Of a stretch of DNA of 64,000 bases, positions 1 to 64,000 are shown piece by piece (positions within the stretch are counted from its first letter, which is position 1; every line of letters begins with the position of its first letter). The notes under the pieces are model-generated. The model ran no database searches. It was not told the origin of the DNA and worked only from the letters and a program-made list of their open reading frames with translations. The stretch covers positions 256,001-320,000 of the forward strand of contig CAWJQC010000007.1 in NCBI GenBank assembly GCA_963844965.1. Direction: 5' to 3'. This DNA is from an uncultured bacterium. Its GTDB lineage: Bacteria > Patescibacteriota > Minisyncoccia > UBA6257 > 2-01-FULL-56-20. Both the position numbers and the translations under genes were made by a program.

Positions 1-94
1 GTTAAAGGGTTAACATGTTAACGAGTTGATGACTTTAAACCCGTTAACCAGTGGACTCGTTAACTGATTAATCGGTCAATTATTTATTATAAGT

Positions 95-529
95 ATGAAG
101 TTATTGGTTGCCGTTATATTTCTCATACTTGGAATATTTCTCCAGCTTTTAGTCGGGGGAGCGAGCGGCGTCTGGCTTAATTTCTCGCTCGCCGCGCTCG
201 TCACAGCCGCGCTCTTCTTGAATTTCTTGGAGTTATTGCTTCTTTGCCTAATCGCTATTTTTATCTTGAATTGGCAGCCGGCATTCAGTTTGGAAATCGC
301 GCTTTATATTGTTCTGCCATTTCTTGTTTTTGCGTTGCGAAAATTTTTTCCCGTTAAGGCCTGGACCTGGGGACCGGTGGTAATTTTTTTGTCTTTCCTG
401 ATTTTTTACCTTGCGGCCGGCCCGCGTTTCCTAGTGGCCGCTCCGGCCATATTTCTGTGGGATATTATCGGCGGATTGGCGTTCGGAGGCATATTTTTCA
501 AGGCCTGCGCGGCGGTTGCAAAAACTTGA
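95..529 (+). CDS. Hypothetical polytopic membrane protein (hydrophobic over its whole length)
   Basis: ORF of 144 aa; the translation is almost entirely hydrophobic TM-like segments; no recognisable motif. Confidence 0.4.
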   Translation: MKLLVAVIFLILGIFLQLLVGGASGVWLNFSLAALVTAALFLNFLELLLLCLIAIFILNWQPAFSLEIALYIVLPFLVFALRKFFPVKAWTWGPVVIFLSFLIFYLAAGPRFLVAAPAIFLWDIIGGLAFGGIFFKACAAVAKT

Positions 530-652
530 CAGATTGTGTTGCGCAAACATATAGTGTAATCGCAAACCACCGGGGTTTGCTGCCTGAAAAGCCCTACCGC
601 TCCAACCTGTAAGGTTAGGAAGACGAGGAGGGATGGCAACGGGAGAAGTAAG

Positions 653-1213
653 ATGTACCTTGAAATGCCGATTGTAAGTGCTATAAACTCGGGCTTGGAT
701 TGGCGTGCCCTCTATGCCGTTTGTATCCTTGCTGTCTTTATTGTTCCCTTCTGGTGGGAGCGCTACGGAAATAATTGGAGACATCGAAGAGAGCGGCGGC
801 GTAAGGAATCCCTTCCCCGCTTGCGGGCGAAGCGCTACAAAGACAGCATCGCGTTGGTTCGCGAGGACGACTATCTGGAGGTGTGCAGGGAATATGAAGA
901 GAAGGCACGCCGCGGGGAAATCAAGCCGTGGGAAAAAATGGTAGTTATCGTGCAGCGCACTTTTACCTTTTATGTGCATGAGGCTGACAAAACGCTCATG
1001 CACGTTGGTGGTTTTGATAAATACCACAGTTTGATTGGGGAGTTTTATCCTCGTGAACAACGCAGTGAGCCAGAAGATGCACCCAATCTCTTTCTCCCGT
1101 TCCTTAACGAGACAATTATGAAGTTTGAGGAGCAGGCAAAGATGTTCAAGCGCTATTCTCTAGAGGAGGTACGCAATTATCTTCTCACAAAGCAACTTCC
1201 GCAGCTTCCTTGA
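653..1213 (+). CDS. Hypothetical protein with an N-terminal TM segment and an Arg/Glu-rich soluble part
   Basis: 186-aa ORF followed by a clean rho-independent terminator; no conserved motif recognised. Confidence 0.4.
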   Translation: MYLEMPIVSAINSGLDWRALYAVCILAVFIVPFWWERYGNNWRHRRERRRKESLPRLRAKRYKDSIALVREDDYLEVCREYEEKARRGEIKPWEKMVVIVQRTFTFYVHEADKTLMHVGGFDKYHSLIGEFYPREQRSEPEDAPNLFLPFLNETIMKFEEQAKMFKRYSLEEVRNYLLTKQLPQLP

Positions 1214-1240
1214 TTATGGTTACTGATTTTCAGTGCCACC

Positions 1241-1272
1241 ACCGGTCGCCCAAGGCGACCGGTTTTCTTTTT
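1241..1272 (+). terminator. Rho-independent terminator
   Basis: 10-bp perfect stem accggtcgcc/ggcgaccggt with a 3-nt loop, followed by ttttcttttt. Confidence 0.6.
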
Positions 1273-1301
1273 GCCAACAAAAAATTTCGGTGATAAGCTA
1301 A

Positions 1302-1424
1302 GGAGTGGTCGCGAATAACGCGAATGGCGGCAAATAATGCGAATAAATCTTACTTTTGTTTTTCGCGGGTATCTTTCATAATTCGCGTTATTAAATAAAA
1401 ATTCGCATTATTCGCGATTACTCC
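1302..1424. repeat. GCGAAT-type repeat-array hairpin element, copy A
   Basis: Begins ggagtggtcgcgaataacgcgaat, has several GCGAAT(AA) units, then inverted ATTCGC units, and ends ttattcgcgattactcc directly before the ATG at 1425. The two ends are reverse complements. Near-identical copies lie at 35608 and 40685. Confidence 0.7.
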
Positions 1425-3329
1425 ATGTTCTCAAAAAAGGAACAAAAAGACCTCGCTCTTGAAGAAGCGCTCCGCGACAGCGTGTCTTCGGATTTTGACG
1501 TCGTGGAGGTGCCCATCGGTGCGAAGCCGTTCCTTTATCTTGGCGGCGTGCTTGTTCTGGTCGGCCTTGTCCTTGCCGGGCGTATCCTGTATCTCAACAT
1601 TTTCGGCGCGCAGTTATACGTTTCGCAGGCGCAGGCGAATTTGAGCAGTTTGCAAAAGCTTACGGCGCCGCGCGGTTTGATCTACGACAGGCAGGGCGAT
1701 GTTCTTGCCGAAAATGTCGCCACATTCGCGGCCGTGCTTAACGCGAAAGAGTTCGCGAACCATCCGGAACTGCAGGAAAACACGTTGAGGACGATTACCG
1801 ACGTTCTCGGAATTTCCGCCGATGATGTGCGCGGTTTGATGAACAGCGGCTCGTCTTCTCCCGCGTCCGTTGTCCTAGCCGACAATCTTATGCAGGGTGA
1901 GATAGTTGGAATTGACGGCGCGAACCTTCCGACACTTTCGGTTGAGCGCGAATTCGGAAGAAAATACAACGAGGGTCCGGTTTTTGCGTCCGTCGTGGGT
2001 TATGTAGGGAGGCCGAGCGCCAATGACCTCAAAACCAACCCCGACCTTGCGGGCGATGACTTTGTCGGCAAGGCGGGAGTCGAGGCGTTTCACGACAAAT
2101 CTTTAAGGGGCAGTGACGGAACGGTGGAGACCATCAGGGATTCCAAGGGGCAGGTTTTGAGCGAGAAAAAGAAAAGTGATCCAGCGCCAGGCGAGCCGCT
2201 TCGTCTCACCATTGACGGAGATTTTCAGAGATACTTTTATTACCGTCTGGAGGAGGGACTTCAGTCGTTGGGGAAGCGGATAGGCGCGGGAATTGCCATT
2301 GATCCGCGGAACGGTGAGGTGCTCGCGCTCGTGAACTTGCCGTCGTTTGACCCAAATGTTCTCTCGGGTCCTGGCAATAATGACATAAAGACCGAGATCT
2401 TTAATTCCGCGGACAAACCGCTTTTCAATCGCGCAGTTAGCGGCTACTACAGTCCCGGTTCAACCATCAAGCCCTTGGTCGGCGTCGCGGCATTGGCGGA
2501 AGGCGTGATTGACCCGCAACGGGAAATTTTTTCGCCGGGCTACATGGATTTTCCGAATCCTTACAACGCCAGCGAGACAACCCGTTATTTGGACTGGCGC
2601 TATCAGGGAAACGTGAATTTGGCTTCGGCGATTGCCCAGTCGTCGGACGTTTACTTTTATCTTGTCGGCGGCGGTTCGCCTCCCGAAATTTCGCCGCCGG
2701 AAATTCTGAACGGTGGCGGCACCGTAAAGGGACTGGGCATCAGCCGGCTAATTGACTGGTGGGAAAAATTCAATTTGGGCAAACCGACCGGCGTTGATCT
2801 GCCCGGAGAAGGCGACGGTTTCCTGCCGTCACCGGATTGGAAAGAAGCGAAAACGAAGAAACCGTGGCTTTTGGGCGATACATATAATGTTTCCATCGGC
2901 CAGGGCGATTTGCTTCTGACGCCGATTCAGCTTCTTTCCTACACGGACGCGATAGCGAACGGCGGAAAAATTTACGAGCCGGTTTTGAATTTGGACTCGC
3001 GCCATCCGAGTACGACCGCTGACCTTTCCGCGTTCCAGCCGGAAATAAAAGAAGTGCAGAAGGGGATGGTGGAGGGCGTTACGTCGCCTCTCGGCACGGC
3101 GCACTCCTTGGCGGACCTTGGTTTCTCTGTCGGCGCGAAGACTGGCAGCGCGCAGGTGATGAACAACGCCCAGGAGAACGCGTGGTTTGTTGGCTACACG
3201 CCTACCGATAATCCGCAGATTGCCATTTTGGTTCTTGTGGAAAATTCCAAAGAAGGAAGTTTGAACGCCGTGCCGATAGCGAAAGATATCTTAAATTGGT
3301 ATTATTGGAATAGGATTTATAAACCATGA
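1425..3329 (+). CDS. Penicillin-binding protein 2 / FtsI-family peptidoglycan D,D-transpeptidase
   Basis: N-terminal TM segment, PBP dimerisation region, active-site STIK (SxxK), SSD-like and KTGS(A) motifs read from the translation; 634 aa. Confidence 0.8.
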   Translation: MFSKKEQKDLALEEALRDSVSSDFDVVEVPIGAKPFLYLGGVLVLVGLVLAGRILYLNIFGAQLYVSQAQANLSSLQKLTAPRGLIYDRQGDVLAENVATFAAVLNAKEFANHPELQENTLRTITDVLGISADDVRGLMNSGSSSPASVVLADNLMQGEIVGIDGANLPTLSVEREFGRKYNEGPVFASVVGYVGRPSANDLKTNPDLAGDDFVGKAGVEAFHDKSLRGSDGTVETIRDSKGQVLSEKKKSDPAPGEPLRLTIDGDFQRYFYYRLEEGLQSLGKRIGAGIAIDPRNGEVLALVNLPSFDPNVLSGPGNNDIKTEIFNSADKPLFNRAVSGYYSPGSTIKPLVGVAALAEGVIDPQREIFSPGYMDFPNPYNASETTRYLDWRYQGNVNLASAIAQSSDVYFYLVGGGSPPEISPPEILNGGGTVKGLGISRLIDWWEKFNLGKPTGVDLPGEGDGFLPSPDWKEAKTKKPWLLGDTYNVSIGQGDLLLTPIQLLSYTDAIANGGKIYEPVLNLDSRHPSTTADLSAFQPEIKEVQKGMVEGVTSPLGTAHSLADLGFSVGAKTGSAQVMNNAQENAWFVGYTPTDNPQIAILVLVENSKEGSLNAVPIAKDILNWYYWNRIYKP

Positions 3330-4315
3330 GTGAACTACGCCAAGACCCTGTTTCCGGCGACTGGATTATTATGGCGCCGGAACGTGGCGGCAGACCGCAC
3401 AATATCGGCGGCAAAAAAGCGGCACGGAAGCCATCGCCCAAAAAAGACTGCCCATTTGAGAATCCGAAGAAATCAGGCAACTGGCCGCCGATTTTGAGCT
3501 GGCCGAACGAAAAGAAATGGCAAATACTTCTGACCCCCAACAAGTTTCCCGCTCTGTCGCATGCCGACGGCTGCGCCCAAAACTTTAGAGTCGGTCCCTA
3601 CGATTTGAAAAATGGAACTGGCAGACATGACCTTTTGATAACGCGCGACCATCGCAAGAATTTCGGCGACCTCGCGCCCGCCATGGCAACGAAAGTTTTG
3701 GAAGTGCTTCAGGCGCGTTACAGAATGCTCGCCCGCGACAAGTGTCTTCTATATACATCATCGTTTTTCAATTACGGACCGACAGCCGGAGCGTCAATTT
3801 TCCATCCGCATTACCAGGTTATAACTTTGCCGATTCTCCCTTCCGATTTCAAACATTCACTTCTCGGACTTGAGGCGTATTACGAGAAGAATCATCGTTG
3901 CGCTCATTGCGTGATGCTTGCCGAGGAGTTGAGGTCAAAGACTAGAATAATAGACCAGAATAGATTCGCCGCGCTCGTTTCCCCGTTCGTTCCGCGCGAG
4001 GCCTATGAGATAAGAGTTTTCCCGAAGCGCCATCTGCCACGTTTTGAAAATACTTCTTTGCACGAGTTGCGGGATATGGCGGCGATGCTCCAGTCGGGCA
4101 TCAAGCGCCTCAAGCGGTATCTCGGCGACCCGGATTTTAATTTTTTCATCCACACCGCGCCACTCAAGAACCGCACCCGCTACCGCTACTATCATTGGCA
4201 CATAGAGATTGTTCCCAAGATCACCATTATCGGGGGGTTCGAGCTTTCCACTGGCGTTGACATTAACGTCGTTGACCCAGAGAACGCGGCGGCAGTTTTA
4301 CGCGGGGAAAAATAA
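3326..4315 (+). CDS. GalT-like HIT-superfamily nucleotidyltransferase (galactose-1-phosphate uridylyltransferase-like)
   Basis: HPHYQ (His-x-His-type) motif, Cys/His cluster (CAHC) and GalT-like length; the ATGA start overlaps the stop of the upstream PBP gene. Confidence 0.55.
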   Translation: MSELRQDPVSGDWIIMAPERGGRPHNIGGKKAARKPSPKKDCPFENPKKSGNWPPILSWPNEKKWQILLTPNKFPALSHADGCAQNFRVGPYDLKNGTGRHDLLITRDHRKNFGDLAPAMATKVLEVLQARYRMLARDKCLLYTSSFFNYGPTAGASIFHPHYQVITLPILPSDFKHSLLGLEAYYEKNHRCAHCVMLAEELRSKTRIIDQNRFAALVSPFVPREAYEIRVFPKRHLPRFENTSLHELRDMAAMLQSGIKRLKRYLGDPDFNFFIHTAPLKNRTRYRYYHWHIEIVPKITIIGGFELSTGVDINVVDPENAAAVLRGEK

Positions 4316-4403
4316 GCCGGAATTTCGCAGCCACATTTTTCTATGCTAAAAAAGATTTTAAAATCCAGGATAGTCAGCTCTATTTTTTTGCTGGATCCTG
4401 CTT

Positions 4404-4685
4404 TTGGTTCTGGGCGGAACGATCTGGGTGTATTTCGCCCTGCGTCATATCGCGCCGCCGCTGATTCTTCATTTCAACAACCTCGCCGGGATTAACCAGA
4501 CCGGGAATTTGGCGGATTTATTGGAGATCGGTGCCACCGGCATTGTTTTCGTGCTCGTGAACTTTTTTATAGCGTTGGAGCTGGAGAATAGGGACGCGTT
4601 CGGCGGCAAGCTTCTGGCCGCGGCGACCCTATTCCTCGCGATTTTGATTTTCATTGGCTTTGCCGCTATAATTTCTGCAAATTAG
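4404..4685 (+). CDS. Small hydrophobic membrane protein, hypothetical
   Basis: 93-aa ORF with two or three TM-like segments. Confidence 0.35.
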
Positions 4686-4699
4686 TATCGATGCTAATA
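4684..4699. repeat. Left 16-bp inverted repeat flanking the GxxExxY gene
   Basis: agtatcgatgctaata; its reverse complement tattagcatcgatac(c) lies at 5160..5175. Confidence 0.7.
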
Positions 4700-4704
4700 T
4701 ACGA

Positions 4705-5112
4705 ATGAGTACTAATGATACGAATAACCGAAACAGGAAACTTATTTATCCGGAATTATCATATACGATTGTCGGCATTTGCTTTGAAGTTCATAATCAG
4801 CTCGGGAGATTTGAGAGGGAAAAACAATACGGGGATTTGACAGAAAAGAAGTTAAAAGAGTCCGGTATTTCATACGAGCGCGAACGCGAGATTTTGAAAA
4901 CGGGAAACCGGGTTGATTTTTTGATTGATGGTAAGATCATCTTAGAAGTCAAAGCAAGAAAACTTGTTTTAAAAGATGATTTTTATCAACTGCAGCGCTA
5001 TCTTCAGGCTGCTGGTAAAAAGCTCGGTTTGATAGTAAATTTTAGAAACCGCTATTTGAAACCAATCAGGATTATCCGCATTGATACTGACGCAAGGAAA
5101 AAATTTCAATAA
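4705..5112 (+). CDS. GxxExxY-family (PDDEXK_3) PD-(D/E)XK nuclease-fold protein
   Basis: The translation carries the family hallmarks ([44 protein letters not shown]); the gene is flanked by 16-bp inverted repeats. Confidence 0.6.
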
Positions 5113-5159
5113 CTTGCAAAAATTGTCATTATAGATTAGTATAATTAGCATCATTAGTA

Positions 5160-5175
5160 TATTAGCATCGATACC
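5160..5175. repeat. Right inverted repeat flanking the GxxExxY gene, preceded by tandem ATTAG(T/C)AT repeats
   Basis: tattagcatcgatacc; 15 of 16 positions match the reverse complement of 4684..4699. Confidence 0.7.
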
Positions 5176-5502
5176 ATGTCTAAATTTTCGATAATCGAGA
5201 CGGGAGGAAAACAATATAAAGTTTCCGCCGGTCAAAAAATTAAGGTGGAAAAACTGAACGCGGAGGCGGGCGATTCTTTTGTTTTTGACAAGGTTTTGCT
5301 TGTTGTGGATGGCGAAAAAGTTGAGATTGGCACGCCATATATCGCCGGCGCGAAAGTGGAAGCCAAAGTTTTGCGCCAAGCCCGCGAACGCAAGAAAATC
5401 GTTTTCAAATACCATTCCAAAACGAGATATAAAAAAGAAAAAAGGACACCGACAACATTTTACGGAGGTGTTAGTGGAGAAAATTTGATTTGTTATAATT
5501 AA
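5176..5502 (+). CDS. rplU: 50S ribosomal protein L21
   Basis: N-terminus FSIIETGGKQYKVSAGQKIKVEKL matches the L21 signature; 108 aa. Confidence 0.9.
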   Translation: MSKFSIIETGGKQYKVSAGQKIKVEKLNAEAGDSFVFDKVLLVVDGEKVEIGTPYIAGAKVEAKVLRQARERKKIVFKYHSKTRYKKEKRTPTTFYGGVSGENLICYN

Positions 5503-5545
5503 TCGCAGTAATCTTTATACGGGCCGCTTTCGGGGGTGATGTGGC

Positions 5546-5800
5546 ATGTCCGAACTTGTCTATGACCTGGAGGTCGCTTTTGTGCTGCTCGTGATAGCAG
5601 CTTTGTTCTTTGCCGCCGCTACTATTTTTTTGGCTTATGCCTTACCGAGCCACACCGCAAGAATGCATAAAAAAGTCAACGGCTGGTTGCAGAACGATAG
5701 AGTTCTCGGGTCAATTTCCGCCCACTATCGTTTTTTGGAAAAAAAATTGAAGGATTTTTCCCGCACCATTCATTTGCCAAGAATGCCTCGCCGCAAATGA
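5546..5800 (+). CDS. Small membrane protein, hypothetical (not L27)
   Basis: 84-aa ORF with one TM segment; occupies the position where rpmA is often found but has no L27 motif. Confidence 0.35.
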   Translation: MSELVYDLEVAFVLLVIAALFFAAATIFLAYALPSHTARMHKKVNGWLQNDRVLGSISAHYRFLEKKLKDFSRTIHLPRMPRRK

Positions 5801-5857
5801 GCCCGGTCGCGCTTTATGCGATCGGGATTTTTATTATTTCTGTCGGTTTGGGCGGCC

Positions 5858-7429
5858 CTATTTTATATAAAACTTCAACGCGTCTGCCGGAATATCCTTT
5901 TCGTCCTGCGGCAGGACGTAGTGGACGTTTTTGGCTTGTTGGTCTTGTGGCAGATAAGTATTTGTAATGAACATAACGGTTTCGGCGGGCATGGGAATGC
6001 CGTGGACGAGCACGCCGCCTGCCTCTACGATAATGTATTTGGGCGCGTCGGGCGGAAGCGCATTTATCTCGCGCCCGATTTCAACGTAGTTGGAACTGAA
6101 CGCATCGTAGACGTTCGGATTTTTCGCCCAGACGATGAAATAGGAATTGTATGCTTCCAAAATAAGCAGAGCGAAGAAAAAACAGACGCAGCATTTTACG
6201 ACCATCCGCATTTTCGTGCCCTCTTTGTACATCGCTGCCAGTTTGTTGTAAAGCCATATCCCTCCGGCCGCAGCGAGCATTATGACCGGCGGTATCATGA
6301 GAATGGAGCGCAGAGCGTGTGGCAGGGCTTCGTTTGAAATTACGACGGGCAGGGCCGCGAGAAAAAGCCAGCCGAACGTGGTCCAATAACCGAAGTCGGA
6401 TTCCTGAAACAATTTTGAGAAATTGATATCACGGCGGTCGGCGTGTTTGTTCTCTAGAATAGTTACTTGCTTAGCATTTCGGATTCTGTGTTGAATTGCC
6501 CGGTAAATTTGCTTCAGGCCCAAGAATAACCCGAGTAGGAATATTATGCCTACAGGCCAGAACAGTTCGGGCGCGCCGCTTATGTTGTGCCGCCAGTTCC
6601 AGTCGCCGTGAATATTGAACATGCCCGCGGTTTTGAGGATATTCACCCCGAGATCCTTAAGCGGCGTTGGCGAGCTGAAGATGGAGATTTGGGAAGTGCG
6701 TCCGAGGAAATCCGCCGGATTGTGGAGGAAATAAACGCCGATGGGCAACGCCGTGAGAAAGGCGAGAAGCAGGAAGAGAGAGGATAGAAGGTAAAATTTT
6801 TTTTGCCACCCCTCGCTTTTAGATTTCTGCCAGAAATATATCAATATGAACAAAACCAAAAGCGGCGTGTCGCGATAGGCGATATAGGTGTAGAAACCGA
6901 GGCCGTAGAGAATACCAGCAAATATAGAACACATAACATAGAGCAGGGGTTTTTGGGCGCGGAATGTTTTTATCAGCAGATAGACGGCCCAGACGAGTAT
7001 CAGTGGCGCCATGATGGCGCGGAAGCTGATGCGCGAGAAATTTATGTGCCAGAAATTCGTGGCGAGAAGGAACGCCGAAAGCAGGCCGACGCTTACGGAG
7101 CCGAAGAGTTCGGTCGCGAGGAAATAAATTCCGAGAACGGTTAGGATGCCGTAAATCGCCGAAGGCAAACGCAGAACCCACGGCTCGTTAACGCCGAAAA
7201 ATTTCAGAAAGACGGCTTGAACGTTCATGAATAGTCCTTCGCGTCCGTTGTTTTCGGGATAAAAAACCTTAAACTGACCGGTGTGCAGCGCCTCAGTGGC
7301 GTTGTTGCCATCCATCGCCTCATCGGGATACAGACCTGGCGGGACGGTCGTTATTTTGTATAGCCGCAGGAAGCTTGCTATAATAATAATTGCAAGCAAT
7401 AACCAAAAGATTTTTGATTTCGTACCCAC
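5858..7429 (-). CDS. Polytopic membrane glycosyltransferase, family 39-like (PMT/ArnT-like)
   Basis: 523 aa, more than 10 TM segments, N-terminal YPDE..DG loop typical of GT-C/PMT-type transferases. Confidence 0.5.
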   Translation of the reverse strand: MGTKSKIFWLLLAIIIIASFLRLYKITTVPPGLYPDEAMDGNNATEALHTGQFKVFYPENNGREGLFMNVQAVFLKFFGVNEPWVLRLPSAIYGILTVLGIYFLATELFGSVSVGLLSAFLLATNFWHINFSRISFRAIMAPLILVWAVYLLIKTFRAQKPLLYVMCSIFAGILYGLGFYTYIAYRDTPLLVLFILIYFWQKSKSEGWQKKFYLLSSLFLLLAFLTALPIGVYFLHNPADFLGRTSQISIFSSPTPLKDLGVNILKTAGMFNIHGDWNWRHNISGAPELFWPVGIIFLLGLFLGLKQIYRAIQHRIRNAKQVTILENKHADRRDINFSKLFQESDFGYWTTFGWLFLAALPVVISNEALPHALRSILMIPPVIMLAAAGGIWLYNKLAAMYKEGTKMRMVVKCCVCFFFALLILEAYNSYFIVWAKNPNVYDAFSSNYVEIGREINALPPDAPKYIIVEAGGVLVHGIPMPAETVMFITNTYLPQDQQAKNVHYVLPQDEKDIPADALKFYIK

Positions 7430-7468
7430 ACATACATTTTATATTTTATATTCTATATTCTCAAACTT

Positions 7469-7882
7469 ATGCCCGATCAACAATTCCAATCGTTTGAACA
7501 TGCGGCTCTTGAAGCGGATATCAAAGTCTTGGCCGAGGAGATACGAAAGCACCGCGAGTCGCCCGAGGGCGAGAATTTGGCCGGGAAAGAACTATTGAAG
7601 CAGGCAATCAAATTGTTGCCGCAGACCGGTCCTCAAGATCAGACGTCACCGCCACCGTCTCCGTCTTCTTCCGCCAAGAATCCTCTGCCGGATTATGCCC
7701 AGAACGCGTCGGCCGAGGTGAAACTTGAAATTGAATATCTCTTGGATGTGGCTTTCCATCAAGGCATCGCGAAAGCTAACGCCGAAGCGCAAAAATCGCC
7801 GCCGTTTATTTTGGATGCGTTCCACGACGCTCTGGCCGGAAAACTTTATCCGGAGTTGCAGAGAAGGGGAATGCTGAAGTAA
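7469..7882 (+). CDS. Hypothetical protein with a Pro/Ser-rich linker
   Basis: 137-aa ORF immediately upstream of the VirD4-like ATPase gene. Confidence 0.4.
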   Translation: MPDQQFQSFEHAALEADIKVLAEEIRKHRESPEGENLAGKELLKQAIKLLPQTGPQDQTSPPPSPSSSAKNPLPDYAQNASAEVKLEIEYLLDVAFHQGIAKANAEAQKSPPFILDAFHDALAGKLYPELQRRGMLK

Positions 7883-7894
7883 TTTCAGGGCTCA

Positions 7895-10288
7895 ATGGCC
7901 ATTTATCTCGTAATTTCATTTTCGATCGGCGCCGTCTTGGGCGTTTGCGTTTATTTTATAGGGAGATTTTTCGTCAGGCGCAGGTTATTTGAATCCCTGA
8001 ATTACGCGCTGTTTTTGGTCAAGCTCCCGCGGGAGGCGGTTCCCGAAAAAACCGAGAGTGCTGAAGGGCGTGATTTCAAAGTTCAACTCGCCCACTTTGA
8101 GCAGCTCTTGGGCGGTCTCCTGGCCATAAAGAAACCGGTTGTTTTTGAAGTGGCCGTTCCGCACCTCGGCGAGGAGATACATTTTTACATGTCGGTTCCG
8201 AAGTTTTCTGGCGAGACCGCTACGAAGCTGATCCAGGGTTTGTGGAGCGGCGCAAGCGTTGAGCTCGCGCCGGACGATTTTAATATATTTAACGTTAATG
8301 GTGCGGCTGCGGCGGCGTACTTGGAGCAAAAAGAAAGTTACGCCTTGCCGGTGAGAACTTACAGCGAACTGGGGATTGACTCTTTTGAATCCATCGTCGG
8401 CGCGTTTTCAAAGATAAAGGAAATAGGTGAAGGAGCCGCTTTGCAGTTGGTTTTCCGTCCGGCTCCCGCCAAGCTGAAGAGAAAAGTGCACGGTTACATA
8501 AACCTGCTCAAAAAGGGGGTGCCGCTCAAAAAAGTTCTGAATTACGAGTTTCCGGTTGGCATTTCGGATATCGGAGAGATATTCAATCCGAAGACGAAGG
8601 AGAAAATACAGGAAGAGAAAAGCGAACGCGTGATTGACGAAGAAGCCGTGAAAGCGCTCACGGCGAAGATCACGAAGCCGCTTTTTGAGGTCAACGTGCG
8701 GCTCGTCGCCTCGGCGCCGTCGGAATTCCAGGCGAAGGATATCCTGGACGGTATGACGGCTGGTTTCAGCCAGTTTGCCGCACCGCTCAGGAACAGTTTC
8801 AAGATTATAAGGGCGCGCAACCCTAAGGGTCTGATTCGCCAGTTTATTTTCCGAAATTTTGACGCCGGCAAGAAGATGGTGTTGTCAAGCGAAGAAATCG
8901 CGAGCATTTATCATTTGCCAATCTCTTCCACCGAGACGCCGAAAATAAAATGGCTGAAGTCAAGGGAGGCGCCGCCGCCGCCGAATCTGCCCGCGACAGG
9001 CGTTCTCGTGGGCGAGAGCGTTTTTCGTGGTCAGAGAAAACCCATTTATATCACGGACGCGGATCGCAGACAGCACGTGTATATTATCGGTCAGACCGGC
9101 ACGGGCAAAACGACCTTGATCGGCGACATGGTGCTTGAAGATATCAAAAGCGGCAAAGGAGTCGCGATAATTGACCCGCACGGCGATCTGGTCGCGAACG
9201 CCCTGAGCTTCGTTCCCAAGGAGCGCATTGACGACTTGATTTATTTCAATACGGGAGATTTAGAACGTCCGCTCGGTTTGAATATGATTGACTACAATTT
9301 CAACCGCCCGGAAGAAAAGACGTTCATTGTGAACGAGATGCAGGGCATTTTCAACAGGTTGTTCGTCGCCGAGACCATGGGGCCGATGTTTGAACAGTAC
9401 ATGAGGAACGCTCTCCTGCTTCTCATGGAAGATATGCCTAACGAGCCGGCGACCCTGATAGAAGTGCCGCGGGTTTTTACGGACACAGAGTACCGCATGC
9501 GCAAGCTTGAAAGGATCCAGAACCCGGTGGTCGTTGACTTCTGGGAAAAAGAAGCGGTAAAAGCCGGCGGCGAAGCGTCATTGGCGAACATGACGCCCTA
9601 CATCACCTCCAAGTTCAACAATTTTATCGCCAACGACTATGTCCGCCCGATTATCGGGCAGGCGAAGTCGGCGTTCAACTTCAGGCAAGCGATGGACGAA
9701 GGAAAAATTTTGCTCATAAACCTGTCAAAAGGAAAGATAGGGGATATCAACGCCGGACTTCTCGGCATGATATTCACGGGAAAACTTTTGATGGCTGCTC
9801 TTTCGCGCGTGGACGTGCCGGATATTTCTAAACGCCGCGACTTTTATCTTTATATAGACGAGTTCCAGAACTTCACGACCGATTCCATTTCCACGATCCT
9901 CGCCGAAGCGCGGAAGTACCGTCTGAATTTGACTATGGCCCACCAGTTCATCGCCCAGCTTACGGAGAAAATACGCGATTCCGTTTTCGGCAACGTCGGT
10001 TCACAGCTCGTCTTCCGCGTTGGCGCGCAGGACGCGGAATTTCTCGTCAAGCAGTTTGAACCGACGTTCAATCAGAACGATCTGTCAAATATAGACAACC
10101 TGAACGCCTACGCGAAGATTCTCATAAACGGCATGACCTCAAAGCCGTTCAATTTGAAAATTCTGGGCACTTCCTGGAACCACGGCGACCGCGAACTCGC
10201 GGAGAAGCTTAAAGAGTATTCGCGCACGAAGTACGGCATGGACCGGCACGTAATAGAAGAGGAAATTTACAGAAGGTTGAGAGAATAA
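7895..10288 (+). CDS. Type IV coupling protein-like (VirD4/TraD/TraG family, DUF87/HerA-type) membrane ATPase
   Basis: N-terminal TM segment; Walker A GQTGTGKT; IDPHGD; Walker B-like LYIDEFQNF; AEARKYRLNLTMAHQ region typical of T4CP ATPases. Confidence 0.55.
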   Translation: MAIYLVISFSIGAVLGVCVYFIGRFFVRRRLFESLNYALFLVKLPREAVPEKTESAEGRDFKVQLAHFEQLLGGLLAIKKPVVFEVAVPHLGEEIHFYMSVPKFSGETATKLIQGLWSGASVELAPDDFNIFNVNGAAAAAYLEQKESYALPVRTYSELGIDSFESIVGAFSKIKEIGEGAALQLVFRPAPAKLKRKVHGYINLLKKGVPLKKVLNYEFPVGISDIGEIFNPKTKEKIQEEKSERVIDEEAVKALTAKITKPLFEVNVRLVASAPSEFQAKDILDGMTAGFSQFAAPLRNSFKIIRARNPKGLIRQFIFRNFDAGKKMVLSSEEIASIYHLPISSTETPKIKWLKSREAPPPPNLPATGVLVGESVFRGQRKPIYITDADRRQHVYIIGQTGTGKTTLIGDMVLEDIKSGKGVAIIDPHGDLVANALSFVPKERIDDLIYFNTGDLERPLGLNMIDYNFNRPEEKTFIVNEMQGIFNRLFVAETMGPMFEQYMRNALLLLMEDMPNEPATLIEVPRVFTDTEYRMRKLERIQNPVVVDFWEKEAVKAGGEASLANMTPYITSKFNNFIANDYVRPIIGQAKSAFNFRQAMDEGKILLINLSKGKIGDINAGLLGMIFTGKLLMAALSRVDVPDISKRRDFYLYIDEFQNFTTDSISTILAEARKYRLNLTMAHQFIAQLTEKIRDSVFGNVGSQLVFRVGAQDAEFLVKQFEPTFNQNDLSNIDNLNAYAKILINGMTSKPFNLKILGTSWNHGDRELAEKLKEYSRTKYGMDRHVIEEEIYRRLRE

Positions 10289-10642
10289 AAACCACCGCCT
10301 TAGCGGTGGCACGGGAGCCGTCCTCTGTTCTAGTCTTTTTTTTGCGGTTTTTCTTTTCCGGTTTTTCCCGGAAAAGAGAAAATTTGCCGAACGCATTTTG
10401 CCGTTGCCCTCCTGAACGAAGATGTTGAACTTCAGGCCCAGCGATTCTTTGCTGTCCACGAAAGTTCTGACCTTGCGAGCGTCGCCGTCCACAAGCCAAA
10501 CGTCGTGTTTCCCTCCTTCGTTGTCAGGGACGCCGCGAAAAGCGTTTTCTTCTGGAAACTCTCTGGAGAAGAACGTATTAGTATGTGCGTTAAGCGGTTC
10601 CACAAACCATCTATACTGGCGGCCTTTCTCCTCTTTAGCCAA
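10139..10642 (-). CDS. Hypothetical small protein; boundaries uncertain
   Basis: 167-aa ORF whose 3' end overlaps the VirD4-like gene by about 150 bp; the N-terminal 100 aa look protein-like, the rest is low complexity. Confidence 0.25.
   Translation of the reverse strand: MAKEEKGRQYRWFVEPLNAHTNTFFSREFPEENAFRGVPDNEGGKHDVWLVDGDARKVRTFVDSKESLGLKFNIFVQEGNGKMRSANFLFSGKNRKRKTAKKRLEQRTAPVPPLRRWFLFSQPSVNFLFYYVPVHAVLRARILFKLLREFAVAVVPGSAQNFQIERL
10293..10320 (+). terminator. Rho-independent terminator after the VirD4-like gene
   Basis: ccaccgc ctta gcggtgg hairpin followed by a T-rich stretch. Confidence 0.5.
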
Positions 10643-10820
10643 CTGGCACCTCCTTGTTGTTGATCCTGCTGATTTGAACTGGTTTGATAGTAGAGGAAAT
10701 ATTTCCTCCGGTCAACTGCGCGGGGCATTCCGCGGGGAGCGGAGAACGCGGCCCTGGTCCGTTTGCTACAATCTTGCGGCAGTAATATTATTTAAAGCAA
10801 CATCTGAAAACCTCAAATAA

Positions 10821-11993
10821 ATGAAGAATTTTATGAAGACGGTTTGTTTCACTATAGCGGCGGTTGTCCCGCTCGGTTGCATTTCCGCTGTTTTTGCCGC
10901 CGCGCCGTTTTACTACGCCGGTTGGATACCATTTTGGCAGGAGCAGAGCGGGGCGCACGACATCGCGCCGCATCTCGGCAACGTTCGTGAGGTAAGCCCG
11001 TTCTCTTATGAAGTGAATTCCGACGGCACGCTTGTGGACGACCTGCATATCAACCAAGGTTTTTGGCCGGCGTGGCTCGCCGCCGTGCGCGACGGCGGCG
11101 TAAAGGTAATCCCGACCATCGCCTGGTTTGACGGGAGCAGTATCCAAAAACTACTCTCCAACAAAACGCTTCGCATAAAACACGAAGACATAATCGCAAA
11201 GTTGGTTAAGGACAATAAATTTGACGGCATTGACATTGACTATGAAGGTAAGCTCGCGGCAACGAAGCCCTATTTTTCGCTTTTAATCCAAGGACTCGCG
11301 ACGCGTTTGCACGGAATGAAAAAAACTCTTTCCTGCACGGTTGAAGCGCGCACGCCGCCCGCGTCCATATATGTCACAGTTCCCAATCCGCTCCGCTACG
11401 CCAATGATTACGCGGTTCTGAACAAATATTGCGACGAGGTGCGCATAATGACTTATGACCAGGGGACGATTGATTTGAAATTGGACGCCGCTAAGGGCAA
11501 CGGGAAACTCTACGCGCCGGTCGCGGATACGGATTGGGTTGAAAAGGTCATCAAGGAGACGATAAAAACGATAAGCCGCAAGAAAATAATGCTCGGCGTT
11601 CCAACATATGGTTATGAATATGAAGCTACGTGGTCGGAAGGAGTGACGACTTATCGCCGGCTGCGCAGTCTGAATTATTTCACCGCCATGCAACTAGCGA
11701 ACTCCGCTGGCGCGGTCGCTTTGCGCAATAACGCCGGCGAGCTCGGTTTTTGGTACACTTCAAGCACGCTTATAGAGACATCGGCGGCGCTCCGCACAGA
11801 TGTCTCATCAACAATTCCTTTGGAGATTGTCTCTTCCACCGCCAATGGCGGCATAACGCGCTTCGCGTCGTTCAGCGACGCGGGATCCGCCGCGGCGAAG
11901 ATCGCGCTTGCCAAACATTACGGTCTCCGCGGGGTCGTTTTCTTCAAATTTGACGGCGGTTTTGACCCCTTGCTTTGGTCAAAGATGAACTGA
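10821..11993 (+). CDS. Secreted glycoside hydrolase family 18-like (chitinase-like) protein
   Basis: Signal peptide; FDGIDIDYEG resembles the GH18 DGxDxDWE catalytic motif. Confidence 0.5.
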   Translation: MKNFMKTVCFTIAAVVPLGCISAVFAAAPFYYAGWIPFWQEQSGAHDIAPHLGNVREVSPFSYEVNSDGTLVDDLHINQGFWPAWLAAVRDGGVKVIPTIAWFDGSSIQKLLSNKTLRIKHEDIIAKLVKDNKFDGIDIDYEGKLAATKPYFSLLIQGLATRLHGMKKTLSCTVEARTPPASIYVTVPNPLRYANDYAVLNKYCDEVRIMTYDQGTIDLKLDAAKGNGKLYAPVADTDWVEKVIKETIKTISRKKIMLGVPTYGYEYEATWSEGVTTYRRLRSLNYFTAMQLANSAGAVALRNNAGELGFWYTSSTLIETSAALRTDVSSTIPLEIVSSTANGGITRFASFSDAGSAAAKIALAKHYGLRGVVFFKFDGGFDPLLWSKMN

Positions 11994-12183
11994 GGCCGGA
12001 GCTTATTTATGCTTTGCCGCAAACTTCGTTTTGCTCCGCCTCAAGTTGCGCGAAATACATTTATAATCTATATTATCTTCAGTCGCCTTTTGAGATTATA
12101 GTTCGTAAGTTCGGAAAAGGGGGTGCCTTACGGAAAAAATCTGCGACCTTGATTACTTTTTCGCGAGGGACGGCATCGTTTAT

Positions 12184-13080
12184 TTGGTGAGGGGATATTA
12201 TCATCCGTCTGAGGGAGTTCTCGCTTACCCCGTTTTTTGGCCAGACGAGAGTGGCGACCGTTTGCATCCTTGGCGCGGCAGATACCGGAAAGACGTTAAA
12301 GAGTTCAATGAGAAAATTTTTTCGCTGCATCCGGAATATCGCCACAATTTCGTTCCGCGCAATTGTCCGCTCGTGCCTTGGAGCGATATTGATGAAGTTC
12401 TCCATCCGAGGAGCAAGACGCGGATATTTCTGGAGCGGGAGAAGCGAACGGTGTGGCACGCCATAATTCTTTACCTGGCGGAGAAACTCTCCGTTCCGCT
12501 TGAAGACATAGGAATTTTCGGCTCGTACCTTGTGGACCTCAACAGGAATATGGATGGCCAGCACGTAAAAGACGTTGATATCGCCATTTACGGGTTTGAT
12601 AATTTTGTCGCCGTAAAGAACGGTATGGAAAAGCTGCTTCACCACTTCGGATTCGGGCATATTTCCGAAGACCATATCCGCTACCACGCGGAGAAATTCG
12701 GCAGAGAGTTTTCTCCTCGGGCTAATTCGTTCGAGAAGACGCTTGCGAACAAATGGTCGTCAATCCAGATCAGACCTGGACTTTTGAGCACGCTCCGGTT
12801 CGTGTATAAAGAAAACGAGATTCCGCCGAATCCGGTGCAAAGCGGTATCGTGGATGTTTGCAGGATCGTCGGTGAAGTTACGGATGACTCCGGTTGTAAT
12901 TTCGTGCCGCGAGTTTTCAGAGTGAACGCGGGCGGGACGGAGTGCACCGTGGTTACGTATTGCTGGGCGTTCCAGGCGTGCGTGAAGAAGGGCGACCGCG
13001 TGGCAGTTACAGGAAACTTGCACGAAGATCGCCGTACCGTGAGCATTGACGCCCCCCAGCAAGGCATAAAGATCCTATGA
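12184..13080 (+). CDS. Hypothetical protein with a minimal nucleotidyltransferase-fold signature
   Basis: FGSYLVDLNRNMDGQHVKDVDIAIYG fits the GS-x(n)-DxD pattern of Pol-beta-type NTases; no closer assignment. Confidence 0.35.
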   Translation: MVRGYYHPSEGVLAYPVFWPDESGDRLHPWRGRYRKDVKEFNEKIFSLHPEYRHNFVPRNCPLVPWSDIDEVLHPRSKTRIFLEREKRTVWHAIILYLAEKLSVPLEDIGIFGSYLVDLNRNMDGQHVKDVDIAIYGFDNFVAVKNGMEKLLHHFGFGHISEDHIRYHAEKFGREFSPRANSFEKTLANKWSSIQIRPGLLSTLRFVYKENEIPPNPVQSGIVDVCRIVGEVTDDSGCNFVPRVFRVNAGGTECTVVTYCWAFQACVKKGDRVAVTGNLHEDRRTVSIDAPQQGIKIL

Positions 13081-13112
13081 GAACTTTTTCTGGAAAAAAG
13101 AACGCCACGGAG

Positions 13113-13784
13113 TTAAACCGTGGCATTTTTTCGAACCCGTTCTTGTTTTTTGAGACAATCAACGAGATATTTTACGATCTTTTCGCAATTTTCTTCCGGA
13201 GTGGTGCTCACAAAAACTGCGACATTATGCTTCCTGGCGTCATCAATAAGGAAGTTTTGCTGTATCTTTTCAATGCGCCAGATCTTTTCGCTTAGCCAAG
13301 CCTTCTGAACGCCATGGCGCCTGTCGAATTTCTTCGCCAGAAGTTCCTTGTGGTGAGCGTGGTTTCTGGCGATAAGCAAGATGTGGAATACCCTTGCTTC
13401 CGGGATGTTTTGGTATAGGGACGGGAGAAGATGCACTCCTTCAATCATTGTGTTTTCCCCGACTCTAATGATATTTTTTCGGATAATCGCCCTGGCGCCT
13501 CTCCGCAACGCGCGGCAGTGGCCGAGAAAACCTTTCGCGAAATTGCTTTCTGTGGACTTGCCGAACAATCTCCAGCGGTTATGGCTTCTGCCTTGTATAA
13601 TCGGCCGGCGGTCGTAAAGGCGCATGACGTCGCGTATTTCGTCCATGCCGATGACGGTGGCGAACCTGAGGGCAGCGGCGAGCAGCACGGCCGTTGACGA
13701 TTTTCTGGTCCCGGCCATGCCGCAGATGAGGATCAATACCGGCCTCTTTCCTTCCGTGAATTTCTTCACGAGCCATTTGTTCAT
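13113..13784 (-). CDS. P-loop NTPase / small-molecule kinase-like protein
   Basis: Walker A ICGMAGTRKSST near the N-terminus; 223 aa; last gene of the MiaB-like/HD operon. Confidence 0.4.
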   Translation of the reverse strand: MNKWLVKKFTEGKRPVLILICGMAGTRKSSTAVLLAAALRFATVIGMDEIRDVMRLYDRRPIIQGRSHNRWRLFGKSTESNFAKGFLGHCRALRRGARAIIRKNIIRVGENTMIEGVHLLPSLYQNIPEARVFHILLIARNHAHHKELLAKKFDRRHGVQKAWLSEKIWRIEKIQQNFLIDDARKHNVAVFVSTTPEENCEKIVKYLVDCLKKQERVRKNATV

Positions 13785-14419
13785 TTATGCCTCCTTTCGC
13801 TTAGCGGTGCATCTTTTCAATTTTCGCAAGACCATCGCTAGTGCGCAATAAGCATTTACATCGGTCTTTTTCGCGAGTTCAAGGAACGCTTCCGCTTCTT
13901 TTATCCAGCGGGGAAATTTAGCGCGATTGGGATTTGATCGCGGTATGAGCGGGGCGCGCCTTATCGTGTCATACTTGTCGGCAATGCCAAGGAGTTTTAT
14001 TCCCCGGCTTCCGTTGCGGACAAAATCATTGAAGAACCGCGCCTTGAGGATTTTCTTCTCGGCTTCGGTTTCGTGGGCTTCTGGCATCCGAGTTACTCCT
14101 TTAACGATATCGTGTGTTTCGGGACGAATAGGTGCTCAATCGTTTCCAGCGCAACGCCGCCGTCTTCCACGACGTCGTGCAGAAGGGCGGCGGCAAGCAG
14201 ATGGTAATCGCGGACACGGAACGTTTCAAAGAGAAAATTGAACACGGCGAGCGGATGGACGAAGTACGGATATGATTCAATTCCGAATTTTTTCTGCCCC
14301 CGATGCGCCGCTTCAGCCATGTTGTATGCCCGCCAGAGCGCCGATTGTTCGGCGCAGGTAAGTTGCCTGGCGTTCTTCATGAATCGGCGCTTTGCGGCTT
14401 TGAGCGATGGGTAACGCAT
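13785..14419 (-). CDS. SpoT/RelA-type HD-domain (p)ppGpp hydrolase-like small protein, split by a 1-nt frameshift near 14090
   Basis: HRGQ...YFVHPLAV...LLHDVVEDGG motifs in ORF 14093..14419; the adjacent ORF 13785..14087 continues the HD fold (KLLGIADKYDT resembles LIKLADRLHNMRT) in another frame. Confidence 0.5.
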
Positions 14420-14440
14420 GCGGCCTCCTTTCTTTGCGGG

Positions 14441-15640
14441 CTAAAACCCGAAGTGATTTAGAAGAATTGCTTTAAGATCCATTTTCCGCAACGATTGCCA
14501 GAAAATCTTATGCGAAAGCTTTTTCTTTCTGCGGATTTTTTCTTCCTCGGTCACTTTGCCGCCCATTGAGTGCGCGAGAGTGCCGTGGCGGTCGCTATAG
14601 GGGAAGATTTTCACCTTGTTGAAGTGGAATTTATCTAAGACTGCGGAGGTCGCAAGAAAGTCCGCTTCGGTTTCGCCCGGAAATCCGACGATGATGTGGG
14701 TGTTGATCTTGAGGCGAGGATTTGCCTCCCGGATGCGCTCAAGAAGAGGGAGCACGCGTTCCATGGCATACGGCCGCTGCATCAGGTTGAGAATCCTTTG
14801 ACTGCCGCTTTCAATGGGAATGGTGATGAAGATAATTTTTGGCGAGGAAAGCGCCGCGAAAAGCCGTTTTTCGTATCTAACAAGCGCGGCTGGATTGAAT
14901 TCGGTGAGCACCAATCTGAAGTCCTGTTTCATCGCGAGGATTTGCTCTAGAAGATCGGCGATGCTCTCGCCGCGGTCTTGGCCGAACATTCCTACGTCAT
15001 CTGCGTTGAGGGAAAAAATACAGTATCCTTCCTCAAGACCGCACAGGAATTCACGCATAATATCCGCTGTTGGCTTTGATACCAGTTTGCCGCGGGCAAG
15101 CCGTTCGGCGCAGTAGGTACAGGTTCCGAGGCATCCTTCTGAAATTTTGAGATGGAAGACTTTTTCCTTGTCGTAGAGATACGTAAAGTAATCGTCGCGC
15201 AGGAACACGCGGTTCAGCAGCCGCATCAATCTTCCGCCGCGAGACCACTCCCTATGCACTTTGTGACCTATCTTGCGTTCGGCACGACTGAGATTGAACA
15301 TATTTATCGCTTCTTCCAGATTTCGGCCGGAGAAAAATCTCCCTTCGGCATTTATCTCGCGCAATCTTTGAGGATTGATGTCGGGCAGACAGCCGAAAAC
15401 GACCACCTCCTGGTTTTTTCGTTTGGCGTTGAGGAGCTTCGTGATCTCGCTGACGGCTTTTTCTTCGGCGCTTTCCATGAACGCGCAGCTGTTGATGAGG
15501 ATGATATCTGCTTCGTTCGCGCTTGGCGCTTCAATCCAGTTGTTCGCGCTGAGCAGTTCTTTCACGTCCTCTCCACAGAGCATCAGTCGGACGCACACAT
15601 TCTCGTTGACCAGGTGAAATTTCCGCGGAAGTTTGCCCAT
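14441..15640 (-). CDS. MiaB/RimO-family radical SAM methylthiotransferase-like protein
   Basis: N-terminal MTTase domain (ILINSCAF), radical SAM CLGTCTYC (Cx3Cx2C); 399 aa. Confidence 0.65.
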   Translation of the reverse strand: MGKLPRKFHLVNENVCVRLMLCGEDVKELLSANNWIEAPSANEADIILINSCAFMESAEEKAVSEITKLLNAKRKNQEVVVFGCLPDINPQRLREINAEGRFFSGRNLEEAINMFNLSRAERKIGHKVHREWSRGGRLMRLLNRVFLRDDYFTYLYDKEKVFHLKISEGCLGTCTYCAERLARGKLVSKPTADIMREFLCGLEEGYCIFSLNADDVGMFGQDRGESIADLLEQILAMKQDFRLVLTEFNPAALVRYEKRLFAALSSPKIIFITIPIESGSQRILNLMQRPYAMERVLPLLERIREANPRLKINTHIIVGFPGETEADFLATSAVLDKFHFNKVKIFPYSDRHGTLAHSMGGKVTEEEKIRRKKKLSHKIFWQSLRKMDLKAILLNHFGF

Positions 15641-15775
15641 TTTTCGTTTCCTTTTATGGTTAAAATTTCAACGGAACCTATAGCTACCTGATTATTAGCA
15701 TAAAGTTGGGTCGTGAGTCAATTTTAAGTTTCGGATAGGCTTTGAAGTTTTCAGGGAACATATCGGTCCCAACAT

Positions 15776-15835
15776 GCGAACCGGAAAGGTTCGCTGAACG
15801 AAATAAAGGGCCTGGATTCCCGGGCCCTTTTTCTG
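15776..15835 (+). promoter_or_regulatory. Two-hairpin terminator-like structure in a divergent intergenic region (attenuator or small-RNA 3' end)
   Basis: gcgaacc ggaaa ggttcgc hairpin, then aaagggcc...ggcccttt hairpin, then a T tract; lies about 75 bp upstream of the 15909 start. Confidence 0.35.
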
Positions 15836-15908
15836 TGTGAAAAACCGCAATTTGCTCTATATAAAACCAAAATGAAACTTTTTACCGGCACTTATCGTAT
15901 GTATAAGT

Positions 15909-16850
15909 ATGAAAAACAACAAATTGTGGTTTCTGGTGTCGGCTTTAGGGGTTGTGATGGCGGTTGGTTTCGCTTTCAGCGCGGCGCACGCTCAAATGCC
16001 GCAGGGTAATTTTGGCCAACCGGGCCAACAGGGAGGCGGTTTTGGCCAGGGAAACCCGGCAGGAGGACCAAATTCCGCGCGTCACAACATGAAGATGCCG
16101 TTCTCCGGCGTGACCGGCACCGTGACGGCGGTGAATGGCATGACGATAAGTGTTCAAAGCTCGCGTGCGTCAAGCACGATTTACGCCGTTGATGCGAGCA
16201 ATGCGACGGTGAGGAAAAATAACGCTACAAGTACGGTTTCCGCGATCGCGGTGGGGGACAGGGTGCTCGTCAGGGGCACGGTGAACGGCACTTCCGTTAC
16301 CGCCGCGAGCATTATTGATGGAAATTTTGGTCGCGGTTTCGCTGGGAACGGGAATCCGTTCAATGCCAGTTCGTCGGCCAACGGAATGCCATTCGGTCGC
16401 GGCAGAGGCGGCCGTCCGTTCGGCGCGGTGAGTGGAACAATGCCGTTCGTGAGCGGTACATTTCCTTTTGCGAGCGGGACATCGCCGTTCGCCAGCGGCA
16501 CGCCGCCGTTCGGCAGATTCGGCGGGCTTGGCGGAGAAAGCATCACGGGCACCGTGGCCTCGGTTGGCAATTCAACGCTAACCGTGACTGGGAATAACGG
16601 GACAACGTACACAGTGGATATTTCAAGCGCCACGCTCGTGAAGCAGGGGAACGCGACAAGTTCGGTCTCGGCTATCAACGTCGGCGACAGTGTGCAGATC
16701 CAGGGTAACGTGAGCGGCACTTCTGTCACCGCGAACATAATTGTTGATAATGTCAGCCAGAGTTCTTCCAATCGGGGGTTCTTCGGCACCATCGAAGGCG
16801 CTATCGGAAACCTTTTCTCCAAACTGTTTCATTTCAATTTCAGGTTCTAA
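15909..16850 (+). CDS. Secreted Gly-rich repeat protein with two DUF5666-like ~70-aa repeats
   Basis: Signal peptide; internal duplication (TGTVTAVNGMTISVQ... versus ITGTVASVGNSTLTVT...); PFxSGT tandem repeats between them. Confidence 0.55.
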   Translation: MKNNKLWFLVSALGVVMAVGFAFSAAHAQMPQGNFGQPGQQGGGFGQGNPAGGPNSARHNMKMPFSGVTGTVTAVNGMTISVQSSRASSTIYAVDASNATVRKNNATSTVSAIAVGDRVLVRGTVNGTSVTAASIIDGNFGRGFAGNGNPFNASSSANGMPFGRGRGGRPFGAVSGTMPFVSGTFPFASGTSPFASGTPPFGRFGGLGGESITGTVASVGNSTLTVTGNNGTTYTVDISSATLVKQGNATSSVSAINVGDSVQIQGNVSGTSVTANIIVDNVSQSSSNRGFFGTIEGAIGNLFSKLFHFNFRF

Positions 16851-16985
16851 CTCCAAAAATTATCTGGCAGTCGTCAGCAAAGCCCCGAATGAATCGGGGC
16901 TTTGTTGATTGTTCTAAAATAAAAAGCGCCGTCCGGTTGGGCGGCGCGCGCTGTAATGTGTGGTGAATAAGCCGTAATTTCTTAA

Positions 16986-18563
16986 TCAACGCAGCCCCGC
17001 AGACTTTTCGTTCGCGTATTTTTCTATGTCGGCCAGAAAAGAACCGCCCTTCTGTTTTTTCTGCCACTGCCGGATAAGAAGATGCCCTCCGTACTTTATG
17101 AAATCCCGGAGCCAGGCGCGCTCAAAGTAGTGCTTCCACCCCTTAAAGAAATAGTGTAGATGGAAAGTTTTGAAGATGAGCTTGAAGAGGCTGAACGAGC
17201 TGTAAAACCATTTCATAATCTCAATTGGTTTTTCCTGAAATTCCTTGAGCGTCATGTTGTCTGGAATGAAGCAGGGGTAATTCCCGTCGTAGTATCTCCA
17301 ACGGACGATATTGAGCGGAAAGATTCTTCCTTCTCTATCAAGCCTCTTCCGAAGGTCTGTCCCCACCAAGGGCACGGGGTGCAGAACCTGAATGCTGTCT
17401 ATTTTGGCTTCGCGAATGAACACCTTGAAGCGCCTAACCATTTCTGAAACGCTTATTTCGGATCGCTGTTCGTTTGGATAACCGAAGATAAACATTCCAT
17501 GCACCCAGAAATACCGGCGCAGAGTTTTTGTCCACTCCGCCATGTTCTTGGAAAGATAACCCTTGCGCATGGCTTTAAGGTCCTCATCTATCGGTGATTC
17601 ATAGCCAATGCAGACCATACTCACGCCGGCTTTTTTCATCGTCTCAAGAATCGGGATATTCCTCGCCGTTTCTAACCTTATCTGAACCGAGAAATCTAAG
17701 CTGTCTCTATATTTTTCGTGGATTAGCCTGAAGAATTCAACAACACCTTCAAGGTTTTCTTCCAGGCGGTCGTCCACGATGAAGAATTTTTTTGCGCCGT
17801 ATTTTTCCACGAGCCATTTCACCGTATTGAACACGTGCAGGGGGCTCGCCCAGCGCGGCTTGCCTTTCACACTGCAGAATTCGCAGTTCATGGCACAGCC
17901 GCGGACGCGGCCGATGGGATAGAGCTTGATCTTTTTCACGTGCCGCAGGAGACCGAAATCCGGGTAGGGAAGATCGCTCAAGTCCGGCAATTCAAGCATC
18001 TGTGGCGGATTAGTTGTCTGCTCGTAGTCCAATTCCCGGAACCAGAAGGAAATTCCAGGGATATCAGCAAGATTTCCACAGTTCTTGAGGGTTGTGAGAA
18101 TCTGCTGAATGGCGATTTCTCCATCGCCATGGACGACAATGTCGATATTATTTTTCAATGTCTCCTCCGGGCAGTAATGGGCGTGCCAGCCGCCGGCAAT
18201 GTTTATAGCTCCTTGGTCGTAGTAAAATTTGGCCAATTCAAAAACGCGATCCATAGTGGAAGAAAGTCCGCAGTAAAAACCGACAACCGAAGCCGGGTCT
18301 TCTTTTTGCAGTTTTTCGTGGTCCGGCAGACCACGTTCGTCACGTGGGCCTTTGTAATTGTTTTCGTCAATGACTTCAACTCTCCATCCCCAAACTTTAT
18401 TTGCCGCGGTCGCCACGCTTATGATTCCGAGGGGCGTGGTCTGCTCGGCAATGCGCGAAAAAATGTTCACTTCCGGGAAAGCGGGGGCGATAAAGCGAAT
18501 CAGGGGCCAGTCATCGCTCGTTATTAGCGGTTTCACTATTCTGCCTCCGATGAAAGTTCTCAA
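16986..18563 (-). CDS. B12-binding-domain radical SAM protein (class B)
   Basis: N-terminal cobalamin-binding-like region; CAMNCEFC (Cx3Cx2C) radical SAM motif; 525 aa. Confidence 0.6.
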   Translation of the reverse strand: MRTFIGGRIVKPLITSDDWPLIRFIAPAFPEVNIFSRIAEQTTPLGIISVATAANKVWGWRVEVIDENNYKGPRDERGLPDHEKLQKEDPASVVGFYCGLSSTMDRVFELAKFYYDQGAINIAGGWHAHYCPEETLKNNIDIVVHGDGEIAIQQILTTLKNCGNLADIPGISFWFRELDYEQTTNPPQMLELPDLSDLPYPDFGLLRHVKKIKLYPIGRVRGCAMNCEFCSVKGKPRWASPLHVFNTVKWLVEKYGAKKFFIVDDRLEENLEGVVEFFRLIHEKYRDSLDFSVQIRLETARNIPILETMKKAGVSMVCIGYESPIDEDLKAMRKGYLSKNMAEWTKTLRRYFWVHGMFIFGYPNEQRSEISVSEMVRRFKVFIREAKIDSIQVLHPVPLVGTDLRKRLDREGRIFPLNIVRWRYYDGNYPCFIPDNMTLKEFQEKPIEIMKWFYSSFSLFKLIFKTFHLHYFFKGWKHYFERAWLRDFIKYGGHLLIRQWQKKQKGGSFLADIEKYANEKSAGLR

Positions 18564-18705
18564 ATAATCTAAGGATTATAGTACTATCTATTGGGCAAAA
18601 AAAACAAGACCCAGCTTGCCACGAGTCGCAGAAATTCTTACGCTCCGCCAAGCGAATAAAACAGGCCCGCTCGGCGTTTCGGTGTCTAAAAGCTGCTTCC
18701 AATAA

Positions 18706-19717
18706 CTATAATTTGAAAACCATTCTGGCGAACGTATAAAGAATTGCGGCTATAATGGCAGCCATGGGAATGGTTAAAACCCAGACCCAGATAATTCGCA
18801 GAGTCACGCCCCATTTTACGGCAGAAACGTGCTTGGCCGCGCCGACTCCAGAAATAGCACCGGTTATGACGTGTGTGGTTGAAACCGGCACGCCCAGATA
18901 AGTGGCGAAGAAAATGCTGATGGCGGAAGCCGACTCGGCACAGACACCGTCAATTGGTCGGAGTTTCGTGATTTTTTGGCCCATGGTTTTGACAATGCGC
19001 CAGCCGCCGGAAAGAGTGCCCATTCCAATGGCCGCGTGCGCCATAAGCACGACCCAGAGCGGAATTTTGAAAGTGCTGATAAGCCCGGCAGAAAACAAGA
19101 GGCTCGTGACAATGCCCATGGTTTTTTGTGCGTCGTTGCTGCCGTTACCCAGGCTGTACGCCGCGGCCGAAACAAGTTGCAGGCGCCTTGACCAAATATT
19201 CACCGGTCCCGGCGAAGCTTTAGTTTTATACAAAACCCAGAGAGTAGCGCTGATAAAGATCATGCCCAGGACCATGCCGATGATCGGCGCGAGAAAAATA
19301 AATATGATCGTTTTGTTCCATCCTTGCCAGATGATTACGTTTAGTCCCGCCTTGGCTACGGCCGCGCCGGCGTAACCACCGATCAGCGCGTGTGAGGAAC
19401 TAGTAGGCAACCCCAGCCGCCAAGTGATGATATTCCAGATAATTGCGCCGAGAAGCCCCACTAAAATCACATAAGGAGTTACTACGTTGATGTCTATGAG
19501 ACCCTTGCCGATGGTGGAAGCGACTGTAGTGCCGAAGATAAGGAAGGCAACGAAATTAAAAAATGCCGCCCAAACTACGGCTTGGCGCGGCGAGAGCACG
19601 CGGGTGGATACGATGGTAGCAATGGAGTTGGCCGCGTCGTGCATGCCGTTCGTGAAGTCAAAGATGCACCGCTACCAAAATGATCCCTATGACGAGCAAC
19701 AGGCTATAGCTCAGCAT
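18706..19717 (-). CDS. pit: PiT-family inorganic phosphate transporter with a 1-nt frameshift in its N-terminal region
   Basis: FDFTNGMHDAANSIAT and GANDAQKTMGI signatures. The true N-terminus MLSYSLLLVIGIILVAV (start near 19717) is in a +1 frame relative to the main ORF, which begins at 19644. Confidence 0.7.
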
Positions 19718-19725
19718 TCTTTTGC

Positions 19726-20349
19726 TTACGAAGATTTGACTATTATGCCCTGAATGATATCGCCTATTTGCTGAAATCTGTCCATAACGTTTTCCAGAGT
19801 TTCCAGGATGTCTTTGAGTTTAATGACCACGATGGGATCGGTGTGGTTTTGGAAAAGTTCGCCGATGGCCCGGCCGAAGATTTCATCACCCCGATCTTCC
19901 AGATGGTGCATTTTCAGTTTAATGCGGTCTAAATGTTCGGTATGCTTAAGTTTTTCCAGGCAATCCAGAAGTTCCGTTAGGCAATGGCTGGCACCGACCA
20001 TGATTTCTGCGAATTCTTTAAAAGCCGGATGGTTCTGTGTCAGGCGGTAAATTTGGATATTGTGGATGACATATTCTATCCAGTCAATGACGTCATCCAT
20101 TTCGCCGGCCAAACGGTAAATATCCTCGCGGTCAAAAGGAGTGATGAAAGTTTTGTTGAGCTTGTCTACGATGGCGTAGGTATCGGCATCGCCGCGGTGC
20201 TCCAGTTCTTTTGCCTTTTTGGCGTAGCCCTCAAAATCCTTGAAATTCTTTACCAACTCTTGAAATAAGCTGGTAATCTGCGTTATGTCCCGGTCTACAT
20301 TTTTAAACAGCTCGTTAAAGACGGGCTGTTTTGGGGCGAAGAATCTCAT
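19726..20349 (-). CDS. DUF47 / PhoU-like phosphate transport regulator paired with PiT
   Basis: 207-aa helical protein directly upstream of pit on the same strand, the usual PiT-DUF47 arrangement. Confidence 0.6.
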   Translation of the reverse strand: MRFFAPKQPVFNELFKNVDRDITQITSLFQELVKNFKDFEGYAKKAKELEHRGDADTYAIVDKLNKTFITPFDREDIYRLAGEMDDVIDWIEYVIHNIQIYRLTQNHPAFKEFAEIMVGASHCLTELLDCLEKLKHTEHLDRIKLKMHHLEDRGDEIFGRAIGELFQNHTDPIVVIKLKDILETLENVMDRFQQIGDIIQGIIVKSS

Positions 20350-20468
20350 GTTTACTTAAGTATACCATATGGCCGTAGATAACAGCTTTCTCGGTTGGCC
20401 GCCCGCCCGAAACTTTTATCTTCAGAAAGTCGTATAATAAAGGTAATAAATAATTAATAACAAAAACC

Positions 20469-22491
20469 ATGAAGAATACTTCCTGGACGGTGGGTGTTTT
20501 GGTGGTTTGTGTTTCTGTAAGTTTGCTTGCGGCGTCAAGCGCTTACGCGGCTACGCCGACGCTTTCGCTCGCGGTGACGAGCGGGGATTCTGTGCAGATA
20601 AACGTGATCGGCGATTCGAATTTTCCGGTCGTGTTTTATTACAATGTCGGCAGTTCTTCCGGAACGAACACAACGACGCTCGGTAGTACGAACTCCAGCG
20701 GCGTTTTTTCAACAACGATAAGCACGGGCGCGTACGCGATAAACTCCAGCTATCCGGTATATGTCGTAGTGGATGGTCAGCAGTCAGCTACACAAACCTG
20801 GCCTTACGGCGCCAGTACTTCCTCGGGTACAAGCGGTACGCCAGTACTCAGCCAGACAAGCGTTACGGTCGGTATCGGGCAGTCAGTGACCGTGACTTCG
20901 CAGGGAGGCAGCGGCATCTATTTGGTGTCCAATTCCAATTCTTCTGTGGCCGCCGCTTACGTATCTGGGACACAGGTTGTTGTTACCGGAAGCCAGCTGG
21001 GTTCAACGACAATGACAATCTGTTATGTGGGTACCGCTTCCAATTGCACGAATTTGTATGTGAATGTGCAGAGCGGAACCGTGCAGGCGCTCACGTTCAG
21101 CCCGAACAACATTTCCTTATCGGTCGGTGGCAGTCAATCTGTGACCATAAGCGGCGGGAGTGGAACGTATAGTTTGTCTTCCAATTCAAACTCCAGCGCC
21201 GTTTCCGTGAATTTATCGGGAAACACGCTTACGGTGACAGCCATCGCGGCCGGGAGCGCCAATATAACGGCATGCGACACGTCGGGAAATTGTAGTGTCT
21301 TATATGTGACGGTGGGCGGAAGCTCAACAAGCGGTTCCTTGTCTTTCAGCCAGACGAATCCGTCTATAGCGGTCGGACAGGTTATAAGCGTGAGTGTTTA
21401 CGGCGGAAGCGGCTATTACGTGTCCGCTAACACGAACTCCGGCATCGCCTCGCAAACGCTGAATGGCAACACACTCTCAATCTCTGGTCTGGCAGCCGGA
21501 GCGACGACGATCACCGTATGTTCGGCGGTGAACGGCTGCGGCTACCTTTATGTCACCGTCGGTTCGTCATCCGGCACGAGCCAGACAATTACTTTTAGCC
21601 AGACGAATCCGTCCATAGCGGTCGGACAGGTTATAAGCGTGAGTGTTTACGGCGGGAGCGGGTATTACGTAACGGGCAACACGAATTCCAGTGTCGCTTC
21701 GCAAGCCCTTAATGGGAGCATACTTTCCATCTCCGGATTGGCAAGTGGCGCCACGACTATCACGGTATGTTCCGTGGCTAATGGCTGTGGTTCGATTTAC
21801 GTCACGGTCGGTTCGTCGTCGGGCTCGAGTATGGCCATCACCTTTGGCACGACCAATCCCACTATTACAACGGGGCAAAGTATGAACATCTCGCTTTCTG
21901 GCGGTTCCGGTTATTTCGTTTCGTCTAATCCAAGTACGAATATTGCGCAGGCAAGCGTTACGGGCAATACGCTTGCGCTCTATGGCGTGGGCGTCGGCTC
22001 CGATTCGCTTACGATTTGCGCGAGTTCCGGCGGCTGCAACACGCTTTACGTCACAGCTGACAAGCGTGACGACCGTTCCGACCACCACGCAGACACAGCA
22101 AACAGTTGTTTCGAGCGCTTGGATAACCGAGATCCAGACAATGCAGACCCAGCTCACAAATATCCTCGCCCAAATCCAAACTTTACAAAGTAACCTTGCA
22201 AATCTTCTTACGCAAGTTACCGCCGGCGCGCAAAGTCCAAGCGTAAGTGGCACGACGACCGCGCAATCCAGCGGCTATAAATTCTACAGCCCGCTCTCGC
22301 TTGGCTCGAGCGGCGCAGACGTCACGGCATTGCAGACCCTCTTGGCCGCGAAGGGATATTACACTGGTTCCATAACCGGTTACTACGGTACGGCGACGAT
22401 GGACGCGGTGATGGAATACCAGACGGCTCATGGTATCACGCCGCTCGGCAACGTGGGTCCCGCCACCCGCGCGGCGCTGAACGCGGAATAA
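20469..22491 (+). CDS. Large secreted Ser/Thr/Gly-rich tandem-repeat surface protein with a C-terminal peptidoglycan-binding domain; frameshift near 22055
   Basis: Signal peptide; at least 5 tandem ~85-aa repeats (SFSQTNPSIAVGQVISVSVYGGSGYYV...CS..NGCG.LYVTVG). The C-terminal PG_binding_1-like region (GADVTALQTLLAAKGYYTGSITGYYG) is in the overlapping ORF 21943..22491. Confidence 0.55.
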
Positions 22492-22597
22492 CAGTGGTAT
22501 TTGTTTTTGAACCAAAAACTCTACAAACTGCCCCGACTGTGTAGTCGGAGCAGTTTTTATTTTGGCGGTAGGTGGCGCTATAATTAAATTGCTTACA

Positions 22598-23692
22598 ATG
22601 ATCAAATATTTATCAAGAACAAATCCCAGACTTCTTCAAGGCACGGCGCTCCTGCGGCTTGACTTCAACACGGAAGACGACTGGCGGATGCGGGCGGTTT
22701 TGCTGACAGTCCGCTTTTTATTAAAATACGCCTCAAAGATTATTATCGTAAGCCACAGGGGGCGGCCAAAGGGCCGCGACAAGAAATTCAGCCTGAAAGG
22801 AAGCGGTTTGCGCCTGCAAAAACTTCTGGGCCGCCGGGTTAAGTTCGTGCCGGACTTAAACTTCGCTTATATTAAGAAGGCAGTCGCTGATTCGCCGCAC
22901 GGCTCCATTGTTCTTTTGGAGAATTTGAGATTTTGGAAGGGGGAGGAGGCGAATGATTCGAAGTTCGCGAAACAATTGGCGTTGCTTGCCGATTATTTTG
23001 TGAACGACGCGTTCGCGGTTTCGCATCGGGCGAACGCTTCGGTCGCGGCAATCACGAAATTCCTGCCGAGTTATGCCGGGCTTGAATTGGAAAGGGAGAT
23101 CAAGTTCCTCGGGGGCGTGATGCGCCATCCACGCCATCCGTTTGTTTTTGTCGTAGGCGGGGCGAAAGCAAGCGACAAGCTCGGAGTTATGAAATATTTC
23201 AGAAGCAAGGTCGATTGGTTCCTTGTCGGCGGCGCTGCGGGAAATACGGTTCTCGCCCTTAAAGGAATGGGTATGAAAAAATCTCTTAGGGACAAGGACA
23301 AAAAAGATTTAAAAGGACTACGCGGGATTCTGAGGTATGAGAATGTTATATTGCCTGTGGATTTGAAATGGCATAACGGCGCCGCGCTTGATATCGGTCC
23401 GAGGACAATCGGAGCGTTCACCGGGAAAATCCGCCGCGCGAGAACTATAATTTGGAGCGGTCCGGTCGGCTATTTTGAGAAGCGCGGTTTTGACAAGGGG
23501 AATCTTGCGGTAGCGCGCGCGATAGCGGCGAACCGCAAGGCGTTCAAGCTCACCGGTGGCGGCGAAACGGTGATGTTCCTAAAGAAACACCATTTAGATA
23601 AGAAGTTTAGTTTTATTTCAACCGGCGGGGGAGCAATGCTTGATTTTTTAGCCGGAAAAAAACTTCCTGGGATAGAGGCATTAAGTAAATGA
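22598..23692 (+). CDS. pgk: Phosphoglycerate kinase
   Basis: LRLDFNT, VSHRGRPKG, ENLRFWKGEE and GGGAMLDFLAGKKLPGIEAL match PGK motifs; start chosen at MIKYL. Confidence 0.85.
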   Translation: MIKYLSRTNPRLLQGTALLRLDFNTEDDWRMRAVLLTVRFLLKYASKIIIVSHRGRPKGRDKKFSLKGSGLRLQKLLGRRVKFVPDLNFAYIKKAVADSPHGSIVLLENLRFWKGEEANDSKFAKQLALLADYFVNDAFAVSHRANASVAAITKFLPSYAGLELEREIKFLGGVMRHPRHPFVFVVGGAKASDKLGVMKYFRSKVDWFLVGGAAGNTVLALKGMGMKKSLRDKDKKDLKGLRGILRYENVILPVDLKWHNGAALDIGPRTIGAFTGKIRRARTIIWSGPVGYFEKRGFDKGNLAVARAIAANRKAFKLTGGGETVMFLKKHHLDKKFSFISTGGGAMLDFLAGKKLPGIEALSK

Positions 23693-24316
23693 AAAGTTTA
23701 TATAAAAAAGTGGCATTGGAATTAGCGGAAAAGGCGGGTAAAACTATGCTTGCTTATTTTACATTGGGGATGAAAAAGAATTGGAAAGAAGACAACACCC
23801 CCGTTACCGCAGCCGACATTGAAATTAACAAACTCGTTATCAAAACCATCCGCAAGAATTTTCCTGATCACGACGTGCTTGGCGAAGAGTTGAGCGATAT
23901 GAAAAGAGGAAGCGAGATGGTGTGGGTGTGCGATCCGATTGACGGCACAATCCCGTTTTCTCATGGGATTCCAACGAGCACCTTCTCGCTTGCGCTTGTT
24001 TGGCGCGGGAAGCCGATTATGGGCGTTGTTTATGACCCATTTCTCAAAAGAATGTTTTTTGCAGAGAAAGGCGGAGGCGCATTTCTCTGTAGCAAGAGAA
24101 TATACGTGAATTCGAAAAAAGAATTGCGGAGCTCTCTCGTAGGTATGGAGGTATGGAGGGAGGCACAATTCAATTTATCCCCGCTTCAGATAGCCATGAA
24201 GAACGAGGGCGCAAAAATAATCATTCCTTGCTCGACGGCGTATATGGGAATGCTTGTTGCGTGTGGCGAAGCCTCGGCAAGCATTTTTCCGGGATCTACC
24301 GCGCACGATGGCGCCG
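23689..24316 (+). CDS. Inositol monophosphatase-family protein (SuhB-like), 3' end disrupted by an IS3-family insertion
   Basis: WVCDPIDGT motif; the reading frame runs into the IS left end at about 24317 and continues as non-homologous read-through to 24423. Confidence 0.6.
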
Positions 24317-24376
24317 TGAAAAGGACCCTTTTCTTTAGACAGTCATTCGACGATTTTTTCGCCGATTTTTTTCACT

Positions 24377-25162
24377 TTACCACGCCGCTAACTGCTCGGC
24401 AAACACGACTGGCGGCATCTTGAGGGCGGAGTGGATCCGCGTGTGGTTGTACTGCCACAAGGTGCTGTAGATCTCCGCCACGAGCTCGCCGAAGGTCCCG
24501 AACCGGTTGGGATCACCGAGGTCAATCTTGAACTTGTCATAGAACGATTCCTGGTAGCCGTTTTCCCATGGGGCACCGGGCCGCGACCGCGAGATCGTGA
24601 TGCCACAGTCCCCCAGTGTATCGGTGAACGCTCGTGCCTTGTACTCGCTGCCGTTGTCCGAATGGAAGATGACCGGATGCGGATGGTGGAAAAGCGCGTT
24701 GGCCAGGGTCTGTATCGTGAGGGGCGATCCTTTCCGCAACGCCACATGGACGCCCATCAATCGTCTCGTGAAAAGATCGAGTATCGTGGACACGTACACT
24801 TTCTTGCCGCGATACAGGAACTCCGTGAAATCGGTTGCCCAGACGTGGTTCGCGTACGAGGGCATGATGGCAAGTAAGAGGTTCGGAAAGGCCCGCGATG
24901 CCTTTGATTTCCGGTATTTCCTGCCTCGCCTCCGGTACGGCCTTATGCCGAAGATTCGCATGACGCGCTGCGCTCGCGGACGGCTCACGCCCAGAGCTTG
25001 TCCCAAGCGCCGGGAACCGTATGCCGGATGGCGCTGCAATTCTTCTTCCATGCGGATCTTGAGCGCCCAATCTTTCTTGTCCTGCCGTGATACGTAGTAG
25101 AGCGATGCCCGCGAGACGCCCATGGCCCGCGCCATGGCGGACTTGTTCCGCTTTTCCGTCAA
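24377..25162 (-). CDS. IS3-family transposase OrfB (rve integrase catalytic domain)
   Basis: DDE region HSDNGSEY...PWENGYQESFYDKFK typical of rve integrase core. Confidence 0.8.
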   Translation of the reverse strand: MTEKRNKSAMARAMGVSRASLYYVSRQDKKDWALKIRMEEELQRHPAYGSRRLGQALGVSRPRAQRVMRIFGIRPYRRRGRKYRKSKASRAFPNLLLAIMPSYANHVWATDFTEFLYRGKKVYVSTILDLFTRRLMGVHVALRKGSPLTIQTLANALFHHPHPVIFHSDNGSEYKARAFTDTLGDCGITISRSRPGAPWENGYQESFYDKFKIDLGDPNRFGTFGELVAEIYSTLWQYNHTRIHSALKMPPVVFAEQLAAW

Positions 25163-25422
25163 TTCTTTTTTTGGGCCTGGGAGAGCTTCACGGTGAGCTC
25201 GCCCACCACTTCAAACAGCTCCCTGTTCTGCTTCTGGAGACGGCTGAACTCGCCCCAGGAAGGGACGCCCGATGCTCCTGCGCCTAGCCAATTGTAGATG
25301 GTGGACTCGTGCAAACCGTGGTCCTTCGCAGCCTGCGCTACGGGGACTCCTTCTTCCTTCACCCGGCGGAGGATGTCCGCCTTCACTTCCTTCGCAATCC
25401 GATGCCCTTTTTTGTTGCTCAT
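25159..25422 (-). CDS. IS3-family transposase OrfA (HTH)
   Basis: 87 aa, HTH region, leucine-zipper-like C-terminus; the AAAAAAG slippery heptamer lies at the orfA/orfB overlap. Confidence 0.75.
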   Translation of the reverse strand: MSNKKGHRIAKEVKADILRRVKEEGVPVAQAAKDHGLHESTIYNWLGAGASGVPSWGEFSRLQKQNRELFEVVGELTVKLSQAQKKN

Positions 25423-25436
25423 GACACAATGGTAGT

Positions 25437-25769
25437 TTGTTTCGACCTTTGTGTCTAAATTACGGGGTCCGGGTCAAAACAAAAGAGGTCGTCAGAGTCC
25501 TCTCGAAGGCCGGCTTCACGCAACAGGAGATACTTGATGCCATCTGGAACGCCGACTTTGTAAAAGATGAGAACGGCGGAGCCGTCGTGAACGCCATGTA
25601 CGAAGCAAAGATTCCGGTCGCCGATATCGTCGGAGTGCTTATGAGGGAAAAGATCGATCCCGACGACCTCGACGGCGAAATGGGCGGAGAAGAAGTTGAC
25701 ACGCGCACCCGCGTTGAGATTCTCCATTCGCTCTTTGAGGCGATTGACGGCGAGAAAGAGACAGCTTAA
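25437..25769 (+). CDS. Hypothetical small acidic protein; start uncertain (the ORF begins inside the IS right end)
   Basis: 110-aa ORF; no motif recognised. Confidence 0.25.
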   Translation: MFRPLCLNYGVRVKTKEVVRVLSKAGFTQQEILDAIWNADFVKDENGGAVVNAMYEAKIPVADIVGVLMREKIDPDDLDGEMGGEEVDTRTRVEILHSLFEAIDGEKETA

Positions 25770-25859
25770 TTTTTCCACGATTACCACCAGGCCGCATATT
25801 CATATCTGCGGCCATTTTCTTTTGGTTTGAATCAGAAGTCGCTTCTCTTTCTTTATTCT

Positions 25860-25938
25860 CCGCGGAGCCATTTTTCATTTTCCGCCCGCACTGCCTACCT
25901 TCTCTAATTTTTGCCAAAGGCGGACAAGCCTGCCTGCC
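25860..25938. repeat. ~80-bp intergenic direct repeat, copy 1
   Basis: ccgcggagccatttttcattttccgc...ccttctctaattt..caaaggcggacaagcctgcctgcc; about 85 percent identical to 26476..26554. Confidence 0.6.
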
Positions 25939-25964
25939 TCCGGCGGGAATGGTAGAATAAGCTT

Positions 25965-26369
25965 ATGCTGAAATTGGGGCGGGATGAATTTGAGAAAATC
26001 GTAGAGGAAGGAATACATGCGGTTCCGGAAAAGTTTTTACAGAAGTTGGATAACGTGGCGATCGTGATCGACGAGGAACCGACGCCGGCCCAGAAAAAGA
26101 AGCTGAATATCCATCCAAACTGGACACTCTTCGGCTTATACGAAGGCGTGCCGCAGGTATCGCGAGGGGCGAACTATACCGCTGTGCTTCCCGATAAAAT
26201 AACTATTTTCCAAAAGCCGATCGAAGACGAGGCCGTGGATAAGGAAGACATTAAAAAGATGGTGAGGGATACGGTTTGGCATGAAATTGCCCACCATTTT
26301 GGCATGGACGAATCCCGCGTGCGTGAAGCCGAAGCCAGAAGGCGAAAGCTCCGCGGCAGCGCGAAATAG
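25965..26369 (+). CDS. Zincin-like metallopeptidase (Zincin_1 / DUF1025-type)
   Basis: HEIAHHFG zinc-binding motif near the C-terminus; 134 aa. Confidence 0.6.
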   Translation: MLKLGRDEFEKIVEEGIHAVPEKFLQKLDNVAIVIDEEPTPAQKKKLNIHPNWTLFGLYEGVPQVSRGANYTAVLPDKITIFQKPIEDEAVDKEDIKKMVRDTVWHEIAHHFGMDESRVREAEARRRKLRGSAK

Positions 26370-26416
26370 GCGAATGGAGGAAACCGGTCAACCCCGAACA
26401 ACCCCGCCAAATAAAC

Positions 26417-26456
26417 CATTCCAACATTCTGCAGAATGTTGGAATGATGTTTTTCA
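26417..26456 (+). terminator. Rho-independent terminator (perfect 15-bp palindrome)
   Basis: cattccaacattctg/cagaatgttggaatg followed by atgttttt. Confidence 0.65.
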
Positions 26457-26475
26457 GCCCCGCCCTCCTGCCCCT

Positions 26476-26554
26476 CCGCGGAGCCGTTTTCATTTTCCGC
26501 TCATGCCGTTTACCTTCTCTAATTTCCGTCAAAGGCGGACAAGTCTGCCTGCCC
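26476..26554. repeat. ~80-bp intergenic direct repeat, copy 2
   Basis: ccgcggagccgttttcattttccgc...ccttctctaatttccgtcaaaggcggacaagtctgcctgcc. Confidence 0.6.
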
Positions 26555-26631
26555 TTGGCATGGCCTCTGGAGGGAGCCACATCGTCTTGGCTTGTCTTTT
26601 TTCCCCGCGACGAGAGTGGTAAAATAGTTCT

Positions 26632-26829
26632 ATGAAAAAATCATCACTTATAGCGGTGGTCGCGGTTGCCGTCGTTGCCGTCATCTCCGCCGTTCTCATG
26701 TTCAGGAACGCGCCGGCTCCGCCGGAGACCTCGCCGGTCGCGCCACAGAATCTTCAGCCCGCAACCGCGCCATCCGCGCCTTCGTCGAGCGCGGATCGCA
26801 AACCCAAACGCAAAACATGGAACATTTAA
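26632..26829 (+). CDS. Small secreted or membrane-anchored Pro/Ala-rich protein
   Basis: 65 aa, N-terminal hydrophobic segment; the stop overlaps the cyclophilin start. Confidence 0.35.
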   Translation: MKKSSLIAVVAVAVVAVISAVLMFRNAPAPPETSPVAPQNLQPATAPSAPSSSADRKPKRKTWNI

Positions 26830-27296
26830 TTACGCTCAGAACCACCATGGGCGATATCCAATTCGGGACCTACGACTCGGACGCTCCGAATACGGTGAAC
26901 AACTTCATCACGCTCGCGCAAAAAGGATTTTATAACAACGTCATTTTTCACCGCGTCATCAAGGGATTTATGATACAAGGCGGCGACCCTACGGGAACCG
27001 GCACGGGAGGTCCGGGGTACTCCTTTGCGGACGAACTCAATCCCGCGACGCCTTCTTACCAGGCGGGATACAAGAAGGGCGTGGTCGCGATGGCGAACGC
27101 CGGACCGAACACGAACGGCAGCCAATTTTTCATCATGCTTGCCGATTATCCGCTGGACCATAACTATACGATCTTCGGCAAGGTGGTGGCCGGACAGGGC
27201 GTCGTGGACGCGATCGGCGATCTTCCGACCGACGCGAACGACAGGCCTCTGCAACCGCCGGCGATAAAGAGCGTTGTCGTGGAAGTTGCGAAGTAG
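26817..27296 (+). CDS. ppiB: Peptidyl-prolyl cis-trans isomerase, cyclophilin type
   Basis: FHRVIKGFMIQGGDPTGTGTGGPGYSFADE cyclophilin signature. Confidence 0.85.
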   Translation: MEHLITLRTTMGDIQFGTYDSDAPNTVNNFITLAQKGFYNNVIFHRVIKGFMIQGGDPTGTGTGGPGYSFADELNPATPSYQAGYKKGVVAMANAGPNTNGSQFFIMLADYPLDHNYTIFGKVVAGQGVVDAIGDLPTDANDRPLQPPAIKSVVVEVAK

Positions 27297-27463
27297 GGGA
27301 CATCCTCTTTTCGTTTTGAGTCGGTCGTAAGCAATCAGAAATTCAAAACTATCTCTCTACCCCTCGTGCCGGCCAGGTCTGCCTGTCGGTAGGCGGGCAC
27401 AGAATTGAGGTTGTTATACTCGTATGGTATGTTTAATTCATATAAATTAAACCCCATACATAC

Positions 27464-27865
27464 ATGCTTAAAGAGTTCAAACAGTTTTTGCTTCGGGGAA
27501 ATGTCGTTGATCTGGCGGTCGGAGTCGTCGTCGGCGCGGCTTTTGGCACGGTCGTTACCGCTCTTGTTTCGGACCTCCTAACCCCGTTCATCGCGGCCAT
27601 CATCAAGGTACCGGATTTTAGCGGCCTTGCGTTTACGATCAACGGCAGTAAGTTCATGTACGGCCATCTTATAAACGCCGTCATCTCGTTCATGCTTGTC
27701 GCGGCCGCCATTTTTTTCTTCGTGGTCAAACCGATAAATGTGCTCATCGCCCGATCCCGCAAAGAGCCTCCGGCGGATCCCACCACGAAAAAATGCAAAG
27801 AATGTCTGAGTGAGATCCCTATTGAAGCCAAACGCTGTTCGCACTGCGCGCAGTTGGTTGTCTAA
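27464..27865 (+). CDS. mscL: Large-conductance mechanosensitive channel
   Basis: MLKEFKQFLLRGNVVDLAVGVVVGAAFG N-terminus is the MscL signature; 133 aa. Confidence 0.85.
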   Translation: MLKEFKQFLLRGNVVDLAVGVVVGAAFGTVVTALVSDLLTPFIAAIIKVPDFSGLAFTINGSKFMYGHLINAVISFMLVAAAIFFFVVKPINVLIARSRKEPPADPTTKKCKECLSEIPIEAKRCSHCAQLVV

Positions 27866-28012
27866 ATAAGAACCTGAAATTTTTTCTCCGCCCTTCGCGC
27901 CGAAACAAGCGGCGCTCGCGCTGGGAAGGGAACTTGAACTTCTGAATCCAGCGTAGCGCGATAGGCTCATAGGCCGGGACTTTGTGTTCCGGCTTTTTTA
28001 TATTGCGCAGCC

Positions 28013-29137
28013 CTAATCTATTGTCTGTGTTTCTAAAGGCGGCTCCGTTTGGCTTTGGACGACATCAAACCTCAGCTGGCCGATGACGCCGCCGTCCGGC
28101 GTTTCCACGTTCACGCGCCACTCACCGGGTGTTACATATGATATCGTAGAGAAGGTCCGGTAGCCGCGCTCGTTTCCGCCGACGACGGAGAGCGCAATGC
28201 GGCTGCGGGTTGACCAGATGCCTTTCGCCTGGTCGTAGTACTGCCACTCGTGGACGATATCCGTGTTCAGAGCGGTCGGAGAGAACACGGCAGTATAGGC
28301 GTAAAGCGCGTCGCCCGCGACAATATGCGTCGTTTGATCCCAGTTGAGGAGACCGAACAGATCAAAGCCGTGCTTTTCGCTGGTCACCGTGTAATTGCCG
28401 GGTCCGTTCGCGACGAGAGAGTGATAGACAGCCCCGTCTTCCAAAGAAAGCGGCAGGGGCGGAATGAGATTCAGGAAGTAAAGCGTGTTCACCCCTGCGA
28501 GGATGAATACTATCGCGGCGACGGCCAGACGTCTGCTTCTTGCCGTGAAATTTTCGCGCAAGATGATGCGGAAGATGAAGAAGAGGACGCGGATAGCCGC
28601 CACGCTAACAACACCGCTCAAGATAAATATCCAGGGACCGATCCTGTGGAGTAGGATTGGCACGAGGTATATCGCGAAAGCATAATAGGCGAGGAAGAGC
28701 AGTGAGATCTGGAAGGAAATGCGGGCGTAGTGGCGCTTGAGCGATTCGTTGGCCACGAAGGCGGCCGCGAGGAGCAGAAGGAACGGCCAGCTCGCGGTTA
28801 TCGCGGAGCTGCGGAAATAAAAAACCAGGTATGTTGAGAGAATGCCGCCGAAAAAGAATTGCATCACGTTCACGAGCCAGAAGCGCAGCTTCTGCGGGTT
28901 TGCCTCGGGGCGCACGCCGCTCTCGTCGGCAGTATCGTCCAAAATATTTAGCCAAATGGCGCAGACGGTGACGATGGTTAGGTGCGCGACGACCCAGAAA
29001 TTTTCCCAGAACATGTCCACGCGGTGTAGCGTCAGGGCGTCAAAGACGAATCCGCCTATGAGCGAAAAGGAAGAGAGCGGCCGTTCGTAGCGTCCGTACC
29101 AGCTCCTTGCGCGCGCAAAAATGGATCCAGCCGACAT
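28013..29137 (-). CDS. Polytopic membrane protein with a C-terminal extracytoplasmic domain, hypothetical
   Basis: 374 aa with about 8 TM segments followed by a ~130-aa soluble domain. Confidence 0.4.
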   Translation of the reverse strand: MSAGSIFARARSWYGRYERPLSSFSLIGGFVFDALTLHRVDMFWENFWVVAHLTIVTVCAIWLNILDDTADESGVRPEANPQKLRFWLVNVMQFFFGGILSTYLVFYFRSSAITASWPFLLLLAAAFVANESLKRHYARISFQISLLFLAYYAFAIYLVPILLHRIGPWIFILSGVVSVAAIRVLFFIFRIILRENFTARSRRLAVAAIVFILAGVNTLYFLNLIPPLPLSLEDGAVYHSLVANGPGNYTVTSEKHGFDLFGLLNWDQTTHIVAGDALYAYTAVFSPTALNTDIVHEWQYYDQAKGIWSTRSRIALSVVGGNERGYRTFSTISYVTPGEWRVNVETPDGGVIGQLRFDVVQSQTEPPLETQTID

Positions 29138-29208
29138 TGCAATTTGTATTTTAACATTATTCGGAGATATGATTAATGGTGGTGAAATAAATTAATACAT
29201 AAAAACAA

Positions 29209-29667
29209 ATGCGTAAATTTTATTGGAGCGAGGAATACGCCGTTGGTATCAGGATATTGGACGAACAACACAGACGCTTTTTTGAGATTGCGGACAAAAT
29301 TATAGATCTAGAGTCAAAACAGAATACTACCATGGACGAATTGCTCGCCGTCGCCGAACAGAATGCTACCAGGAACAAATTGCTCGCCGCTGCCAAGGAG
29401 CTTGAAGCGCATGCCGCGGGTCACCTGAAAACCGAGGAGGATTATTTTGACTCCCTTAATTATCCGAGCGCCCAACTTCACGTTGAGGCCCATAATTTGT
29501 TCCGGAAGAGAGTTGATAATTTTCTCGCGATGATAGCGGACGAGAATATCCATGGCGAAGATATCGCCGAAGAAATGGCTTCCTACTGCATTTTCTGGCT
29601 ATCCGACCACATCTTGCTCATGGATAAAAAGTACACCGTGTTTTTCAGGGAACACGGCCTTAAATGA
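29209..29667 (+). CDS. Bacteriohemerythrin (hemerythrin-like metal-binding protein)
   Basis: FYWSEEYAVGIRILDEQHRRFF N-terminus and spaced His/Glu/Asp ligands typical of the hemerythrin HHE domain. Confidence 0.7.
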   Translation: MRKFYWSEEYAVGIRILDEQHRRFFEIADKIIDLESKQNTTMDELLAVAEQNATRNKLLAAAKELEAHAAGHLKTEEDYFDSLNYPSAQLHVEAHNLFRKRVDNFLAMIADENIHGEDIAEEMASYCIFWLSDHILLMDKKYTVFFREHGLK

Positions 29668-29757
29668 CTTTCTGCCGCCTGATGCCGGCTGGAAATAAAA
29701 ATTTCACCGAAAGTTCACGAACTTAGTTGGTTAATTAAAATGAGGTTTAAGAATTAA

Positions 29758-30372
29758 ATGCCCAAGCAGACATCGCCGGTAAAAATAAAAATCATTGTCG
29801 GCAGCACGCGCGAGGGCCGCTTCAGCGAGAAGCCGGCTCGTTGGATTTTTGAAGAAGCGAAAAAGAAAAACGATGTTGACGCCGAACTTCTGGACCTGCG
29901 CGACTACCCGATGCCTTTCTTTAACGATCCTGTGTCTCCCTCAATGAATAAGGGGAATTATTCAAATGAGGTCGTCGCCGCGTGGGCGAGGAAGATCGCC
30001 GAAGCGGACGCCTACATTATCGTTACGCCTGAGTATAATCACGGCTACCCAGCCGTGCTCAAGAACGCCATGGATTTTGTGTATTATGAATGGAACAGGA
30101 AACCCATTGGTTTCGTGAGCTACGGCGGCGTCGGCGGAGCGCGTTCCGTGGAACAGCTCCGGCAAGTTGCGATTGAGCTCCAAATGGCGCCCGTGAGGAA
30201 CGCCATCCATATTCCGTGGCAGGTTTATATGACGATTGTGAACGAGAAGGGGATGGTGAAACCGGAACTTTTTGAGCCGCTCAAAGATTCAAAAGACAAC
30301 TTTCTGAATCAGCTTGTTTGGTGGGCCAAGGCGCTGAAAACAGCGCGTGAAGAAGACGGTAATAGGTTATAG
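29758..30372 (+). CDS. NAD(P)H-dependent FMN reductase family flavoprotein
   Basis: KIKIIVGSTREGRFSEKPARW flavodoxin-like N-terminus; 204 aa. Confidence 0.6.
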   Translation: MPKQTSPVKIKIIVGSTREGRFSEKPARWIFEEAKKKNDVDAELLDLRDYPMPFFNDPVSPSMNKGNYSNEVVAAWARKIAEADAYIIVTPEYNHGYPAVLKNAMDFVYYEWNRKPIGFVSYGGVGGARSVEQLRQVAIELQMAPVRNAIHIPWQVYMTIVNEKGMVKPELFEPLKDSKDNFLNQLVWWAKALKTAREEDGNRL

Positions 30373-31326
30373 ATCGCGGCCGTAACCGCGCACCATCCCG
30401 CCTCTGGTTTCCTGCCGATATGCTCCTAGATGTGAGCCGCGCCCGGGCAGGAAATTGAATGTTCCTGAAGCCGAACCGCGCGTGTGGCGGCTATAGCCGC
30501 TGATGCCGACGCCGATTCTCCAGCTCCTTCCTCTCGTGACAAAATATCTGCTGGTTCCGGACGGAGCCGCGGCCACGCTCGTGCGCGTGACGGTGAAGCT
30601 CTCGCCGTCGCCTCCCAAGGACGATGGCGAAGCCAATATCTGTCCGTTTCCGTTCGTCATTGAAAGTGGCTGTGCTCCGGAGCCCGCGATTGTTACCGTG
30701 TTTCCGTTCATGACGGCGGTGCCGCCCGCGAACGAAACCGAGCCGAAGTTATCCAGGGGAACGAGACCGCTGGCGCTACTCGGCATTTCTTCTATCCACT
30801 CGGCGGAAGAATGCGAAGACGCGTACTCAACGGAAGTTTGATAGGTTTGGTTGGTCGTGTTGTCCTTGAAAGAAATTTGCCAGTTATTGGAAGATACCTC
30901 GGTTAAAGAAACGGTAACGGAGTCCCCGGCGGAAATTGTCAAAGGAATTTGCGCCGTTGCCTGCGGCAATATTTCGTACCATGCTTCATAGGTAACGCCG
31001 CCAGAGCCGTTCGTTACCGCTTGTGTCCCAACCTGTATCAGGTCGCTTTTCGTGACCCCGCCTATCCCGACCCAGGTGACGTCGGCCTCAGTAGAACTTG
31101 CGGCGGCGACGGTTGGAACTATCCACGTGCTGCCGACCGAAGTGAAGGTTCCCTCGTCGGCAACGTAGCCGGCCCAGTTGAGCGAGGTGTTCGCGCCGGA
31201 CGGCGAATTGACCGCCGGATTGCCGATGGAATTCACCGCCACGGAACGATGTGCCGGAGAAAAGAACGAGAACGGAAGAGAAATTGTGAAAACGCCGATA
31301 GCGAATAGCTTTTTTAATTGCAACAT
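30367..31326 (-). CDS. Secreted peptidase G1 (eqolisin/scytalidoglutamic peptidase)-like protein
   Basis: Signal peptide; SLNWAGYV matches the mature-N-terminal SxNWAG(A/Y)V motif of peptidase family G1; Thr/Ser/Gly-rich beta-sandwich-like composition. Confidence 0.5.
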   Translation of the reverse strand: MLQLKKLFAIGVFTISLPFSFFSPAHRSVAVNSIGNPAVNSPSGANTSLNWAGYVADEGTFTSVGSTWIVPTVAAASSTEADVTWVGIGGVTKSDLIQVGTQAVTNGSGGVTYEAWYEILPQATAQIPLTISAGDSVTVSLTEVSSNNWQISFKDNTTNQTYQTSVEYASSHSSAEWIEEMPSSASGLVPLDNFGSVSFAGGTAVMNGNTVTIAGSGAQPLSMTNGNGQILASPSSLGGDGESFTVTRTSVAAAPSGTSRYFVTRGRSWRIGVGISGYSRHTRGSASGTFNFLPGRGSHLGAYRQETRGGMVRGYGRDL

Positions 31327-31570
31327 TTTGGTTTATAATTACTGTTAATAATATGTGGAATAGTCGGCTTTCGTTACTCGCGCGCCGGTTTACCCAAAGT
31401 GAACGAACCGGCTTTGCGCTACCTGAACTACGATGCACCGGCCGATTATGGTGCGTTTTTGACGAAAAGGCGGAGATGCACCAAAAGATCTCATGAAATC
31501 GTATCAATATTGTATGCGCAAAGCGCCAACAACGTTGTAAAGGTCGCTTGTTTATTAATTCATAAAAACA

Positions 31571-31927
31571 GTGTTCAATAAAATGGAGGAGCAAAAACCG
31601 CAGGGACATCCGGAAGGATGCCGTTGTTTTCAGTGTAGGTGTGGAACCGATTGCAAGTGCGGTCACGGTTGGCATGGTCACAGACACTTCCTGCTCAGGT
31701 TCCTTGTCGGCATCATCATTCTCGTCATCGTTTTCGCGGTTGGTGTGAAGCTAGGCGAACTTAAAAGCAGTTTCGGCCACGGACACTATAGTGGCGGAAG
31801 GCACTACATGATGCAGCCGTATGGCACGATGCCGCAGTTTTACTATTATGGGGGATACGGGCAAGCCTATCCGCCGATGATGCAGCGTGGAGTTGGTACG
31901 AGCACGAGTCCCGTTGCACCGAAATAG
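31571..31927 (+). CDS. Small Cys/His-rich membrane protein
   Basis: N-terminal CRCFQCRCGTDCKCGHGWHGHRH cluster, one TM segment, Gly/Tyr/Met-rich tail. Confidence 0.35.
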   Translation: MFNKMEEQKPQGHPEGCRCFQCRCGTDCKCGHGWHGHRHFLLRFLVGIIILVIVFAVGVKLGELKSSFGHGHYSGGRHYMMQPYGTMPQFYYYGGYGQAYPPMMQRGVGTSTSPVAPK

Positions 31928-31991
31928 CAATAGCGGCACCGCTGATCTGTTTTAACTGTAAAAAAGTCGGCACTTTTAAAGCGCCGGCTTT

Positions 31992-32585
31992 TTGGTTAGG
32001 ATTTTAGTTGTCATGCAGATGGTCGGATTTTTCCTCATATATTTAGTAGGTGCGGTTATCCTTTACCTGCTTCTTCGGCCGGTGACTCGCGGCGCGCCGT
32101 ATTTTACGACGAAGCCGGGGAGCGTGGACGCCATACTGCGCCTCGCTCACGCGGGACCGCACAATAAGGTCGCCGATCTCGGTTCCGGCGACGGGCGCAT
32201 ATTGATCGCCTTTGCGGAGCGGGGAGTTGAGTCGCACGGTTTTGAGATCAACCCGCTTCTCGTTTGGCTCTCGCGCCGCAGGATAAGCAGAGCCGGTCTC
32301 GCGGGGAAAGCCTTCGTCCACTGGGAAAGTTTTTGGAAAGCGGATTTAAGCGGGTTTGACATTGTCGTCGTTTACGGCATCACGCATATCATGAAAAAAC
32401 TGGAGGAAAAATTAGAGAAGGAACTCAAGCCGGGCGCAGAAAGTAATTTCCAACATTTACCGATTCCCCGGGTTGAGGTGCGTTGCGGAAGAGGGAAGGG
32501 TGTATTTATATCAGAAATAGCCGGCTACCATTTTTATTTACAAATCCATTATAATTTTACATATGAAGCACCTCATTTCGCTTAA
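31992..32585 (+). CDS. Membrane-anchored class I SAM-dependent methyltransferase
   Basis: N-terminal TM segment, then VADLGSGDGRIL glycine-rich SAM-binding motif I. Confidence 0.5.
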   Translation: MVRILVVMQMVGFFLIYLVGAVILYLLLRPVTRGAPYFTTKPGSVDAILRLAHAGPHNKVADLGSGDGRILIAFAERGVESHGFEINPLLVWLSRRRISRAGLAGKAFVHWESFWKADLSGFDIVVVYGITHIMKKLEEKLEKELKPGAESNFQHLPIPRVEVRCGRGKGVFISEIAGYHFYLQIHYNFTYEAPHFA

Positions 32586-33606
32586 AGAGCAGTCGCGCGA
32601 GGATATTCTTCAGATTTTGGAACTGGCGCGGAAGCTCAAGGAAAAGCGCGCGAAAGGCGAACTTACCGAATATCTCAAGGACAAGACGCTCATAATGCTT
32701 TTCCAAAAGACGTCCACGCGGACGAGGCTTTCGTTCGAGGCGGCGATGACGGAACTCGGCGGGCATGCCATATTTCTGGACGCGCGGACTTCCCAGCTTG
32801 GCCTTGCCGACTTCGGCGACGAAATTCGCGCCATCATGCGTTTCGGGCAGGTTCTCATGTTCCGCGCGCTCAAAGTCGCGGACGTGCTCACAGCCGCTTC
32901 ATTCAATCAGATTCCGGTGATTGACGCCTGCAGCGAAAAATATCATCCGGCACAATCGCTCGGCGATATGCTAACGATGATTGAACACAGCTCCCCGCGT
33001 CATCCTGAGCGCAGCGAAGGATCTCCATGCTCCCCAGCGGAATTTGCCGAGGGATTAAAAAATATCAAAAAAGTCGTCTGGCTCGGAATTGAAAATAATG
33101 TTTCAAATACCCTGAAGCTTGTTTGCGTGAAGCTTGGCGTCAGGTTTGTGATCGCCGCGCCGGAAGTGGACGCGGCGAGCGTTGATGAGGAGTTGAACAG
33201 AATGGCCGAGGCCACCGGACTTATTTCACGGACGCTGAATCTGAAAGAAGCTCTCGCCGGAGCGGATTATGTTCACACCGATACCTGGCTCAACATGGAG
33301 TTTTTCGACACGACGGTGTCGACCCTGAGCGAAGTCGAACGGGTTCATGGAAGCCGCGTGAAGCCGCAATTCGCGGAAGAATTGGAACGCAGGAAGAAAA
33401 TTTTCATGCCTTACCAGCTGAATGCCAAGCTGATTGATACCTATGCCCCGAAGGCGAAGATAATGCATTGTCTTCCCGCGCACGTCGGCTATGAAATTTC
33501 CCGCGATGCCATTGACCACAAGAATTCCGTTATTTTTGACCAAGCCGAGAACCGCCTGCACATCCAAAAAGCCGTAATTATGTGGCTCTTGGGGAAGGGG
33601 ACATAG
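32563..33606 (+). CDS. Ornithine carbamoyltransferase-like (ATCase/OTCase family) protein with an unusual ~20-aa insertion
   Basis: STRTR carbamoyl-phosphate motif, HPAQ, HCLPA; the usual GDGNNV is replaced by IENNV after an SPRHPERSEGSPCSPAEFAEG insertion. Confidence 0.6.
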   Translation: MKHLISLKEQSREDILQILELARKLKEKRAKGELTEYLKDKTLIMLFQKTSTRTRLSFEAAMTELGGHAIFLDARTSQLGLADFGDEIRAIMRFGQVLMFRALKVADVLTAASFNQIPVIDACSEKYHPAQSLGDMLTMIEHSSPRHPERSEGSPCSPAEFAEGLKNIKKVVWLGIENNVSNTLKLVCVKLGVRFVIAAPEVDAASVDEELNRMAEATGLISRTLNLKEALAGADYVHTDTWLNMEFFDTTVSTLSEVERVHGSRVKPQFAEELERRKKIFMPYQLNAKLIDTYAPKAKIMHCLPAHVGYEISRDAIDHKNSVIFDQAENRLHIQKAVIMWLLGKGT

Positions 33607-33729
33607 TTTGCTATTTTGTCTGAAAAATAGGCCCTGACTCAAAGTCGAGGTTTTTATTTGTTGTCGGCGGGACATTTTGGATTTTTCCAGTAGTAAATGC
33701 TAAACTAAATCTACAACTTAATATGCCTA

Positions 33730-33906
33730 AACCGCCGAAATTTCGGTAACATGGCGTAAAAATCCCATCCCTGATACTAAGCTCCTCGCTTAGCTACTCA
33801 GGGATGGGTCGCGTCTCGAAAGAGGCGTGGGTAACCGAAAGGTTGCCATGCTAGCGGGGAGCTTCGTGTTTTCCGTTAGCGGCATAGATTAAAACCCATC
33901 CCTGCT
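33730..33906 (+). promoter_or_regulatory. Highly structured 5' leader upstream of the DNA methyltransferase gene
   Basis: Nested hairpins (cccatccctga...tcagggatggg; GAAA-looped stems cgtctcgaaagaggcg and ggtaaccgaaaggttgcc); a second cccatccctg copy overlaps the start codon region. Confidence 0.4.
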
Positions 33907-35505
33907 ATGCCCAACAAGCTTTACTTCGGAGATAATCTTGATATCCTCCGCGACAAAATCGCCGACAATTCGGTTGATTTGATTTACCTTGACCCACCGT
34001 TCAACTCCAATCGCAACTACAACGTACTTTTTAAAGAGGGATTGCAGGATAGTCCAGCACAAGTTCAAGCATTTGAGGATAGCTGGCACTGGACGCGCGA
34101 AGCGCAGGCGACTTTTGAGGAACTAATGGGTGTGCGGCCATCAAAGACAAAAATCAACGCCGACATCGTTAATTTAGCGCAGGCGTTAGAGAAGCTAGTC
34201 GGCCATAACGATATGCTGGCTTATCTCACAATGATGACGATTCGCTTAATCGAACTAAGGCGTGTTCTGAAGCCAACCGGAAGTATTTACCTTCATTGCG
34301 ACCCAACCGCCAGCCATTATTTGAAAGTTGTGTTGGACACCGTTTTTGGGAAACAAAATTTTTTGAATGAAGTCATTTGGAGATACGAAGGACCTCAATC
34401 GCCAAGCTTAATTAAATTTGCGACGAAGCACGATATCGTTCTTCGTTATGCGAGTGATATAAAATCTTGCAAAGCCGTCGAATTATATTATTTTGAAAAG
34501 ATATCAGTTGAAGATGCAAATTTTAAGCAGGATGAGAATGGGCGTTATTTCTATACTCTACCCAAAGGAGACTATACCGAAGAAAGCATAAAAAGATTAG
34601 AACAAGAAGGTCGTATATTCAGGACCTCTAAGGGAACAGTGCGTATAAAGTATTTTGTAGAAAAAACTTCGGATGGGAACTTTTTGCGTAAAAAGAAAAT
34701 ACCAGACGTTTGGGACGACATACCTTCGCTTGGGCTTACTGCCCAATCGAAAGAAGTTCTTGGTTATCCGACCCAAAAACCCGAAGCACTTTTGGAAAGA
34801 ATAATCAGAGCATCTTCAAAAGAAGGCGACTTAGTTCTTGACCCATTCTGCGGTTGTGGCACGACGGTCTCCGTCGCTGAGCGGCTAAAAAGGAATTGGG
34901 TTGGTATTGATATTACGATGCTTGCTATTAATTTGATTCGCCATCGCCTCGCGAAACAATATCCGAACATAGAAATTTTAGTGGATGGCAGGCCAAAAGA
35001 TATTCCCGCAGCCGGGGCGCTTTTCAAAAAAGACCCGTTTGAATTTGAATACTGGGCACTGGATTTAGTTGACGCTGTTCCTGCTCAAAGCAAAACCAAA
35101 GAAAATATGCGTGGCGCAGACAAGGGGATTGACGGCGTGATTAACTTTGTCAGAGACATAAAAAATGGCGAGCAAGTTTACGGTAAGTTGGTTGTTCAGG
35201 TGAAGGGTGGTGCGGTTCACCGCGACCAAATTGCTACGCTTAAGGGTGATATAGAGCGTGAGCGGGCCGACGGCGGAATTTTTGTGACGCTCGAGAAGCC
35301 AACCCAGCCAATGAAAGAAGAGGCAGTAAGCACCGGAAGTTATAAGGTGGGTTTTGGCAAAGGAGAATACCCGAAAATTCAGATAGTAACCATAGAGGAT
35401 TTATTAGATAATAAGAAGCCTGAAGTTCCTATTGCCGCCCTGCCTTATTATAAAGAGGCCAAAGTTGCTAAATCCGAAAACAGGTCAAAAAAATTAGGAA
35501 TATAG
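33907..35505 (+). CDS. Site-specific DNA methyltransferase (N6-adenine/N4-cytosine, beta class), orphan
   Basis: Motif IV LIYLDPPFNS precedes motif I DPFCGCGTT; 532 aa with an extra C-terminal domain; no cognate endonuclease adjacent. Confidence 0.75.
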   Translation: MPNKLYFGDNLDILRDKIADNSVDLIYLDPPFNSNRNYNVLFKEGLQDSPAQVQAFEDSWHWTREAQATFEELMGVRPSKTKINADIVNLAQALEKLVGHNDMLAYLTMMTIRLIELRRVLKPTGSIYLHCDPTASHYLKVVLDTVFGKQNFLNEVIWRYEGPQSPSLIKFATKHDIVLRYASDIKSCKAVELYYFEKISVEDANFKQDENGRYFYTLPKGDYTEESIKRLEQEGRIFRTSKGTVRIKYFVEKTSDGNFLRKKKIPDVWDDIPSLGLTAQSKEVLGYPTQKPEALLERIIRASSKEGDLVLDPFCGCGTTVSVAERLKRNWVGIDITMLAINLIRHRLAKQYPNIEILVDGRPKDIPAAGALFKKDPFEFEYWALDLVDAVPAQSKTKENMRGADKGIDGVINFVRDIKNGEQVYGKLVVQVKGGAVHRDQIATLKGDIERERADGGIFVTLEKPTQPMKEEAVSTGSYKVGFGKGEYPKIQIVTIEDLLDNKKPEVPIAALPYYKEAKVAKSENRSKKLGI

Positions 35506-35607
35506 GCGGTACTTGACACCGTTATCCACTCGTATATACTTAAACTATTCCAAAGACCGCAGGGCATCCGCCGATGAGGCGGCATAGGACCCGCGATAGG
35601 AATCGTT

Positions 35608-35697
35608 GGAGTAATCGCTAATAATGCGAATATCGGCAAATAATGCAAATAAAATTCGCATTATTTGAAAAAGATTAGCATTATTCGCGGACACTCC
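35608..35697. repeat. GCGAAT-type repeat-array hairpin element, copy B
   Basis: ggagtaatcgctaataatgcgaat...attcgcattattcgcggacactcc; same architecture and ends as copies A and C. Confidence 0.7.
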
Positions 35698-35735
35698 TCG
35701 ATGGCGGCCTTTGGAGAAAAGGTCGTTTTTTATTC

Positions 35736-35820
35736 CTTACGAAAATACGAAAACATACGAAATTACGAAAAAGAGGTTTGAGCCCTTTCGTACGTTCGTA
35801 CAATTTCGTACTTTCGTAAG
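35736..35820. repeat. TACGAAA-type repeat-array hairpin element
   Basis: Four direct TACGAAA-like units, loop, four inverted TTTCGTA units with matching 4-6-4 spacing; directly upstream of rplJ. Confidence 0.65.
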
Positions 35821-35828
35821 AGTTAGCG

Positions 35829-36353
35829 ATGAAATCGCGAACGCAAAAACAGGAAGAGTTAAAAAGGGGGAAAGAGCTTTTAGACAAGTCGCAAGTTTTG
35901 GTTTTCACGGACTTCACCAAAGTCAAAGCCGAGGACTTGCGGCGGATGCGGCGCGAACTCAATAAGGTGGGAGCGAATTTTCTTGTCATCAAGAAGCGGC
36001 TCTTGGCGCTGCTTCTCAAGGAGCGGAAGGTGGACTTTGACACGAAGCAGTTCAAGTTGTCCATCGGCACAATTTTTTCGGAAGGGGACATGGAAAAAAT
36101 CAGCGGGCCGGTCTATAAGTTCTTCTCGGCATTGGAAATTTCCGAGGGCAAGGAGAAAGACATGTGGATAAAGCATATTCTCGGCGGTTATGATCTCAAG
36201 AATAAAAACTTGATAGACGCGCTGGAGGTCGTTACCATCGGCAAACTGCCGCCGCGCGAAGTGCTTCTCGGCCAGCTGTTGGGCACGCTCGTCGCGCCGC
36301 TAAGGTCGTTCATGTATATCTTGAGCGAGAAATCCAAAGTAGCGGCAAAATAA
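35829..36353 (+). CDS. rplJ: 50S ribosomal protein L10
   Basis: L10 family N-terminus and position immediately upstream of rplL. Confidence 0.8.
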   Translation: MKSRTQKQEELKRGKELLDKSQVLVFTDFTKVKAEDLRRMRRELNKVGANFLVIKKRLLALLLKERKVDFDTKQFKLSIGTIFSEGDMEKISGPVYKFFSALEISEGKEKDMWIKHILGGYDLKNKNLIDALEVVTIGKLPPREVLLGQLLGTLVAPLRSFMYILSEKSKVAAK

Positions 36354-36427
36354 TAAGTCTCCAGATGTGAGAAGCTGCATAGCCCCGTTTGGTGTGGGGG
36401 AAAGGTCGTAAGAATCAAAGACAACAT

Positions 36428-36793
36428 AACATGGCAAAATTTGACGAATTAATATCTAAAATAGAAAAATTAACCGTGAGCGAGCTCGCGGAACTGGTGA
36501 AAGAACTTGAAACAAAGTTTGGCATTACGGCCGCCGCTCCGGTCGCGGCTGGCGGAGCAGCGGCCGCTCCCGCGGAAGAGAAAACGAGTTTCAGCGTTCT
36601 TCTCAAAGCCGCCGGAGCGCAGAAGCTCAACGTCATCAAAGCGGTCCGCGAAGTGACAACGCTTGGCCTTAAGGAAGCGAAAGATTTGGTTGAAGGCGCG
36701 CCGAAAATGGTGAAAGAGAACGTCAAGAAAGAGGAAGCGGACGAAGCAAAAAAGAAACTGGAAGCCGCAGGCGCAACCGTGGAGATTCAATAG
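36428..36793 (+). CDS. rplL: 50S ribosomal protein L7/L12
   Basis: [31 protein letters not shown], Ala-rich hinge, and C-terminal domain ending EAAGATVEI. Confidence 0.9.
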
Positions 36794-36827
36794 AAGGTGG
36801 AAGTCACAGACACAATTTTGGGATTCA

Positions 36828-36860
36828 ATGGAGATAGACCCCGACCTTGCGTCGGGGTCT
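36828..36860 (+). terminator. Rho-independent terminator after rplL
   Basis: gaccccgac cttgc gtcggggtc hairpin followed by taaggttttt. Confidence 0.6.
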
Positions 36861-36951
36861 AAGGTTTTTGAGAAACCTTGCCAGCCGACATTTTATCTGC
36901 TACCCTGGTTTTAGTTCTTCTTTGGCACGTATATTCGGTCGGAGGTATAGC

Positions 36952-37398
36952 ATGAAAGGACCATATTCGCCGGTTGACAGAGCGTCTGTCGTTTCTTTGT
37001 TGATATTGAATAATATCTACCGCAATCAATGCGAGGAGAACACGATACGAAAAATTTCCGGTATTTTGCACGATCTTCGAGAGAAGGGTGTGCACATTAC
37101 AGACCTGGGGCTTGATAGAAGGATTGGGGGTGACTATTACTCCGAATTTGTGGATTCTACTGTTTACCTCCTCAATTGGAAGCGTTCCACGACGAGCGTG
37201 AGCGGTTTCAACCTGAACCAGGAAGGAATTAAGTTCTGCGGCAGCAATGTGCTTGATGAATTGAATGGTCCGCACAAAGCAGAATTTCTGGAAATCGCGA
37301 GAATGCTCAAAATTGACATGCCGGAGTTGCTCAAAAACTTGCGCAATTCAACGGCCGAGCAGGAGGAATTATTTCCCAAAAACGTGCCCCGAGGTTGA
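36952..37398 (+). CDS. Hypothetical protein
   Basis: About 148 aa from the MKGPYS start; no motif recognised. Confidence 0.35.
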   Translation: MKGPYSPVDRASVVSLLILNNIYRNQCEENTIRKISGILHDLREKGVHITDLGLDRRIGGDYYSEFVDSTVYLLNWKRSTTSVSGFNLNQEGIKFCGSNVLDELNGPHKAEFLEIARMLKIDMPELLKNLRNSTAEQEELFPKNVPRG

Positions 37399-37477
37399 AT
37401 CCGGGGCATTTTTGTTTTAGAATGTTCCCGTAGGCGCGTTTAGGGCCGATGTCGGCCAATAAATTAATAATAAACAA

Positions 37478-37550
37478 GGGCGTTTAGCTCAGTGGTAGAG
37501 CGTTCGCTTCACATGCGAAAGGCCGCTGGTCCGATCCCAGCAACGCCCAC
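37478..37550 (+). tRNA. tRNA-Val (anticodon CAC)
   Basis: Cloverleaf folded by hand: acceptor GGGCGTT/AACGCCC, D stem GCTC/GAGC, anticodon stem TTCGC/GCGAA with loop TTCACAT, T stem GCTGG/CCAGC with TCCGATC loop, discriminator A; CCA not encoded. Confidence 0.8.
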
Positions 37551-37718
37551 ATTGGTTGAGCATCAAATTTTTTTATAATCGGTTTTTTTTTGGGTTCGTT
37601 ACCGGAATTTTTAACCGAATGGACGGTGGCCGGCTGAAATTTTCCGTTTCGGAAGTTTTCCGAGTTATGCACAGAATTCACTTTTTATTTTTGAAAATAC
37701 TTTTATAATTATTTGTAA

Positions 37719-39037
37719 ATGGCAAACTCTGCGAATCACAACGGAGAAAATTATAAAAAAAAGTTTTTATTTGTGTCTTTGGAAAGTTTGAGCGGGGACC
37801 TGGCGTGGAACGTTTTGAAAGAAGGAAACCAGGTCAAAATTTATATAGAGAGAAAAGAGGATGTTGACGTCTACAATGGTTTTCTGGAAAAAGTTGACGA
37901 CTGGAAGAAATTCGTTGACTGGGCGGACGTGGTCGTTTTTGACGATGTTGAGTTCGGCGGGTTCGCCGACAAGCTGAGGCAAAAAGGTAAGCTGGTCATC
38001 GGCGGCTCGGAATACACCGACCGTCTTGAGATTGATAGGGAGTTCGGGCAGACGGAACTCAAAAAATACGGAGTGAGCACCCTGCCGAGCTGGCAATTTT
38101 CCGATTACGACGAGGCGATAAAATTCATACGCCAGAATCGCGACAGGTACGTTTTCAAACCGAGCGGAAATACGCCGAGCGACGGGAAAGGTTTGCTTTT
38201 TCTCGGGCAGGACGAGGACGGCCACGACATGATAGAACTTCTGGAGGGGAACAAGGACGTCTGGAAAAAGAAAGCGCCAGTGTTCCTTCTGCAGAAATTC
38301 ATTTCTGGAGTTGAAGTCGCGGTCGGCGCGTTCTTCAACGGCTCGGATTTTATCTATCCGATAAATATCAATTTTGAACACAAGCGGGTTTTTCCCGGGA
38401 ACATCGGTCCCTTTGCCGGCGAGATGGGAACTTTAATGTTCTGGGATTCGCCGAACGTGCTTTTCCACGAGACGCTTGAAAAATTATTGCCGGCTCTAAA
38501 GGAATCAAAGTACGTGGGGTATGCGGATATCAATTGCATCGTGAACGGCCGCGGCATTTATCCTTTGGAATGGACGTGCCGTTTCGGTACCCGACGATCC
38601 AGATACAGTCGGAGGGGATCTTAATGCCGGCGAGCGAGTGGTTGTGGCGCCTCACGAAGGGCGAGAATTTTGAACTTAAAACGAAGCGAGGTTTTCAGGT
38701 GGGAATGAGAATTCTCGTGCCCACGTATCTCACACGCGACAACGATCCGGAAGTTGAGGTCTACAGGGACCTCGCCGTGGCTTTCAAAAACCCGGAAAAT
38801 CGCGAAGGCATTCATATTGAGGACATAAAGAACGACAAAGGAGTGTGGCGTATCGCCGGAACGAGCGGCTGCGTGCTTGTAGTGACCGGAACCGGGACAA
38901 CCGTGGAAGAAGCGAGAAGGGTTATGTACAACAGAGCGAAGAATATAATGATACCCGGTATGTTTTACAGGACAGATATCGGTTTAAGCTGGGGCTCGGA
39001 CAGCGATAAACTTCAAACCTGGAGGTATTTGGATTGA
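37719..39037 (+). CDS. PurD-like ATP-grasp ligase (phosphoribosylamine-glycine ligase-like), split by a frameshift near 38590
   Basis: ORFs 37719..38624 and 38534..39037 together give PLEWTCRFG|YPTIQ, matching the PurD LEFNxRFGDPETQ region; one missing t in a tt run; the N-terminus lacks the canonical GGREHA, so the assignment is tentative. Confidence 0.45.
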
Positions 39038-39113
39038 TAAAAGCTTGATAGTTGATAATCTGTGGATATCTGACGGCCTCGCTTGATGATTTGTCTTGTA
39101 AAATAAGGATTCT

Positions 39114-39146
39114 TTCGCCGCTTCGGCGGCGATTTTTTGTTTTTGA
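39114..39146 (+). terminator. Rho-independent terminator
   Basis: cgccgcttcggcggcg hairpin followed by attttttgttttt. Confidence 0.6.
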
Positions 39147-39155
39147 CACGCTTCG

Positions 39156-39206
39156 GCGGTGGTGTATCGTTAAATGAAAGTGGTGAATTGTGGATAAAGC
39201 TGGGGA
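39156..39206 (+). promoter_or_regulatory. Candidate MraZ operator (GTGG direct repeats at ~10-bp spacing) and mraZ promoter
   Basis: GTGGTG at 39159 and 39180, GTGGA at 39190, TGGGG at 39201; the last three are spaced 10-11 bp apart, as in known MraZ boxes. Confidence 0.45.
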
Positions 39207-39244
39207 TAAATGCCACTTTCTGTGCAGAACTTTCCTTCAAACCA

Positions 39245-39676
39245 ATGCTACTCGGCGAATATCAACACAATTTGGATTCCAAAGGTCGGGTGGCAGTTCC
39301 GGCCAAATTCAAAGAAAAACTTGCGGCCGGCGCCATCATTACGCGCGGGTTGGATAACTGCCTGTTTGTTTTCGCGTCCAAGGAGTGGGATGTCTTGGCG
39401 CAGAAATTGGTGGCTTTGCCTCTCGCTCAGGCGAATTCGCGGGCGTTCGTGCGGCTGATGCTCGCGGGCGCGATGGACGCGACGCTGGACAATCAGGGCC
39501 GCATATTGATCCCGGATTACTTGCGGAAGTACGCCGACCTTAAGAAGCAGGTGATAATCGCGGGTTTATACAACCGCGTGGAGGTTTGGGACGCCGAGAA
39601 GTGGAGCGAGTATAAGAAGAAAACGGAGGGAGCGTCCGAGGAAATAGCGGAAAAGCTGGGTGAGCTCGGTATATAA
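39245..39676 (+). CDS. mraZ: Transcriptional regulator MraZ
   Basis: MLLGEYQHNLDSKGRVAVPAKF and a second DxxGR repeat (LDNQGRILIP) characteristic of MraZ. Confidence 0.85.
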   Translation: MLLGEYQHNLDSKGRVAVPAKFKEKLAAGAIITRGLDNCLFVFASKEWDVLAQKLVALPLAQANSRAFVRLMLAGAMDATLDNQGRILIPDYLRKYADLKKQVIIAGLYNRVEVWDAEKWSEYKKKTEGASEEIAEKLGELGI

Positions 39677-39782
39677 ATTTCTAATTCCTAATTATTCTAA
39701 TTGACCTAAGGAATGACCAATGAATAAATTTTTGAAAATTGGGAGTTTTTTAGAAATTAGAAATTAGATCAATTAGAAATTC
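39676..39782. repeat. CTAATT-type repeat-array hairpin element
   Basis: tttctaattcctaattattctaattgacc ... tttttagaaattagaaattagatcaattagaaattc; 3-4 direct CTAATT units and 3-4 inverted AATTAG units, ending at the rsmH ATG. Confidence 0.65.
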
Positions 39783-40691
39783 ATGCACCACCATCCGGTT
39801 CTTTTAAAAGAAATCATAAAATTTTTAGATCCGAAACCCGGCGAATTCATTGTTGACGGCACGGTTGACGGAGGAGGACACGGCGCCGAAATTTTTGAAA
39901 AGATTTTACCGAATGGAAGACTTTTGGGCGTAGACCTGGATGCCGATCTCCTGGAAAAAGCTTCGCGGGCAGTTTCCGCGAAAGTCAAAAGCCGGAAATC
40001 AAATATCAACAGCAATTTGATTTTGGTTCGGGGCAACTACGCCGACCTACCGGATATTTTGGAAGAAAAAAAGTTGCCGAAGGCCGACGGTTTGCTTCTG
40101 GATCTGGGATTTTCCTCCGAACAATTGGAGAACGCCGAAAAAAGGGGATTCAGCTTTGAAAAAAATGAGCCGCTTTTGATGACCTACAGCGCCGGGCGGA
40201 AGCCCGTCAAAGAAATTCTCACGGAACTTGACGCCAAGGAGCTTGCGAAAATCATCTTTGAACTGAGCGGTGAGAAGTTCGCGATGCGGATAGCGCGGGC
40301 GATAAAAGAACGGGGGCGGACGAGAGCAGTAGAGACAAGCGGTGAGCTCGCGGAAGCGGTCCGGGGCGCGGTGCCCAAAAATTATGAGCGCGGCCGCATT
40401 GATCCCGCGACGAGAACTTTTCAGGCGCTGCGGATTTACGCGAACGACGAACTAGGGAATCTTAAAAAAGTTTTGGACAGATTGGGAGAAATTCTGGAAC
40501 CGGGCGGGAGAGTGGTGATTATAAGTTTCCATTCGCTTGAGGATCGAATAGTGAAGGATAATTTTCGGAAGCTGGAGGAATCCGGAGAACTCCGGATTTT
40601 GACGAAGAAGCCGGTTCGCCCCGCGGAAGAGGAAATTTTGAAAAATCCGCGCAGCCGCTCAGCTAAACTGCGCGCCGCTATCATGGAGTAA
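39783..40691 (+). CDS. rsmH: 16S rRNA (cytosine1402-N4)-methyltransferase RsmH
   Basis: HHPVLLKEII...VDGTVDGGGH N-terminus and dcw position after mraZ. Confidence 0.85.
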   Translation: MHHHPVLLKEIIKFLDPKPGEFIVDGTVDGGGHGAEIFEKILPNGRLLGVDLDADLLEKASRAVSAKVKSRKSNINSNLILVRGNYADLPDILEEKKLPKADGLLLDLGFSSEQLENAEKRGFSFEKNEPLLMTYSAGRKPVKEILTELDAKELAKIIFELSGEKFAMRIARAIKERGRTRAVETSGELAEAVRGAVPKNYERGRIDPATRTFQALRIYANDELGNLKKVLDRLGEILEPGGRVVIISFHSLEDRIVKDNFRKLEESGELRILTKKPVRPAEEEILKNPRSRSAKLRAAIME

Positions 40692-40773
40692 TCGCGAATA
40701 ACGCGAATGATAGCAAATAACGCGAATAAAATTCGCATTATTCAATAAAAATTAGCATTATTCGCGAATACTC
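40685..40773. repeat. GCGAAT-type repeat-array hairpin element, copy C
   Basis: ggagtaatcgcgaataacgcgaat...attcgcattattc...attagcattattcgcgaatactc; overlaps the rsmH stop and ends 2 nt before the ftsL ATG. Confidence 0.7.
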
Positions 40774-40775
40774 TA

Positions 40776-41111
40776 ATGACCTTTATCCAACCAAACAAAA
40801 ACAGCGGCATTTTAAATAAAATTTTGGCTGTCCTTGTGATCTGCTCGGTTTTTAGTGGCGCGGCGCTAGTTGTGTTGTATAATAGGATAGTCAATTTTGA
40901 CCACGGCCTTGATAAGGCGAAAGCCGAGCTGGCTAGCCTGCAATCGCAGAACGCCGACGCTAAAGATAAAATCTTTGAATTGCTTGATACCGACAAGGAT
41001 TCGGCGGCATTGAAGGATTACGGTCTGGTTGAAGATAAAAATCCGCAATATTTAGAAATTTCCTCCAAAGACGAGAATTCACAACAATGGTCATACGCTT
41101 CTGGACGTTGA
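40776..41111 (+). CDS. ftsL: FtsL-like cell-division protein (single TM plus coiled coil)
   Basis: 111 aa, one TM segment, coiled-coil region, position between rsmH and ftsI. Confidence 0.55.
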   Translation: MTFIQPNKNSGILNKILAVLVICSVFSGAALVVLYNRIVNFDHGLDKAKAELASLQSQNADAKDKIFELLDTDKDSAALKDYGLVEDKNPQYLEISSKDENSQQWSYASGR

Positions 41112-42722
41112 TTTTGGGCTTAACCGCGGCCTATTCTTTGCTTTTATTTCGTCTTTACGATCTGCAAGTAGTTAAGGGCGATTATTATCATGCGCGCTCC
41201 GAATCGCAATATGTCGCCCAGGATGCCGCCTCCTCGAACCGAGGCGTTATTTATTTTACGGACAAAAATAACAGCGAAATTCCGGCAACCCTGAACAAGG
41301 ATTTCCCGATCATATACGCGGTGCCTAAGGATGTTGAAGATCCATCGGAGGCCGCGAACACTCTTGCCGGGATCCTGAATAAGCCGGTAAGCGATCTCGC
41401 CGCGACTCTGTCCAAAACCAATGATTCTTACGAAGTTTTACTAAGGAAGGCGGATGCCGACACGGCAAAAGCCGTGGACGATTTGAAAATTAATGGGATT
41501 TACGTTGATACTGAAGTCAGGCGCTATTATCCGTTTAACGACATGGCGTCGCAGGTTTTGGGCTACGTCGGGCCGAAGAGCGACGGTTCGGGGAATAAGG
41601 GCTACTATGGCGTGGAAGGATTTTATGATTCCGAACTCGCGGGCGGGGACGCCGTTGAGGTTGACGGCGCGAGTGGACCTAAATCCGGCGCCGATATCAC
41701 CCTTACGATTGATCCGAACATACAGAGTGAAGCGGAAAAAATTTTAGAGAATTTACTTTCAACTTATAACGCGAGCGGCGGCAGTTTTGTTGTTGAAGAT
41801 CCGCAAACTGGGAAAATTTTAGCGATGGGCGGCCTTCCCGATTTTGACCCGAACAACTACGGCAGTGCTCCGATGGCCGATTTTCTGAATCCAACGGTGC
41901 AACAGATCTACGAACCAGGTCTCTGTTTTCAAGGTCATTACGATGGCGACTGGTATTGATTCCGGGAAGATTACTCCGGACACGACTTACTTTGACACGG
42001 GCAGCGTTACCCTGAACGGCAGGACGATACAGAATTACGACCTGAAAACTCATGGTCCTTACGGCAAAGCGACGATGACGAACGTGATAGAGCACTCTAT
42101 AAACACCGGCGCGGTTTTCGCGGAGAGGCAAATTGGCAGGGATATTTTTACCGAGTATCTGAACAATTTCGGTTTTGCCGAAAAGACGGGCATAGATTTA
42201 CCGGGGGAACTAAAGGGAGATTTAAGGCAACTGTCTCCACAGGCGCGGGATATTGCTTTCGCGACGGCTTCCTATGGCCAAGGAGTAGCCGTGACGCCCA
42301 TTGAACTCGTGAATGCGTTCGCGGCCGTCGCGAACGGCGGCAATCTGATGAGGCCATACGTGAACGCCGCCCTGGAACCAAAAGTTATAAGGCGCATAAT
42401 AACCGAGAGTACTGCGCAAGCCGTGACCGGAATGATGATTTCCGCGGTGGACAAAGCCGGCATCGCCAGTATCGCGAACTATTCTGTCGCCGGAAAAACG
42501 GGTAGTGCCTACATTCCGGATTTCAAGAATGGCGGCTACACAAATAAACTTATTGACAGCTACGCCGGCTTCGGGCCCACGAGCAACCCGAGGTTCGTTA
42601 TACTCTTTAAGGTGGATGATCTGGACGAATCTCAGCTTGCGGCCACCATCATTGTTCCGGCTTTCCGCGAGATGGCGCAATTTATGTTGAATTACTACAA
42701 CATAGCGCCGGACAGATTATGA
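41087..42722 (+). CDS. ftsI: Peptidoglycan D,D-transpeptidase FtsI (PBP3) with a 1-nt frameshift at about 41922
   Basis: ORFs 41087..41959 and 41943..42722; removing one c from ggtctctgttttcaag restores YEPGSVFKVITMA (SxxK); downstream SAVDKAG (SxN-like) and KTGSA motifs are present. Confidence 0.75.
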
Positions 42723-42732
42723 AATGAAGTGG

Positions 42733-42764
42733 ACATTTTGATATTTAAATTTTACATTTAAATC
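42733..42764 (+). promoter_or_regulatory. AT-rich promoter-like motif ACATTTTGATATTT...TTTACATTTAAAT
   Basis: TTGATA (-35-like) plus a TTTAAAT-type element; the same ACATTTTGATATTT core recurs at 44124 upstream of tRNA-Glu. Confidence 0.35.
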
Positions 42765-42766
42765 AT

Positions 42767-44054
42767 ATGTCGGATACGAGCTTGCAAACATTGCGCTGGC
42801 TTCTGAAAAAATTGGCGCAACTTACGATTTGGCGCTACCAGCCGGGCGTCATCGGTATTACCGGAAGCGTCGGCAAGACGTCCACGAAACTTGCTCTTAG
42901 GGCGGTGCTGGAAAAAGAGCGGCGCATGCGGGCGTCTTCGGGCAACTTGAACAACGACCTTGGTTTGCCGCTCGCCGTTTTGGGCGGCTGGAGCCAGTCG
43001 GACTTGAGGCTGGTGAGCCGCGAACAGCCGCCACACACGGCGCGCGTCAGTAAGGCGTTTTTTTGGCTGAAGGTTGTTTTGGTTTCGGTTTGGCGGCTGG
43101 TTTTCGTGAACAGAAGAAGCTATCCCGAAATCCTGGTCTTGGAGTACGGTGCCGACCGGCCGGGAGATCTGAAACAGCTTCTTGAGATAGCGCGTCCGAA
43201 CATAAGCATTATCACCGCTATCGGCGAGACACCGGTACACGTGGAATTTTTTGCCGGACCGGAAGAGGTCGCGCGGGAAAAAGCGCGGCTGATAGAATGC
43301 TTGCCGGTGGCCGGCTTCGCTGTTCTCAATTATGATGACGAAACGGTTATGGAGTTGAAGGACAGGACGCGCGCGCATATCGCGACATTCGGTTTCGCGA
43401 GAGGAGCCGGAGTGCAGGTCACGCGGTTTGAGAACCGTTCCGAGGGCGGGCGGCCCCTTGGCATCTCTTTCAAACTTGAATATGGAGGAAATTTCGTTCC
43501 GGTGAGGATTGACGGCGTTTTCGGCAAATCGCAGGCCTATGCGGCCGCAGCCGCCGCTTCCATCGGTTTGATTTTCGGCATGAATCTCGTTAAAATTTCC
43601 GAAGCACTCAGGGACTACAAGCCGGCCGATTCGCGCATGCAGCTTCTCCCAGGCGTTAAGTACGCCTACATTATTGATGACGCTTACAACGCGAGCCCGC
43701 TCTCCATGCACGCCGCGCTTGATGTTCTCCGCGGTCTGCCGGCAAAAAGGAAAATAGCGGTTCTCGGCGACATGCTGGATATTCGGCAAGTACGCTATTG
43801 AAGCACATGAGCGGGTGGGGCGTCTCGTCGCCGGATTCGCGGATATTTTGGTGACCGTGGGACCGAGGGCGAAGTTCATAGCCGAAGCCGCGCGCGAGGC
43901 AGGCATGCGCAAGAACAATATTTATTCGTTTGACACGGCTGACGAAGCTACGAAGCCAGTTCAGGATTTTATAAGAAAAGGGGATTTGATTTTGGTGAAA
44001 GGCTCGCACGCGATGGAGCTTGAAAAGGTAGTGGAGGAGATTAAGGCCTTCTAG
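42767..44054 (+). CDS. murF: UDP-N-acetylmuramoyl-tripeptide-D-alanyl-D-alanine ligase MurF with a frameshift at about 43775
   Basis: Mur ligase P-loop GITGSVGKTSTK; the C-terminal part continues in another frame (FGKYAIEAHERVGRL...), ORF 43815..44054 has a GTG start. Confidence 0.75.
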
Positions 44055-44059
44055 GTAGT

Positions 44060-44150
44060 GTAAAGTTTAAAAATCAAAATTTAAAATGACAATGTAAAAT
44101 TTAAAAATTTAACTGCAATTTTACATTTTGATATTTGCATTTTAAATTTT
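44060..44150. repeat. AT-rich TAAAAT/ATTTTA inverted repeat array upstream of tRNA-Glu (probable promoter region)
   Basis: aaatttaaaatgacaatgtaaaatttaaaaattt ... aattttacattttgatatttgcattttaaattt. Confidence 0.4.
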
Positions 44151-44156
44151 TGCGAT

Positions 44157-44228
44157 GGCGCATTCGTCTAGTGGCCAGGACAGGTGGTTCTCATCCACCA
44201 AACAGGGGTTCGATTCCCCTATGCGCTA
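44157..44228 (+). tRNA. tRNA-Glu (anticodon CUC)
   Basis: Hand fold: acceptor GGCGCAT/ATGCGCT (G1-U72 wobble), D stem GTCT/GGAC, anticodon stem GGTGG/CCACC with loop TTCTCAT, T stem AGGGG/CCCCT with TTCGATT loop; the island starts immediately after it. Confidence 0.7.
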
Positions 44229-44359
44229 CATTCAGCTTTCGTTATCGAGGAGACGCGGTTGCGTCCATTTGTGCTACATTTTCCAAAGATGTTGGCAAGT
44301 AAATTAGAAGAGAGTAGGCTATATTGCGGATAGTAAAATAGCTGTTTCGATACAAAAGC

Positions 44360-46500
44360 ATGCTAGAAAAGATAACCTCAATCAAAAATGTGGGTCGGTT
44401 CCGCAACAGTCCTGCTACTGGTGACGTGACTTTCCGTCGCCACACAATGATATTCGCCGAGAACGGGAGGGGTAAAACAACTCTTTGTGCCATCCTACGC
44501 TCGCTGTCCACCAACACACCCGCCTTCATCATCGGGCGCAAGACGTATCGGCGGCAACGGTCAGCCGGAAGTCCAACTACTTCTCAACGGCGACTCCGTA
44601 ACATTTCATGATGGAGTTGGAGTGCTCCGTTCCCGAACGTGGCGATCTTTGATGGGACCTACGTCAGCGAAAATGTGTTTGCGGGTGACGTGGTTGATAC
44701 CGAAAACCGACGTAACCTTTACCGCGTTATTATTGGTGCTCAAGGCGTGGCTCATGCTGGCCGACTCAATGATCTCGATAACCAGATCAGGACTAAAAAT
44801 AATGAAATCAGGGATGTCAGAGCGCGGATGCAACCTCATATGCCGCCAGGTACAACAGTTGAAGATTTCATCGCCTTACCCGAAGATGCGACAATCAGTG
44901 AGAAGATTTTGGCGAAAGAACAGGAACTTCAAGCGGTACAACGTGCTGCTCAGTTACAGCAAAAACAGGGTCTAACAGCAGCTGCGGTACCGACCTTTCC
45001 CGCATCATTTGCTGAGACTCTTGGCAAAACTCTTGAGAATCTTGGGGCAGGCGCCGAGAAGCTTGTCGCCGATCACATTTCACAGCATCAAATGCGAACG
45101 CATGGGGAGACTTGGCTGAGGGATGGCCTCCCTTTTGTGGTCGATGAGTCATGTCCATTCTGCGGGCAATCGCTTGTAGGCGTCGATTTGATTCAGGTAT
45201 ACAAAACTTTTTTCAGCAATGAGTACCACGCGCTGCGTAGTGAAGTGATGAAACTAAGTGCGCAGGTTGAGGGTGTGCTCGCGGAGCGTGTATCTGCGGC
45301 AATTGAACAAACGCTTTTACAGAACAGCAACAACGCCGAGTTCTGGCAACAATATTGTGATTTCGTGCCGCCCGTTCTGCCGGGAGCGGAAAGGCTTGGA
45401 GAAATTATCACCGCGCTCCGGCAATCCGCTCAGTCTCTTTTACAAATAAAGTCGGGGGCACCGCTTGACGCAGTGCCACCGGACGAGGGATTCACTAAAT
45501 CACTTGTCGCATTCGAGGCCTTACGCACCTCCCTAGCCAACTATAATGCCGCAGTCGCCGCAGTAAACGTCACAATTGAAGCCAGAAAGCGTGCTACGCA
45601 GGCAACGAATGTGCGCGAAGTTGAAAATGCGGTCGCCAAACTGAAGGGGCAAAAGAATCGCTATACAGTGGGCGTGCAGGAACTTTGCGCGACCGAGACG
45701 CGTCTACAGGGTGAAAAGAAAATTCTCGAAAACGAAAAAGCGCTGGTGCGAGGTCAACTGGACACTCATACGGGACAGGTAATCACCCAATATGGCCAAA
45801 TCATCAACCGTTTTCTGGAGCGGATAAATGCGGGATTCAGAATCACTGTGCCATCACACAACTACCGTGGAGGAACGCCGAGTACGAGCTACCAGATTCT
45901 TATCAATCAAAATGCGATTGATTCTTGGAGACGCAGCGACGCCGACAGACAGACCGAGCTTCAAGAACACTTTGAGTGCTGGCGACAAAAGCACATTGGC
46001 TCTCGCATTTTTTCTGGCACAACTTGAGCAGGATTCGGATCGTGCTCAAAAAATAGTCGTTTTCGACGATCCTTTCAGCAGTATGGATAGTTTTCGAAGA
46101 AATCATACGATCCATCAGATATCCAAATGCGGGGAAACATGCGTTCAAGTAGTCCTTCTTTCGCACGAACCATCATTTCTAAAATTGCTGTGGATCGTGG
46201 GCACCGGCAGACCGGAAAACGCTCCAGCTGGCACGTGTAGGAGAAGAGAACACCGTCATCATTGAATGGGATATCGAGAAAGCGGTCCAGGCACGTTATC
46301 GGGCCGATATAGAAGCGTTGCAAGGATTTTTTTCATTGGGCAAAGGCGATCAGCGGGAGGTGATTCAGAAGCTACGACTGGTGCTTGAGGCGTATTGCCG
46401 AACACTCTATCCAACGCTCATCGGTGAGGATACATTAGGTGTCATTGTAGAAAATCGGCCACGGCAGCTACACAATTCCCCTCCATCTATCGCGGGATGA
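44360..46500 (+). pseudogene. AAA_13-family (RloC/PrrC-like) ATPase gene broken by at least 4 frameshifts
   Basis: Pieces in four frames: Walker A IFAENGRGKTTLCAIL, NVAIFDGTYVSENVF, zinc-hook-like CPFCGQSL, SFKNTLSAGDKSTLALAFFLAQL, Walker B IVVFDDPFSSMD, H-loop LLSHEPSFL, and a C-terminal helical region. Confidence 0.6.
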
Positions 46501-46996
46501 TCCTCCAATCAATATATTTATTGCCGTCGCTGTATCATGGTGAAAGCCCCGCTGCTGCGACCGATATATCGACGATGCAGAGCTCCAAGGATATGTCGCA
46601 CGCACTCTGAAACTCGTTGGATGTCTTTAGCGCAAACTCCTATTGATAGCATCATACAAAAACTTGCCGGATTATCCGTTCCGAAGCTAGTGAACTTTTA
46701 TTCGGCCTTCAAGCTTATGACCTTATCTCTCACCACAAACTTGCTCTTGATGAGCGAGAGTAATTCTCGTTTCTCGGTGGGATTACCGTCATTTAGTACA
46801 TATGCTGCGTATCATCTCGCGTCGAATTCGGCATCATCCTGCTTTATCGCTCTCACACCTAGGAATGATTTCTGGAATTTGGCGACGCGTTTTGTTTCCT
46901 CGATAAAACGCTGTTTGATATCGGACTCGTTAATATCCAATTTGCCAATTAATCGATAAGCTGTTTAGTGAGCTCATCTTCGCGCATATATTTGTT

Positions 46997-47957
46997 CTAA
47001 CAGAACGTATCTCGCGACCGACAGCAACCGTAGTAGACGTACTTGGTCGTCGTACCGTCTTTAAGCTTCTTGAATTTCTCCTGTGCGCTAATGGTCGACC
47101 CGCAGAGGCCGCAGGTGAATAGTTTCGTAAAGGCGAATTCCTTGACCTCAGCATTTCTGAAAAGACTATCTTGCTTTAGTTGTTCCTGGGTTGCTTCGAA
47201 TATTTCTCTTGTGATGAGTGCCTGATGTTTCCCGGTGTACCAGTTACCGCTCCCTACGGGGTATTCGAATACACCGTAATAAAAGGTGTTTTGGAGCAGC
47301 CGATAAAGATTGCCCAGTGCCAGATGTTTGTTGCCTGAATTTGTTCGGAAATTAACTTCAAATTTGAGCCAATGAAATAGCTTCCTGCCGCTCCAGCCAT
47401 TGGCCACCTTCTCAAACATCTGTTTAACGACCGGGGCGCGTGCGGGGTCGATTATGACGCTACCTTTACGATCGACACGTTTCTCGGTCAGATATCCAGT
47501 AGGAGCCTGCGCGGGCCACAGCCCCATTTCGCAGCGCATCCGCAGTCCTCGCTTCACGTTTACACTCTTATTGTCGTTTTCAAGCTTCGCCTGAGAGCAT
47601 AGGATCATTAGCAAGAACTTTTCGTTCGGTGAGTTGGCAAATCTTTGTCCGTAAGTTCGGATCTCATGAGTAACTTCTGATCCATGAGATCCACGAGGAT
47701 CTGAGGTCGCCCGCGTTCCTACTTAACCGATCCGGTGCCCATGTGAGAATTCCTGTATATCGGCCGCTTCTAATATCCTTCAAAATTTCCAGAAACACCG
47801 ACCGCTCGCCTGAGCTTTTTGCCGAGTGGGATTCCCGCCGGATGTCGACAATTTCCAATGCTTCGCGTTCGGCGATAAGAAGCATCTCCTTAATTTGCGA
47901 ATCAATGGAGAGAATCTGTTTTTCTTCCGACTCAGTGCTCTTTCTCGCATAAAGCAC
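46997..47957 (-). pseudogene. Decayed large serine recombinase (frameshifted, C-terminally truncated)
   Basis: ORF 47664..47957 is the resolvase N-terminus (YARKSTE...SIDSQ); ORF 46997..47614 is the recombinase domain plus zinc ribbon; about 65 percent identical to the intact copy at 57135. Confidence 0.65.
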
Positions 47958-48151
47958 GTATTTGACCTTTACCTCGGGCGGGATTGTTGTAGGGTCCCGC
48001 TCCCTGCGCCCCCGTGGTTTGGGTGGTCATACCACAATGGATGACGCAACCTCGCCAGAGAGTCCAGACCCCCTGAAAGACCCCAAAAGCCCTACCTAAG
48101 GCGAGCGCTAAATCGCTATAAAAATCGTCTAAATTAAGCTAAAATGGTGCT

Positions 48152-50943
48152 ATGGCACTGAGCTGGAACGAATTCGATCACGAGCTACTGGCTTCGCAAA
48201 AGAGTATGAATCGGCGAAACGCCGAGATACAAGATTACGCCGATTTTTCGACAGATTTTTTTAATATCTTTGGCGTCCGGCGTCGTTCGGTTTCTATCTA
48301 TCAAAAAGCGGTCCAAAAGATAAATGGCAACACGGGATTTATTAATCTTTTTTGGCCGAGTGTATTGCTCGTTGAACATAAGTCGAAAGGAGAAAACCTC
48401 GACAGCGCCTTTCTCCAGGCAAGCGATTACATCTTAGGACTCCCCGAGGAGGAAAGGCCCCGCTACGTAATTGTCTCTGATTTTGAGCAATTCGTTTATA
48501 TGATCTCGAAACGGAAAGTGAAAAAACTGAAATTCACGATATCGCGTTATCAAAACTCGCGTCGCATATACGCCTCTTTGGATTTATAGCTGGCTATAAA
48601 GTACGTAAATATAAAGAGGAAGACCCCGTCAATAAAAAGGCGGTGCGTTTGGTCGTGCAGCTATATCAGGCGCTGTCCGATGGAAATTACCCGAAGGAAT
48701 ATCTCGCGCGTCTTATGGTCCGTTTCGTGTTTCTCTTTCTTCGCAGACGATGCGGGTATTTTCCCAAAACGTGATATTTTCCGTGATTATATGCTTTATC
48801 TCACCAAGGAAAATGGTGAGGATCTCGGTGGGCACTACATCAAATTTTCGAGATTTTGAATACCCGGAGGATAAGCGCCAGCAGGCCCTTTCTGACGATC
48901 TAAAAGACTTTCCCGTATGTGAATGGGACTCTTTTTAAGGATCCCTTACCGCTGCCGTTTTTCAATAAGGAAATGCGGAGCGAAATTATCCGCGCAGCGC
49001 AATTCGATTGGGGCGCTGTGTCGCCTGCGATCTTCGGTTCGATGTTCCAATTCGTGATGGATGTTGAGGACAACGATATACGGCACGACTTTGGGGCGCA
49101 TTATACTTCAGAAAAAAATATCTTGAAGGTTGTGGACGGCCTCTTTTTGGACGATATAAAAAATGATCTTGAGGCCGCGGGTCAGAATCGGGCAAAACTG
49201 AATGCTCTGTGGGAAAAGATCGCCGAGATGCGGCTTCTCGACCCCGCCTGTGGTTGTGGGAACTTCCTTGTCGTTGCCTATCGAGAACTCAGGGTTGTCG
49301 AGCTTGAAATCATCACACGCCTGTTTCGAGATGAGTTAAAGCGGCTAGAGCAACCAACGCTTGGTATCAAAACCGATGTCTCAAAAATCTCTAAGCTTAC
49401 TCTCGAGCACATGTTTGGCATAGAGATTCTTTCGTTCCCGGCGGAGATCGCCCGTCTATCGTTGTGGCTCATTGATCATCAGATGAACGTTATGCTTGGA
49501 AGTCTATTCGGGGAATATTTCGCGAAGCTTCCTCTTAAAGAGCAACCCCATATTTTTCACGGAGATGCGCTTGCTGTTGATTGGGCGCGACTTGCGCCAC
49601 AAGGAGATAATTTTTCTTATATCCTTGGCAATCCACCCTTCATCGCGAAGCAAGATAAAGTCCTGATCAAAAAGCTGATATGCATAGAATATTTGGCGAC
49701 TTGAAAGGCGCGGGCGAATTAGATTATGTAACGGCATGGTATGCAAAGGCGGCCGATTTCATTCAAGGGACCGGAATCCATTGCGCCTTTGTTTCAACCA
49801 ACTCGATTACCCAGGGAGAACAAGCTGGAATTTTATGGCCACTATTGCTCCAGAAAGGAGTCCATATCAATTTCGCGCACAGAAACATTTCGTTGGACAA
49901 ATGAAGCCCCTGGGCGAGCTGGTGTGCATTGTGTCATCGTCGGTTTCTCGCTTGAAAAATCGGCTAAGCCGCTTTTATGGGACTACGACGATCCAGCCGG
50001 AAATCCCCATCTTGTAAAAGCAAAAAACATTAATCCATATCTTGTCGATGCTGATGATATTGTCGTTTTACCCCGACGGAAGCCGCTCGCCGATGTCCCG
50101 GAAGCGCAATTCGGGAGCATGCCGAACGACAGCGGATTTTTACTCTTTGATGACGGGGCCAAAAAGGAAGAGTTTTTACTTCAGGAGCCGGGAGCTGAAA
50201 AGTTTATCCGCCCGCTCCTTTCCGCAAAGGAATATCTAAATGGATCTCTGCGATATTGTTTGTGGCTTAAAGAGGCAACACCTCAAGAATTGCGTTCAAT
50301 GCCGTACCTCATGCGTCGCGTTGAAGCCGTACGAACGTATCGCGATCTTTCTTCCCGAGCGGCAACTCGCAAACTTGCCCGAACACCCTACCTTTTTGGA
50401 GAAGATCGACAACCAGAAGGTAATTACGTTCTGATCCCTCGGGTGAGTTCTGAAAGGAGGAGATACATTCCATTTTCGTTTTTTGGGCCGGAGTATATCG
50501 CTGGTGATACCTGTATCATAGTTCCAAATGCCGCTCCTTATCATTTTGGCGTCCTCCAATCCGTAATGCATATGACATGGATGCGTGCAGTGTGTGGACG
50601 CCTCGAATCTCGATATCGCTATTCAAACGAATTAGTTTATAACAATTTTCCGTGGCCGAAGGATGTTTCTAATGAACAACGGGCGTCGATAGAAAAAGCG
50701 GTGCAAAATTTATTGGACGTTCGCAAGGGATGTCGCGGAACACTTGCGGATCTGTACGATCCAAACGTGATGCCGCGAGAGCTTCTCGAAGCCCATTCGG
50801 CACTCGATAAAGCAGTCGATAACGCCTATGGCATGTTCCGTGGCTTCCCCTCGGAAGCTGAGCGATTGAAATTTCTGTTTAAATTGTATGAAGACTACCT
50901 CCGTGCGGAGCCTACCCAATTCGAGCGTAAGGTTAAGAAATGA
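48152..50943 (+). pseudogene. MmeI-family Type IIL restriction-modification enzyme gene (nuclease, gamma-class N6-adenine MTase, TRD) broken by at least 5 frameshifts
   Basis: Family signatures read across frames: N-terminal PD-ExK region LLVEHKSKG; linker motif LFGFIAGYKVRKYKEEDPVNKKA; FPYVNGTLF; HYTSEKNILK; LDPACGCGNFL (motif I); ILGNPPFIAKQ (motif IV); C-terminal TLADLYDPNVMP...LDKAVDNAYG...ERLKFLFKLYE. Confidence 0.65.
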
Positions 50944-50964
50944 CGGCACCAAATTCAAAAAATA

Positions 50965-53830
50965 ATGGAGTACGTCATCCTCGATATCGAAACTACTGGC
51001 CTAGATAAGGAACATTCTTCTATTATCGAGATAGCTGCTATCCTCGTAGAAAAAGGAGGTGTCAAAAATAGTTATAGCTCTTTTGTTCATTATGATGGCG
51101 TTCTCTCGGAAACCGTAAAGCGGCTAACTGGCATCCAAGAAGAAGATACTCAAAAAAGCTCCACTAATAGCTGCTGTCATTTCTGAGTTGAAAAATTTTA
51201 TTCAGAAGCGACCCGTTGTTGCTCATAATGGATATTCCTTCGATTTCTTTTTTCTTGAACGGGAGGGGCTGAAACTGGAAGAAAAATATGACTCTATGGA
51301 ATTTGCCTTTTTTGTCATGCCCACGAACGCTCCTGGCCATTCGATCCCTGCGCTCGCGGAACAATTTAAGTTAGGCGAAGCTCCGCATCGGGCGCTCGGG
51401 GATTGCAAGCTCGAACTCACAATAATCAATCGTCTTCAAAAGGAATATGGAAAGAGAAAGAAATCAAAACGAGAAGTTCTTGCTCATGCCGCAGGAACGA
51501 CAGGATGGTGGTGGTCCAATTTCCTCTCGGGAGAGAAAGCTCCTACTGATCGAATTTCAAGCCTCATTGAGGCTTATGAGCCATACCGCAAAGAATATCG
51601 CGGGGCAGAAATGCTGGGATTTCAAACAGAAGTGATCGATATTGCAGAGGTTGAAAAATATTTTCAACCAGCGGTAAAAGCGGGCGAGAAAAACGGAGAG
51701 GATGATTACTCGGAAGATCGACCCGAACAACGAGAGATGGCGAAAATGGTAGCCACGGCGTTTAACAAGCATAAGCATGCGGTCATAGAAGCCGGTACAG
51801 GCACCGGAAAATCAAAAGCATATCTCGTGCCGTCGCTCCTTTTTGGACTCAAGAACCGCATACCGATGATCATATCGACCCATACCAAAGCACTCCAAGA
51901 TCAGTTATCCCTCAAAGAAATACCGCACATAAAGAATCTCATTCGGCCCGATCTGCGCGTTGCTGTTCTCAAGGGAAAACAAAATTACGTCTGCTTGGCA
52001 AAATTCGAGATTTTTGCCGAAGAAACTGTGAAGGAGCTTTCGCAACGATCCTTGTATGAGTTTGGTGAATCGGAAACTCGGTATTCAACACGCCTCGCTT
52101 ATTTATTGCTCTTCTCGTGGATTCTTGAAGCTGAGTATGGCGATTGGGACGAGCTGCCATACTGGATCAAAGAGCGGATTCCCAAATATATACAAGCCGA
52201 AATCTGCAATATCGATGAGCTTTGCGGCAATGGGACTTGCGACATCTATGACGCAGAAAAATGTTTCCTTGCTAAGGCCAGGCTTCGCGCACGTGATGCC
52301 GATCTTGTGATTGTAAATCACGCGCTTGCTCTTATGGGCATCATTATTGAGGATAAGACTCCCGAAATACCCAGTGAGCCAGGCGTCGATGTGCCTCCGA
52401 GTAAAATGTATAGTCATACGGTCTTTCCTAACGAGTCGAAATTCATCGTATTCGACGAGGCCCAACATCTTGAGGACGACGCAACTTCGGCATGGGAGCA
52501 TGTGCTCTCCCAGAGTTTCCTACAACTAATTCTCCAGCAACTTTATGGTAAGCGAGGCGTCCAGCAGCTTGTAAAATCTATCGCCAGCAAAAAAACTGAT
52601 GAACGACTCACGCGGCTTGCAGCAAATTTTGAGAGTGGCGAAGGCAACATAAAAATCGGCGTCGAGGCGCTTTTTAAAAATATCTTACCGCACCTCGTTT
52701 CCGAAAGTGATACACGGGAAACTTATACTATGCTCGATGAAATTCCCGATACCTCTCCGGAGCGGAAAGCGCTATTCTCTGAGCTACGGAGCTTGCGGCA
52801 ACGATTTCTTGATATTGCAAGAATATTAAGTGAATTTTCGGAAGAAACCGAAGTTCCAAGGATGCGCAAAACCCTTTCCGTCCGCTACAACACTCTTCAA
52901 CGGATCGTGCGCTCATTCGATGCCATTCTAGAAAACGATAACGTATATGTGAGATACCTCCAGCGATTCGGTTCAAGCGTTGAAATTAAAGCTGCTCCAC
53001 TCTCGGTCGGTCCATACCTGAAAGATTATGTCTACGATAATTTTGCTTCGGTAGTTATGACCTCGGCGACACTCACTGTCGGCAAACGGTTCAATTTCTT
53101 CGCGAGCCGCTGTGGGACATTATTAGTCGACAAAGAAAAGATTGGGTACAGACTTTTCCATTCCTCCTTCAACTACGAGAAGCAAGTTAAATTTTTTGTT
53201 CCGAAAGGAATTAACTATAAAGAAGATCGCGAAACCCATCTTGCGAAAAGCACTGAGTTTCTTAAAAAAGCGATTGTCGCCTCCGGCGGAGGCGCGCTCG
53301 TGCTTTGCTCAAGCCACGATCAGGTCGGAGAACTTTACCAAGGGCTCTCAAAGACACTTTCTGAAAACAATATTTGGCTTCTCCGGCAGCAGAAAGGCAT
53401 ATCAGTAAGCTCCGTCATCAGAGATTTTAGAAGGGACGTCGATTCGGTGCTTATTGGCACCGAGACCCTCTGGCAGGGCATCGATGTTCCCGGGGAATCG
53501 CTCCGCAGCCTTTTTATTTATAAGATTCCATATCGAATGCCTGGCCTTCCTCTCATCAAAGCCCGCCGGAAAGAGATTGAAGATAACGAGCGGGATAGCT
53601 TTGCCGAATATTATGAACCGCTTGCCGCTCTAATTCTCAAGCAGGGATTCGGGCGGTTGATCCGCAAATCCACTGACATCGGTATCGCCGTACTTCTCGA
53701 TGAAAACTTTCTTAAAAAGCCGAGCCTTATGAACTCCCTTCCGGAAGGCGTCCACCCTCAAGCTGCCGAGCCGGAAGCTATTTGCGAAGAACTTCATAAA
53801 TTACACTTGTTGCGACTGAAGGAGAGTTAG
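50965..53830 (+). CDS. dinG: DinG-family ATP-dependent helicase with an N-terminal DnaQ-like 3'-5' exonuclease domain; frameshift at about 51150
   Basis: Exo I ILDIETTGL, Exo II VAHNGYSFDFFFL, Exo III HRALGDCK; helicase Walker A AGTGTGKS and DEAH-like VFDEAQHL; the N-terminal 73-aa ORF and the 880-aa ORF join across an A6 run. Confidence 0.75.
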
Positions 53831-53862
53831 CCACAAGCCAGAAAATCAGCTATGCTTTTTCA

Positions 53863-54333
53863 ATGGACGCAACATTCGTAAAAGACCTCATCAAGGGGAA
53901 GATTGCCGAAATTATATTCGAGCAGATGTTTCGTGAGTCCGGCGAGTATACAATTCTCCATTCTGGCTATGAATATACCCTGCCCGAACTCGCGCAGTAT
54001 CAACATCTCACCGAGATAAAAGCAGTGATTGAGAACATAAGGAATGCGCCAGATTTCGTTTTAATTTCGCAAGATAAAAAACGGGTTTATCTCGTGGAGG
54101 TGAAATATCGGCGCAACCGCAATCCGCGCGAGCTAAAAAAAATTTGTGAAAATACCCTTCAGATCTGGAATCCTTCGTGGCTTTTTGTAGCATCTCCTGA
54201 TGGATTTTTCTTTGAGCCCTGCAACGATGTGGTCAACAAAAATGATGGGCAGATTGGACCCCTCTACGATAAGTGGGTAAAAAACGATGTTCAATCGGAA
54301 TATCTGAAACTCCTGAATCAGTTTGAGCTTTAA
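53863..54333 (+). CDS. Small PD-(D/E)XK nuclease-fold protein
   Basis: E..PDFVL...YLVEVKYR pattern (E, PD, ExK); 156 aa. Confidence 0.4.
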   Translation: MDATFVKDLIKGKIAEIIFEQMFRESGEYTILHSGYEYTLPELAQYQHLTEIKAVIENIRNAPDFVLISQDKKRVYLVEVKYRRNRNPRELKKICENTLQIWNPSWLFVASPDGFFFEPCNDVVNKNDGQIGPLYDKWVKNDVQSEYLKLLNQFEL

Positions 54334-54340
54334 ATTGAGA

Positions 54341-55841
54341 TTAACCAATCTCTTTTTCCAAGTTCTCCAATATGCGTACCATCGCCATCGTGTCGAGGCC
54401 ACAATAGAGCAGCATGTCCCGCTTGAGTTTTTCCTTTTCAGCTAGTGGCGTCTTGGAATCCGTAAGCCGCGGCCAGCTGACAGACGCCGTGCTCCCTTCC
54501 TGAATGGCGAGATTCTGATACGAAAGTTCGGGCACGAGGACCGGGAGAATCGCCTTGATGGACGCGCTCCCATGGAAACCTTGCATCCACGAACATCTTT
54601 TTCTTAAATATAAGCATCAGGTCGTAGACGCGGTTGTTCACCGCCTCCATGAAATCGGCATATTCTGGATATTGCTCTCCGATCTCCTTATTCCTTGGCA
54701 CTTCGAATGGAGCGAACCATACGATGACAGTTCCTTTCGTGCCGATATCCGTTTTGAGTTGCGCCACCATCTCCGGAATGGGATTTGCGTCCTTCACCGC
54801 CAAAAACTCCTTTTGCTCCGCCTCGGCCTTGGGCGTTTTCTTAATGTGAAGTGAGTATTGAAAAACTATCTTCTGCCACGGACGCGTGCCGTCATAGGGT
54901 GGTATGGGTGAGGCAAACGTTTCATAATCCAAAAAGTAGATTGGGTAAACGAGCGCCGCGAGTTCCTTTTTTATCATCGCGGCATCCATCGTTTTTTCCA
55001 CTGGCGTATACCCAAGGCCACGCAGAAATACCGCAGAGAGCGAATTCGCGTCAAGAGTTCCTTTTTTCAACAAGCTGAGGGTGAAGGCTGGTGGCCAGTT
55101 CTTGACATCCAATTTTTTTGCCGGGGCCTTGGAGAGGTAAAATTCCAAGTGGTCGCACGAACCAGTCTTCGACTTGCACGAAAGGATAACGCGATTGTCC
55201 GGGAAGTCCTCGATGGCGAGGAGGGCGAGGGAATCTGCTATGCTTGTTTTAATCTCAGGCACAAGATCACGCGCCTCATCAGTCACATCCTCAGTTATAA
55301 AAAACTTCTTGGGCTCTACGTTCCCTTTCCGTACATATTCATTGTTTACATGAATAATGAAAGTTTTCCCCACTTTGATGCCAGCTTCTTCAAAACAAAT
55401 GAGCTGGAACGCAACATCGCGTAAGTCCTCCGGCCGAACCTTTGTTGCACTCTTCACCTCGCGGATATCGTAAGCATCCGCCGTTTGATCATAGGTCACA
55501 ATATCTGCGCGGCAGGTCAATCCGGTCTTTGTGACGACGGTCGGCTGGAAAATAACTTTTTGTTTTTCGTCAAAGAGTGTTTTGCTTTTGCGCCAACCTT
55601 CCTCGTTAAAATCAAAAAGTTCTATGCCATCCTTATAGAGCTGCTTTGCGAGTATATCCACCTTTTCACCTTCCTGTTGATGGAAGATCTCTGATGCCGA
55701 GGGAAGCGGCATAAGATGTTTGCCTTTTCTCGCCATCCAAAGGTAACAACCGCATTCGAGAAAGTTCTTGTAGTCGGTCTTCGTGAACAGTTTAGCCATA
55801 GTTAGTTCTTCATTTCTATCACGTTGAGCAGCTTTTCGCAA
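54341..55841 (-). CDS. DUF2779-family protein (Cas4/RecB-like nuclease N-terminus plus DUF2779 C-terminus); frameshift near 54600 in an A-run
   Basis: N-terminus LFTKTDYKNFLECGCYLWM; YFLDYETFASPIPPY; C-terminal piece GSASIKAILPVLVPELSY lies in ORF 54341..54586 in another frame. Confidence 0.55.
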
Positions 55842-56095
55842 AAGATGAAGGGACGTCAGGAACCCTCAAAAAATATTGTCAAACTGGCTCCAAACGTGAT
55901 ACCTTTTAGGTAATTGAATATCAGATAGATCGCCTAAACCACGCATTTTGCATGGCATGGCATTACGCAGAATCTCCCTTCCAGATACCAAACGCCACGT
56001 TTGGCGACTTCTGGAAGGGAGTCACTCCGAAAGGGGTGGGGCCGCAAGGCCCAAGCCAGCGTGGCGTTTTGTGTTCTCTATTTTAAAACAAACCC

Positions 56096-57007
56096 ATGGC
56101 CTTATTCTCCATCTCAAACGGCAGCACGAAGAAAATATCATCCGTGAAAATCGGGCTTGAAAAAGACGTCCAAAAACTCTTCGAGAAAAACCTTGAGGAG
56201 ATTTTGAATATCACATTCCTAGCATCAGAGTATTCAACGAGCTTCGGCGGACGAATCGATACGCTGGGTATGGATCATAACGGAGCGCCAGTGATCATTG
56301 AATATAAGCGGTCGCAAAATGATAGCGTCATCAACCAAGGCCTGTCATACCTCCGATGGCTTCTTGATCACAAAGCGGATTTTGAAGCGCTGGCGCACCG
56401 ATTAAAAATTGAGATTGAAATTGATTGGGCTTCTCCGCGCGTTATCTGCGTGGCCGAGAGTTACAATAAATTTGACCTCGATACCGCCGATCTTCTGCCG
56501 ATGAACATAGAACTGTTACGCTACAAGATTTATGAACAAAACATTCTTCTCGTTGAACCAGAAGTGCAACGCAAAATAAAAATATCCACGTCGGAAGTAT
56601 TCGAGAAAACAACGCGGGAGAGGCACGAGTTTAAAGAACAGATCAAACACACCATCGAAGATCATTTGAAATCAGCAAATCCCGCCATCCGCGATCTTTT
56701 TGCCGCCATGAAAGAGAAAGTTCTTGCGCTTGACGAATCAATCAGCGAGGAGCCGAAAGCGCATTACATTGCCTACAAACTGGTGAATAATTTTGTGGAT
56801 GTTGCGGTGCAAAAGGACGCCTTAAAAATTTTCCTCAACATCACGAGCGGCGCGTTAAATGATCCGACATCTCTGGCCCGCGACCTTACTAAGCCGAAAC
56901 CCGTTGGCCACTGGGGTAACGGCGACTACGAACTCAAGCTTGATCAACGGGAAAATCTCAATGCTGTGATGGCGCTCATCAAGCAAAGTTACGAATACAA
57001 CAAGTAA
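56096..57007 (+). CDS. NucS/RecB-like PD-(D/E)XK nuclease-fold protein with a C-terminal DUF5655-like domain
   Basis: GRIDTLGMDHNGAPVIIEYKR...QGLSYLRWL pattern; 303 aa. Confidence 0.45.
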   Translation: MALFSISNGSTKKISSVKIGLEKDVQKLFEKNLEEILNITFLASEYSTSFGGRIDTLGMDHNGAPVIIEYKRSQNDSVINQGLSYLRWLLDHKADFEALAHRLKIEIEIDWASPRVICVAESYNKFDLDTADLLPMNIELLRYKIYEQNILLVEPEVQRKIKISTSEVFEKTTRERHEFKEQIKHTIEDHLKSANPAIRDLFAAMKEKVLALDESISEEPKAHYIAYKLVNNFVDVAVQKDALKIFLNITSGALNDPTSLARDLTKPKPVGHWGNGDYELKLDQRENLNAVMALIKQSYEYNK

Positions 57008-57134
57008 AGCCCTTGTTCAGAAATACTGAAAATCCCCGCTGTAAACCAGAGGAGGTTTTCGGTTTCTTTTTCCATCCGCCCTAAAATAGCGCGGCGATTT
57101 TTCGTGTTCAAAAATAAACTAATTTATCATCACT

Positions 57135-59063
57135 ATGGCAAAACGAGGAAGACCGCCGAAAAATCAATTGACGGTCGCGCAACCAAAAACCGAATGTGCT
57201 CCGGACATGAGTAGTCTCAATAAGATGCCGAAGTATTGTTTGTACGCGAGGAAGTCATCGGAGAGCGAAGAACGGCAGGCACTCTCCATCGACTCACAGG
57301 TCAAGGAGATGTATAAGATCGCGGAGCGCGATCATCTCTCGGTCGTTGAAGTACTGACCGAATCACACTCTGCAAAAAGCACCGGATGCCGACCGATCTT
57401 TAACCAGATGGTTATAGGTGTTAAGGATGGCCGCTTTGAGGGCATTCTTACCTGGGCACCGGATCGTCTGAGTCGCAACGCAGGCGACTTGGGCCAGCTG
57501 GTCGATCTTATGGACAACGGCCATCTTGCGGAAATCCGCACGTTCGGGCAGATATTCAAAAATTCGCCCAACGAAAAATTCTTGCTTATGATTCTCTGCT
57601 CACAGGCGAAACTCGAAAATGATAACAAGAGCGAGAACGTGAAGCGAGGTCTCCGTGCTGCCGCCGAGCGAGGATATCGCCCAGGCGTCGCACTTGTGGG
57701 ATACACGAACAGTTATCGCAGGGATCATCCCGGCGAAGTGGTAATTGATAAACTGCGAGCCCCAATCATAAAGCTTATGTTTGAGAAAGCCGCAAATGGA
57801 TGGTCAGCGCGGAAGTTGGTGGTCTGGCTTCGCGGTATCAACTTTACGACGCGCAACGGAACATATCTCTATCTAAGCAGTGTTCATACGCTGTTGCAGA
57901 ACCACTTTTACTACGGCACGTTCGAATACCCTCGGGGCAGCGGCGCATGGCACAAAGGAAATCATAAACCGCTCATTACCAAGGATATGTTCGACCGTGT
58001 TCAAGCGCAGATTGAACGACGGCGCACCTCGCGCCGCTCGGAGCGGAAATCTTTTGGATTCACCCAGCTCATGCATTGCGGCATCTGTGGCTCCGGCGTT
58101 TCCGCCGAAGAAAAATTTAAGAAACTGGTAGACGGTTCACAGGCCCGCTATGTCTACTACGGATGCAATCGTTCCAAGGGGGTGAAGTGTACCAATACTT
58201 ACATCCGTGAGGATTTTCTGGTCCGGCAGTTTGTGAACATCATCGACGAGATATCGCTCGACGAGCTTGGCATACGAAAACTTCTCGGCGAGGAAACTGA
58301 GCGTGTCTTTCGGTTTCACAATGATGTCATGGGCGATCCTAACGCTTCGGAAACTCAAGAGAAAAAAGATATCGACATTAAAACCTACGCTAAATATCTA
58401 CTCGCAAGAGGCAACGCCGAAGAAAAAAGATTACTACTATGCAACATTCAGAACCGACTGATCCTTCGGGATAAAGCCGTATATCTGGAAGAAGTAGGCG
58501 GTCTTACCTGGAAGGACTATATTGGCCATATGAGAAAGTGCGCGAACTGCGGATCAAAAAACGTGAACGAGAGCGGACCGTATGCGAACTGGAAATTCGG
58601 CGATACGCCAATCGACGACACGCCGCGGATCGTGTATTTCGCTTGTCTCGACTGTGAGCAATCGTGGAAGCAGGTCAACGAGAATATCTTGCGATTAATG
58701 CGCGAGTATGTGGTGGTGCCAGAGGGAAACGGGGCGTGGATTAAAACACCTGGCGGCTCGGAGTTTTTCGCGACGCCGTCTTTCGCCGCGCGGTTCAGAG
58801 ACACGGTGGAGATAGACGGCAAAAAAGTGCCACCGAAAAAAATTCTCGGGGAAATGCTGTACTGGCCAGACAGGAACGCTTACGAGACGACGATCGAATA
58901 TGACGACGGAAGCGAACGGACATTTGATATCCCAAGTCTTCGTGGCAGGAACAATACAGAAGAAGGCATGAAGCCGATCAGCAATAAGGATGGTCTTATG
59001 GAGTACAAAGAAGGTAAGATGCAAACTTATTTCGGTCGCGGTCTCCAATATGACGGCCGATAA
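57135..59063 (+). CDS. Large serine recombinase (phage-type serine integrase)
   Basis: Resolvase catalytic domain (LYARKSSESEERQALSIDSQ), recombinase domain, Cys-rich zinc ribbon (CGICG...CNRSKGVKC) and a coiled-coil C-terminal region; 642 aa. Confidence 0.85.
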   Translation: MAKRGRPPKNQLTVAQPKTECAPDMSSLNKMPKYCLYARKSSESEERQALSIDSQVKEMYKIAERDHLSVVEVLTESHSAKSTGCRPIFNQMVIGVKDGRFEGILTWAPDRLSRNAGDLGQLVDLMDNGHLAEIRTFGQIFKNSPNEKFLLMILCSQAKLENDNKSENVKRGLRAAAERGYRPGVALVGYTNSYRRDHPGEVVIDKLRAPIIKLMFEKAANGWSARKLVVWLRGINFTTRNGTYLYLSSVHTLLQNHFYYGTFEYPRGSGAWHKGNHKPLITKDMFDRVQAQIERRRTSRRSERKSFGFTQLMHCGICGSGVSAEEKFKKLVDGSQARYVYYGCNRSKGVKCTNTYIREDFLVRQFVNIIDEISLDELGIRKLLGEETERVFRFHNDVMGDPNASETQEKKDIDIKTYAKYLLARGNAEEKRLLLCNIQNRLILRDKAVYLEEVGGLTWKDYIGHMRKCANCGSKNVNESGPYANWKFGDTPIDDTPRIVYFACLDCEQSWKQVNENILRLMREYVVVPEGNGAWIKTPGGSEFFATPSFAARFRDTVEIDGKKVPPKKILGEMLYWPDRNAYETTIEYDDGSERTFDIPSLRGRNNTEEGMKPISNKDGLMEYKEGKMQTYFGRGLQYDGR

Positions 59064-60845
59064 GCGTTGCCAGATGGCAAAATAACATCGCCGCTTCCGG
59101 AGGAATTGCTTGGAGTAGGGCTTGGCGGTGCACTTGCCGATGGAGATCCGTCGCTGGTCTCGGATGGTCCATTTCGCGGAGATGGTCCCAACGCCGCAGG
59201 CCGATGAGTACTGTCTGCGGAATTGTCGCCAGTGTTCGGCGGCGGTGGCGTAGAACGCGGAGCAAGACCCCATACTTGTAAATTGCCGAGGAGATCGGGG
59301 AGATTAACGCTGTAGCTGTCCGTGGGCAATGGCTCGGTATTTCTGCTGCGGCCCATGATCTCCACCTTGCCCGTATCCAGGTTAAGCCGCCCAATCACTG
59401 GCAACTGGCCATTCTCTCCAATCACGCTGTTCGCCATGAGGGTAAATGCGTCACAGAGGTCATCGAACCGCTCTATGCCAAATCCAATGAGCTGTTGCTT
59501 CAGGTGTGAATTCTCCGGGTCCGGCGCGAAGAGTATTGTGCCATTCTGAATAAGAGCGCTTGCGGTCATAAGCCGGGCGTGTTTGTCGGTGGCGATCTTT
59601 ACGCCGATCACCCTGCAATGTTTGGATTTTTCGAGGTACTCGATGGCCGACCGTTGATAGGCCACATCCTCGATCCGTATCTCGACCGCGCCGCAAAGCT
59701 TCGTGTACATATCATGGAGTTCCTTGAGGAGCTCCATCGTTTCAAGGAACGCCATCCTGCGGTTAATCGTCTTGATGACATACCCGTGGAAGTCCTTGCC
59801 GAATCCGGCGAAGAGGCCTACGACGATGCCCGTGTAATCAGCGGTTTCTTTTTCCGAGATCGCGAGGTCGACCCCGATGACCACCTTTTTGATTTTCTCT
59901 TTCGGCAATACTACCCAGTGCTTGATCCATTCCGCTTGGATCACGCGCTCGTCGCTCGTGACCGTTTGGAGTAAAAATTCCCTGCGCCACGTAGTGTCGT
60001 CACCGATCTTCCGTTTGAACGCCTCAAGTGCCTCGGGCGTCTTGAACTTCTCTGGCCACTGGCATACGCCTTCATCGTCAACGAGCGGATACCGCCGAAA
60101 GACACCACCACGCTCGCCTTTTTTGATTTGCTCGATAACGCGGCCGAGCAGGGAAAATTCGTGCAAGAAATTCCCGATGAGAAAGATCTTTGTCTTTGTC
60201 GTGCCCAACGGAATTATTTCCGATACGAACCAGCTATAGATGCGATCGCGGTTTTCTTTTGTCCGCGTCCCTTGCAGATCTTGCGGATCGTCTACGATCA
60301 CATAGTCCGGGCGGTATTGCTTGTAGCGCAGACCGCGCACTGCCTGTTGGGACGAGATCGCAATTATTTTTGCATCGAATTTCCTGAGGGTCATGCCGAA
60401 CGCGCCGCTCTCGTCGCCCTCCATATCGATCGGTCCGAAATCATTTCTGAGGAGGGGCGATTCAAGCGCCTTGCGGATGTTGGAGAAATGCGTCCGCACC
60501 TGATGGAGCGTATCGGACGCGATCACGATAAAGTGGGCGCGACCGCTGAGGATCAGACCACAGAGAGAATGACGTATTGAGAATCGCGCTCTTCCCGGAA
60601 TTTCTGAATCCGGCGATCACATAGAGATCATTGTCGTTCGACTCGGTAAGGCGAAACATATCTCGGTGAAAGTCCGCCATCGGGTCTTGGAGGTAGTCCG
60701 CAAGATAGATGTTAAAAAACATCGCGTGCGACCACTGGCCAAGCTTGCGCCGCAGGAGGCGGCTCTTGCGGATGATGTCGATGAAGAAATTGAACTTATC
60801 GGCATTGTTACTGTTGTCACTACTAGGAATTGGTAGGTTGTCCAT
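59027..60845 (-). CDS. Phage terminase large subunit (ATPase plus nuclease); frameshift near 60500
   Basis: N-terminal ORF 60462..60845 has Walker A GFRNSGKS; ORF 59027..60526 has Walker B PDYVIVDDPQD and nuclease GVDLAISEKETADYTGIVV. Confidence 0.65.
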
Positions 60846-61221
60846 TTTTGTTTTGATTAAAGAGGTTTATATAATCTGCGGGGAACCCTGCGAGGCGGAG
60901 GGCTTCGCGGAGGAGTTCGACCTCCTCATCGGTCAGCTCTTCGCGCAGATTGACGGTTCCCGAAAGCTCAAGCCTGCTGCGATACTCATCCTTGTTATTC
61001 TTGAGCCAGAAGATCGCCGCTTGCAGCTTGCCTTGCTTGATCGCCGTAATGACCTGACTTTCCGCAACATCCGAAATGAGGCCTTTGCCGTCGATCATCG
61101 CTTGGTCCACCGCTTTTGCGAAGGCAGGGTCGTCCTGTTTGTATCGGTAGAACGTTGTCCTGCCAACGCCCGCCTTCGCTGCGGCTACTTCCACGAATCG
61201 GCGTTTTCTTGAGCGACTCAA
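60823..61221 (-). CDS. Phage terminase small subunit-like HTH protein
   Basis: 132 aa, HTH (GVGRTTFYRYK), located immediately upstream of terL. Confidence 0.5.
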   Translation of the reverse strand: MSRSRKRRFVEVAAAKAGVGRTTFYRYKQDDPAFAKAVDQAMIDGKGLISDVAESQVITAIKQGKLQAAIFWLKNNKDEYRSRLELSGTVNLREELTDEEVELLREALRLAGFPADYINLFNQNKNGQPTNS

Positions 61222-61251
61222 GAATAACGTTTTTCTTTTCTTCTTGTGTCA

Positions 61252-62584
61252 TTAGATCTTTTGAGGCTTGATGCCTGTTATGCGCTCGACTCTTTTTAGG
61301 ATCACGGTGAGGTACACCGGAGATTTCTCCATCAGATAACAGCGGCGTTGCATTTTTAATGCAGCAGCCCATGTGGATCCGCTGCCCCCGAATGGCTCAA
61401 GGACGAGGTCGTTGCGCCTCGTAAGCACCTTGATATAGGGAACCAGGATCTCCACGGGCTTCGTGCCGAAAATGACGCCCTGCCCGGAATTCTTTTCGTC
61501 CGAGGCGACATGCTCGATGAAGTCCGTAGGGCAAAACTTTTTTCCTTTTTCGTAGGACTCCCATTGCGGTTTCCCCGAGGTGGCAAACAACGCGTTTTCG
61601 TACTCGTTCTGGAGCAGCTCATCGCCCTCGTCGTCAAGGTTCAGCACCACTTCACCGCCGGTTCCCACAAGCGCGATGTCGTGCTTGTTGAAGAATTTGT
61701 ATTTCGCTGCAAAACCGGAGACACGATTCGGAAGATGCCACGTGATCGTGTTCCGATATTTCCAATGTTGTTCTAGGGCGTTCCATATAGTCCGTAGATT
61801 CTTCGGATTTTCGAACACAATGATGGAGAAGTCTGGCTTTTGCACCTTGGCTACATTCGCCATCCAGAGATCCGTAAAATTCTCCGGCAGTGATTCCGTC
61901 TCGAGATACCTGCGATCGCGCTTCAAACCGAACCCCTCCGTCGCTTTGCCGTTGCGCTTCTTGCCGTGGAGGTAATCCAAAAGGTAAGGGGGGTCGGTGA
62001 AACAGAGATTCGCCCGCTCGCCGTTCATGAGTTTCATGATGTCGGCCTCTACTGTGCTGTCCCCACACATCGCCCGGCTGCCGTTCAGCTCGAACACGTC
62101 GCCCTTTTGAATCTCTATCTTGTCGATCTGGAGCTTCTGCAACTCCTTCGCGAGGTCAAATTCTTCTGGCGTTTCATCGAGCGCGAAGATTTTATCCAAC
62201 TCTTCGCTTGAGAACCCAATATCTTTCAAGATGGATTCATCGAACTCTGCGAGGGCCGCGATATCAAATTCGCCCGTGTTTTTGTTCAGCCGAATTATGA
62301 TCTCGGCCTCCTTCTCTGGATCAGGAACGTTGATACGAACGACAGGCACCGTCTCTACACCCATCTCGATCAGTACCTTTGCGCGGAAGTTACCGCCGAG
62401 GATCACGCCTTCGCGGCCCGGCGCACTGTTAATGACTAATGGATCGATTATGCCGTGGCGCTCGAGACTCGCGCAGTTGAGTGTTTGCCTCCTTGGTCCA
62501 TAGGCGAGGGTTCCTTTCGGGATGGCGTAGCGAAGCGAGAGGAACGTAATCGATCTTCAACTTTTCTTGTATGTCTTGGTCCAT
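61252..62584 (-). CDS. ParB-like nuclease domain fused to a DNA methyltransferase (phage-type); frameshift near 62470
   Basis: ParB N-terminus KIDYVPLASL...GIIDPLVINSAPGREGVILGGNFRAKV spans two frames; MTase motif IV CFTDPPYLL and motif I EPFGGSGST. Confidence 0.65.
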
Positions 62585-62714
62585 GTTTTTATTAATTTAT
62601 TTGTACGACTATATAAGTATTGTTTCACTGAACTTCAGTGCTTTTAACTGCTTTTAGTTGCTTCCCTAGTCAAAAAGAATAGAAAAAATGAGCCGCGCAG
62701 AGCGGCCCAATCAG

Positions 62715-63341
62715 TTACTCACAAGCAGACGGAAGAAAATTACTTTTGGAGCGGGTTTGTGAAAATAAACCCGTTGCGAGCCTTTTATTAATCACGGGTA
62801 GGCCGTCGGGGGTCTTCATCGGAAATCCGCGTTTCTGGGACATCGGTTTATGCTGTAAGTGAGCGAGGGCATTTGTGATGCGCTTCCGCCTCTCATCCTT
62901 ATTTGTGATGGAATTCTTTTTGCCCTCTTTCACAAAGTATCTATCGATCTTCTCATCAGACATAAAACCTTTCTCGTCCGCCTCGAAAAAAAGCGCTTTT
63001 ACCAGGAGAACGTAAAACGCTTCTTGGTCGAGAAAATCTATGACGTTGCCATTAGTGTAAAAGTTATTTTCCCAGTACTCAATGAGTCGTTTTTCTCCAC
63101 GGCTACCGTTGGCACCGCCACCTCGCTCTTTTTGTTTCACAAGATCGGCAATTTCCTTCATGGTGGCATGGTCAAGATGTACCGGGCGCGAAAGAGGAGG
63201 GGCAATAAATAGCTGTGGCTCGAACATTTTAGCCACAGTTTCCATTAAGGGACGCCCTATTCTTTCTAACTCCGCCCTGCCCTCTGGGGTTTTACGTAAC
63301 TCGCGGACCGTCATTTGTGACATATCTTTTTTTGTTCCCAT
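62715..63341 (-). CDS. Hypothetical phage-region protein
   Basis: 208-aa ORF, no motif recognised. Confidence 0.35.
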   Translation of the reverse strand: MGTKKDMSQMTVRELRKTPEGRAELERIGRPLMETVAKMFEPQLFIAPPLSRPVHLDHATMKEIADLVKQKERGGGANGSRGEKRLIEYWENNFYTNGNVIDFLDQEAFYVLLVKALFFEADEKGFMSDEKIDRYFVKEGKKNSITNKDERRKRITNALAHLQHKPMSQKRGFPMKTPDGLPVINKRLATGLFSQTRSKSNFLPSACE

Positions 63342-63429
63342 ATCTCTATTCTAAAGGATTAGCGAGCAAATCTCAAAACCAAACAGGCAAAACCGACCCC
63401 CTTCAGTCCTAAGTAGATGTTTCCGCGGG

Positions 63430-63603
63430 ATAAGATATAATTCAATTTATGGCTAAAAAACCGGTTTCGTTTATCGCTACCAAATATAAGGACAAGCCTG
63501 TTAGGGTCAGTTTTTACACAAAGAAGGGCGAACGGGTGAGTTTTGCAGCTGAAAAAAAAGTTCCCGTAAAAGTGCAGGTACGGTTCAAGGCTCGCAAAAA
63601 GTA
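63430..63603 (+). CDS. Small basic protein (57 aa), hypothetical
   Basis: ATG..TAG ORF read directly (MAKKPVSFIATKYKDKPVRVSFYTKKGERVSFAAEKKVPVKVQVRFKARKK); below the ORF-track length cutoff. Confidence 0.3.
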
Positions 63604-63606
63604 GAA

Positions 63607-64000
63607 TGGCGAGCACTTTTGATTACCAATTTGGGCTGACGGAAATTGTTCCATCAAAACAAGCAGACGCAAAAGAAGGACAGAAAGTTGCCGCCTTCAA
63701 ACAATTGGTTGATGAGCGAATAACGTCAGGGCTTCCCGGAGGGTTCCCATCAAAGAACGAAATCTTTATCGCCATATTACAGTTTTTTTCTGGCATAAAA
63801 GAATATCAAAGGCGTGATATCGATAATATCAGCAAAACGATTCTTGATTCCCTAAAGGGCAAGATTTATCACGACGATAGCCAGGTAAGGACGTTACTTA
63901 TAAGCAAGAAGGTTTCTTCTCGCGTCCCAGTAAATTTTGTTTTCGTTGGCATCAGGGAACTGCACGGCGAAACCGACGTCGAAATCGTTCGGGCCACCAT
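63607..64000 (+). CDS. rusA: RusA-family Holliday-junction resolvase (partial, runs off the window end)
   Basis: DIDNISKTILDSLKGKIYHDDSQV matches the RusA catalytic core. Confidence 0.55.

Follow-up and report, generated by a model that had tools for sequence, protein, structure and literature searches.

The window, that is, the whole 64-kb stretch of DNA analysed here, includes the PBP2 and tRNA-Glu genes as well as rplU, rplJ, mraZ, rsmH and ftsL, and next to these genes lie palindromic features built from short direct and then inverted units:

1302-1424, no strand assigned: GCGAAT copy 1, 123 nt, ORF-less, loop of about 35 nt; fold of -49.9 kcal/mol, z -7.2
4685-5174, + strand: full-length cassette of a sister family, with 24-nt ends that are 96% complementary, enclosing a PDDEXK_3 ORF
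35608-35697, no strand assigned: GCGAAT copy 2, 90 nt, inside the rplJ leader; z -5.7
35736-35820, no strand assigned: TACGAAW-family element of four direct and four inverted units with matching spacers; z -6.8
39672-39785, no strand assigned: CTAATT/AATTAG hairpin that fills the mraZ-rsmH spacer; z -4.9 (-8.3 with mononucleotide shuffles)
40685-40774, no strand assigned: GCGAAT copy 3, 90 nt, between rsmH and ftsL; z -6.6
44060-44153, no strand assigned: candidate further member, an AT-rich direct-then-inverted array of AAAATNN units just before tRNA-Glu

The z-scores were derived from 200 dinucleotide shuffles for each hairpin, and no shuffle matched the fold of the GCGAAT copies, the TACGAAA hairpin or the CTAATT hairpin (z -4.9 to -7.2), which bears out what a sequence-only reading of this DNA had placed at these positions. 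In a window-wide scan of local-fold z, these hairpins are top-ranked beside two LOOT RNAs and a terminator. The "weaker CCGAAT/TTCGG version" proposed by the same reading at 37598-37665 is not confirmed, with a fold no better than that of its shuffles (z 0.01). The array at 44060-44153, with a solo arm at 42733-42759, is only a weak candidate because its fold lacks significance (z -1.0). When three mismatches are allowed, the window contains 12 sites for the 16-mer CGCGAATAAYGCGAAT, where 2.7 would be expected and none of 100 shuffles reached 12, and 11 of these sites fall within the three GCGAAT elements, each of which holds two direct and then two inverted sites (copy 1 holds three). Over 90 nt, copies 2 and 3 share 84% identity; the three copies are about 16% divergent and are therefore not recent.

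Copy 1, which starts with AAGGAG and has the termini GGAGTGGTCGCG...CGCGATTACTCC, is followed by the PBP2 ATG at 1425 with a gap of 0 nt, while the ftsL ATG (40776) lies 1 nt beyond copy 3, whose GAG-TAA end supplies the rsmH stop TAA (40689-40691) within the first 7 nt of the element. Copy 2 lies downstream of a promoter (35513-35540) and 3 nt before an ATG at 35701, which aligns, in a merely suggestive alignment, to a conserved TCAATGG of the rplJ leader in the relative L004. This ATG is unlikely to be a gene start, and copy 2 thus probably abuts no real one. The TACGAAA hairpin ends 8 nt upstream of the rplJ ATG (35829), and its family is also present in L100, L107 and L133 and three times in L134. 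As for the CTAATT hairpin, its stem base contains the mraZ stop TAA (39674-39676) on the 5' side and the rsmH AUG (39783-39785) on the 3' side, and the predicted fold pairs this AUG with UAU at 39672-39674. The mraZ-rsmH junction carries hairpins of unrelated units in L001, L002, L004 and L039, and similar TTAGAAATT units in L014.

The full-length cassette ahead of rplU, which had been overlooked in the sequence-only reading, reaches from the stop TAG of the upstream ORF (4683-4685) up to 1 nt short of the rplU ATG (5176). Its left arm (4685 to about 4727) consists of GCTAAT/ACGAAT/ACTAAT units and encodes the ATG and first codons (MSTNDTNN) of the enclosed ORF (4705-5112), which belongs to the GxxExxY/PDDEXK_3 family (PF13366, 2.8e-19; TIGR04256), and its right arm occupies about 5126-5174. 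An orthologous cassette with 94% nucleotide identity is located at the identical junction in L170. No cognate GxxExxY nuclease gene for the GCGAAT arms was found within the 64 kb, where the sole GxxExxY gene has different arms.

A single exact-pattern search, using an arm pattern of 23 specified bases, detected the GCGAAT arm in 84 further metagenome stretches. Including the window, there are 100 arm occurrences, among which 80 are distinct and 56 form complete elements (53 of 84-192 nt and three of 457-488 nt). Contig ORJL010085690.1 alone carries five copies in 13 kb, preceding rplF, rpmC, rpsC and rplB among others. The cassette arms, about 44 nt long and mutually inverted, are each composed of four units of 9-10 nt, the main-family arm being R-GAGTAATCGCKAATAAYGCGAAT-N4-GCAAATAAYGCKAAT, and the entering end of the element provides stops in all three frames. 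Between the arms of a full cassette lies a gene of about 400 nt encoding a small PD-(D/E)XK nuclease of the GxxExxY/PDDEXK_3 family. In the three long copies among the 56, the loop contains a PF13366 ORF whose ATG is within the left-arm units and whose product starts with M-R-I-x-ANNAN, the GCGAAT/GCAAAT units being read as ANNAN. Among 47 GxxExxY homologues retrieved from Patescibacteria, about two thirds start with M(R/Q)I or contain ANNAN, and four terminate in IRII, the translated ATTCGCATTATT of the right arm. D71/E81/K83 are invariant in this protein, and its predicted fold gives just weak matches to PD-(D/E)XK nucleases, I-Bth0305I among them. As well, sister families with arrays of other units surround PF05635/TIGR02436 ORFs (L137:712-1199 and L140:7274-7712), and solo left arms are fused in frame with host genes in L163 (KsgA-like, MRANNANK...), L120 and L142.

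Decay and variable occupancy can both be followed at orthologous junctions. At one of them, L114 carries a 457-nt element with an intact ORF, L140 a 192-nt copy that retains only the last 26 codons of the nuclease gene (...AGVKLGILVYFTREGVKYRRVLNSSL*), and L096 and L148 carry 115-nt copies. Elements fill the rplN-rplX junction of L134 and L168, while L126 (TAG-CGACC-ATG) and L093 have none there; L093:3639 is occupied where L147 is empty, and conversely L147:325 is occupied where L093 is empty. The rsmH-ftsL junction, occupied in the window, is likewise empty in the relative L001 (TAA-AA-ATG). Neither a target-site duplication nor a conserved target motif was found at the family elements, and therefore no known transposition chemistry can be assigned to them.

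The placement of the elements relative to genes, a claim of the sequence-only reading, is strongly non-random. According to crude ORF calls, on which all of these context statistics are based, in 47 of the 56 elements an ATG that opens an ORF of 50 codons or more lies no further than 6 nt from one of the two ends, which is true of 4.6% of intergenic positions (p ~1e-39), and in 35 of the 56 a co-directional ORF ends at or inside the near end while an ATG follows 1-3 nt past the far end. These 35 junction elements are oriented 19 vs 16 with respect to the flanking genes. The preferred sites are housekeeping operons (ribosomal proteins, dcw, ssb, secY, ftsEX), and the niche is the few nucleotides between a stop and the next start, or the position directly upstream of the ATG of a first gene. 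The element is therefore a mobile element of a very particular niche and not a "simple MITE".

We consider it likely that the hairpins derive from selfish palindromic nuclease cassettes of small-genome Patescibacteria, as non-autonomous forms that lack the ORF and resemble MITEs or IVS. Among the functions suggested for them before, the evidence supports that of a new small non-autonomous mobile element, with many widespread copies, variable occupancy, arms in common with nuclease-ORF copies and a deletion intermediate. Loss of the nuclease gene by internal deletion would have produced hairpins of 85-135 nt, the arrayed hexamers may be binding sites for the cassette's own nuclease, and this nuclease might act in trans to move or copy elements with and without the gene, in a process akin to homing or transposition that creates no duplication. 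That the GxxExxY protein is the mobility enzyme is purely inferred, and its gene might rather be a passenger that entered hairpins which already existed. The divergence among the three GCGAAT copies and the different arms of the only GxxExxY gene in the window count against this reading. The elements may be tolerated in essential operons because the upstream reading frame would be terminated at once, because the transcript would fold on itself and keep the upstream stop and the downstream AUG adjacent, and because initiation in this lineage may be independent of SD sequences (in the window, about 11 of 62 genes have an SD-like motif at -16 to -5, four of them strong). Translation of the downstream gene could persist via termination-reinitiation across the stem base, or the stem might be removed by an RNase III-type activity, as with rRNA intervening sequences.

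A different reading, which we regard as unlikely, is that the hairpins are host cis-regulatory RNAs that control or couple translation of the downstream gene, either through a split ribosome-binding site, in which GGAG at the 5' base is brought beside the AUG, or through stop-start juxtaposition, their spread being secondary. It would suit hairpins in transcribed leaders and intercistronic junctions that abut start codons, the AAGGAG of copy 1 and the AUG paired at the CTAATT stem base. Moreover, hairpins of unrelated sequence recur at identical dcw junctions in relatives, and because mraZ-rsmH and rsmH-ftsL repeatedly hold them, the host could need "a hairpin" there. The arms are also better conserved than their flanks: in orthologous pairs, arm identity is 80-98% vs 67-91% for flanking coding DNA, and the outer 24 nt of the right arm, unconstrained by a search pattern that itself fixed part of the left arm, are 83% identical over all pairs. 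A function beneficial to the host would also fit conservation beyond that of neighbouring coding DNA. However, at the six variable stem positions (0, 1, 6, 11, 17 and 20) Watson-Crick counts never exceed column-shuffled expectation, being about at it (0, 1, 20) or below it (6, 11, 17), with fewer pairs than in shuffled columns at four of the six, and at position 11 T stands opposite C in most copies, so that the arms diverge without the compensation expected of a preserved pairing. With arms so well conserved and without covariation, selection appears to act on sequence rather than structure. The sense strand is no more stable than the antisense (14 vs 25). Against regulation also speak the presence of elements in both orientations, of one element before dozens of unrelated genes while it is missing from the orthologous junctions of related genomes, and of a nuclease ORF in some copies, in a genome largely without SD sequences; no Rfam family matches the elements. 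The evidence therefore does not support a translational-control hairpin pairing GGAG with CUCC as the explanation for the element's existence.

It is slightly less probable still that the elements are portable expression modules, in which a -10 box of the arm (AATAAT) followed after about 7 nt by ATG would yield leaderless transcripts, and which would persist by driving their neighbours. The cargo ORF of L114 begins 7 nt past AATAAT, the in-frame fusions of solo left arms with host genes would be explained, and several window genes likewise have a TATAAT-like box 4-9 nt upstream of their ATG. Yet a consensus scan found no sigma-70-like site within the window elements, where TTCGCA-17/18-CATTAT, the strongest candidate facing outward, agrees at only 8 of 12 positions and is 13 nt away from the ATG, and most copies are internal to operons, where a promoter is not needed.

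A shade lower again we place arrays at which a nucleoid protein, a global regulator or another protein of the host would bind the DNA, comparable with REP/BIME-like sites for IHF or gyrase. The sequence-only reading had likewise suggested operator arrays for a dimeric regulator, and this may be apt as a description of the arms, as the units are spaced 9-10 nt apart, about one helical turn, and each arm is conserved sequence-specifically in itself, without covariation. The host side of the proposal fares worse, since no candidate host regulator is linked, families of identical architecture differ completely in unit sequence, the cargo ORF both begins (ANNAN) and ends (IRII) within the arms, and elements are gained and lost between relatives. 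If the arms are operator-like, the element's own nuclease is more likely than a host regulator to bind them. Quasi-palindromes built repeatedly in AT-rich spacers by replication slippage and strand-switching, without mobility, would account for unit arrays as such and for different units at one junction in different lineages, and could still apply to singletons such as L002:10904-10937, but they are highly improbable as a general explanation. The GCGAAT and TACGAAW families already contradict it, and independent origin cannot explain why GCGAAT arms from unrelated loci and many metagenomes share about 83% identity.

Derivatives of nuclease cassettes, as we interpret the hairpins, share features with several known systems. 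Stem-loop TIGR arrays of Patescibacteria also consist of hairpin-forming repeats of low sequence conservation, and their units in CPR carry box C/D motifs and spacer pairs in tandem arrays that adjoin a tas (Nop-domain) gene (bioRxiv 10.64898/2026.09.09.750476). Unlike them, the present hairpins are solitary at housekeeping gene junctions, and no box C/D-like motifs are evident in their sequences when read by eye. Similar to REP/BIME sequences with their RAYT, the elements are multicopy extragenic palindromes, often between operon genes; REPs, however, measure 20-40 nt, have a GTAG conserved at the 5' end and are associated with a Y1 transposase gene, whereas the present elements measure about 90 nt or more, start with R-GAGTAATCGC and are associated with a PD-(D/E)XK gene.

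Free-standing homing endonuclease genes, such as seg/mob of T-even phages and those of PD-(D/E)XK enzymes, e.g., I-Bth0305I, resemble the cassettes in being small nuclease genes wedged amid conserved genes without target duplication, variably present at one junction among relatives and degenerating towards loss. They have no long inverted-repeat frame, however, and are not known to leave multicopy gene-less derivatives at many different junctions of one genome. Hairpin MITEs co-transcribed with flanking genes, namely Correia/NEMIS in Neisseria and ERIC in enterobacteria, are like the present elements short, non-coding and multicopy, with terminal inverted repeats, intergenic positions in operons, RNA hairpins and insertion polymorphism. 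Correia elements duplicate a TA target, whereas no target duplication is seen at the present elements; moreover, the ORF-bearing copies here encode a 130-aa nuclease instead of a DDE transposase, and the placement, 0-3 nt from start codons, is far stricter than in Correia/NEMIS and ERIC.

Finally, the intervening sequences (IVS) in helices 25 and 45 of the 23S rRNA of Salmonella, Leptospira and Coxiella, which are excised by RNase III, are likewise selfish insertions of about 100-450 nt with terminal inverted repeats that form a long stem, a loop that is empty or holds a small decaying ORF, and a sporadic distribution with horizontal gain (PMC4990558). The present elements differ in lying between protein-coding genes and in the PD-(D/E)XK nuclease cargo of the main family. 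To our knowledge, arms built of short-unit arrays have not been described for IVS. The ORF family of IVS, PF05635, which encodes the four-helix-bundle "23S rRNA intervening-sequence protein", is the cargo of the sister cassettes in L137 and L140.

The hairpins in the window are best supported as ORF-less derivatives of selfish palindromic cassettes, comprising a GxxExxY class, which carries a nuclease ORF of the PDDEXK_3 family (PF13366) in its loop, and sister classes built from other units. The features concerned, with coordinates and ATG distances taken from reading the sequence, are as follows.

1302-1424: GCGAAT copy 1, next ATG 0 nt away
35608-35697: GCGAAT copy 2, next ATG 3 nt away
40685-40774: GCGAAT copy 3, next ATG 1 nt away
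35736-35820: TACGAAA hairpin, next ATG 8 nt away
39672-39785: CTAATT hairpin, next ATG 0 nt away
4705-5112: GxxExxY/PDDEXK_3 nuclease ORF of the window cassette, overlooked in the sequence-only reading

The five hairpins, which that reading had described as direct-then-inverted unit arrays beside start codons, are present at these positions with the claimed ATG distances; they fold much better than dinucleotide shuffles (z -4.9 to -7.2) and belong to the most highly structured parts of the window. All three GCGAAT copies start with GGAGT(A/G)(A/G)TCGC and end with ACTC(C/T), and copies 2 and 3 share 84% identity. The 16-mer CGCGAATAAYGCGAAT occurs at two direct and two inverted sites per GCGAAT copy (three in copy 1), and its matches in the window number 12 against 2.7 expected, 11 of them inside GCGAAT elements. 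The weaker CCGAAT/TTCGG version that had been proposed at 37598-37665 is unsupported, as its fold is no better than that of shuffles (z 0.01). As well, an AT-rich direct-then-inverted array is located at 44060-44153, immediately 5' of tRNA-Glu (44157), with a fold z of -1, which is not significant, and a solo arm at 42733-42759, 1.4 kb upstream, matches part of this array at 89% identity.

The nuclease ORF belongs to a full cassette, which extends from the upstream ORF's stop codon to a point 1 nt short of the rplU ATG. The 24-nt ends on either side of the ORF show 96% complementarity and continue into GCTAAT/ACGAAT/ACTAAT unit arrays, and the arm encodes the first codons of the nuclease (MSTNDTNN). 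At this junction the relative L170 has an orthologous cassette with 94% nucleotide identity. A look-up of the window GxxExxY protein returned a 2-kb Logan contig as its sole match, and no GxxExxY relatives were found in a scan of viral contigs. Among 47 fetched GxxExxY homologues from Patescibacteria, about two thirds possess an M(R/Q)I start or ANNAN and four end in IRII, which is how the left-arm and right-arm units, respectively, translate. The active-site residues D71/E81/K83 are invariant, and the AlphaFold model has a pLDDT of 81. Its Foldseek neighbours are weak and generic PD-(D/E)XK proteins (lambda exonuclease, Cas4, Hjc, and I-Bth0305I; none at E <= 0.001), and a PDB sequence search recovered no solved structure of a relative. 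The function of PF13366 is given as 'Unknown' (PMC3424549). We infer that the GxxExxY nuclease recognises the phased hexamers and mobilises the cassettes.

The GCGAAT family was surveyed by scanning metagenome contigs once for an exact pattern of 23 specified left-arm bases. Together with the window, the 84 stretches obtained hold 100 arm occurrences (80 distinct), with 56 complete elements. Groundwater sets of the Hainich and Rifle type account for many of the hits. Three elements of 457-488 nt contain a PF13366 ORF whose ATG lies inside the left-arm units, and the ORF-less elements, 84-192 nt long with arms of about 44 nt, are short, non-coding, and bounded by terminal inverted repeats, as MITEs are. 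A size series was observed at one orthologous junction, where the element measures 457 nt with an intact ORF in L114, 192 nt in L140, and 115 nt in L096 and L148. The 192-nt copy still encodes ...AGVKLGILVYFTREGVKYRRVLNSSL*, the C-terminal consensus of the family, indicating that gene-less hairpins arise by internal deletion. The elements are also multicopy in the manner of MITEs, with three in the window and five in 13 kb of one metagenome contig; the loops of these five are near-identical, and therefore ORF-less copies multiplied as such. Solo GCGAAT left arms fused in frame to host genes were found as well, namely L163:90 (N-terminus MRANNANK..., KsgA-like), L120:1361 (MAANNANI...), and L142:14061 (MRIEANNAN...); a solo arm may supply a start codon, and perhaps a -10 box, once the rest of the element is lost. 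In addition, a 67-nt repeat with 84% identity, ending GGCGGACAAGCCTGCCTGCC, is present at 25872-25938 and 26487-26553 of the window, and a related 20-nt palindrome, CCTGCCTGCCGGCAGGCAGG, is nested in the GCGAAT left arm at six metagenome loci (L101, L116, L126, L143, L149, and L164), which looks like a second, even smaller element inserting into GCGAAT elements.

Conservation of the elements sets in sharply at R-GAGTAATCGC at both ends, and the 56 complete elements have no conserved flank outside R-GAGT. The same dinucleotide stands on both sides in 12 of 56, or in 5 of 56 when the boundary is moved by one base; a TA target-site duplication was rejected on such flank counts, TA being found on both sides in 6 of 56, or in 3 of 56 with the one-base shift. 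The start codon was likewise rejected as a component of the element, because the CAT-to-GAGT offset varies from 0 to 3 nt. Orthologous junctions that are filled in one locus and empty in another, an insertion polymorphism of the kind seen in MITEs, were identified. At rplN-rplX, the element is present in L134 and L168 and the junction is empty in L126 (TAG-CGACC-ATG) and L093; at S8-L6, an element at L093:3639 corresponds to an empty junction in L147 (TAA-TACACAAAT-ATG); and the element at L147:325 corresponds to an empty position in L093. The rsmH-ftsL junction of L001 reads TAA-AA-ATG, and the true ftsL start is fixed by the conserved FtsL N-terminus MTFIQPNKN. In the window, copy 2 and the TACGAAA element both lie within the rplJ leader, and the rplJ leader of the relative L004 appears to resemble it minus these two elements, in an alignment that is only suggestive.

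All copies are located between protein-coding genes or in mRNA leaders. The ATG of an ORF of at least 50 codons lies within 6 nt of an element end in 47 of the 56 elements, as compared with 4.6% of intergenic positions on the same contigs. For 35 of the 56, the stop of a co-directional upstream ORF coincides with the near end or falls within it, and an ATG follows 1-3 nt past the far end; both orientations relative to the genes are used (19 versus 16). The upstream stop is usually TAG|GAGT, T|GA, or GAG-TAA, and the arm consensus puts a stop codon into each of the three frames within 36 nt, with which the observed stop offsets agree. The downstream genes belong mostly to housekeeping operons, including L3, L6, S3, L24, S4, S5, S7, L7/L12, SSB, and an FtsE-type ABC protein according to Pfam, and L29, L2, S11, L13, S6, L28, L18, SecY, Adk, Map, MraZ, FtsX, GroEL, ClpP, and HU according to the N-terminus only. 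Hairpins spanning from stop to start occupy 5 of 109 spacers in Patescibacteria loci versus 4 of 141 in control loci, numbers too small, with gene calls too crude, to serve as a statistic. A protein-guided scan of genome contigs yielded, among the matches listed, mostly rsmH loci that are distant or non-Patescibacteria and serve only as rough controls. Another kind of stop-to-start hairpin was observed in a relative, where a 131-nt palindrome without unit arrays (L001:18514-18644, z -7.2) extends exactly from the stop TGA to the next ATG.

Among the functions proposed from the sequence were translational-control hairpins, whose pairing might be preserved by covariation. No such covariation was seen. 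Six positions of the outer 24-bp stem vary, and Watson-Crick pairs occur there at about chance (positions 0, 1, and 20) or more rarely (6, 11, and 17); each arm carries conserved deviations of its own (T opposite C at position 11, and G opposite A at position 20). Sense transcripts of the elements fold no better than antisense ones. In orthologous pairs, arm identity is 80-98%, exceeding that of the coding DNA on either side (67-91%) and of the loops. Taken together, these results bear the mark of sequence-specific recognition or concerted evolution rather than of an RNA fold kept intact by compensatory changes. An Rfam search of the elements gave nothing at the gathering score and, below it, only chance miRNA-precursor matches far under threshold, and a promoter and terminator scan detected no sigma-70-like site inside them. 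An SD-like motif at -16 to -5 is present in about 11 of the 62 window ORFs and strong in 4, the minus-strand operon 13113-15640, with AAGGAGG, being an exception. The split-SD idea is weakened because SD motifs are nearly absent from the genome. A TATAAT-like box lies 4-9 nt 5' of the ATG in several genes (37719, 32563, 48152, 25965, 62715, and 57135), which suggests that many mRNAs of this genome may be leaderless. Operon-internal spacers in the window are mostly -25 to +21 nt.

The same architecture is found with other units. According to its RsmH, the window belongs to Patescibacteria (Paceibacteria/Liptonbacteria-like), and its closest counterparts in the protein collection share only about 70% identity. 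In relatives, the mraZ-rsmH and rsmH-ftsL spacers are occupied from stop to start by direct-then-inverted arrays of unrelated short units, such as AGCTTTT (L001), ACGTTCTAA and GAAACTT (L004), TAGCTT (L039), and AAAGTT (L012), and the units of L014, TTAGAAATT, resemble those of the window; in other relatives, these dcw spacers measure 2-20 nt and have no array. The TACGAAW family comprises the window copy, copies in L100, L107, and L133, and three in L134, and further unit families in the collected loci are TCTAA/CTAAT, CAAAAT, and CAATT. Two sister families enclose ORFs of PF05635/TIGR02436, the four-helix-bundle '23S rRNA intervening-sequence protein' (L137:712-1199 and L140:7274-7712), and inverted GAATT-unit arrays surround a LAGLIDADG_3 homing-endonuclease ORF (Pfam 9e-14) at L123:1219-2349. 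Control loci from Acidobacteria and Planctomycetes (L071, L079, L045, and L029) contain similar arrays, so the architecture is not limited to Patescibacteria.

Several other features were recorded in the window. Two LOOT RNAs (Rfam RF03000), at 33724-33847 and 55931-56052, lie in long intergenic regions; they score 84 and 58 bits, where the gathering score is 46.4. An ORF at 33907-35505, immediately upstream of the rplJ promoter, encodes an N6/N4 DNA methylase domain fused to an Mrr-type restriction endonuclease domain. A 249-nt unit is tandemly duplicated with 79-80% identity at 21343-21840, inside ORF 20469-22193, which points to an internal protein repeat. Moreover, inverted stretches about 10 kb apart (47393-47765 and 57429-57803, 73-77% complementary) sit inside ORFs 46997-47957 (-) and 57135-59063 (+), and are probably diverged paralogues.

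The features read from the sequences, namely stops at once in every frame, a self-contained stem, and ends 0-3 nt from a stop or start, fit an element selected as harmless in the tightly coupled operons of an SD-poor organism. A bolder and rather unlikely proposal treats the cassettes as mRNA equivalents of rRNA intervening sequences (IVS), a class of selfish palindromes adapted to the exact space from stop to start codon in essential operons of hosts with no SD sequences and with numerous leaderless mRNAs. Either RNase III would excise the transcript stem, so that the downstream cistron becomes a near-leaderless mRNA, or terminating ribosomes would cross it by a prokaryotic 'shunt', and the GxxExxY nuclease, or the four-helix-bundle protein in sister families, would recognise the phased hexamer arrays and copy the cassette. 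If true, two very large protein families whose function is unknown would thereby gain a first biological role.

To our knowledge, neither the GxxExxY/PDDEXK_3 nor the PF05635 family has an established cellular role, except for the Avd branch of PF05635. As cargo of unit-array palindromic cassettes that decay to gene-less hairpins, both the nucleases and the '23S rRNA IVS proteins' obtain a concrete and testable context. Streamlined Patescibacteria genomes tolerate these insertions of about 90 nt in ribosomal-protein and cell-division operons, and nucleotide-exact stop-start insertion with little SD use raises the question of how the downstream cistron is translated. The elements also explain many odd CPR annotations, such as N-termini ANNAN..., C-termini ...IRII, and mis-called starts, and could serve as strain markers. 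Full-text literature searches returned no account of inverted repeats in unit arrays around GxxExxY or IVS-protein genes, nor of hairpin elements running from stop to start in CPR bacteria.

Among known systems, a TIGR array (tandem box C/D units, spacer pairs, and a tas Nop-domain gene) was rejected on architecture, as the hairpins either stand alone or adjoin unrelated hairpins and form no tandem arrays; the neighbouring genes scanned are PBP2, rplJ, mraZ, rsmH, and ftsL. In REP/BIME-RAYT systems, imperfect palindromes of 20-40 nt headed by a conserved GTAG go with a Y1 (RAYT) transposase gene, whereas the present elements differ in length and in their terminus R-GAGTAATCGC, and their associated ORFs are PF13366 and PF05635. 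Unlike MITEs, the elements have no target-site duplication. Similar to free-standing homing endonuclease genes, they place a nuclease ORF between conserved genes, are present or absent in relatives, and duplicate no target. The nearest known analogue is the rRNA IVS, which is a stem of terminal inverted repeats with an optional small ORF and is removed by RNase III (PMC4990558). The elements share with it terminal inverted repeats, a long stem, and, in the two sister cassettes of L137 and L140, the PF05635 ORF; the GCGAAT family carries PF13366 instead, and unlike the IVS, which resides in helix 25/45 of 23S rRNA, the elements lie at protein-gene junctions, the window containing no rRNA gene. 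By analogy, this likeness suggests that the elements may have a similar fate at the RNA level.

Follow-up and report, generated by a model that had tools for sequence, protein, structure and literature searches.

The segment at positions 4685-5174 of the window (the whole stretch of DNA analysed here, 64 kb in length) is probably a full-length member of a family, widespread in Patescibacteria (CPR), of selfish elements that are small and palindromic and encode a nuclease. This reading is carried by the anatomy of the unit, its membership of a sequence family, its multiple insertion sites, the presence/absence polymorphism among relatives, the existence of miniature derivatives and the selection acting on its ORF. 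The features of the element and its neighbours are the following.

4343-4685, forward strand: small membrane-protein gene, upstream of the element; its TAG is at 4683-4685 and the gene is frameshifted here at a T-run
4685-5174, forward strand: whole element, 490 bp, composed of the left arm, the GxxExxY ORF, a 22-nt spacer and the right arm
4685-4725, forward strand: left terminal inverted repeat (TIR), made of the outer GTAT and the 37-nt arm CGATGCTAATATACGAATGAGTACTAATGATACGAAT
4705-5112, forward strand: GxxExxY / PDDEXK_3 gene, 135 aa (PF13366, TIGR04256)
5135-5174, forward strand: right terminal inverted repeat, made of four ATTAG(T/C)AT units ending in GCATCG, plus the outer ATAC
5176-5488, forward strand: rplU (L21; PF00829 / TIGR00061), frameshifted here by one extra A at 5431

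A reading of the sequence alone had placed a 16-bp inverted repeat around the gene. This repeat is present (agtatcgatgctaata at 4684-4699 and tattagcatcgatacc at 5160-5175, with 15 of the 16 bases complementary), as are the four ATTAG(T/C)AT units that had been noted on the right side (5135-5142, 5144-5151, 5153-5160 and 5162-5169), which together constitute the right arm. Allowing for one 1-nt indel, the left copy of the inverted repeat is about 41 nt long (4685-4725) and the right copy 40 nt (5135-5174); the longest paired block returned by a repeat search is 24 nt at 96% (4685-4708 with 5151-5174), followed by one of 16 nt at 88% (4710-4725 with 5144-5159). Each arm is composed of four ATRCKAAT octamers, and the left-arm units ATGCTAAT, ATACGAAT, GTACTAAT and ATACGAAT at 4691-4725 are the mirror image of the right arm. 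The earlier statement that the repeats bracket the ORF exactly has to be corrected: the ATG (4705) and codons 1-7 fall within the left arm, the start codon being at position 17 of the 37-nt arm, and the right arm begins 22 nt past the stop codon. The left arm fits the family consensus CGATRCYAATATACKAATKNATRCTAATKATACKAAT, built from 74 elements among the matches listed, and the outer positions -4 to -1 of the arm are also conserved across the family. The GC content of the element is about 0.37-0.39, against 0.495 for the window.

The only ORF of the element is PDDEXK_3, with no other match in Pfam or NCBIfam, and the proposed identity of its 135-aa product as a GxxExxY protein was confirmed by both profiles (PF13366, E-value 2.8e-19 and 70.1 bits against a cutoff of 22; TIGR04256, E-value 5.5e-19 and 68.7 bits against a cutoff of 35). 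No recognised transposase class (DDE, HUH, serine or tyrosine recombinase) was found in the element with the same two databases. The left arm supplies the codons of the N-terminus, MSTNDTN, while the putative catalytic residues D71 (4915-4917), E81 (4945-4947) and K83 (4951-4953) form a D..ExK motif and are invariant among 27 homologues. The AF2 model (pLDDT 83) has an alpha-beta nuclease core, and its best fold matches in the PDB, as determined with Foldseek, are Cas4, lambda-exonuclease-like proteins, the tRNA-splicing endonuclease EndA and Hjc, with probabilities of about 0.9-1.0, a lowest E-value of 1.6e-3 (all above 1e-3) and TM of about 0.4-0.5. The protein has the motif and, according to this model, the predicted fold of a PD-(D/E)XK enzyme; a sequence search found no solved structure. 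PADLOC returned only weak Cas4/HEC matches (E-value of 8e-4 or higher), consistent with a shared fold only, and the sole PHROGs match was to a family of unknown function. In the PD-(D/E)XK census of Steczkiewicz et al. 2012 (PMC3424549), the function of GxxExxY is listed as 'Unknown'. GxxExxY/PDDEXK_3 is a large family with members in many phyla, and a profile of the CPR subfamily reaches 3,333 clusters (50% identity) at an E-value of 0.001 or lower. The ORF is under purifying selection, as indicated by a dN/dS of 0.089 in the comparison with the related locus L001.

The location of the cassette between a membrane-protein gene and rplU was also confirmed, with the TAG of the former overlapping the first base of the left repeat and the ATG of the latter, at 5176, lying one base past the right arm. 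The rplU frameshift was recognised by comparison with L001 and L231; the orthologue of the membrane-protein gene is intact in L001 (113 aa, 2003-2344), and the synteny of the gene was followed by tblastn. Empty sites, proposed earlier as a check, were sought among genomes which keep the order GalT-like gene, membrane-protein gene and rplU. The full cassette is found in the window and two close relatives (L001 and a 79% relative), L029 carries an ORF-less version of about 85 nt from the same repeat family, and L030 has a different palindrome. L031 is an empty site, since its membrane-protein gene and rplU are separated by a 25-nt AT-rich spacer only. The outcome that the sequence-only reading had named as adverse to its proposal, i.e. 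the same gene without repeats and no polymorphism for presence or absence, is thus not what was found. The element is conserved as a block in L001, with a nucleotide identity of 87-89% against 69-71% for the left flank, and dS is 0.53 for the element, with the GalT and membrane-protein genes saturated; AT-biased codons or structural constraint could account for part of this difference in synonymous divergence. At least two related species share the window copy, which purifying selection maintains.

The position of the right arm, abutting the rplU ATG and overlapped by a weak promoter-like match, invites a local explanation, in which the palindrome would be an operator, attenuator or leader for rplU, or the terminator of the membrane-protein gene, or even a chance repeat, and the ORF would be an ordinary host gene. 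However, the same arms flank the ORF at junctions unrelated to rplU, and in L031 rplU follows the membrane-protein gene by 25 nt without any palindrome. No T-tract follows the stem, and an Rfam scan of the window at gathering thresholds returned only LOOT and tRNA, with no L21-leader, no other match at the element and no rRNA match. Regarding chance, the 15-mer GTATCGATGCTAATA occurs exactly only at the two arms within the window; allowing up to three mismatches raises its matches to 5, where 1.3 are expected and 2 of 100 shuffles reach as many. Clusters of the heptamer motif in the window are similarly limited to the two arms. The repeat is not a chance occurrence, because it flanks homologous ORFs at unrelated loci. 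A local palindrome is already contradicted by the comparison of sequences across relatives, and we regard it as extremely improbable.

Other copies of the repeat, also suggested as a check, were found on a broader scale. None is present elsewhere in the window; homologous ORFs bounded by the same repeat family occupy at least six other operon junctions, in addition to ORF-less palindromes in metagenomes, so that the family is known from at least seven unrelated junctions, that of the window included. The unit of TIRs and ORF, with 65-75% amino acid identity, was recovered in other Patescibacteria at junctions which include the following.

L002: full unit at the T2SSE/T2SSF (pilB/pilC) junction
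L012: full unit at the DUF2229/BcrAD junction
L022: full unit at the DnaB/RecR junction
L229: full unit at the Response_reg/T2SSE junction
L230: full unit at the methyltransferase/dTDP-sugar isomerase junction

Sugar operons are among the host sites of the unit. The right arm is conserved in L001 and also at the other loci in L002, L012, L022 and L230. At every junction, the ORF-bearing unit is co-oriented with both neighbours and lies a few nucleotides from the upstream stop codon and the downstream ATG; this tight spacing need not be due to targeting alone and could in part be a survivorship effect in genomes that are very compact. No fixed insertion point was found across the junctions, and no target-site duplication was detected at about 70 of them, the composition being random beyond the conserved flank positions -4 to -1.

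ORF-less copies dominate the family. A scan of metagenomes identified at least 120 loci, and among the matches listed there are 74 non-redundant arm pairs, about 90% of which are ORF-less miniatures of 66-140 bp, with a commonest length of 74 bp, equal to two 37-nt arms. Miniatures adjoin full elements in the same contigs (L002, 2809-2905; L230, 6757-6836), and identical or 98-99% identical miniatures are present at unrelated loci, including two copies in one contig of 1.4 kb. Among the matches listed, they lie between co-directional genes in 38 of 52 cases, mostly 2-8 nt past the upstream stop codon. Regarding a possible origin of the miniatures as plain internal deletions of the coding form, their loops vary in sequence and resemble the ends of the ORF only occasionally. 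Rfam gave no match on the element, nor on six miniature copies. The best reading of these ORF-less palindromes, abundant at 74-110 bp, is that they are non-autonomous relatives of the coding element.

The closest analogues of such an arrangement are REPIN/RAYT systems and the ORF-bearing intervening sequences (IVS) of 23S rRNA. The former consist of REP doublets forming hairpins and of REP-associated tyrosine transposases (Bertels & Rainey 2011, PMC3116915, PMC3337134), and they share with the present family a small (about 0.4-0.5 kb) nuclease or transposase gene flanked by its own cognate inverted repeats, many dispersed, gene-less, intergenic, imperfect hairpin doublets of roughly 70-110 bp (in the window, the gene-bearing copy only), the association of each repeat type with one protein subfamily, and few gene copies per genome, largely kept by vertical descent. 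The two differ in the enzyme, which is a PD-(D/E)XK nuclease here and an HUH/Y1 (IS200-like) transposase in RAYTs; in the arms, which are arrays of four octamers here and one short REP palindrome there; and in the hosts, which are Patescibacteria and Proteobacteria, respectively. Moreover, the gene lies here inside the palindrome, with its start codon within one arm, and the ORF-bearing unit is found at many sites between lineages.

This likeness raises the alternative of a domesticated system of the REPIN/RAYT kind, in which the GxxExxY gene would not itself move but be passed on vertically in one or few copies; it would serve or replicate the dispersed miniatures or benefit the host, and the flanking repeats would be its cognate sites. 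The presence of a single copy in 64 kb fits this alternative, as do the purifying selection on the gene and its synteny across three related genomes. All 90% protein clusters examined have a single context, with no near-identical ORF-bearing copies at different sites and no recent move of this form seen, and miniatures far outnumber ORF-bearing copies among the matches listed. Furthermore, the repeat unit changes with protein subfamily and phylum, as is the case for RAYTs and their REPINs (PMC3337134). Against it, homologues of 65-75% identity with the same arms lie at many junctions in different lineages, and the ORF-bearing unit has therefore moved repeatedly. In addition, the ORF is inside the palindrome and not beside it, the window holds the gene and no miniatures, and the element has diverged less than its flanks, a difference that speaks against plain vertical descent over a long period. 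An immobile, domesticated system is on these grounds considered unlikely.

ORF-bearing 23S rRNA IVS, e.g. those of Coxiella burnetii (PMC4990558) and Leptospira, are selfish inserts of about 430-490 nt with complementary termini (a 28-bp stem in Coxiella) and short tandem repeats which immediately precede or cover the start codon of their one small ORF, located in the loop of a long stem; short ORF-less versions exist as well. All these traits recall the present element, which differs in being inserted between protein-coding genes and not in helix 25 or 45 of 23S rRNA, in encoding GxxExxY and not S23p (PF05635), and in the purifying selection on its ORF, in contrast with the decay reported for that of Coxiella (PMC4990558). 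An element acting at the RNA level in the manner of such IVS would have the transcript as its key product; the arm stem would be processed, e.g. by RNase III, or would couple the translation of the flanking genes, and the ORF would be a passenger. The predicted minimum-free-energy RNA fold of 4675-5185 is indeed closed by an arm-arm stem (-124 kcal/mol, z = -3.9), the base of which would bring the upstream stop codon and the downstream ATG within a few nucleotides of each other. The architecture matches that of the Coxiella IVS (428 nt, 28-bp terminal stem, tandem heptamers before the ORF start, excision by RNase III; PMC4990558), and in L229 cassettes with 23S_rRNA_IVP share an operon with a GxxExxY cassette.

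The arms, however, are systematically non-complementary at five dimorphic positions, where the two of them almost always carry opposite bases. In elements oriented by their flanking genes, position 7 is mostly a C.A mismatch on the sense strand rather than U.G (21:7), and the stability of an RNA helix is therefore not being maximised. Selection on an RNA helix was considered as a source of the dimorphism, and the data argue against it, as wobble pairs on the sense strand are not preferred at these positions; a flip-flop inversion and the existence of two fixed arm types were discarded as well, given that the phases of the five positions are unlinked. The 'heterozygosity' of the arms is in itself a clean statistical signal. 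Strong purifying selection and invariant catalytic residues imply that the ORF is not a decaying passenger, unlike what is reported for the Coxiella S23p. The lack of an Rfam family match on the element also speaks against an RNA-level role, which would leave the spread to new DNA sites unexplained. Such a role is accordingly held to be quite improbable.

A mobile element acting on DNA has further points of comparison. Miniature elements with an autonomous partner (Correia/NEMIS, ERIC and IS-derived MITEs) likewise have terminal inverted repeats shared by coding and non-coding forms, abundant short non-coding derivatives in intergenic locations, identical copies at unrelated loci and presence/absence polymorphism. 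The present family differs from them in having no DDE, HUH, serine or tyrosine transposase, no detected target-site duplication, a strong bias of insertion towards the first few nucleotides past a stop codon within operons, and a coding form which is always co-oriented with the host genes. Free-standing homing endonuclease genes, e.g. the seg and mob genes of phage T4, are also small nuclease genes wedged between conserved host genes, with a presence that varies at the same site among relatives and an insert that has diverged less than the sequence around it. Specific cleavage of a pseudo-palindromic site is within the reach of a PD-(D/E)XK protein of about 135-150 aa, and I-Ssp6803I is a homing endonuclease of this fold (cited in PMC3424549). 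On the other hand, a homing gene has a single cognate site and lacks terminal inverted repeats, whereas here TIRs are conserved and many unrelated sites are occupied. The original suggestion of a small selfish element or a homing-type insertion is supported in its first part by site polymorphism, the many junctions and the miniatures; strict homing to one site does not fit, since the sites of the family are many and different. Homing could apply only to a step in which the ORF enters ORF-less palindromes.

With regard to expression, neither a promoter nor a Shine-Dalgarno sequence is obvious in the element, which probably depends on read-through for its transcription and on re-initiation for its translation. 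Ribosomes would then be passed on by the inserted ORF to the gene downstream, so that the insertion would cost little. As regards movement, we infer that the nuclease binds the octamer arrays and makes DNA breaks by which the element is moved or copied. This could involve the entire unit, in the manner of a transposon, or the copying of the ORF via repair into ORF-less palindromes, as in homing.

Distant GxxExxY genes in Bacteroides, Bernardetia, Sphingomonas (between fabD and fabG) and Treponema present the same architecture, being embedded in operons, co-oriented and flanked by inverted repeats of short tandem units, the sequences of which differ per group. The phyla sharing this architecture are Bacteroidota, Alphaproteobacteria and Spirochaetota. 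It may be tentatively speculated that GxxExxY proteins as a whole are the nucleases dedicated to a class of hairpin elements that spans phyla and has so far gone undescribed, comprising junction cassettes, REPIN-like miniatures and possibly ORF-bearing rRNA IVS. These would be mobile by a mechanism of no known transposon family, with a minimal PD-(D/E)XK enzyme acting on octamer arrays, and the almost constant base differences between the arms at five fixed positions might be part of the mechanism, e.g. as mismatches in a folded DNA intermediate or as asymmetric half-sites. A viral origin was rejected: the TIR pattern gave only two matches in IMG/VR, one inside an unrelated coding gene and one a solo 18-mer after a stop codon, and tblastn against 50,697 phage records gave no match. 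An integron cassette seems improbable too, as there is no attC-like single site at one end and the contexts seen have no integrase close by.

No description of this element family was found in the searchable literature on GxxExxY and on Patescibacteria MITEs. The analysis ties the GxxExxY family to a testable role, as the nuclease of a tiny terminal-repeat cassette located in operon junctions and having REPIN/MITE-like offspring. If this is true, annotation would be improved, with odd N-termini (MHTNDTN...) and read-through fusions recognised as by-products of the repeats, and a possible link to the origin of rRNA intervening sequences would emerge. An element relying on a PD-(D/E)XK enzyme only would join the catalogue of prokaryotic mobile DNA, and a common class of intergenic palindromes in the otherwise extremely compact genomes of Patescibacteria would be explained.

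The inverted repeats described in the sequence-only reading, agtatcgatgctaata at 4684-4699 and tattagcatcgatacc at 5160-5175, were recovered when positions 3600-6200 were read, and they proved longer than first described: with one 1-nt indel allowed, the left repeat (4685-4725) measures about 41 nt and the right one (5135-5174) 40 nt. The four ATTAG(T/C)AT units reported beside the right repeat are real and constitute the right arm itself, with mirror images in the left arm. The claim that the repeats bracket the ORF exactly does not hold. The left arm overlaps the ORF, whose ATG falls at position 17 of that arm, and the repeat encodes MSTNDTN of the window ORF. As claimed, rplU adjoins the right repeat, its ATG lying exactly at 5176, one base past it.

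Features of the element and its edges in the window
4343-4685, small membrane-protein gene upstream; its TAG stop (4683-4685) overlaps the first repeat base
4685-4708 and 5151-5174, inverted repeat block 1, 24 nt, 96% (repeat search)
4710-4725 and 5144-5159, inverted repeat block 2, 16 nt, 88% (repeat search)
4705-5112, plus strand, ORF matching PF13366 PDDEXK_3 and TIGR04256 GxxExxY, each above the curated cutoff
5176-5502, rplU

By its description, TIGR04256 includes members whose genes lie in rRNA intervening sequences. The element is AT-rich (GC about 0.37-0.39, vs 0.495 for the window). Within the 64-kb window, an exact 15-mer of the arms occurs in two places only, both in the element, and clusters of the heptamer motif are confined to its two arms. 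The window also holds two LOOT RNA (RF03000) matches above the gathering score (33724-33847 and 55931-56052) and tRNAs at 37478-37549 and 44157-44228. The two genes next to the element each have a frameshift at a homopolymer run: the membrane gene lies partly in the frame of ATG 4343 and partly in that of 4404-4685, and rplU carries an extra A at 5431, which places its conserved C-terminus (...GHRQHFTEVLVEKI) in another frame. Both are intact in the close relative L001 and in L231, an assembly of the window's organism from short reads, and the frameshifts are probably assembly errors.

Occupancy of the site was surveyed by tblastn in one genome per species having the GalT-like neighbour protein. 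The two closest relatives (88% and 79% amino acid identity) have the gene at the site seen in the window, in the order GalT-like gene, membrane gene, GxxExxY, rplU, and the arms are conserved in the 88% relative, L001, the one of the two for which DNA was at hand. The presence/absence polymorphism called for in the first reading was found: in three genomes GalT, the membrane gene and rplU follow one another in this order and the ORF is missing. One of them (L029) carries an ORF-less palindrome of about 85 nt belonging to the element's repeat family (GCGATGCGAAT...ATTCGTATATTGGCATC), and another (L031) has an AT-rich 25-nt spacer, a truly empty site; full, miniature and empty states therefore occur at one site. 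The third (L030, 4423-4517) holds a different, unrelated palindrome of about 90 nt (CTAGAATTTAGGAG...CTCCTAGATTCTAA), which suggests that such junctions are used by several palindromic element families.

Protein searches returned more than 1,000 GxxExxY homologues; among the best 120, almost all measure 130-140 aa with 60-88% identity, and those with a named source are labelled Patescibacteria/CPR. An alignment of 27 homologues shows a conserved N-terminus, MHTNDTN, encoded by the repeat ATGCATACTAATGATACGAAT, and invariant PD-(D/E)XK motif residues D71, E81 and K83. Homologues at 64-70% identity occupy unrelated junctions, namely T2SSE/T2SSF (L002), two intein-containing genes (L012), DnaB/RecR (L022), response regulator/T2SSE (L229) and methyltransferase/dTDP-sugar isomerase (L230). 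At all five the gene is co-oriented with both neighbours and the element starts 0-4 nt past the upstream stop, which in L012 falls inside the arm; it ends 1-6 nt ahead of the downstream ATG at the four junctions read (L002, L012, L022 and L230). The arms at these junctions share one consensus, CGATRCYAATATACKAATKNATRCTAATKATACKAAT, and more divergent Patescibacteria paralogues (35-41% identity) have different repeat units. The proposal of a small selfish cassette is supported by the checks named with it, those for empty sites and for other copies of the repeat.

Several of these loci have further peculiarities. L012 (199-6680) is one operon in which two GxxExxY cassettes, only 35% identical to each other and with different repeat units, accompany two LAGLIDADG-type inteins; it is a hotspot of selfish inserts. 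The operon of L229, with the gene order HisKA, IVP, response regulator, GxxExxY, T2SSE, includes single-gene cassettes of 23S_rRNA_IVP (PF05635, a four-helix bundle) at 9127-9489 and 363-569, adjoined by short-unit repeats of different sequence. These IVP cassettes may be another family that lives in the same way. L230 has an extra solo left arm (9940-9984) in tandem, directly upstream of the left arm of the full element. Among the 50%-identity cluster representatives P0127-P0176, many GxxExxY-domain proteins reach 250-650 aa, the domain being terminal or central, and may be read-through or gene-caller fusions with tightly abutting neighbours.

Scanning JGI metagenomes with the first 18 nt of the arm gave at least 120 loci, from which pairing of plus- and minus-strand matches yielded 74 non-redundant elements. 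About 90% of the 74 listed are 66-140 bp long and lack the ORF, the commonest length being exactly 74 bp (two 37-nt arms, no loop), and full-length copies of 435-487 bp number only about five. Some contigs have miniatures beside full elements (L002, 2809-2905; L230, 6757-6836). The best evidence of recent movement is provided by miniatures that are identical or 98-99% identical in unrelated flanks (L197/L219, L145/L202 and L125/L138), two such near-identical copies lying inside one 1.4-kb contig (L116). Co-directional genes flank the miniatures in 38 of 52 scorable cases, typically with 2-8 nt separating the miniature from the upstream stop and often 4-10 nt from the next ATG. Arm conservation reaches four bases outward (AANK), beyond which flanks are random; no target-site duplication is visible at the element flanks examined, and no Rfam family matched the miniatures. 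In L183 (about 1150-1175), L209 (about 537-552), L119 and L229 (about 9925-9965), one arm contains a small GC-rich hairpin (CCTGCCT...AGGCAGG or CCCGCC...GGCGGG). Diverged miniatures with GC-rich loops, often embedded in other GC-rich hairpins, were found in GC-rich contigs (L131, L157, L175, L143, L171, L194 and L220), and the family may extend beyond Patescibacteria.

The two arms were compared in 33 elements keeping the canonical 37-nt register in both. Twenty-six positions hardly vary, and another five are dimorphic: 7 (C/T) and 15, 19, 29 and 34 (G/T). At each of the five, about 85-90% of elements have opposite bases in their two arms; the same base occurs on both in 3, 3, 4, 3 and 5 of the 33, respectively, with 12.7-16.5 expected (Fisher p 2e-6 to 3e-3). 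Opposition at positions 7 and 15 also holds across all 74 pairs listed, and the arms of the window copy (4689-4725 and 5135-5170) differ at three of the five positions. As a consequence, a folded strand would never have more than 8 uninterrupted base pairs, and the pattern amounts to an obligate imperfect palindrome. Two fixed arm types, or flip-flop of whole arms, were considered and ruled out, the phases of the dimorphic positions being unlinked. When elements are read in the direction of their flanking genes, the upstream arm tends towards C7 (21:7) and G19 (12:4), the latter creating the ATG. On the sense strand position 7 is usually C.A, not U.G, so RNA helix stability is not the target of selection. 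It is possible that long perfect palindromes are selected against (e.g. by SbcCD or RNase III avoidance) at the only positions that a binding protein would leave free; a mechanism requiring asymmetric half-sites is likewise possible.

Searching annotated plasmid and chromid records by tblastn revealed distant GxxExxY genes (25-37% identity) from phyla other than that of the window, five of which were inspected.

Junctions and repeats of the five distant GxxExxY genes
Bacteroides finegoldii, radA / FAD-dependent gene, 30-nt inverted repeat (90%) of CAGAGGAC-type units
Bernardetia, ade / mannose-1-P guanylyltransferase, 28-nt inverted repeat of CACAGAGA units
Sphingomonas, fabD / fabG within the conserved fab operon, 25-nt inverted repeat (92%) of CGCGAAG units
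Treponema, hypothetical protein / Fic family protein, 16-nt inverted repeat
Fusobacteria plasmid (L234, 1430-1925), ATP-binding protein / metal-dependent hydrolase, direct repeat of about 27 nt (CAGATTTAATCCGTGTACCTAT...), not inverted

The AATCCGTGT core of the Fusobacteria direct repeat recurs in the inverted repeat of the Treponema copy. All five genes are co-oriented with both neighbours, and repeat-unit sequences co-vary with the protein. The module of a small nuclease gene, flanking short-unit arrays and an operon junction looks ancestral to the protein family.

Between the window and L001, the ORF is under purifying selection (dN/dS 0.089) and its catalytic motif is intact. Its dS is 0.53, rplU has a dS of 0.87, and the GalT and membrane genes are saturated (dS >3). 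In a sliding plot, identity is about 67% for the membrane gene, steps up to 85-95% throughout the element and for another ~75 nt into rplU, and then drops to 70-80%. These values suggest that the element was replaced or re-acquired once the host lineages had separated, possibly with co-conversion of the adjacent flank. No stronger reading is adopted, since part of the signal could come from AT-biased codons and from conservation of the L21 N-terminus. The gene thus appears functional and, more tentatively, younger than its flanks. Its AF2 model (pLDDT 83) shows a compact nuclease core of alpha-beta type, which in fold comparison with the PDB comes closest to Cas4 SSO0001, a lambda-exonuclease-like enzyme, tRNA-splicing endonucleases and Hjc. 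These are generic PD-(D/E)XK relatives, and a PDB sequence search returned no close solved homologue.

In the mechanism that we infer, the nuclease would recognise the octamer arrays, four octamers per arm roughly one helical turn apart. The breaks it makes might mobilise the whole element, which would explain why miniatures share the element's ends. Alternatively, they might let the ORF be copied into ORF-less palindromes by repair, the arms serving as homology, which would explain both the L029 miniature at the same site and the element's low divergence. No promoter or Shine-Dalgarno sequence is obvious in the element, which would be expressed from the host operon. The ORF starts about 20 nt past the upstream stop and the downstream ATG closely follows its own stop; ribosomes could be relayed through the ORF, with minimal polarity on rplU, and the predicted transcript stem may add an effect at the RNA level.

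No description of the element was found in the available literature, and PDDEXK_3 is listed as 'Unknown' in a PD-(D/E)XK census (PMC3424549). Among the closest systems described, REPIN/RAYT (PMC3116915, PMC3337134) follows the same logic, but here the enzyme class differs and the gene sits inside the hairpin. ORF-bearing 23S rRNA intervening sequences, for example in Coxiella (PMC4990558), agree in size, terminal stem and tandem repeats ahead of the ORF start, but location and ORF are different. Unlike MITEs with autonomous partners, the element has no recognised transposase class and no duplication was seen; unlike PD-(D/E)XK and free-standing homing endonuclease genes, it has terminal inverted repeats and occupies many sites. 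As it lacks at least one defining feature of each system, the element is not classed with any of them. The unit in the window very probably represents a family of palindromic elements that is, or once was, mobile, and the balance leans slightly towards the GxxExxY nuclease as the driver of the family's spread.

Follow-up and report, generated by a model that had tools for sequence, protein, structure and literature searches.

Host-restricted bacteria that accumulate pseudogenes, such as Sodalis and Mycobacterium leprae, are known for genome decay in which frameshifts occur together with nonsense mutations, deletions and relaxed conservation, while essential genes are spared. Assemblies generated exclusively from long reads (Nanopore, PacBio CLR) are likewise known for conserved genes split by single-base indels, which is the truncated-protein problem addressed as 'IDEEL', and indels were reported to remain in Nanopore-only assemblies below approximately 40-fold coverage and to produce frameshift errors when genes are called (PMC9262707). 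The window considered here, i.e., the whole stretch of 64,000 nucleotides that was analysed, resembles the pseudogene accumulators in its many frameshifted genes and in belonging to a small-genome, host-dependent lineage; unlike in Sodalis and Mycobacterium leprae, however, its listed genes carry one indel each and no nonsense codon, remain conserved downstream of the break and are represented by intact alleles in read-derived contigs. With long-read-only assemblies it shares the splitting of conserved genes by single-base indels, the repair of these genes by one base, the lack of nonsense codons, the recovery of intact alleles from reads and also the frequency of the lesions, which amounts to approximately 1 per 5-6 kb (roughly Q37). 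Different from textbook Nanopore errors, i.e., deletions in long homopolymers, the lesions are mostly insertions, many of them outside homopolymers, and in contrast to what the classic long-homopolymer deletion bias produces, runs of 7-9 bases look correct. The profile is thereby closer in appearance to low-depth consensus noise than to the classic homopolymer problem. At a probability of about 0.9, the broken genes of this stretch, the cell-wall genes included, are considered to reflect single-base mistakes that a noisy long-read assembly retained, instead of real gene loss; the phenomenon is ordinary and almost certainly an artefact with no real biological feature behind it. Single-base insertions and deletions would have persisted as consensus errors in a contig whose underlying reads were prone to indels and were most likely long and of modest depth, whereby the real genes of the organism would be intact and the errors would reside in the consensus only. 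As each such error shifts the frame, the gene caller outputs two fragments.

Ten genes of the window had been listed as frame-split by a sequence-only reading, and Pfam searches with the fragments, tblastn and one-base repair located a split at or near the proposed place in every one of them. A single-base edit per gene sufficed to yield an uninterrupted full-length ORF without any further stop (10/10), and the Pfam domains run unbroken over the junctions once repaired. Eight of the ten lesions read as one-base insertions, those of the HD and purD-like genes as deletions. Each listed gene carries one lesion, no conserved gene contains a nonsense codon, and the positions of the breaks, at 4% to 84% of gene length, are evenly distributed. 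Several lesions reside in non-repetitive sequence, and in the genes checked no frame break is apparent at any of the 31 homopolymers of at least 7 bases. The earlier estimate of one break per 5-7 kb in core genes agrees with the count of 10 in about 57 kb outside of the tRNA-Glu-linked island described below.

The gene ftsI, encoding a PBP2-type transpeptidase (41087-42722, plus strand), possesses an extra base at 41921 (GGT[C]TCT), just ahead of its active-site motif SVFK and thus directly before the SxxK site, where the break had been proposed to lie. Its fragments match positions 1-43 (fragment 41087-41959) and 51-286 (fragment 41943-42722) of the Pfam Transpeptidase profile, while the repaired protein matches positions 1-286 in one stretch with 221.6 bits and comprises 544 aa, as do its closest relatives P0001 and P0002. 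Past the break, FtsI is 85-87% identical to these two intact relatives, which are 86% identical to each other. In murF (42767-44054, plus strand; 428 aa when repaired) the extra base was located at 43784 (ATT[C]GGC) within the LGDMLE/DIGK motif, which was checked by a motif census in relatives. Here, Mur_ligase_C ends at profile position 50 of 127 in the fragment and covers positions 2-127 after repair, the best murF references change frame at 43783/43784 in tblastn, and the MurF tail is 79-85% identical to relatives. For ftsI and murF combined, tblastn with the relatives' reference ORFs returned 112 adjacent pairs of HSPs that pass from frame 2 to frame 3 between about 41980 and 43850. Judged from these alignments, FtsI and MurF show neither relaxed conservation nor any decay signature past the break, and genuine decay of the two genes, which had been put forward as the alternative, is not borne out, as their downstream conservation equals that between intact relatives. 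Searches with the repaired FtsI identified no close sibling among GTDB species representatives (best 64% aa identity) or JGI metagenome contigs (best 70% aa identity), and the large protein database that was queried offered 79% identity at best.

Both deletions conform to the one-base homopolymer changes suggested before. The SpoT-like HD_4 gene (13785-14419, minus strand) lacks a base at 14124 (coding TTCG[G]TCCC; gg to g); its fragment matches HD_4 over positions 1-63 only, while the HD_4 match of the repaired protein (211 aa) exceeds the cutoff. The purD-like ATP-grasp gene (GARS_A and GARS_C; 37719-39037, plus strand) is one T short at 38588 (GGT[T]ACC; tt to t), which places its two domains in different frames according to Pfam searches on the fragments. 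Reinsertion of the T yields a 439-aa ORF, intact relatives are about 77% identical across the junction, and in L161 the gene is a single 454-aa gene. In the dinG-like exonuclease-helicase gene (50965-53830, plus strand; 954 aa when repaired), the extra A lies in the run 51152-51157 (A6, inferred to be A5), and RNase_T, matched over positions 1-66 only by the N-terminal piece, becomes contiguous over 1-160 upon repair. A location beside an A-run had been claimed for dinG and for the DUF2779 gene (54341-55799, minus strand); the DUF2779 lesion, however, is an extra base at 54575-54577 (coding TTT, true TT) approximately 25 nt downstream of the A-run and outside of it. Repair of the latter gene (485 aa) extends its domain from positions 1-120 to positions 1-126 of 126.

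The gene of the PHO4/pit phosphate transporter (18706-19717, minus strand) has an extra base at about 19668-19669; a three-frame reading placed the first 16 codons, i.e., the first transmembrane helix, in the other frame, and the repaired protein (336 aa) matches PHO4 from 1 to 350 of 350. For the secreted Ig-like-repeat surface protein (20469-22491, plus strand; 673 aa when repaired), Pfam located the repeats in one frame and the C-terminal PG_binding_1 domain, devoid of a start codon, in the next, with an extra base within 22050-22068, the least certain of the refined positions. The terminase large subunit-like gene terL (59027-60845, minus strand; 605 aa when repaired) carries an extra base within 60550-60566, just past the Walker A motif GFRNSGKS. 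Distant viral terminases align through the junction of the repaired protein in one segment (query residues 42-453), and a scan of viral contigs with it returned only relatives of 22-26% identity. Finally, the ParB-N6/N4 DNA methyltransferase fusion gene (61252-62584, minus strand; 443 aa when repaired) harbours an extra base within 62457-62473, and its ParB_N match extends from positions 32-87 before to 4-87 after repair.

The list of ten is incomplete, as the tRNA-Glu-linked island (44.2-51 kb) adds at least 14 frame switches. Eight of these belong to an RloC-like 'wobble nucleotide-excising tRNase' gene (AAA_13; 44360-46627, plus strand) that contains no in-frame stop; they were located at 44546, 44617, 45923, about 46197, 46450, 46515, 46532 and 46567, and frameshift-aware alignment to homologues of 760 aa recovered 750 of the 760 residues at 70% identity. 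The island serine recombinase (47000-48026, minus strand) is split near 47700, by one frame switch or more, into a piece with the Resolvase domain and a piece with the Recombinase domain and Zn-ribbon (Pfam). The MmeI-family type IIL restriction-modification gene (48143-50943, plus strand) possesses 5-7 switches. Alignment to six homologues (910-964 aa) with frameshifts allowed placed them at 48489, 48730, 48831, 49658 and 49884 and, in addition, at 48863 and 48906, the latter two being replaceable by a single stop at 48903; the Pfam matches of the gene come in pieces (MmeI_N 12-120 and 118-180, Mtase 1-150 and 221-257, TRD, C). With approximately one break per 350 nt, the island is more than 10 times as densely broken as the rest of the window and, as a consequence, one uniform error rate cannot account for it, which leaves genuine decay of the island some probability; the stitched island proteins are still well conserved.

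A comparison with sibling data, as had been proposed, was carried out with Logan contigs, i.e., independent read-derived k-mer assemblies, which cover two of the ten listed sites (HD and DUF2779). For both sites intact alleles had been predicted before the comparison, and at both the intact allele was found. At 14124, where the window reads G, contig L169 (SRR18214601, 1439 nt, 99.86% identical) reads GG, and its 156-aa ORF equals the repaired HD tail with 0 differences; at 54576, the coding TTT of the window corresponds to TT in contig L170 (ERR10755942, 1528 nt), the 113-aa ORF of which equals the repaired DUF2779 tail, again with 0 differences. Two homopolymer-length indels, and no substitution, separate L170 from the window over the entire length of the contig. 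Altogether, 10.5 kb of sequence in six Logan contigs (99.75-99.94% identical) revealed 7 one-base indels as compared to 6 substitutions. Six of these indels locate to assigned genes, where two break the window copy and four break the Logan copy of a gene intact in the window (surface protein, 20809; pgk, 23101; dinG, 53511; recombinase, 58934); the seventh (L164, 27965) resides in a stretch without an assignable gene. As contigs from ERR10755942 break genes that are intact in the window, this read set is indel-noisy, and the approximately 1:1 ratio of indels to substitutions, together with the fact that all coding indels are frame-breaking, identifies noise and not natural polymorphism. The earlier proposal of uncorrected indel errors is thus upheld by the intact alleles at two sites and by the noisy read set, except that long homopolymers are not the main location of the errors. 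ERR10755942 is probably a long-read run; a literature search for the run accessions found no paper naming it. The sites of pit, terL and the surface protein lie 30-700 nt beyond the ends of contigs L163, L165 and L171. A k141-named ENA contig (L173) was discarded as comparator, being 94% identical over 53578-54321 only and continuing into an unrelated gene. A chimeric query of the ten junction peptides retrieved no protein of about 100% identity at any junction; as the partial ORFs of L169 and L170 were not among its results either, this negative is given no weight. The same cause presumably applies to the remaining eight listed sites and probably also to the denser breaks of the tRNA-Glu island, there perhaps by way of a lower local read depth.

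That the population recently gained real frameshifts in many genes, ftsI and murF included, as part of a decaying symbiont genome is considered very unlikely. The idea draws on the presence of the indels in the deposited sequence and of the gene fragments as separate proteins in public protein collections, on Patescibacteria being reduced, host-dependent organisms, and on the island genes, where lesions are as numerous per gene as would be expected of old pseudogenes; moreover, the read-derived check reached only the HD and DUF2779 sites. At these two sites, however, otherwise identical read-derived assemblies contain intact alleles, so the lesion is fixed at neither. A mixture of lesion types (nonsense, deletions, several per gene) was looked for in the listed genes, and exactly one lesion each, no nonsense codon and retained downstream conservation were found, while real decay does not predict that Logan contigs break pgk and other genes where the window is intact. 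Even in the island genes, 13-15 frame switches go along with only 0-1 in-frame stops, and an alignment identity of 70% is maintained. A narrower version, according to which some lesions among the sites without Logan coverage, either those of the island or those of ftsI and murF, are real and fixed in the population, is likewise given little credence. If true, it would mean in the case of ftsI and murF that functions in peptidoglycan synthesis and division were lost recently, and in the other case that an RloC-like tRNase/MmeI-type restriction island is actively eroding.

Strain heterogeneity, meaning that frameshifted and intact alleles coexist and the assembler picked the broken ones, could build on L169, which derives from a different run, also carries one substitution and may represent a different strain, and on the possibility that both alleles coexist in ERR10755942. 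Natural strain variation consists mostly of substitutions, though, and indels that break the frame of pgk, dinG and ftsI would be eliminated from it, whereas L170 shows homopolymer-length indels without any substitution and, over the 10.5 kb compared, indels are as common as substitutions, each assignable one being frame-breaking; this explanation is therefore held to be highly improbable. Functional frameshifts by recoding, i.e., programmed ribosomal frameshifting or transcriptional slippage, do have a genuine case in the window, namely the IS3-family insertion sequence (24380-25473, minus strand), in which orfA (HTH_Tnp_1) and orfB (rve), as assigned by Pfam, overlap at A AAA AAG (CCCAAAAAAAGAATTGA). 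With overlapping orfs and slippery heptamer it matches the programmed -1 frameshift of its family, which none of the ten listed sites does, and it is the sole normal programmed -1 frameshift among the frame changes of the window. The dinG lesion lies within an A6 run, which might be taken in favour of slippage. Slippage rescue in insect endosymbionts, however, requires homopolymers of 9 or more bases, and no run of at least 9 bases occurs at any site, this A6 being the longest. The ten sites shift in both the +1 and -1 directions and have no motif in common, be it for methylation or slippage, apart from TCTC-like strings at three of them (ftsI, terL, ParB-MTase); a slippery heptamer is absent at ftsI (GGTCTCTG), murF (ATTCGGC) and ParB-MTase (GAGTCTCGAG), and relatives encode every tested gene in a single frame. 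Recoding is accordingly regarded as next to negligible. A variant genetic code was dismissed, since the breaks are frame changes and not reassigned stop codons.

The reading of the breaks as consensus errors amounts to a data-quality warning: approximately one frame-breaking indel per 5-6 kb is present in this stretch, and far more in one island, a warning which probably extends to the entire 331.7-kb source record. Breaks in both ftsI and murF would be biologically remarkable if true, but the evidence points the opposite way. Without polishing or frame correction, gene calls, completeness estimates and pseudogene counts derived from this contig would be wrong, and so would be any 'lost' peptidoglycan or repair functions of the organism inferred from it.

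When the open reading frames (ORFs) on either side of ten positions, at which the sequence-only reading had placed single-base frameshifts in conserved genes, were scanned with Pfam, adjacent ORFs in different frames proved to share one domain or architecture, with half located in each. In ftsI, Transpeptidase is distributed over separate ORFs (1-43 and 51-286), in murF Mur_ligase_C is cut at 50/127 and in the purD-like gene GARS_A and GARS_C differ in frame, while the HD gene retains only 1-63 of HD_4, dinG only 1-66 of RNase_T, the DUF2779 gene 1-120 of 126 and the ParB-MTase gene only 32-87 of ParB_N. The ftsI and murF breaks were confirmed by reference ORFs from 160 related loci, with the frame change of the best murF references falling at 43783/43784, and the LGDMLEIGKY motif, unbroken in relatives, is split in the window. 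Base-by-base reading of the three frames served to propose one single-base edit per gene, and each of the ten genes thereby becomes an uninterrupted ORF: HD (211 aa), pit (336 aa), surface protein (673 aa), purD-like (439 aa), ftsI (544 aa, precisely as long as in the two nearest relatives), murF (428 aa), dinG (954 aa), DUF2779 (485 aa), terL (605 aa) and ParB-MTase (443 aa). Pfam matches on the repaired proteins span the junctions without a gap, with Transpeptidase 1-286 as a single stretch (221.6 bits) in FtsI, Mur_ligase_C 2-127 in MurF, RNase_T 1-160 in dinG, DUF2779 1-126, ParB_N 4-87 and PHO4 1-350 in pit, and HD_4 of the HD protein now exceeds the cutoff. As the lesions were read, one base is missing in HD and in the purD-like gene, and one is surplus in each of the other eight; homopolymers of at least two bases are touched by only about half of them, and the breaks lie between 4% and 84% of gene length. 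Domain halves and one-base repairs hence bear out the ten sites, with slightly refined coordinates; the list was incomplete in so far as an island behind tRNA-Glu holds more. In the stretches 1-13 kb and 25.9-37 kb, no frame break was found in genes with Pfam matches.

Cluster look-ups identified near-identical short Logan contigs, assembled from public sequencing runs, of which six (10.5 kb in total) were fetched and found to be 99.75-99.94% identical to the window. Two of these cross listed sites. L169 (SRR18214601), aligned to 14254-12817, shows a single mismatch and a single gap, the latter at 14124 in the HD gene (TTCGGTCCC versus TTCG-TCCC in the window), and L170 (ERR10755942), aligned to 53156-54683, is free of mismatches and has two gaps, among them one at 54576 in DUF2779 (GG-AACC versus GGAAACC in the window). 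Both repairs had been made before these contigs were seen, and the partial ORFs of the contigs match the repaired protein tails at every residue; the comparison with sibling data suggested by the sequence-only reading thus returned the intact allele at both covered sites. The ERR10755942 contigs carry one-base indels of their own, which break the Logan copy where the window is intact, namely in pgk (23101), the dinG C-terminus (53511, T6 versus T5), the large serine recombinase (58934) and the surface protein (20809). In total, window and Logan contigs differ by seven indels and six substitutions, and all indels in assigned genes put either the window or the Logan copy out of frame. Natural variation consists mainly of substitutions, and indels that disrupt the frame are eliminated from housekeeping genes, hence the approximately 1:1 ratio points to indel-prone reads. 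At 27965, just downstream of the DUF2914 gene and without a family-assignable ORF, the Logan contig L164 is one G longer (GAGGCC versus GAG-CC). An ENA contig with a short-read-assembler-style name (ERZ27248934 k141_951592) matches 53578-54321 without gaps at 94% identity, covering the dinG 3' end and the next 156-aa gene; beyond, an unrelated 254-aa ORF replaces DUF2779, which marks it as a relative with a different neighbourhood here.

Considering the intact L169 and L170 alleles and the indel noise of the ERR10755942 contigs, the frameshifts are present in the sequence, yet with a probability of about 0.9 they stem from an assembly noisy in indels and not from biology, as the earlier preference for uncorrected indel errors had it. 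The residual errors are not of the classic long-homopolymer type, as several of the 31 homopolymers of 7-9 bases lie within in-frame genes, including A8 at 37755 (purD-like) and A8 at 54135, where the frame is kept. They rather look like low-depth consensus noise; Nanopore-only assemblies with less than approximately 40-fold coverage are documented to retain indels that lead to frameshifted gene calls (PMC9262707).

Genuine pseudogenes are possible at the eight sites without Logan coverage, but nothing supports such a reading there, and decay is opposed by the finding of a single lesion and no nonsense codon in each listed gene. Moreover, downstream of the break FtsI shares 85-87% identity with the two nearest relatives, which are themselves intact and 86% identical to each other in this part, and the MurF tail reaches 79-85% identity to relatives, so real frameshifts in ftsI and murF, the alternative earlier called remarkable, are improbable. 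Strain heterogeneity is an unlikely source of the differing alleles, since two homopolymer-length indels are all that separates L170 from the window. The sites share no motif, shift in both directions and lack a slippery heptamer or long homopolymer, and the relatives are all single-frame; on these grounds both programmed frameshifting and transcriptional slippage were rejected. The frame change between the overlapping orfA (HTH_Tnp_1) and orfB (rve) of an IS3-family element (24380-25473), with slippery A AAA AAG at ~25166, is natural. Within 23689-25473 this element abuts an inositol-monophosphatase-family gene matching only profile positions 6-214 of 271; its remainder was not found beyond the IS, and judged from this arrangement the gene looks cut short by the insertion.

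Directly after tRNA-Glu(CTC) (44157-44229), a defence-type island (44157-50943) holds three repeatedly broken genes: an RloC-like 'wobble nucleotide-excising tRNase' (AAA_13; homologues 760 aa) with eight frame switches from 44546 to 46567, a serine recombinase split at ~47700 according to Pfam (at least one switch) and an MmeI-family type IIL restriction-modification gene with 5-7 switches. Stitched together, the RloC-like protein aligns over 750 of 760 residues at 70% identity without in-frame stops. Altogether, 13-15 frame switches stand against 0-1 in-frame stops at normal homologue similarity, a pattern that fits an indel-only process better than neutral decay, although genuine decay of the island is possible. 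A uniform error rate does not account for the break density (~1 per 350 nt versus ~1 per 5.7 kb elsewhere in the window); local read depth may be lower, for example if only part of the population carries the island.

The window (G+C ~50%) comprises a division and cell-wall cluster (mraZ, rsmH, ftsL-like, ftsI, murF), ribosomal protein genes, tRNA-Val (37478-37550) and several mobile elements. A prophage-like or integrated-element stretch (56096-63998) encodes DUF5655, a large serine recombinase (642 aa), the terminase large subunit, a ParB-N6/N4 methyltransferase fusion and RusA; the repaired terminase has a proline/serine-rich C-terminal tail (~130 aa) that runs into the 3' end of the convergently oriented recombinase gene, which leaves the C-terminus of the terminase provisional. 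An intact 532-aa N6_N4 DNA methylase fused to an Mrr-like restriction endonuclease domain (33907-35505) lies between an ornithine carbamoyltransferase gene and rplJ, which adjoin directly in a relative of 79% identity (L161). The ornithine/aspartate carbamoyltransferase (32563-33606) carries ~28 additional residues (SSPRHPERSEGSPCSPAEFAEG...) between its two Pfam domains, a candidate insertion. An intact 797-aa VirD4/TraG-like coupling-protein ATPase (7895-10288; TrwB_AAD_bind, TraG-D_C), whose Logan cluster member has 783 aa, adjoins a PMT_2 glycosyltransferase and GH18 gene. The closest FtsI relatives all derive from Patescibacteria/Parcubacteria metagenome-assembled genomes, with best identities of 64% (GTDB species representatives), 70% (JGI metagenome contigs) and 79% (large protein collection), and the scanned collections contained no sibling genome. 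Exact look-ups found the window proteins, gene fragments included, already deposited from a single NCBI/ENA contig of 331,718 bp, a record that has to be polished or corrected for frame before functional inferences are drawn from it.

What the first reader, a model, noticed from the sequence alone, without database searches (positions are those of the whole stretch)
33730..33910. Riboswitch-like structured leader upstream of the orphan DNA methyltransferase with a duplicated CCCATCCCTG segment able to sequester the start region
A long hairpin (cccatccctga ... tcagggatggg with a nested actaagc/gcttagc stem) is followed by two GAAA-tetraloop stems and a gctagcgg/ccgttagcggcat stem. A second cccatccctg copy then lies at 33895-33904, 3 nt before the ATG. 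That copy could alternatively pair with tcagggatggg, giving a classic mutually exclusive fold (start site free versus sequestered). I do not recognise the structure as a known riboswitch class.
Basis: seen in the sequence. Interest (0 to 1): 0.55.

Follow-up and report, generated by a model that had tools for sequence, protein, structure and literature searches.

The report
LOOT RNA leader with start-masking repeat
The structured stretch before the DNA methyltransferase gene is a copy of LOOT, a known bacterial RNA family of unknown function, and comparison with about 70 relatives suggests it is a two-state leader RNA whose repeated 10-base segment can hide the gene's start codon.

Summary

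The element is not unknown. Window 33724-33847 is a full-length LOOT RNA (Rfam RF03000, 84 bits against a cut-off of 46). A second copy lies at 55931-56052.

Comparing 68 LOOT loci, nearly all from Patescibacteria genomes, showed features that are not in the Rfam model:
- A promoter places the transcript start at a conserved 10-mer.
- A same-strand gene starts 40-70 nt after the RNA in 58 of 64 loci.
- About 20 nt just after the last hairpin, including a U-tract, pair with the whole apical half of the long hairpin. This pairing has strong covariation and cannot fully coexist with the closed hairpin.
- In 14 of 68 loci, including all 6 methyltransferase-linked ones, a copy of the hairpin's 5' strand lies on the start codon region. 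Its sequence differs between loci (10 distinct sequences).

My best reading is a cis-acting bistable leader with the start site either open or masked. The signal that flips it is unknown, and ligand binding is unproven.

The parts
33677..33706 (+). Probable sigma-70-type promoter: -35 TTGGAT (33677-82), 18-nt spacer, -10 TAAACT (33701-06)
   Evidence: 36 LOOT loci were aligned on the conserved 5' 10-mer. They show TTGa at -35..-32, TG at -15/-14 and TAnnnT at -12..-7, which places the transcript start at the first A of the 10-mer. The window sequence fits this pattern. The simple consensus scan did not call it. This is inferred and has not been mapped.
33713..33722 (+). Conserved 10-mer ACAACTTAAT (family consensus ACAAYTKAAT), the probable 5' end of the transcript. 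It is not in the Rfam model.
   Evidence: Found 0-14 nt (one locus 22 nt) upstream of P0 in 48 of 67 loci at <=2 mismatches, 24 of them exact. This is the only exact match in the 64-kb window. No consistent pairing partner was found.
33724..33847 (+). LOOT RNA core, copy 1 (Rfam RF03000). P0 is 33724-27/33753-56. The internal loop is CCUAAA (33726-31) / CAUGG (33750-54). P1 is 33734-47. Then come P2, P3 and P4.
   Evidence: cmscan gives 84.1 bits against a gathering score of 46.4, E 2e-14, matching model positions 1-121 of 121. The MFE fold reproduces all the helices.
33764..33774 (+). B: 5' strand of the basal P2 helix (CCCATCCCTGA)
   Evidence: 11/11 complementary to 33798-33808. Across the family, B is 10-12 bp in most loci, with 58 distinct sequences in 68 loci and only 0.8% G-U pairs.
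33775..33797 (+). X: apical half of P2. It can form a local hairpin (CTAAGC/GCTTAG) or pair along its whole length with Y.
   Evidence: The X:Y duplex is -27.9 kcal/mol against -6.6 for the local hairpin.
33798..33808 (+). B': 3' strand of basal P2 (TCAGGGATGGG). It can pair with B or with B2.
   Evidence: B:B' is -20.8 and B':B2 is -19.9 kcal/mol. B' is the only LOOT segment with specific complementarity to the start region across loci: 11 of 59 fall below the 1% permutation quantile, against 0.6 expected.
33810..33829 (+). P3 hairpin with a GAAA tetraloop (loop 33818-21)
   Evidence: GAAA is invariant in the Rfam consensus. It is the probable partner of the receptor-like loop in P0/P1; that is an inference from the known 11-nt receptor motif.
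33830..33847 (+). P4 hairpin with a GAAA (GNRA) tetraloop (loop 33837-40)
   Evidence: The P4 loop is GAAA, GCAA or GUAA in 62 of 68 loci.
33849..33875 (+). Y plus the U-rich tract (UGCUAGCGGGGAGC UUCGUGUUUUCC). It is complementary to all of X and is not in the Rfam model.
   Evidence: Own X:Y averages -24.1 kcal/mol, against -13.6 for permuted pairs and -5.7 for an upstream control. In the 14 core pairs, 93.3% of cells are paired against 72% shuffled, and the covariation score is 0.769 against 0.329, exceeded by 0/500 shuffles. The extension into the U-tract shows 79% against 63%, also 0/500.
33868..33880 (+). Z: GUUUUCCGUUAGC, which pairs with Y (33850-62) in a 13-bp hairpin.
   Evidence: The hairpin is -19.9 kcal/mol. 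Y:Z pairing is stronger in loci that carry B2: mean -16.8 against -12.4 permuted, compared with -10.2 in loci without B2 (Mann-Whitney p 0.001).
33891..33906 (+). B2: the second copy of B (core CCCATCCCTG, 33895-33904) with the A-rich lead-in. It occupies -12..-3 of the MTase start codon.
   Evidence: In 10 of the 14 B2 loci it ends 1-4 nt before the ATG of a long ORF. Exact extra copies of B occur only at this position in the 8-kb loci.
33907..35505 (+). Downstream gene: a 532-aa DNA methyltransferase (N6_N4_Mtase) with a C-terminal Mrr_cat / NA-iREase1-like domain
   Evidence: Pfam E 6.6e-43, 2e-10 and 9.3e-11. The start at 33907 is the first start codon after a stop. Relatives align from residues 1-5.
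55910..56074 (+). Second LOOT unit in the window. It has a degenerate 5' 10-mer (GTAATTGAAT, 55910-19), the core at 55931-56052, and Y plus the U-tract at 56054-74. It has no B2 and leads a DUF5655/NucS_C-like gene (56096-57007).
   Evidence: cmscan gives 58.4 bits. X:Y is -27.3 kcal/mol, against -16.3 and -10.3 for cross-pairing with copy 1. Pfam result.

Best explanation
Window 33724-33847 is a LOOT RNA (Rfam RF03000). That identification is essentially certain. It is not a free-standing gene. It is the 5' leader of the methyltransferase mRNA, transcribed from its own promoter with a start near 33713.

The leader can adopt two mutually exclusive folds.

**State 1 (start open).**
- The long hairpin P2 is closed (B:B' plus a small apical hairpin).
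- The GAAA loop of P3 probably docks in the CCUAAA/CAUGG receptor-like loop of P0/P1.
- Y pairs with Z.
- The copy B2 and the AUG are single-stranded.

**State 2 (start masked).**
- The whole apical half of P2 (X) pairs with Y and the U-rich tract in a helix of about 20 bp.
- That helix cannot fit inside a closed P2, so B:B' opens.
- The freed B' pairs with B2 at -12..-3 of the AUG.

Gene starts in this genome show no Shine-Dalgarno motif, so masking the start region should block initiation.

The G+C-rich X:Y helix followed by the U-tract also looks like an intrinsic terminator. The same switch may therefore act on transcription, and this would be its only output in the roughly 80% of LOOT leaders that lack B2.

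**Shown:** family membership, the position in front of genes, covariation of X:Y, and the recurrence and position of B2.

**Inferred:** steric exclusivity, tetraloop docking, the promoter and transcript start, and the direction of the effect on expression.

**Unknown:** what flips the switch. Candidates are a ligand, a protein, Mg2+ or temperature, or folding kinetics.
For: **Identity**
- 84.1 bits against a cut-off of 46.4, full length.
- 18 of 18 comparison loci tested are also Rfam LOOT hits, at 66-94 bits.

**Leader position**
- A same-strand ORF of >=80 aa dominates the 400 nt downstream in 58 of 64 loci, against 2 with an opposite-strand ORF.
- Upstream genes are mostly divergent, 36 against 14.
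- ORF starts cluster 40-70 nt after P4, which is too close to the U-tract for a separate promoter.
- Promoter signals are aligned on the 5' 10-mer.

**X:Y helix**
- Own-locus duplexes average -24.1 kcal/mol, against -13.6 permuted and -5.7 for an upstream control.
- RNAalifold picks this helix unaided.
- 14 core pairs: 93.3% paired, 199 double-change cells against 54.5, 0/500 shuffles. Slid controls give 40-57%.
- The extension into the U-tract is also supported.
- 19% of the pairs are G-U, so the pairing is at the RNA level and specific to this strand.
- The two window copies differ in a compensatory way.

**B2**
- A shared run of >=9 nt occurs in 14 of 68 loci, against about 3.6% in controls (p 1e-7). 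At >=10 nt it is 13 of 68 against 1.1% (p 8e-13).
- Only B' among nine LOOT segments is specifically complementary to start regions.
- In 10 of the 14 B2 loci, B2 ends 1-4 nt before the ATG of a long ORF.
- It is found nowhere else in the loci.
- It is present in all 6 MTase-linked LOOTs of the set.

**Balance of the two states**
- When B' is withheld, X:Y forms spontaneously in all 14 B2-type leaders.
- State 2 minus state 1 is -14.6 to +6.2 kcal/mol, mean -3.3, before any pseudoknot penalty.
- Z, which balances Y, co-occurs with B2.

**No Shine-Dalgarno motif** at gene starts in the window.
Against: - There is no expression, probing or end-mapping data. Everything rests on sequence comparison and nearest-neighbour energies.
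- State 2 is pseudoknot-like, because X:Y and B':B2 cross. Its energy is therefore only a sum of parts, and forming more than 11 bp may need transient opening or threading.
- P2 (-27.9 kcal/mol) forms first during transcription, so without a trigger the RNA may simply stay in state 1.
- 80% of LOOT leaders have no B2, so the start-masking arm is a feature of a subclass.
- A shorter X:Y core of about 10 bp could coexist with closed P2 as a static pseudoknot, which would make the RNA a fixed structure rather than a switch.
- The local apical hairpin that Rfam draws is poorly supported in a fixed register (61.8% against 57.6%), so state 1 may be less well defined than drawn.
- My LOOT sample was fetched with a fixed sequence pattern, so it is biased towards close relatives of the window copy.
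- Rfam types LOOT as an sRNA.
Confidence: 0.55

Rival explanations
1. LOOT is a stand-alone, trans-acting small RNA, as Rfam types it. It has its own promoter, and the X:Y helix plus U-tract is simply its terminator. The adjacent gene is expressed by leaky read-through. Where B2 is present, it is a target site through which the terminated sRNA, by its B' strand, represses its neighbour's mRNA.
For: - Rfam types it 'Gene; sRNA'.
- There is promoter evidence.
- A G+C-rich helix is followed at once by CUUUKUGU in all loci.
- B' is complementary to the start region in a subset of loci.
Against: - There is no room for a separate promoter between the U-tract and the ORF start (15-30 nt). The genes therefore depend on reading through LOOT, which makes the element cis-regulatory in effect.
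- Orientation relative to the downstream gene is same-strand in 58 of 64 loci (2 opposite, 4 unclear).
- B' is buried in an 11-bp perfect helix in the sRNA fold.
- No extra copies of B or B' occur elsewhere in the 8-kb loci or, for copy 1, in the window.
Confidence: 0.15
2. It is a true riboswitch. The LOOT core is an aptamer for a small molecule or ion, and binding stabilises the closed-P2 fold and so sets the X:Y / B':B2 platform. This is a special case of the best explanation, not an exclusive alternative.
For: - A conserved, compact multi-helix core with invariant junction nucleotides and a tetraloop/receptor-like pair.
- 5'-UTR position.
- A covarying expression platform.
- From general knowledge, c-di-GMP-I riboswitches likewise combine a tetraloop-receptor contact with a very mixed set of controlled genes.
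Against: - The downstream genes give no metabolic clue. They include methyltransferases, nucleases (SNase, DUF5655, DUF2726), zinc-ribbon membrane proteins and proteases, and 31 of 54 have an N-terminal hydrophobic segment.
- No ligand pocket can be inferred from sequence.
- No paper in the searchable library reports any ligand or function for LOOT.
Confidence: 0.2
3. It is a static structured leader. B:B' stays closed, and a core of about 10 bp of X:Y forms a permanent pseudoknot with it. The RNA would then protect the mRNA 5' end or serve as a processing site, for example for RNase III on the 20-bp helices. B2 would be a by-product of how these leaders are assembled.
For: - The best-conserved part of X:Y is a 10-bp block, 95.6% paired, short enough to coexist with a closed stem.
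- The helices are long and stable.
- Nearly identical leaders, including B2 and the ATG, sit before unrelated MTase genes (L121 and L137), so the leader behaves as a module.
Against: - Complementarity extends over all of X with no linker left, into the U-tract, and with covariation. A static pseudoknot would not need this.
- B2 keeps pace with B/B' through 10 different sequences and always lies on the start region.
- Z co-occurs with B2.
Confidence: 0.08
4. It is a DNA-level element. The inverted and direct repeats would be recombination sites of an invertible switch, an operator for the methyltransferase, or its recognition sites, or the second 10-mer would be a chance repeat.
For: - MTase genes are often phase-variable or autoregulated (general knowledge).
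- B:B' is almost free of G-U pairs, 0.8%, as DNA-level symmetry would predict.
- The 10-mer count alone is not significant in the window.
Against: - X:Y, P1, P3 and P4 carry 13-21% G-U pairs, so they work only on the + strand RNA.
- The repeats have a different sequence in almost every locus (58 distinct B in 68), so no common recombinase or operator site exists.
- The same architecture precedes non-MTase genes.
- B2 recurs at the start codon far above chance.
Confidence: 0.02

Closest known systems
LOOT RNA motif (Rfam RF03000; from the 2017 survey of 224 candidate structured RNAs, PMC5737381)
   Same: It is a member: a full-length match at 84 bits, with the P0/P1 CCUAAA..CAUGG loop, the long P2, the P3 GAAA hairpin and the P4 GNRA hairpin. 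The unusual 'cross-covariations' reported for LOOT (28 cases, PMC7657543) fit helices that have more than one partner.
   Different: The Rfam model stops at P4 and types the RNA as an sRNA. The following features are outside the model, and I found no description of them in the searchable literature:
- the 5' 10-mer and promoter;
- the Y/U-tract partner of the P2 apex;
- the Z element;
- the start-codon copy B2;
- the constant position in front of genes.

The supplement of the 2017 paper was not available to me.
Riboswitch expression platforms (translational and terminator type)
   Same: A conserved folded domain lies in a 5' UTR, followed by mutually exclusive helices. One helix occludes the initiation region, and one is a G+C-rich stem followed by a U-tract.
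   Different: No ligand is known or implied. The strand that is swapped is the stem of the largest, hypervariable hairpin inside the conserved domain, not a P1-type closing helix. The masked sequence is a literal copy of that stem's other strand. The putative terminator encloses 60-70 nt (B', P3, P4).
c-di-GMP-I (GEMM-I) riboswitch
   Same: From general knowledge and PMC11571812: a GNRA tetraloop docks in a receptor related to the 11-nt motif, and the controlled genes are very mixed, many of them surface or secreted proteins.
   Different: There is no sequence or secondary-structure similarity, and no Rfam hit to GEMM. This is a resemblance in logic only.
11-nt GAAA tetraloop receptor (CCUAAG / UAUGG; Tetrahymena P4-P6)
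   Same: The P0/P1 internal loop reads CCUAAA / CAUGG in the window and the canonical CCUAAG / UAUGG in locus L314. A GAAA tetraloop is invariant in P3.
   Different: The window has A..C where the canonical motif has the G-U wobble. Docking is inferred and has not been tested.
Fold-back control of hok-type toxin mRNAs (tac/fbi elements)
   Same: From general knowledge: long-range alternative pairings within one mRNA decide whether the start region is accessible, with no metabolite sensor, and folding order during transcription matters.
   Different: This is an unrelated sequence family. In hok the partner is at the mRNA 3' end and 3' processing triggers refolding. Nothing comparable is known here.

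Membership tests
LOOT RNA (RF03000) | Covariance-model score at or above the curated gathering score, over the full model | tested here: met
   84.1 bits against 46.4, model positions 1-121 of 121, E 2e-14. The second copy scores 58.4 bits.
LOOT RNA (RF03000) | Helix set: P0 enclosing P1 with a conserved CCUAAA/CAUGG loop, an A-rich joiner, a long P2 hairpin, a P3 with a GAAA loop and a P4 with a GNRA loop | tested here: met
   The alignment to the model and an independent MFE fold show all of these.
LOOT RNA (RF03000) | Host range (relatives found in Patescibacteria / candidate phyla radiation) | tested here: inconclusive
   Pattern hits in species-representative genomes are overwhelmingly Patescibacteria MAGs.
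Riboswitch | Conserved structured domain in the 5' UTR of the gene it controls | tested here: met
   A same-strand ORF follows in 58 of 64 loci, starting 40-70 nt after P4. Promoter signals lie upstream of the RNA.
Riboswitch | Expression platform with mutually exclusive pairings that touch a terminator or the initiation region | tested here: met
   X:Y covariation. B':B2 on the start region in 14 of 68 loci. The two states are near iso-energetic. This is computational evidence only.
Riboswitch | Direct, selective binding of a small molecule or ion that shifts the fold | not testable with these tools
   Needs in-line probing, ITC or reporter assays.
Riboswitch | Controlled genes share a pathway that points to the ligand | tested here: not met
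   The downstream genes are diverse: methyltransferases, nucleases, zinc-ribbon membrane proteins, proteases and many unknowns.
Intrinsic terminator / attenuator | G+C-rich stem followed at once by a U-rich tract | tested here: inconclusive
   The 3' strand of X:Y is directly followed by CUUUKUGU in the aligned loci. However, the 'loop' is 60-70 nt of structured RNA, and the simple terminator scan does not call it.
Intrinsic terminator / attenuator | Transcripts end at the U-tract in a condition-dependent way | not testable with these tools
   Needs Term-seq or in vitro transcription.
Trans-acting sRNA | Targets elsewhere in the genome that are complementary to an accessible seed | tested here: not met
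   Exact copies of B occur only at the immediately downstream start region. Nothing else appears in the 8-kb loci or, for copy 1, in the 64-kb window. Whole genomes were not searchable.
11-nt GAAA tetraloop receptor | CCUAAG / UAUGG internal loop together with a GAAA tetraloop in the same RNA | tested here: inconclusive
   The window has CCUAAA / CAUGG, and L314 has the canonical sequence. P3 carries GAAA. My search pattern fixed A..C, so the frequency of covariation could not be measured, and docking is not testable here.
Invertible DNA switch / operator | Shared inverted repeats recognised by a recombinase or regulator, with symmetry at the DNA level | tested here: not met
   Repeat sequences differ in nearly every locus (58 distinct in 68). 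The neighbouring helices have 13-21% G-U pairs, which is RNA-level and strand-specific.

The most novel reading that the evidence does not exclude
LOOT is not an sRNA. It would be a widespread cis-acting RNA switch specific to Patescibacteria: a new regulatory RNA class with an unknown ligand or factor. It would drive a regulon of DNA-handling genes (methyltransferases, nucleases) and surface or secreted proteins from its own conserved promoter. Its hypervariable P2 stem, which is almost free of wobble pairs, would be a 'programmable' module. Opening the stem, forced by the hidden X:Y helix, would release a strand written to match the start region of the gene behind it.
Probability: 0.3. Interest if true: 0.8.

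Novelty: new member of a known kind. Interest (0 to 1): 0.6.

Why it matters
LOOT is one of the few conserved structured RNAs known from the Patescibacteria (candidate phyla radiation), a very large, mostly uncultured group whose gene regulation is almost unknown. No function has been reported for it in the literature I could search.

If it is a leader with a built-in two-state platform, several things follow:
- The Rfam typing (sRNA) and model boundaries need revising.
- The gene set behind LOOT defines a co-regulated set in these organisms: methyltransferases, nucleases and surface proteins.
- The question 'what does LOOT sense?' becomes directly testable with a 210-nt RNA and simple compensatory mutants.
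- Because these genomes appear to lack Shine-Dalgarno sites, the element would be a clean example of control purely through access to the start region.

Tried and rejected
**Upstream leader peptide.** I tested whether one starts at the conserved GUG/UUG in the U-tract. Lengths run from 1 to more than 30 codons, or in frame with the main ORF, and no reading frame is conserved. Rejected.

**Partner for the 5' 10-mer.** The best duplexes are weak (mean -4 kcal/mol) and scattered over P2, P4 and Y. Unexplained.

**Other LOOT segments pairing with the start region.** I tested the 5' lead, P0/P1, the joiner, B, X, P3, P4 and Y. None exceeds permutation controls. Only B' does.

**Trans or neighbouring targets of B/B'.** None in the 8-kb loci. 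For copy 2 there is a mild excess of near-matches in the window (11 against 4.45 expected at <=2 mismatches), but none is near a start codon. Not pursued.

**Leaders of MTase relatives.** Of 80 metagenomic relatives, a pattern scan found a LOOT only in L314. None of the 20 closest has one by Rfam. The leader therefore follows lineage, not the gene.

**Local apical hairpin of P2 as a fixed conserved helix.** Weak in a common register.

**Source of the window.** There is no exact record of the MTase protein.

**Literature.** Only passing mentions of LOOT. The 2017 supplement is not held.

**Consensus scans.** The simple promoter and terminator scans call nothing relevant here.
Full report
**What is there.**

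- A long hairpin joins CCCATCCCTGA (33764-74) to TCAGGGATGGG (33798-808), with a nested CTAAGC/GCTTAG stem.
- Two GAAA-tetraloop hairpins follow, at 33810-29 and 33830-47.
- A 13-bp hairpin pairs GCTAGCGGGGAGC with GTTTTCCGTTAGC (33850-80).
- A second exact CCCATCCCTG lies at 33895-904, 2 nt before the ATG at 33907.
- The region folds far better than shuffles, -95.1 against -56.6 +/- 4.5 kcal/mol, z = -8.5.
- Counted alone, the 10-mer is not significant in a 64-kb window. Its significance comes from comparison with other loci.

**Identity.**

A scan of the whole window against Rfam 15 gives four hits: two tRNAs and two LOOT RNAs (RF03000).
- Copy 1 is at 33724-33847: 84.1 bits against a gathering score of 46.4, matching the full model 1-121.
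- Copy 2 is at 55931-56052, at 58.4 bits.

So the structure is a known family, which Rfam types as 'Gene; sRNA'. The papers I could search mention LOOT only in passing:
- its origin in the 224-motif survey (PMC5737381);
- an unusual 28 'cross-covariations' (PMC7657543);
- two extra covarying pairs added in Rfam 15 (PMC11701678).

I found no function and no ligand.

**Relatives.**

A sequence pattern taken from the two window copies fetched loci from IMG/VR and from species-representative genomes.
- The genome hits are overwhelmingly Patescibacteria MAGs.
- After a hairpin filter, 68 distinct LOOT loci remained, including both window copies.
- All 18 that I re-tested are Rfam LOOT hits at 66-94 bits.
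- The sample is biased towards pattern-matching relatives.

**It behaves as a 5' leader with its own promoter.**

- In 58 of 64 loci a same-strand ORF of >=80 aa fills the 400 nt downstream. Only 2 loci have an opposite-strand ORF. Upstream genes are mostly divergent, 36 against 14.
- ORF starts cluster 40-70 nt after P4.
- A conserved 10-mer, ACAAYTKAAT, lies 0-14 nt (one locus 22 nt) before P0. In the window, its only exact match is at 33713.
- Aligned on this 10-mer, the upstream DNA shows TTGa at -35, TG at -15/-14 and TAnnnT at -12..-7. The transcript therefore probably starts at the first A of the 10-mer. In the window this corresponds to TTGGAT 33677-82, TAAACT 33701-06 and a start near 33713.
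- The downstream genes are diverse:
  - DNA methyltransferases of two unrelated types;
  - DUF5655/NucS-like proteins;
  - SNase, DUF2726, zinc-ribbon membrane proteins and proteases;
  - many proteins with an N-terminal hydrophobic segment (31 of 54).

**A hidden, universal alternative helix.**

Directly after P4 every locus has a segment I call Y. Together with the U-rich tract that follows it (CUUUKUGU), Y is complementary to the entire apical half of P2, which I call X.
- Own-locus duplexes average -24.1 kcal/mol. Permuted pairs average -13.6 and an upstream control -5.7.
- RNAalifold, run on a plain MAFFT alignment of 62 sequences, chose this long-range helix by itself.
- For 14 core pairs, 93.3% of cells are paired, against 72% in shuffles and 40-57% with slid partners. 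There are 199 double-change cells against 54.5. The covariation score is 0.769 against 0.329 and was reached by 0 of 500 shuffles.
- The six pairs that run into the U-tract are also supported: 79% against 63%, 0/500.
- The local apical hairpin drawn by Rfam is weak in a common register, 61.8% against 57.6%.
- X:Y has 19% G-U pairs, so it is an RNA-level pairing on this strand.
- The two copies in the window differ in a compensatory way. Own pairs are -27.9 and -27.3 kcal/mol; cross pairs are -16.3 and -10.3.
- X leaves no linker at its 5' side and about 3 nt at its 3' side. A 20-bp X:Y helix therefore cannot fit inside a closed basal P2 stem (B:B'). This is an inference from helix geometry. 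Either the two are alternatives, or only a core of about 10 bp coexists with B:B' as a pseudoknot.

**The duplicated segment is a recurrent, covarying feature of a subclass.**

- The longest exact match between the 5' half of P2 and the locus's own downstream region is >=9 nt in 14 of 68 loci and >=10 nt in 13. Against other loci's downstream regions the rates are 3.6% and 1.1% (binomial p 1e-7 and 8e-13).
- The 3' half gives no match of >=9 nt, and the upstream flank gives 3.
- The copy (B2) has 10 distinct sequences. In 10 of the 14 loci it ends 1-4 nt before the ATG of a long ORF.
- Exact copies occur nowhere else in the loci.
- Of nine LOOT segments tested, only B' is specifically complementary to start regions: 11 of 59 fall below the 1% permutation quantile, against 0.6 expected.
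- All five LOOT-led members of the window's MTase family carry B2, with four different sequences. So does an unrelated N6_Mtase-type gene.
- B2 loci also tend to carry a Z segment that pairs with Y: mean -16.8 against -12.4 permuted, compared with -10.2 in other loci, p 0.001.

**Energetics.**

For the window copy:
- The nested optimum is -96.1 kcal/mol. It has P2 closed (-27.9) and the Y:Z hairpin (-19.9).
- If B' is withheld, X:Y forms by itself and the fold is -75.5 kcal/mol. B':B2 adds -19.9.

Across the 14 B2-type leaders, state 2 minus state 1 ranges from -14.6 to +6.2 kcal/mol (mean -3.3). This is before any pseudoknot penalty, and X:Y forms in every case. The design looks balanced.

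**Mechanism proposed.**

- State 1: LOOT is folded with P2 closed, Y is held by Z, and B2 and the AUG are free.
- State 2: X:Y is formed, B:B' is forced open, and B' pairs with B2 so the start is masked.

Gene starts in this window show no Shine-Dalgarno motif, so access to the start region should decide initiation.

The G+C-rich X:Y helix followed by a U-tract also has the form of an intrinsic terminator with a very large structured loop. In the 80% of leaders without B2, termination or occlusion of the U-rich landing zone would be the only output.

Tertiary contacts probably stabilise state 1:
- The P0/P1 loop CCUAAA/CAUGG resembles the 11-nt GAAA receptor. It is canonical, CCUAAG/UAUGG, in locus L314.
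- P3 carries an invariant GAAA loop.
- P4 carries GNRA in 62 of 68 loci, and B starts with CC in 49 of 68.

The docking is an inference from known motifs. The trigger of the switch is unknown.

**What argues for caution.**

- There are no experimental data.
- State 2 has crossing helices, so its energy is a sum of parts.
- P2 forms first during transcription and is very stable.
- A static pseudoknot remains possible.
- The sample is pattern-biased.
- The leader is not tied to the MTase. None of the 20 closest metagenomic relatives has a LOOT, and a pattern scan found one in only 1 of 80.
- Nearly identical leaders, including B2 and the ATG, precede unrelated MTase genes (L121 and L137), so the leader behaves as a transferable module.

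**Unexplained.**

- The basal P2 stem is hypervariable (58 distinct sequences in 68 loci). Yet it has only 0.8% G-U pairs, against 13-21% in every other helix.
- The 5' 10-mer has no evident partner.

**Verdict.**

This is a leader with a start-masking alternative pairing, but it is a member of the known LOOT family and ligand sensing is unproven.
- The instance itself is ordinary for its family.
- The family-level features found on the way are worth experimental follow-up: leader position, the hidden X:Y helix, and the B/B'/B2 strand swap.

Noticed in passing
window 55910-56095: A second LOOT unit (Rfam, 58.4 bits, core 55931-56052) with its own Y/U-tract partner (56054-74) but no B2. It leads a DUF5655/NucS_C-like gene (56096-57007), which is followed by a large serine recombinase (57135-59063). 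Its X:Y and B:B' sequences do not cross-pair with those of copy 1.
   Followed up: partly
window 33713-33722, and 0-14 nt (one locus 22 nt) upstream of P0 in 48 of 67 LOOT loci: A conserved 10-mer, ACAAYTKAAT, at the inferred transcript start. It lies outside the Rfam model, has no consistent pairing partner in the leader, and its role is unknown.
   Followed up: partly
window 33764-33774 / 33798-33808, and the same helix in 68 loci: The basal P2 helix is the most variable part of LOOT (58 distinct sequences in 68 loci). Yet it has almost no G-U pairs, 6 of 729 (0.8%), against 13-21% in P1, P3, P4 and X:Y. This suggests a different mode of evolution or an extra constraint on this helix.
   Followed up: partly
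L121:7852-7981 (-) and L137:629-758 (+) with their downstream genes: Nearly identical LOOT leaders by eye, including the same B2 'CCACTGCGACA aa ATG', precede two unrelated methyltransferase genes. One is N6_Mtase/HSDR_N type on an IMG/VR viral contig and the other is N6_N4_Mtase type. The leader, B2 and start codon seem to move as a module.
   Followed up: no
window, gene starts at 32563, 33907, 35829, 36431, 53863, 56096, 57135 and others: None of the eleven gene starts inspected has a recognisable Shine-Dalgarno motif in the 25 nt upstream. This genome probably relies on unstructured, A/U-rich start regions for initiation.
   Followed up: no
window 53734-53745 and 54492-54503 (+): One-mismatch copies of the copy-2 stem strand CTCCCTTCCAGA lie 1.5-2.3 kb upstream of that LOOT. 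There are 11 matches at <=2 mismatches in the window against 4.45 expected. None is near a start codon.
   Followed up: no
window 33628-33662: A hairpin followed by TTTTTATTT lies just after the ornithine/aspartate carbamoyltransferase gene (32563-33606). By eye it looks like a conventional terminator, although the simple terminator scan did not call it. If real, it would separate that gene from the LOOT promoter.
   Followed up: no
window 51188-60526: A cluster of DNA-handling or mobile-element-like genes surrounds LOOT copy 2. It includes a DinG-like helicase (Helicase_C_2, 51188-53830), a DUF2779 protein (54438-55841, minus strand), the serine recombinase, and a 499-aa ORF with no Pfam match (59027-60526, minus strand). 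This may be the edge of an integrated element.
   Followed up: partly
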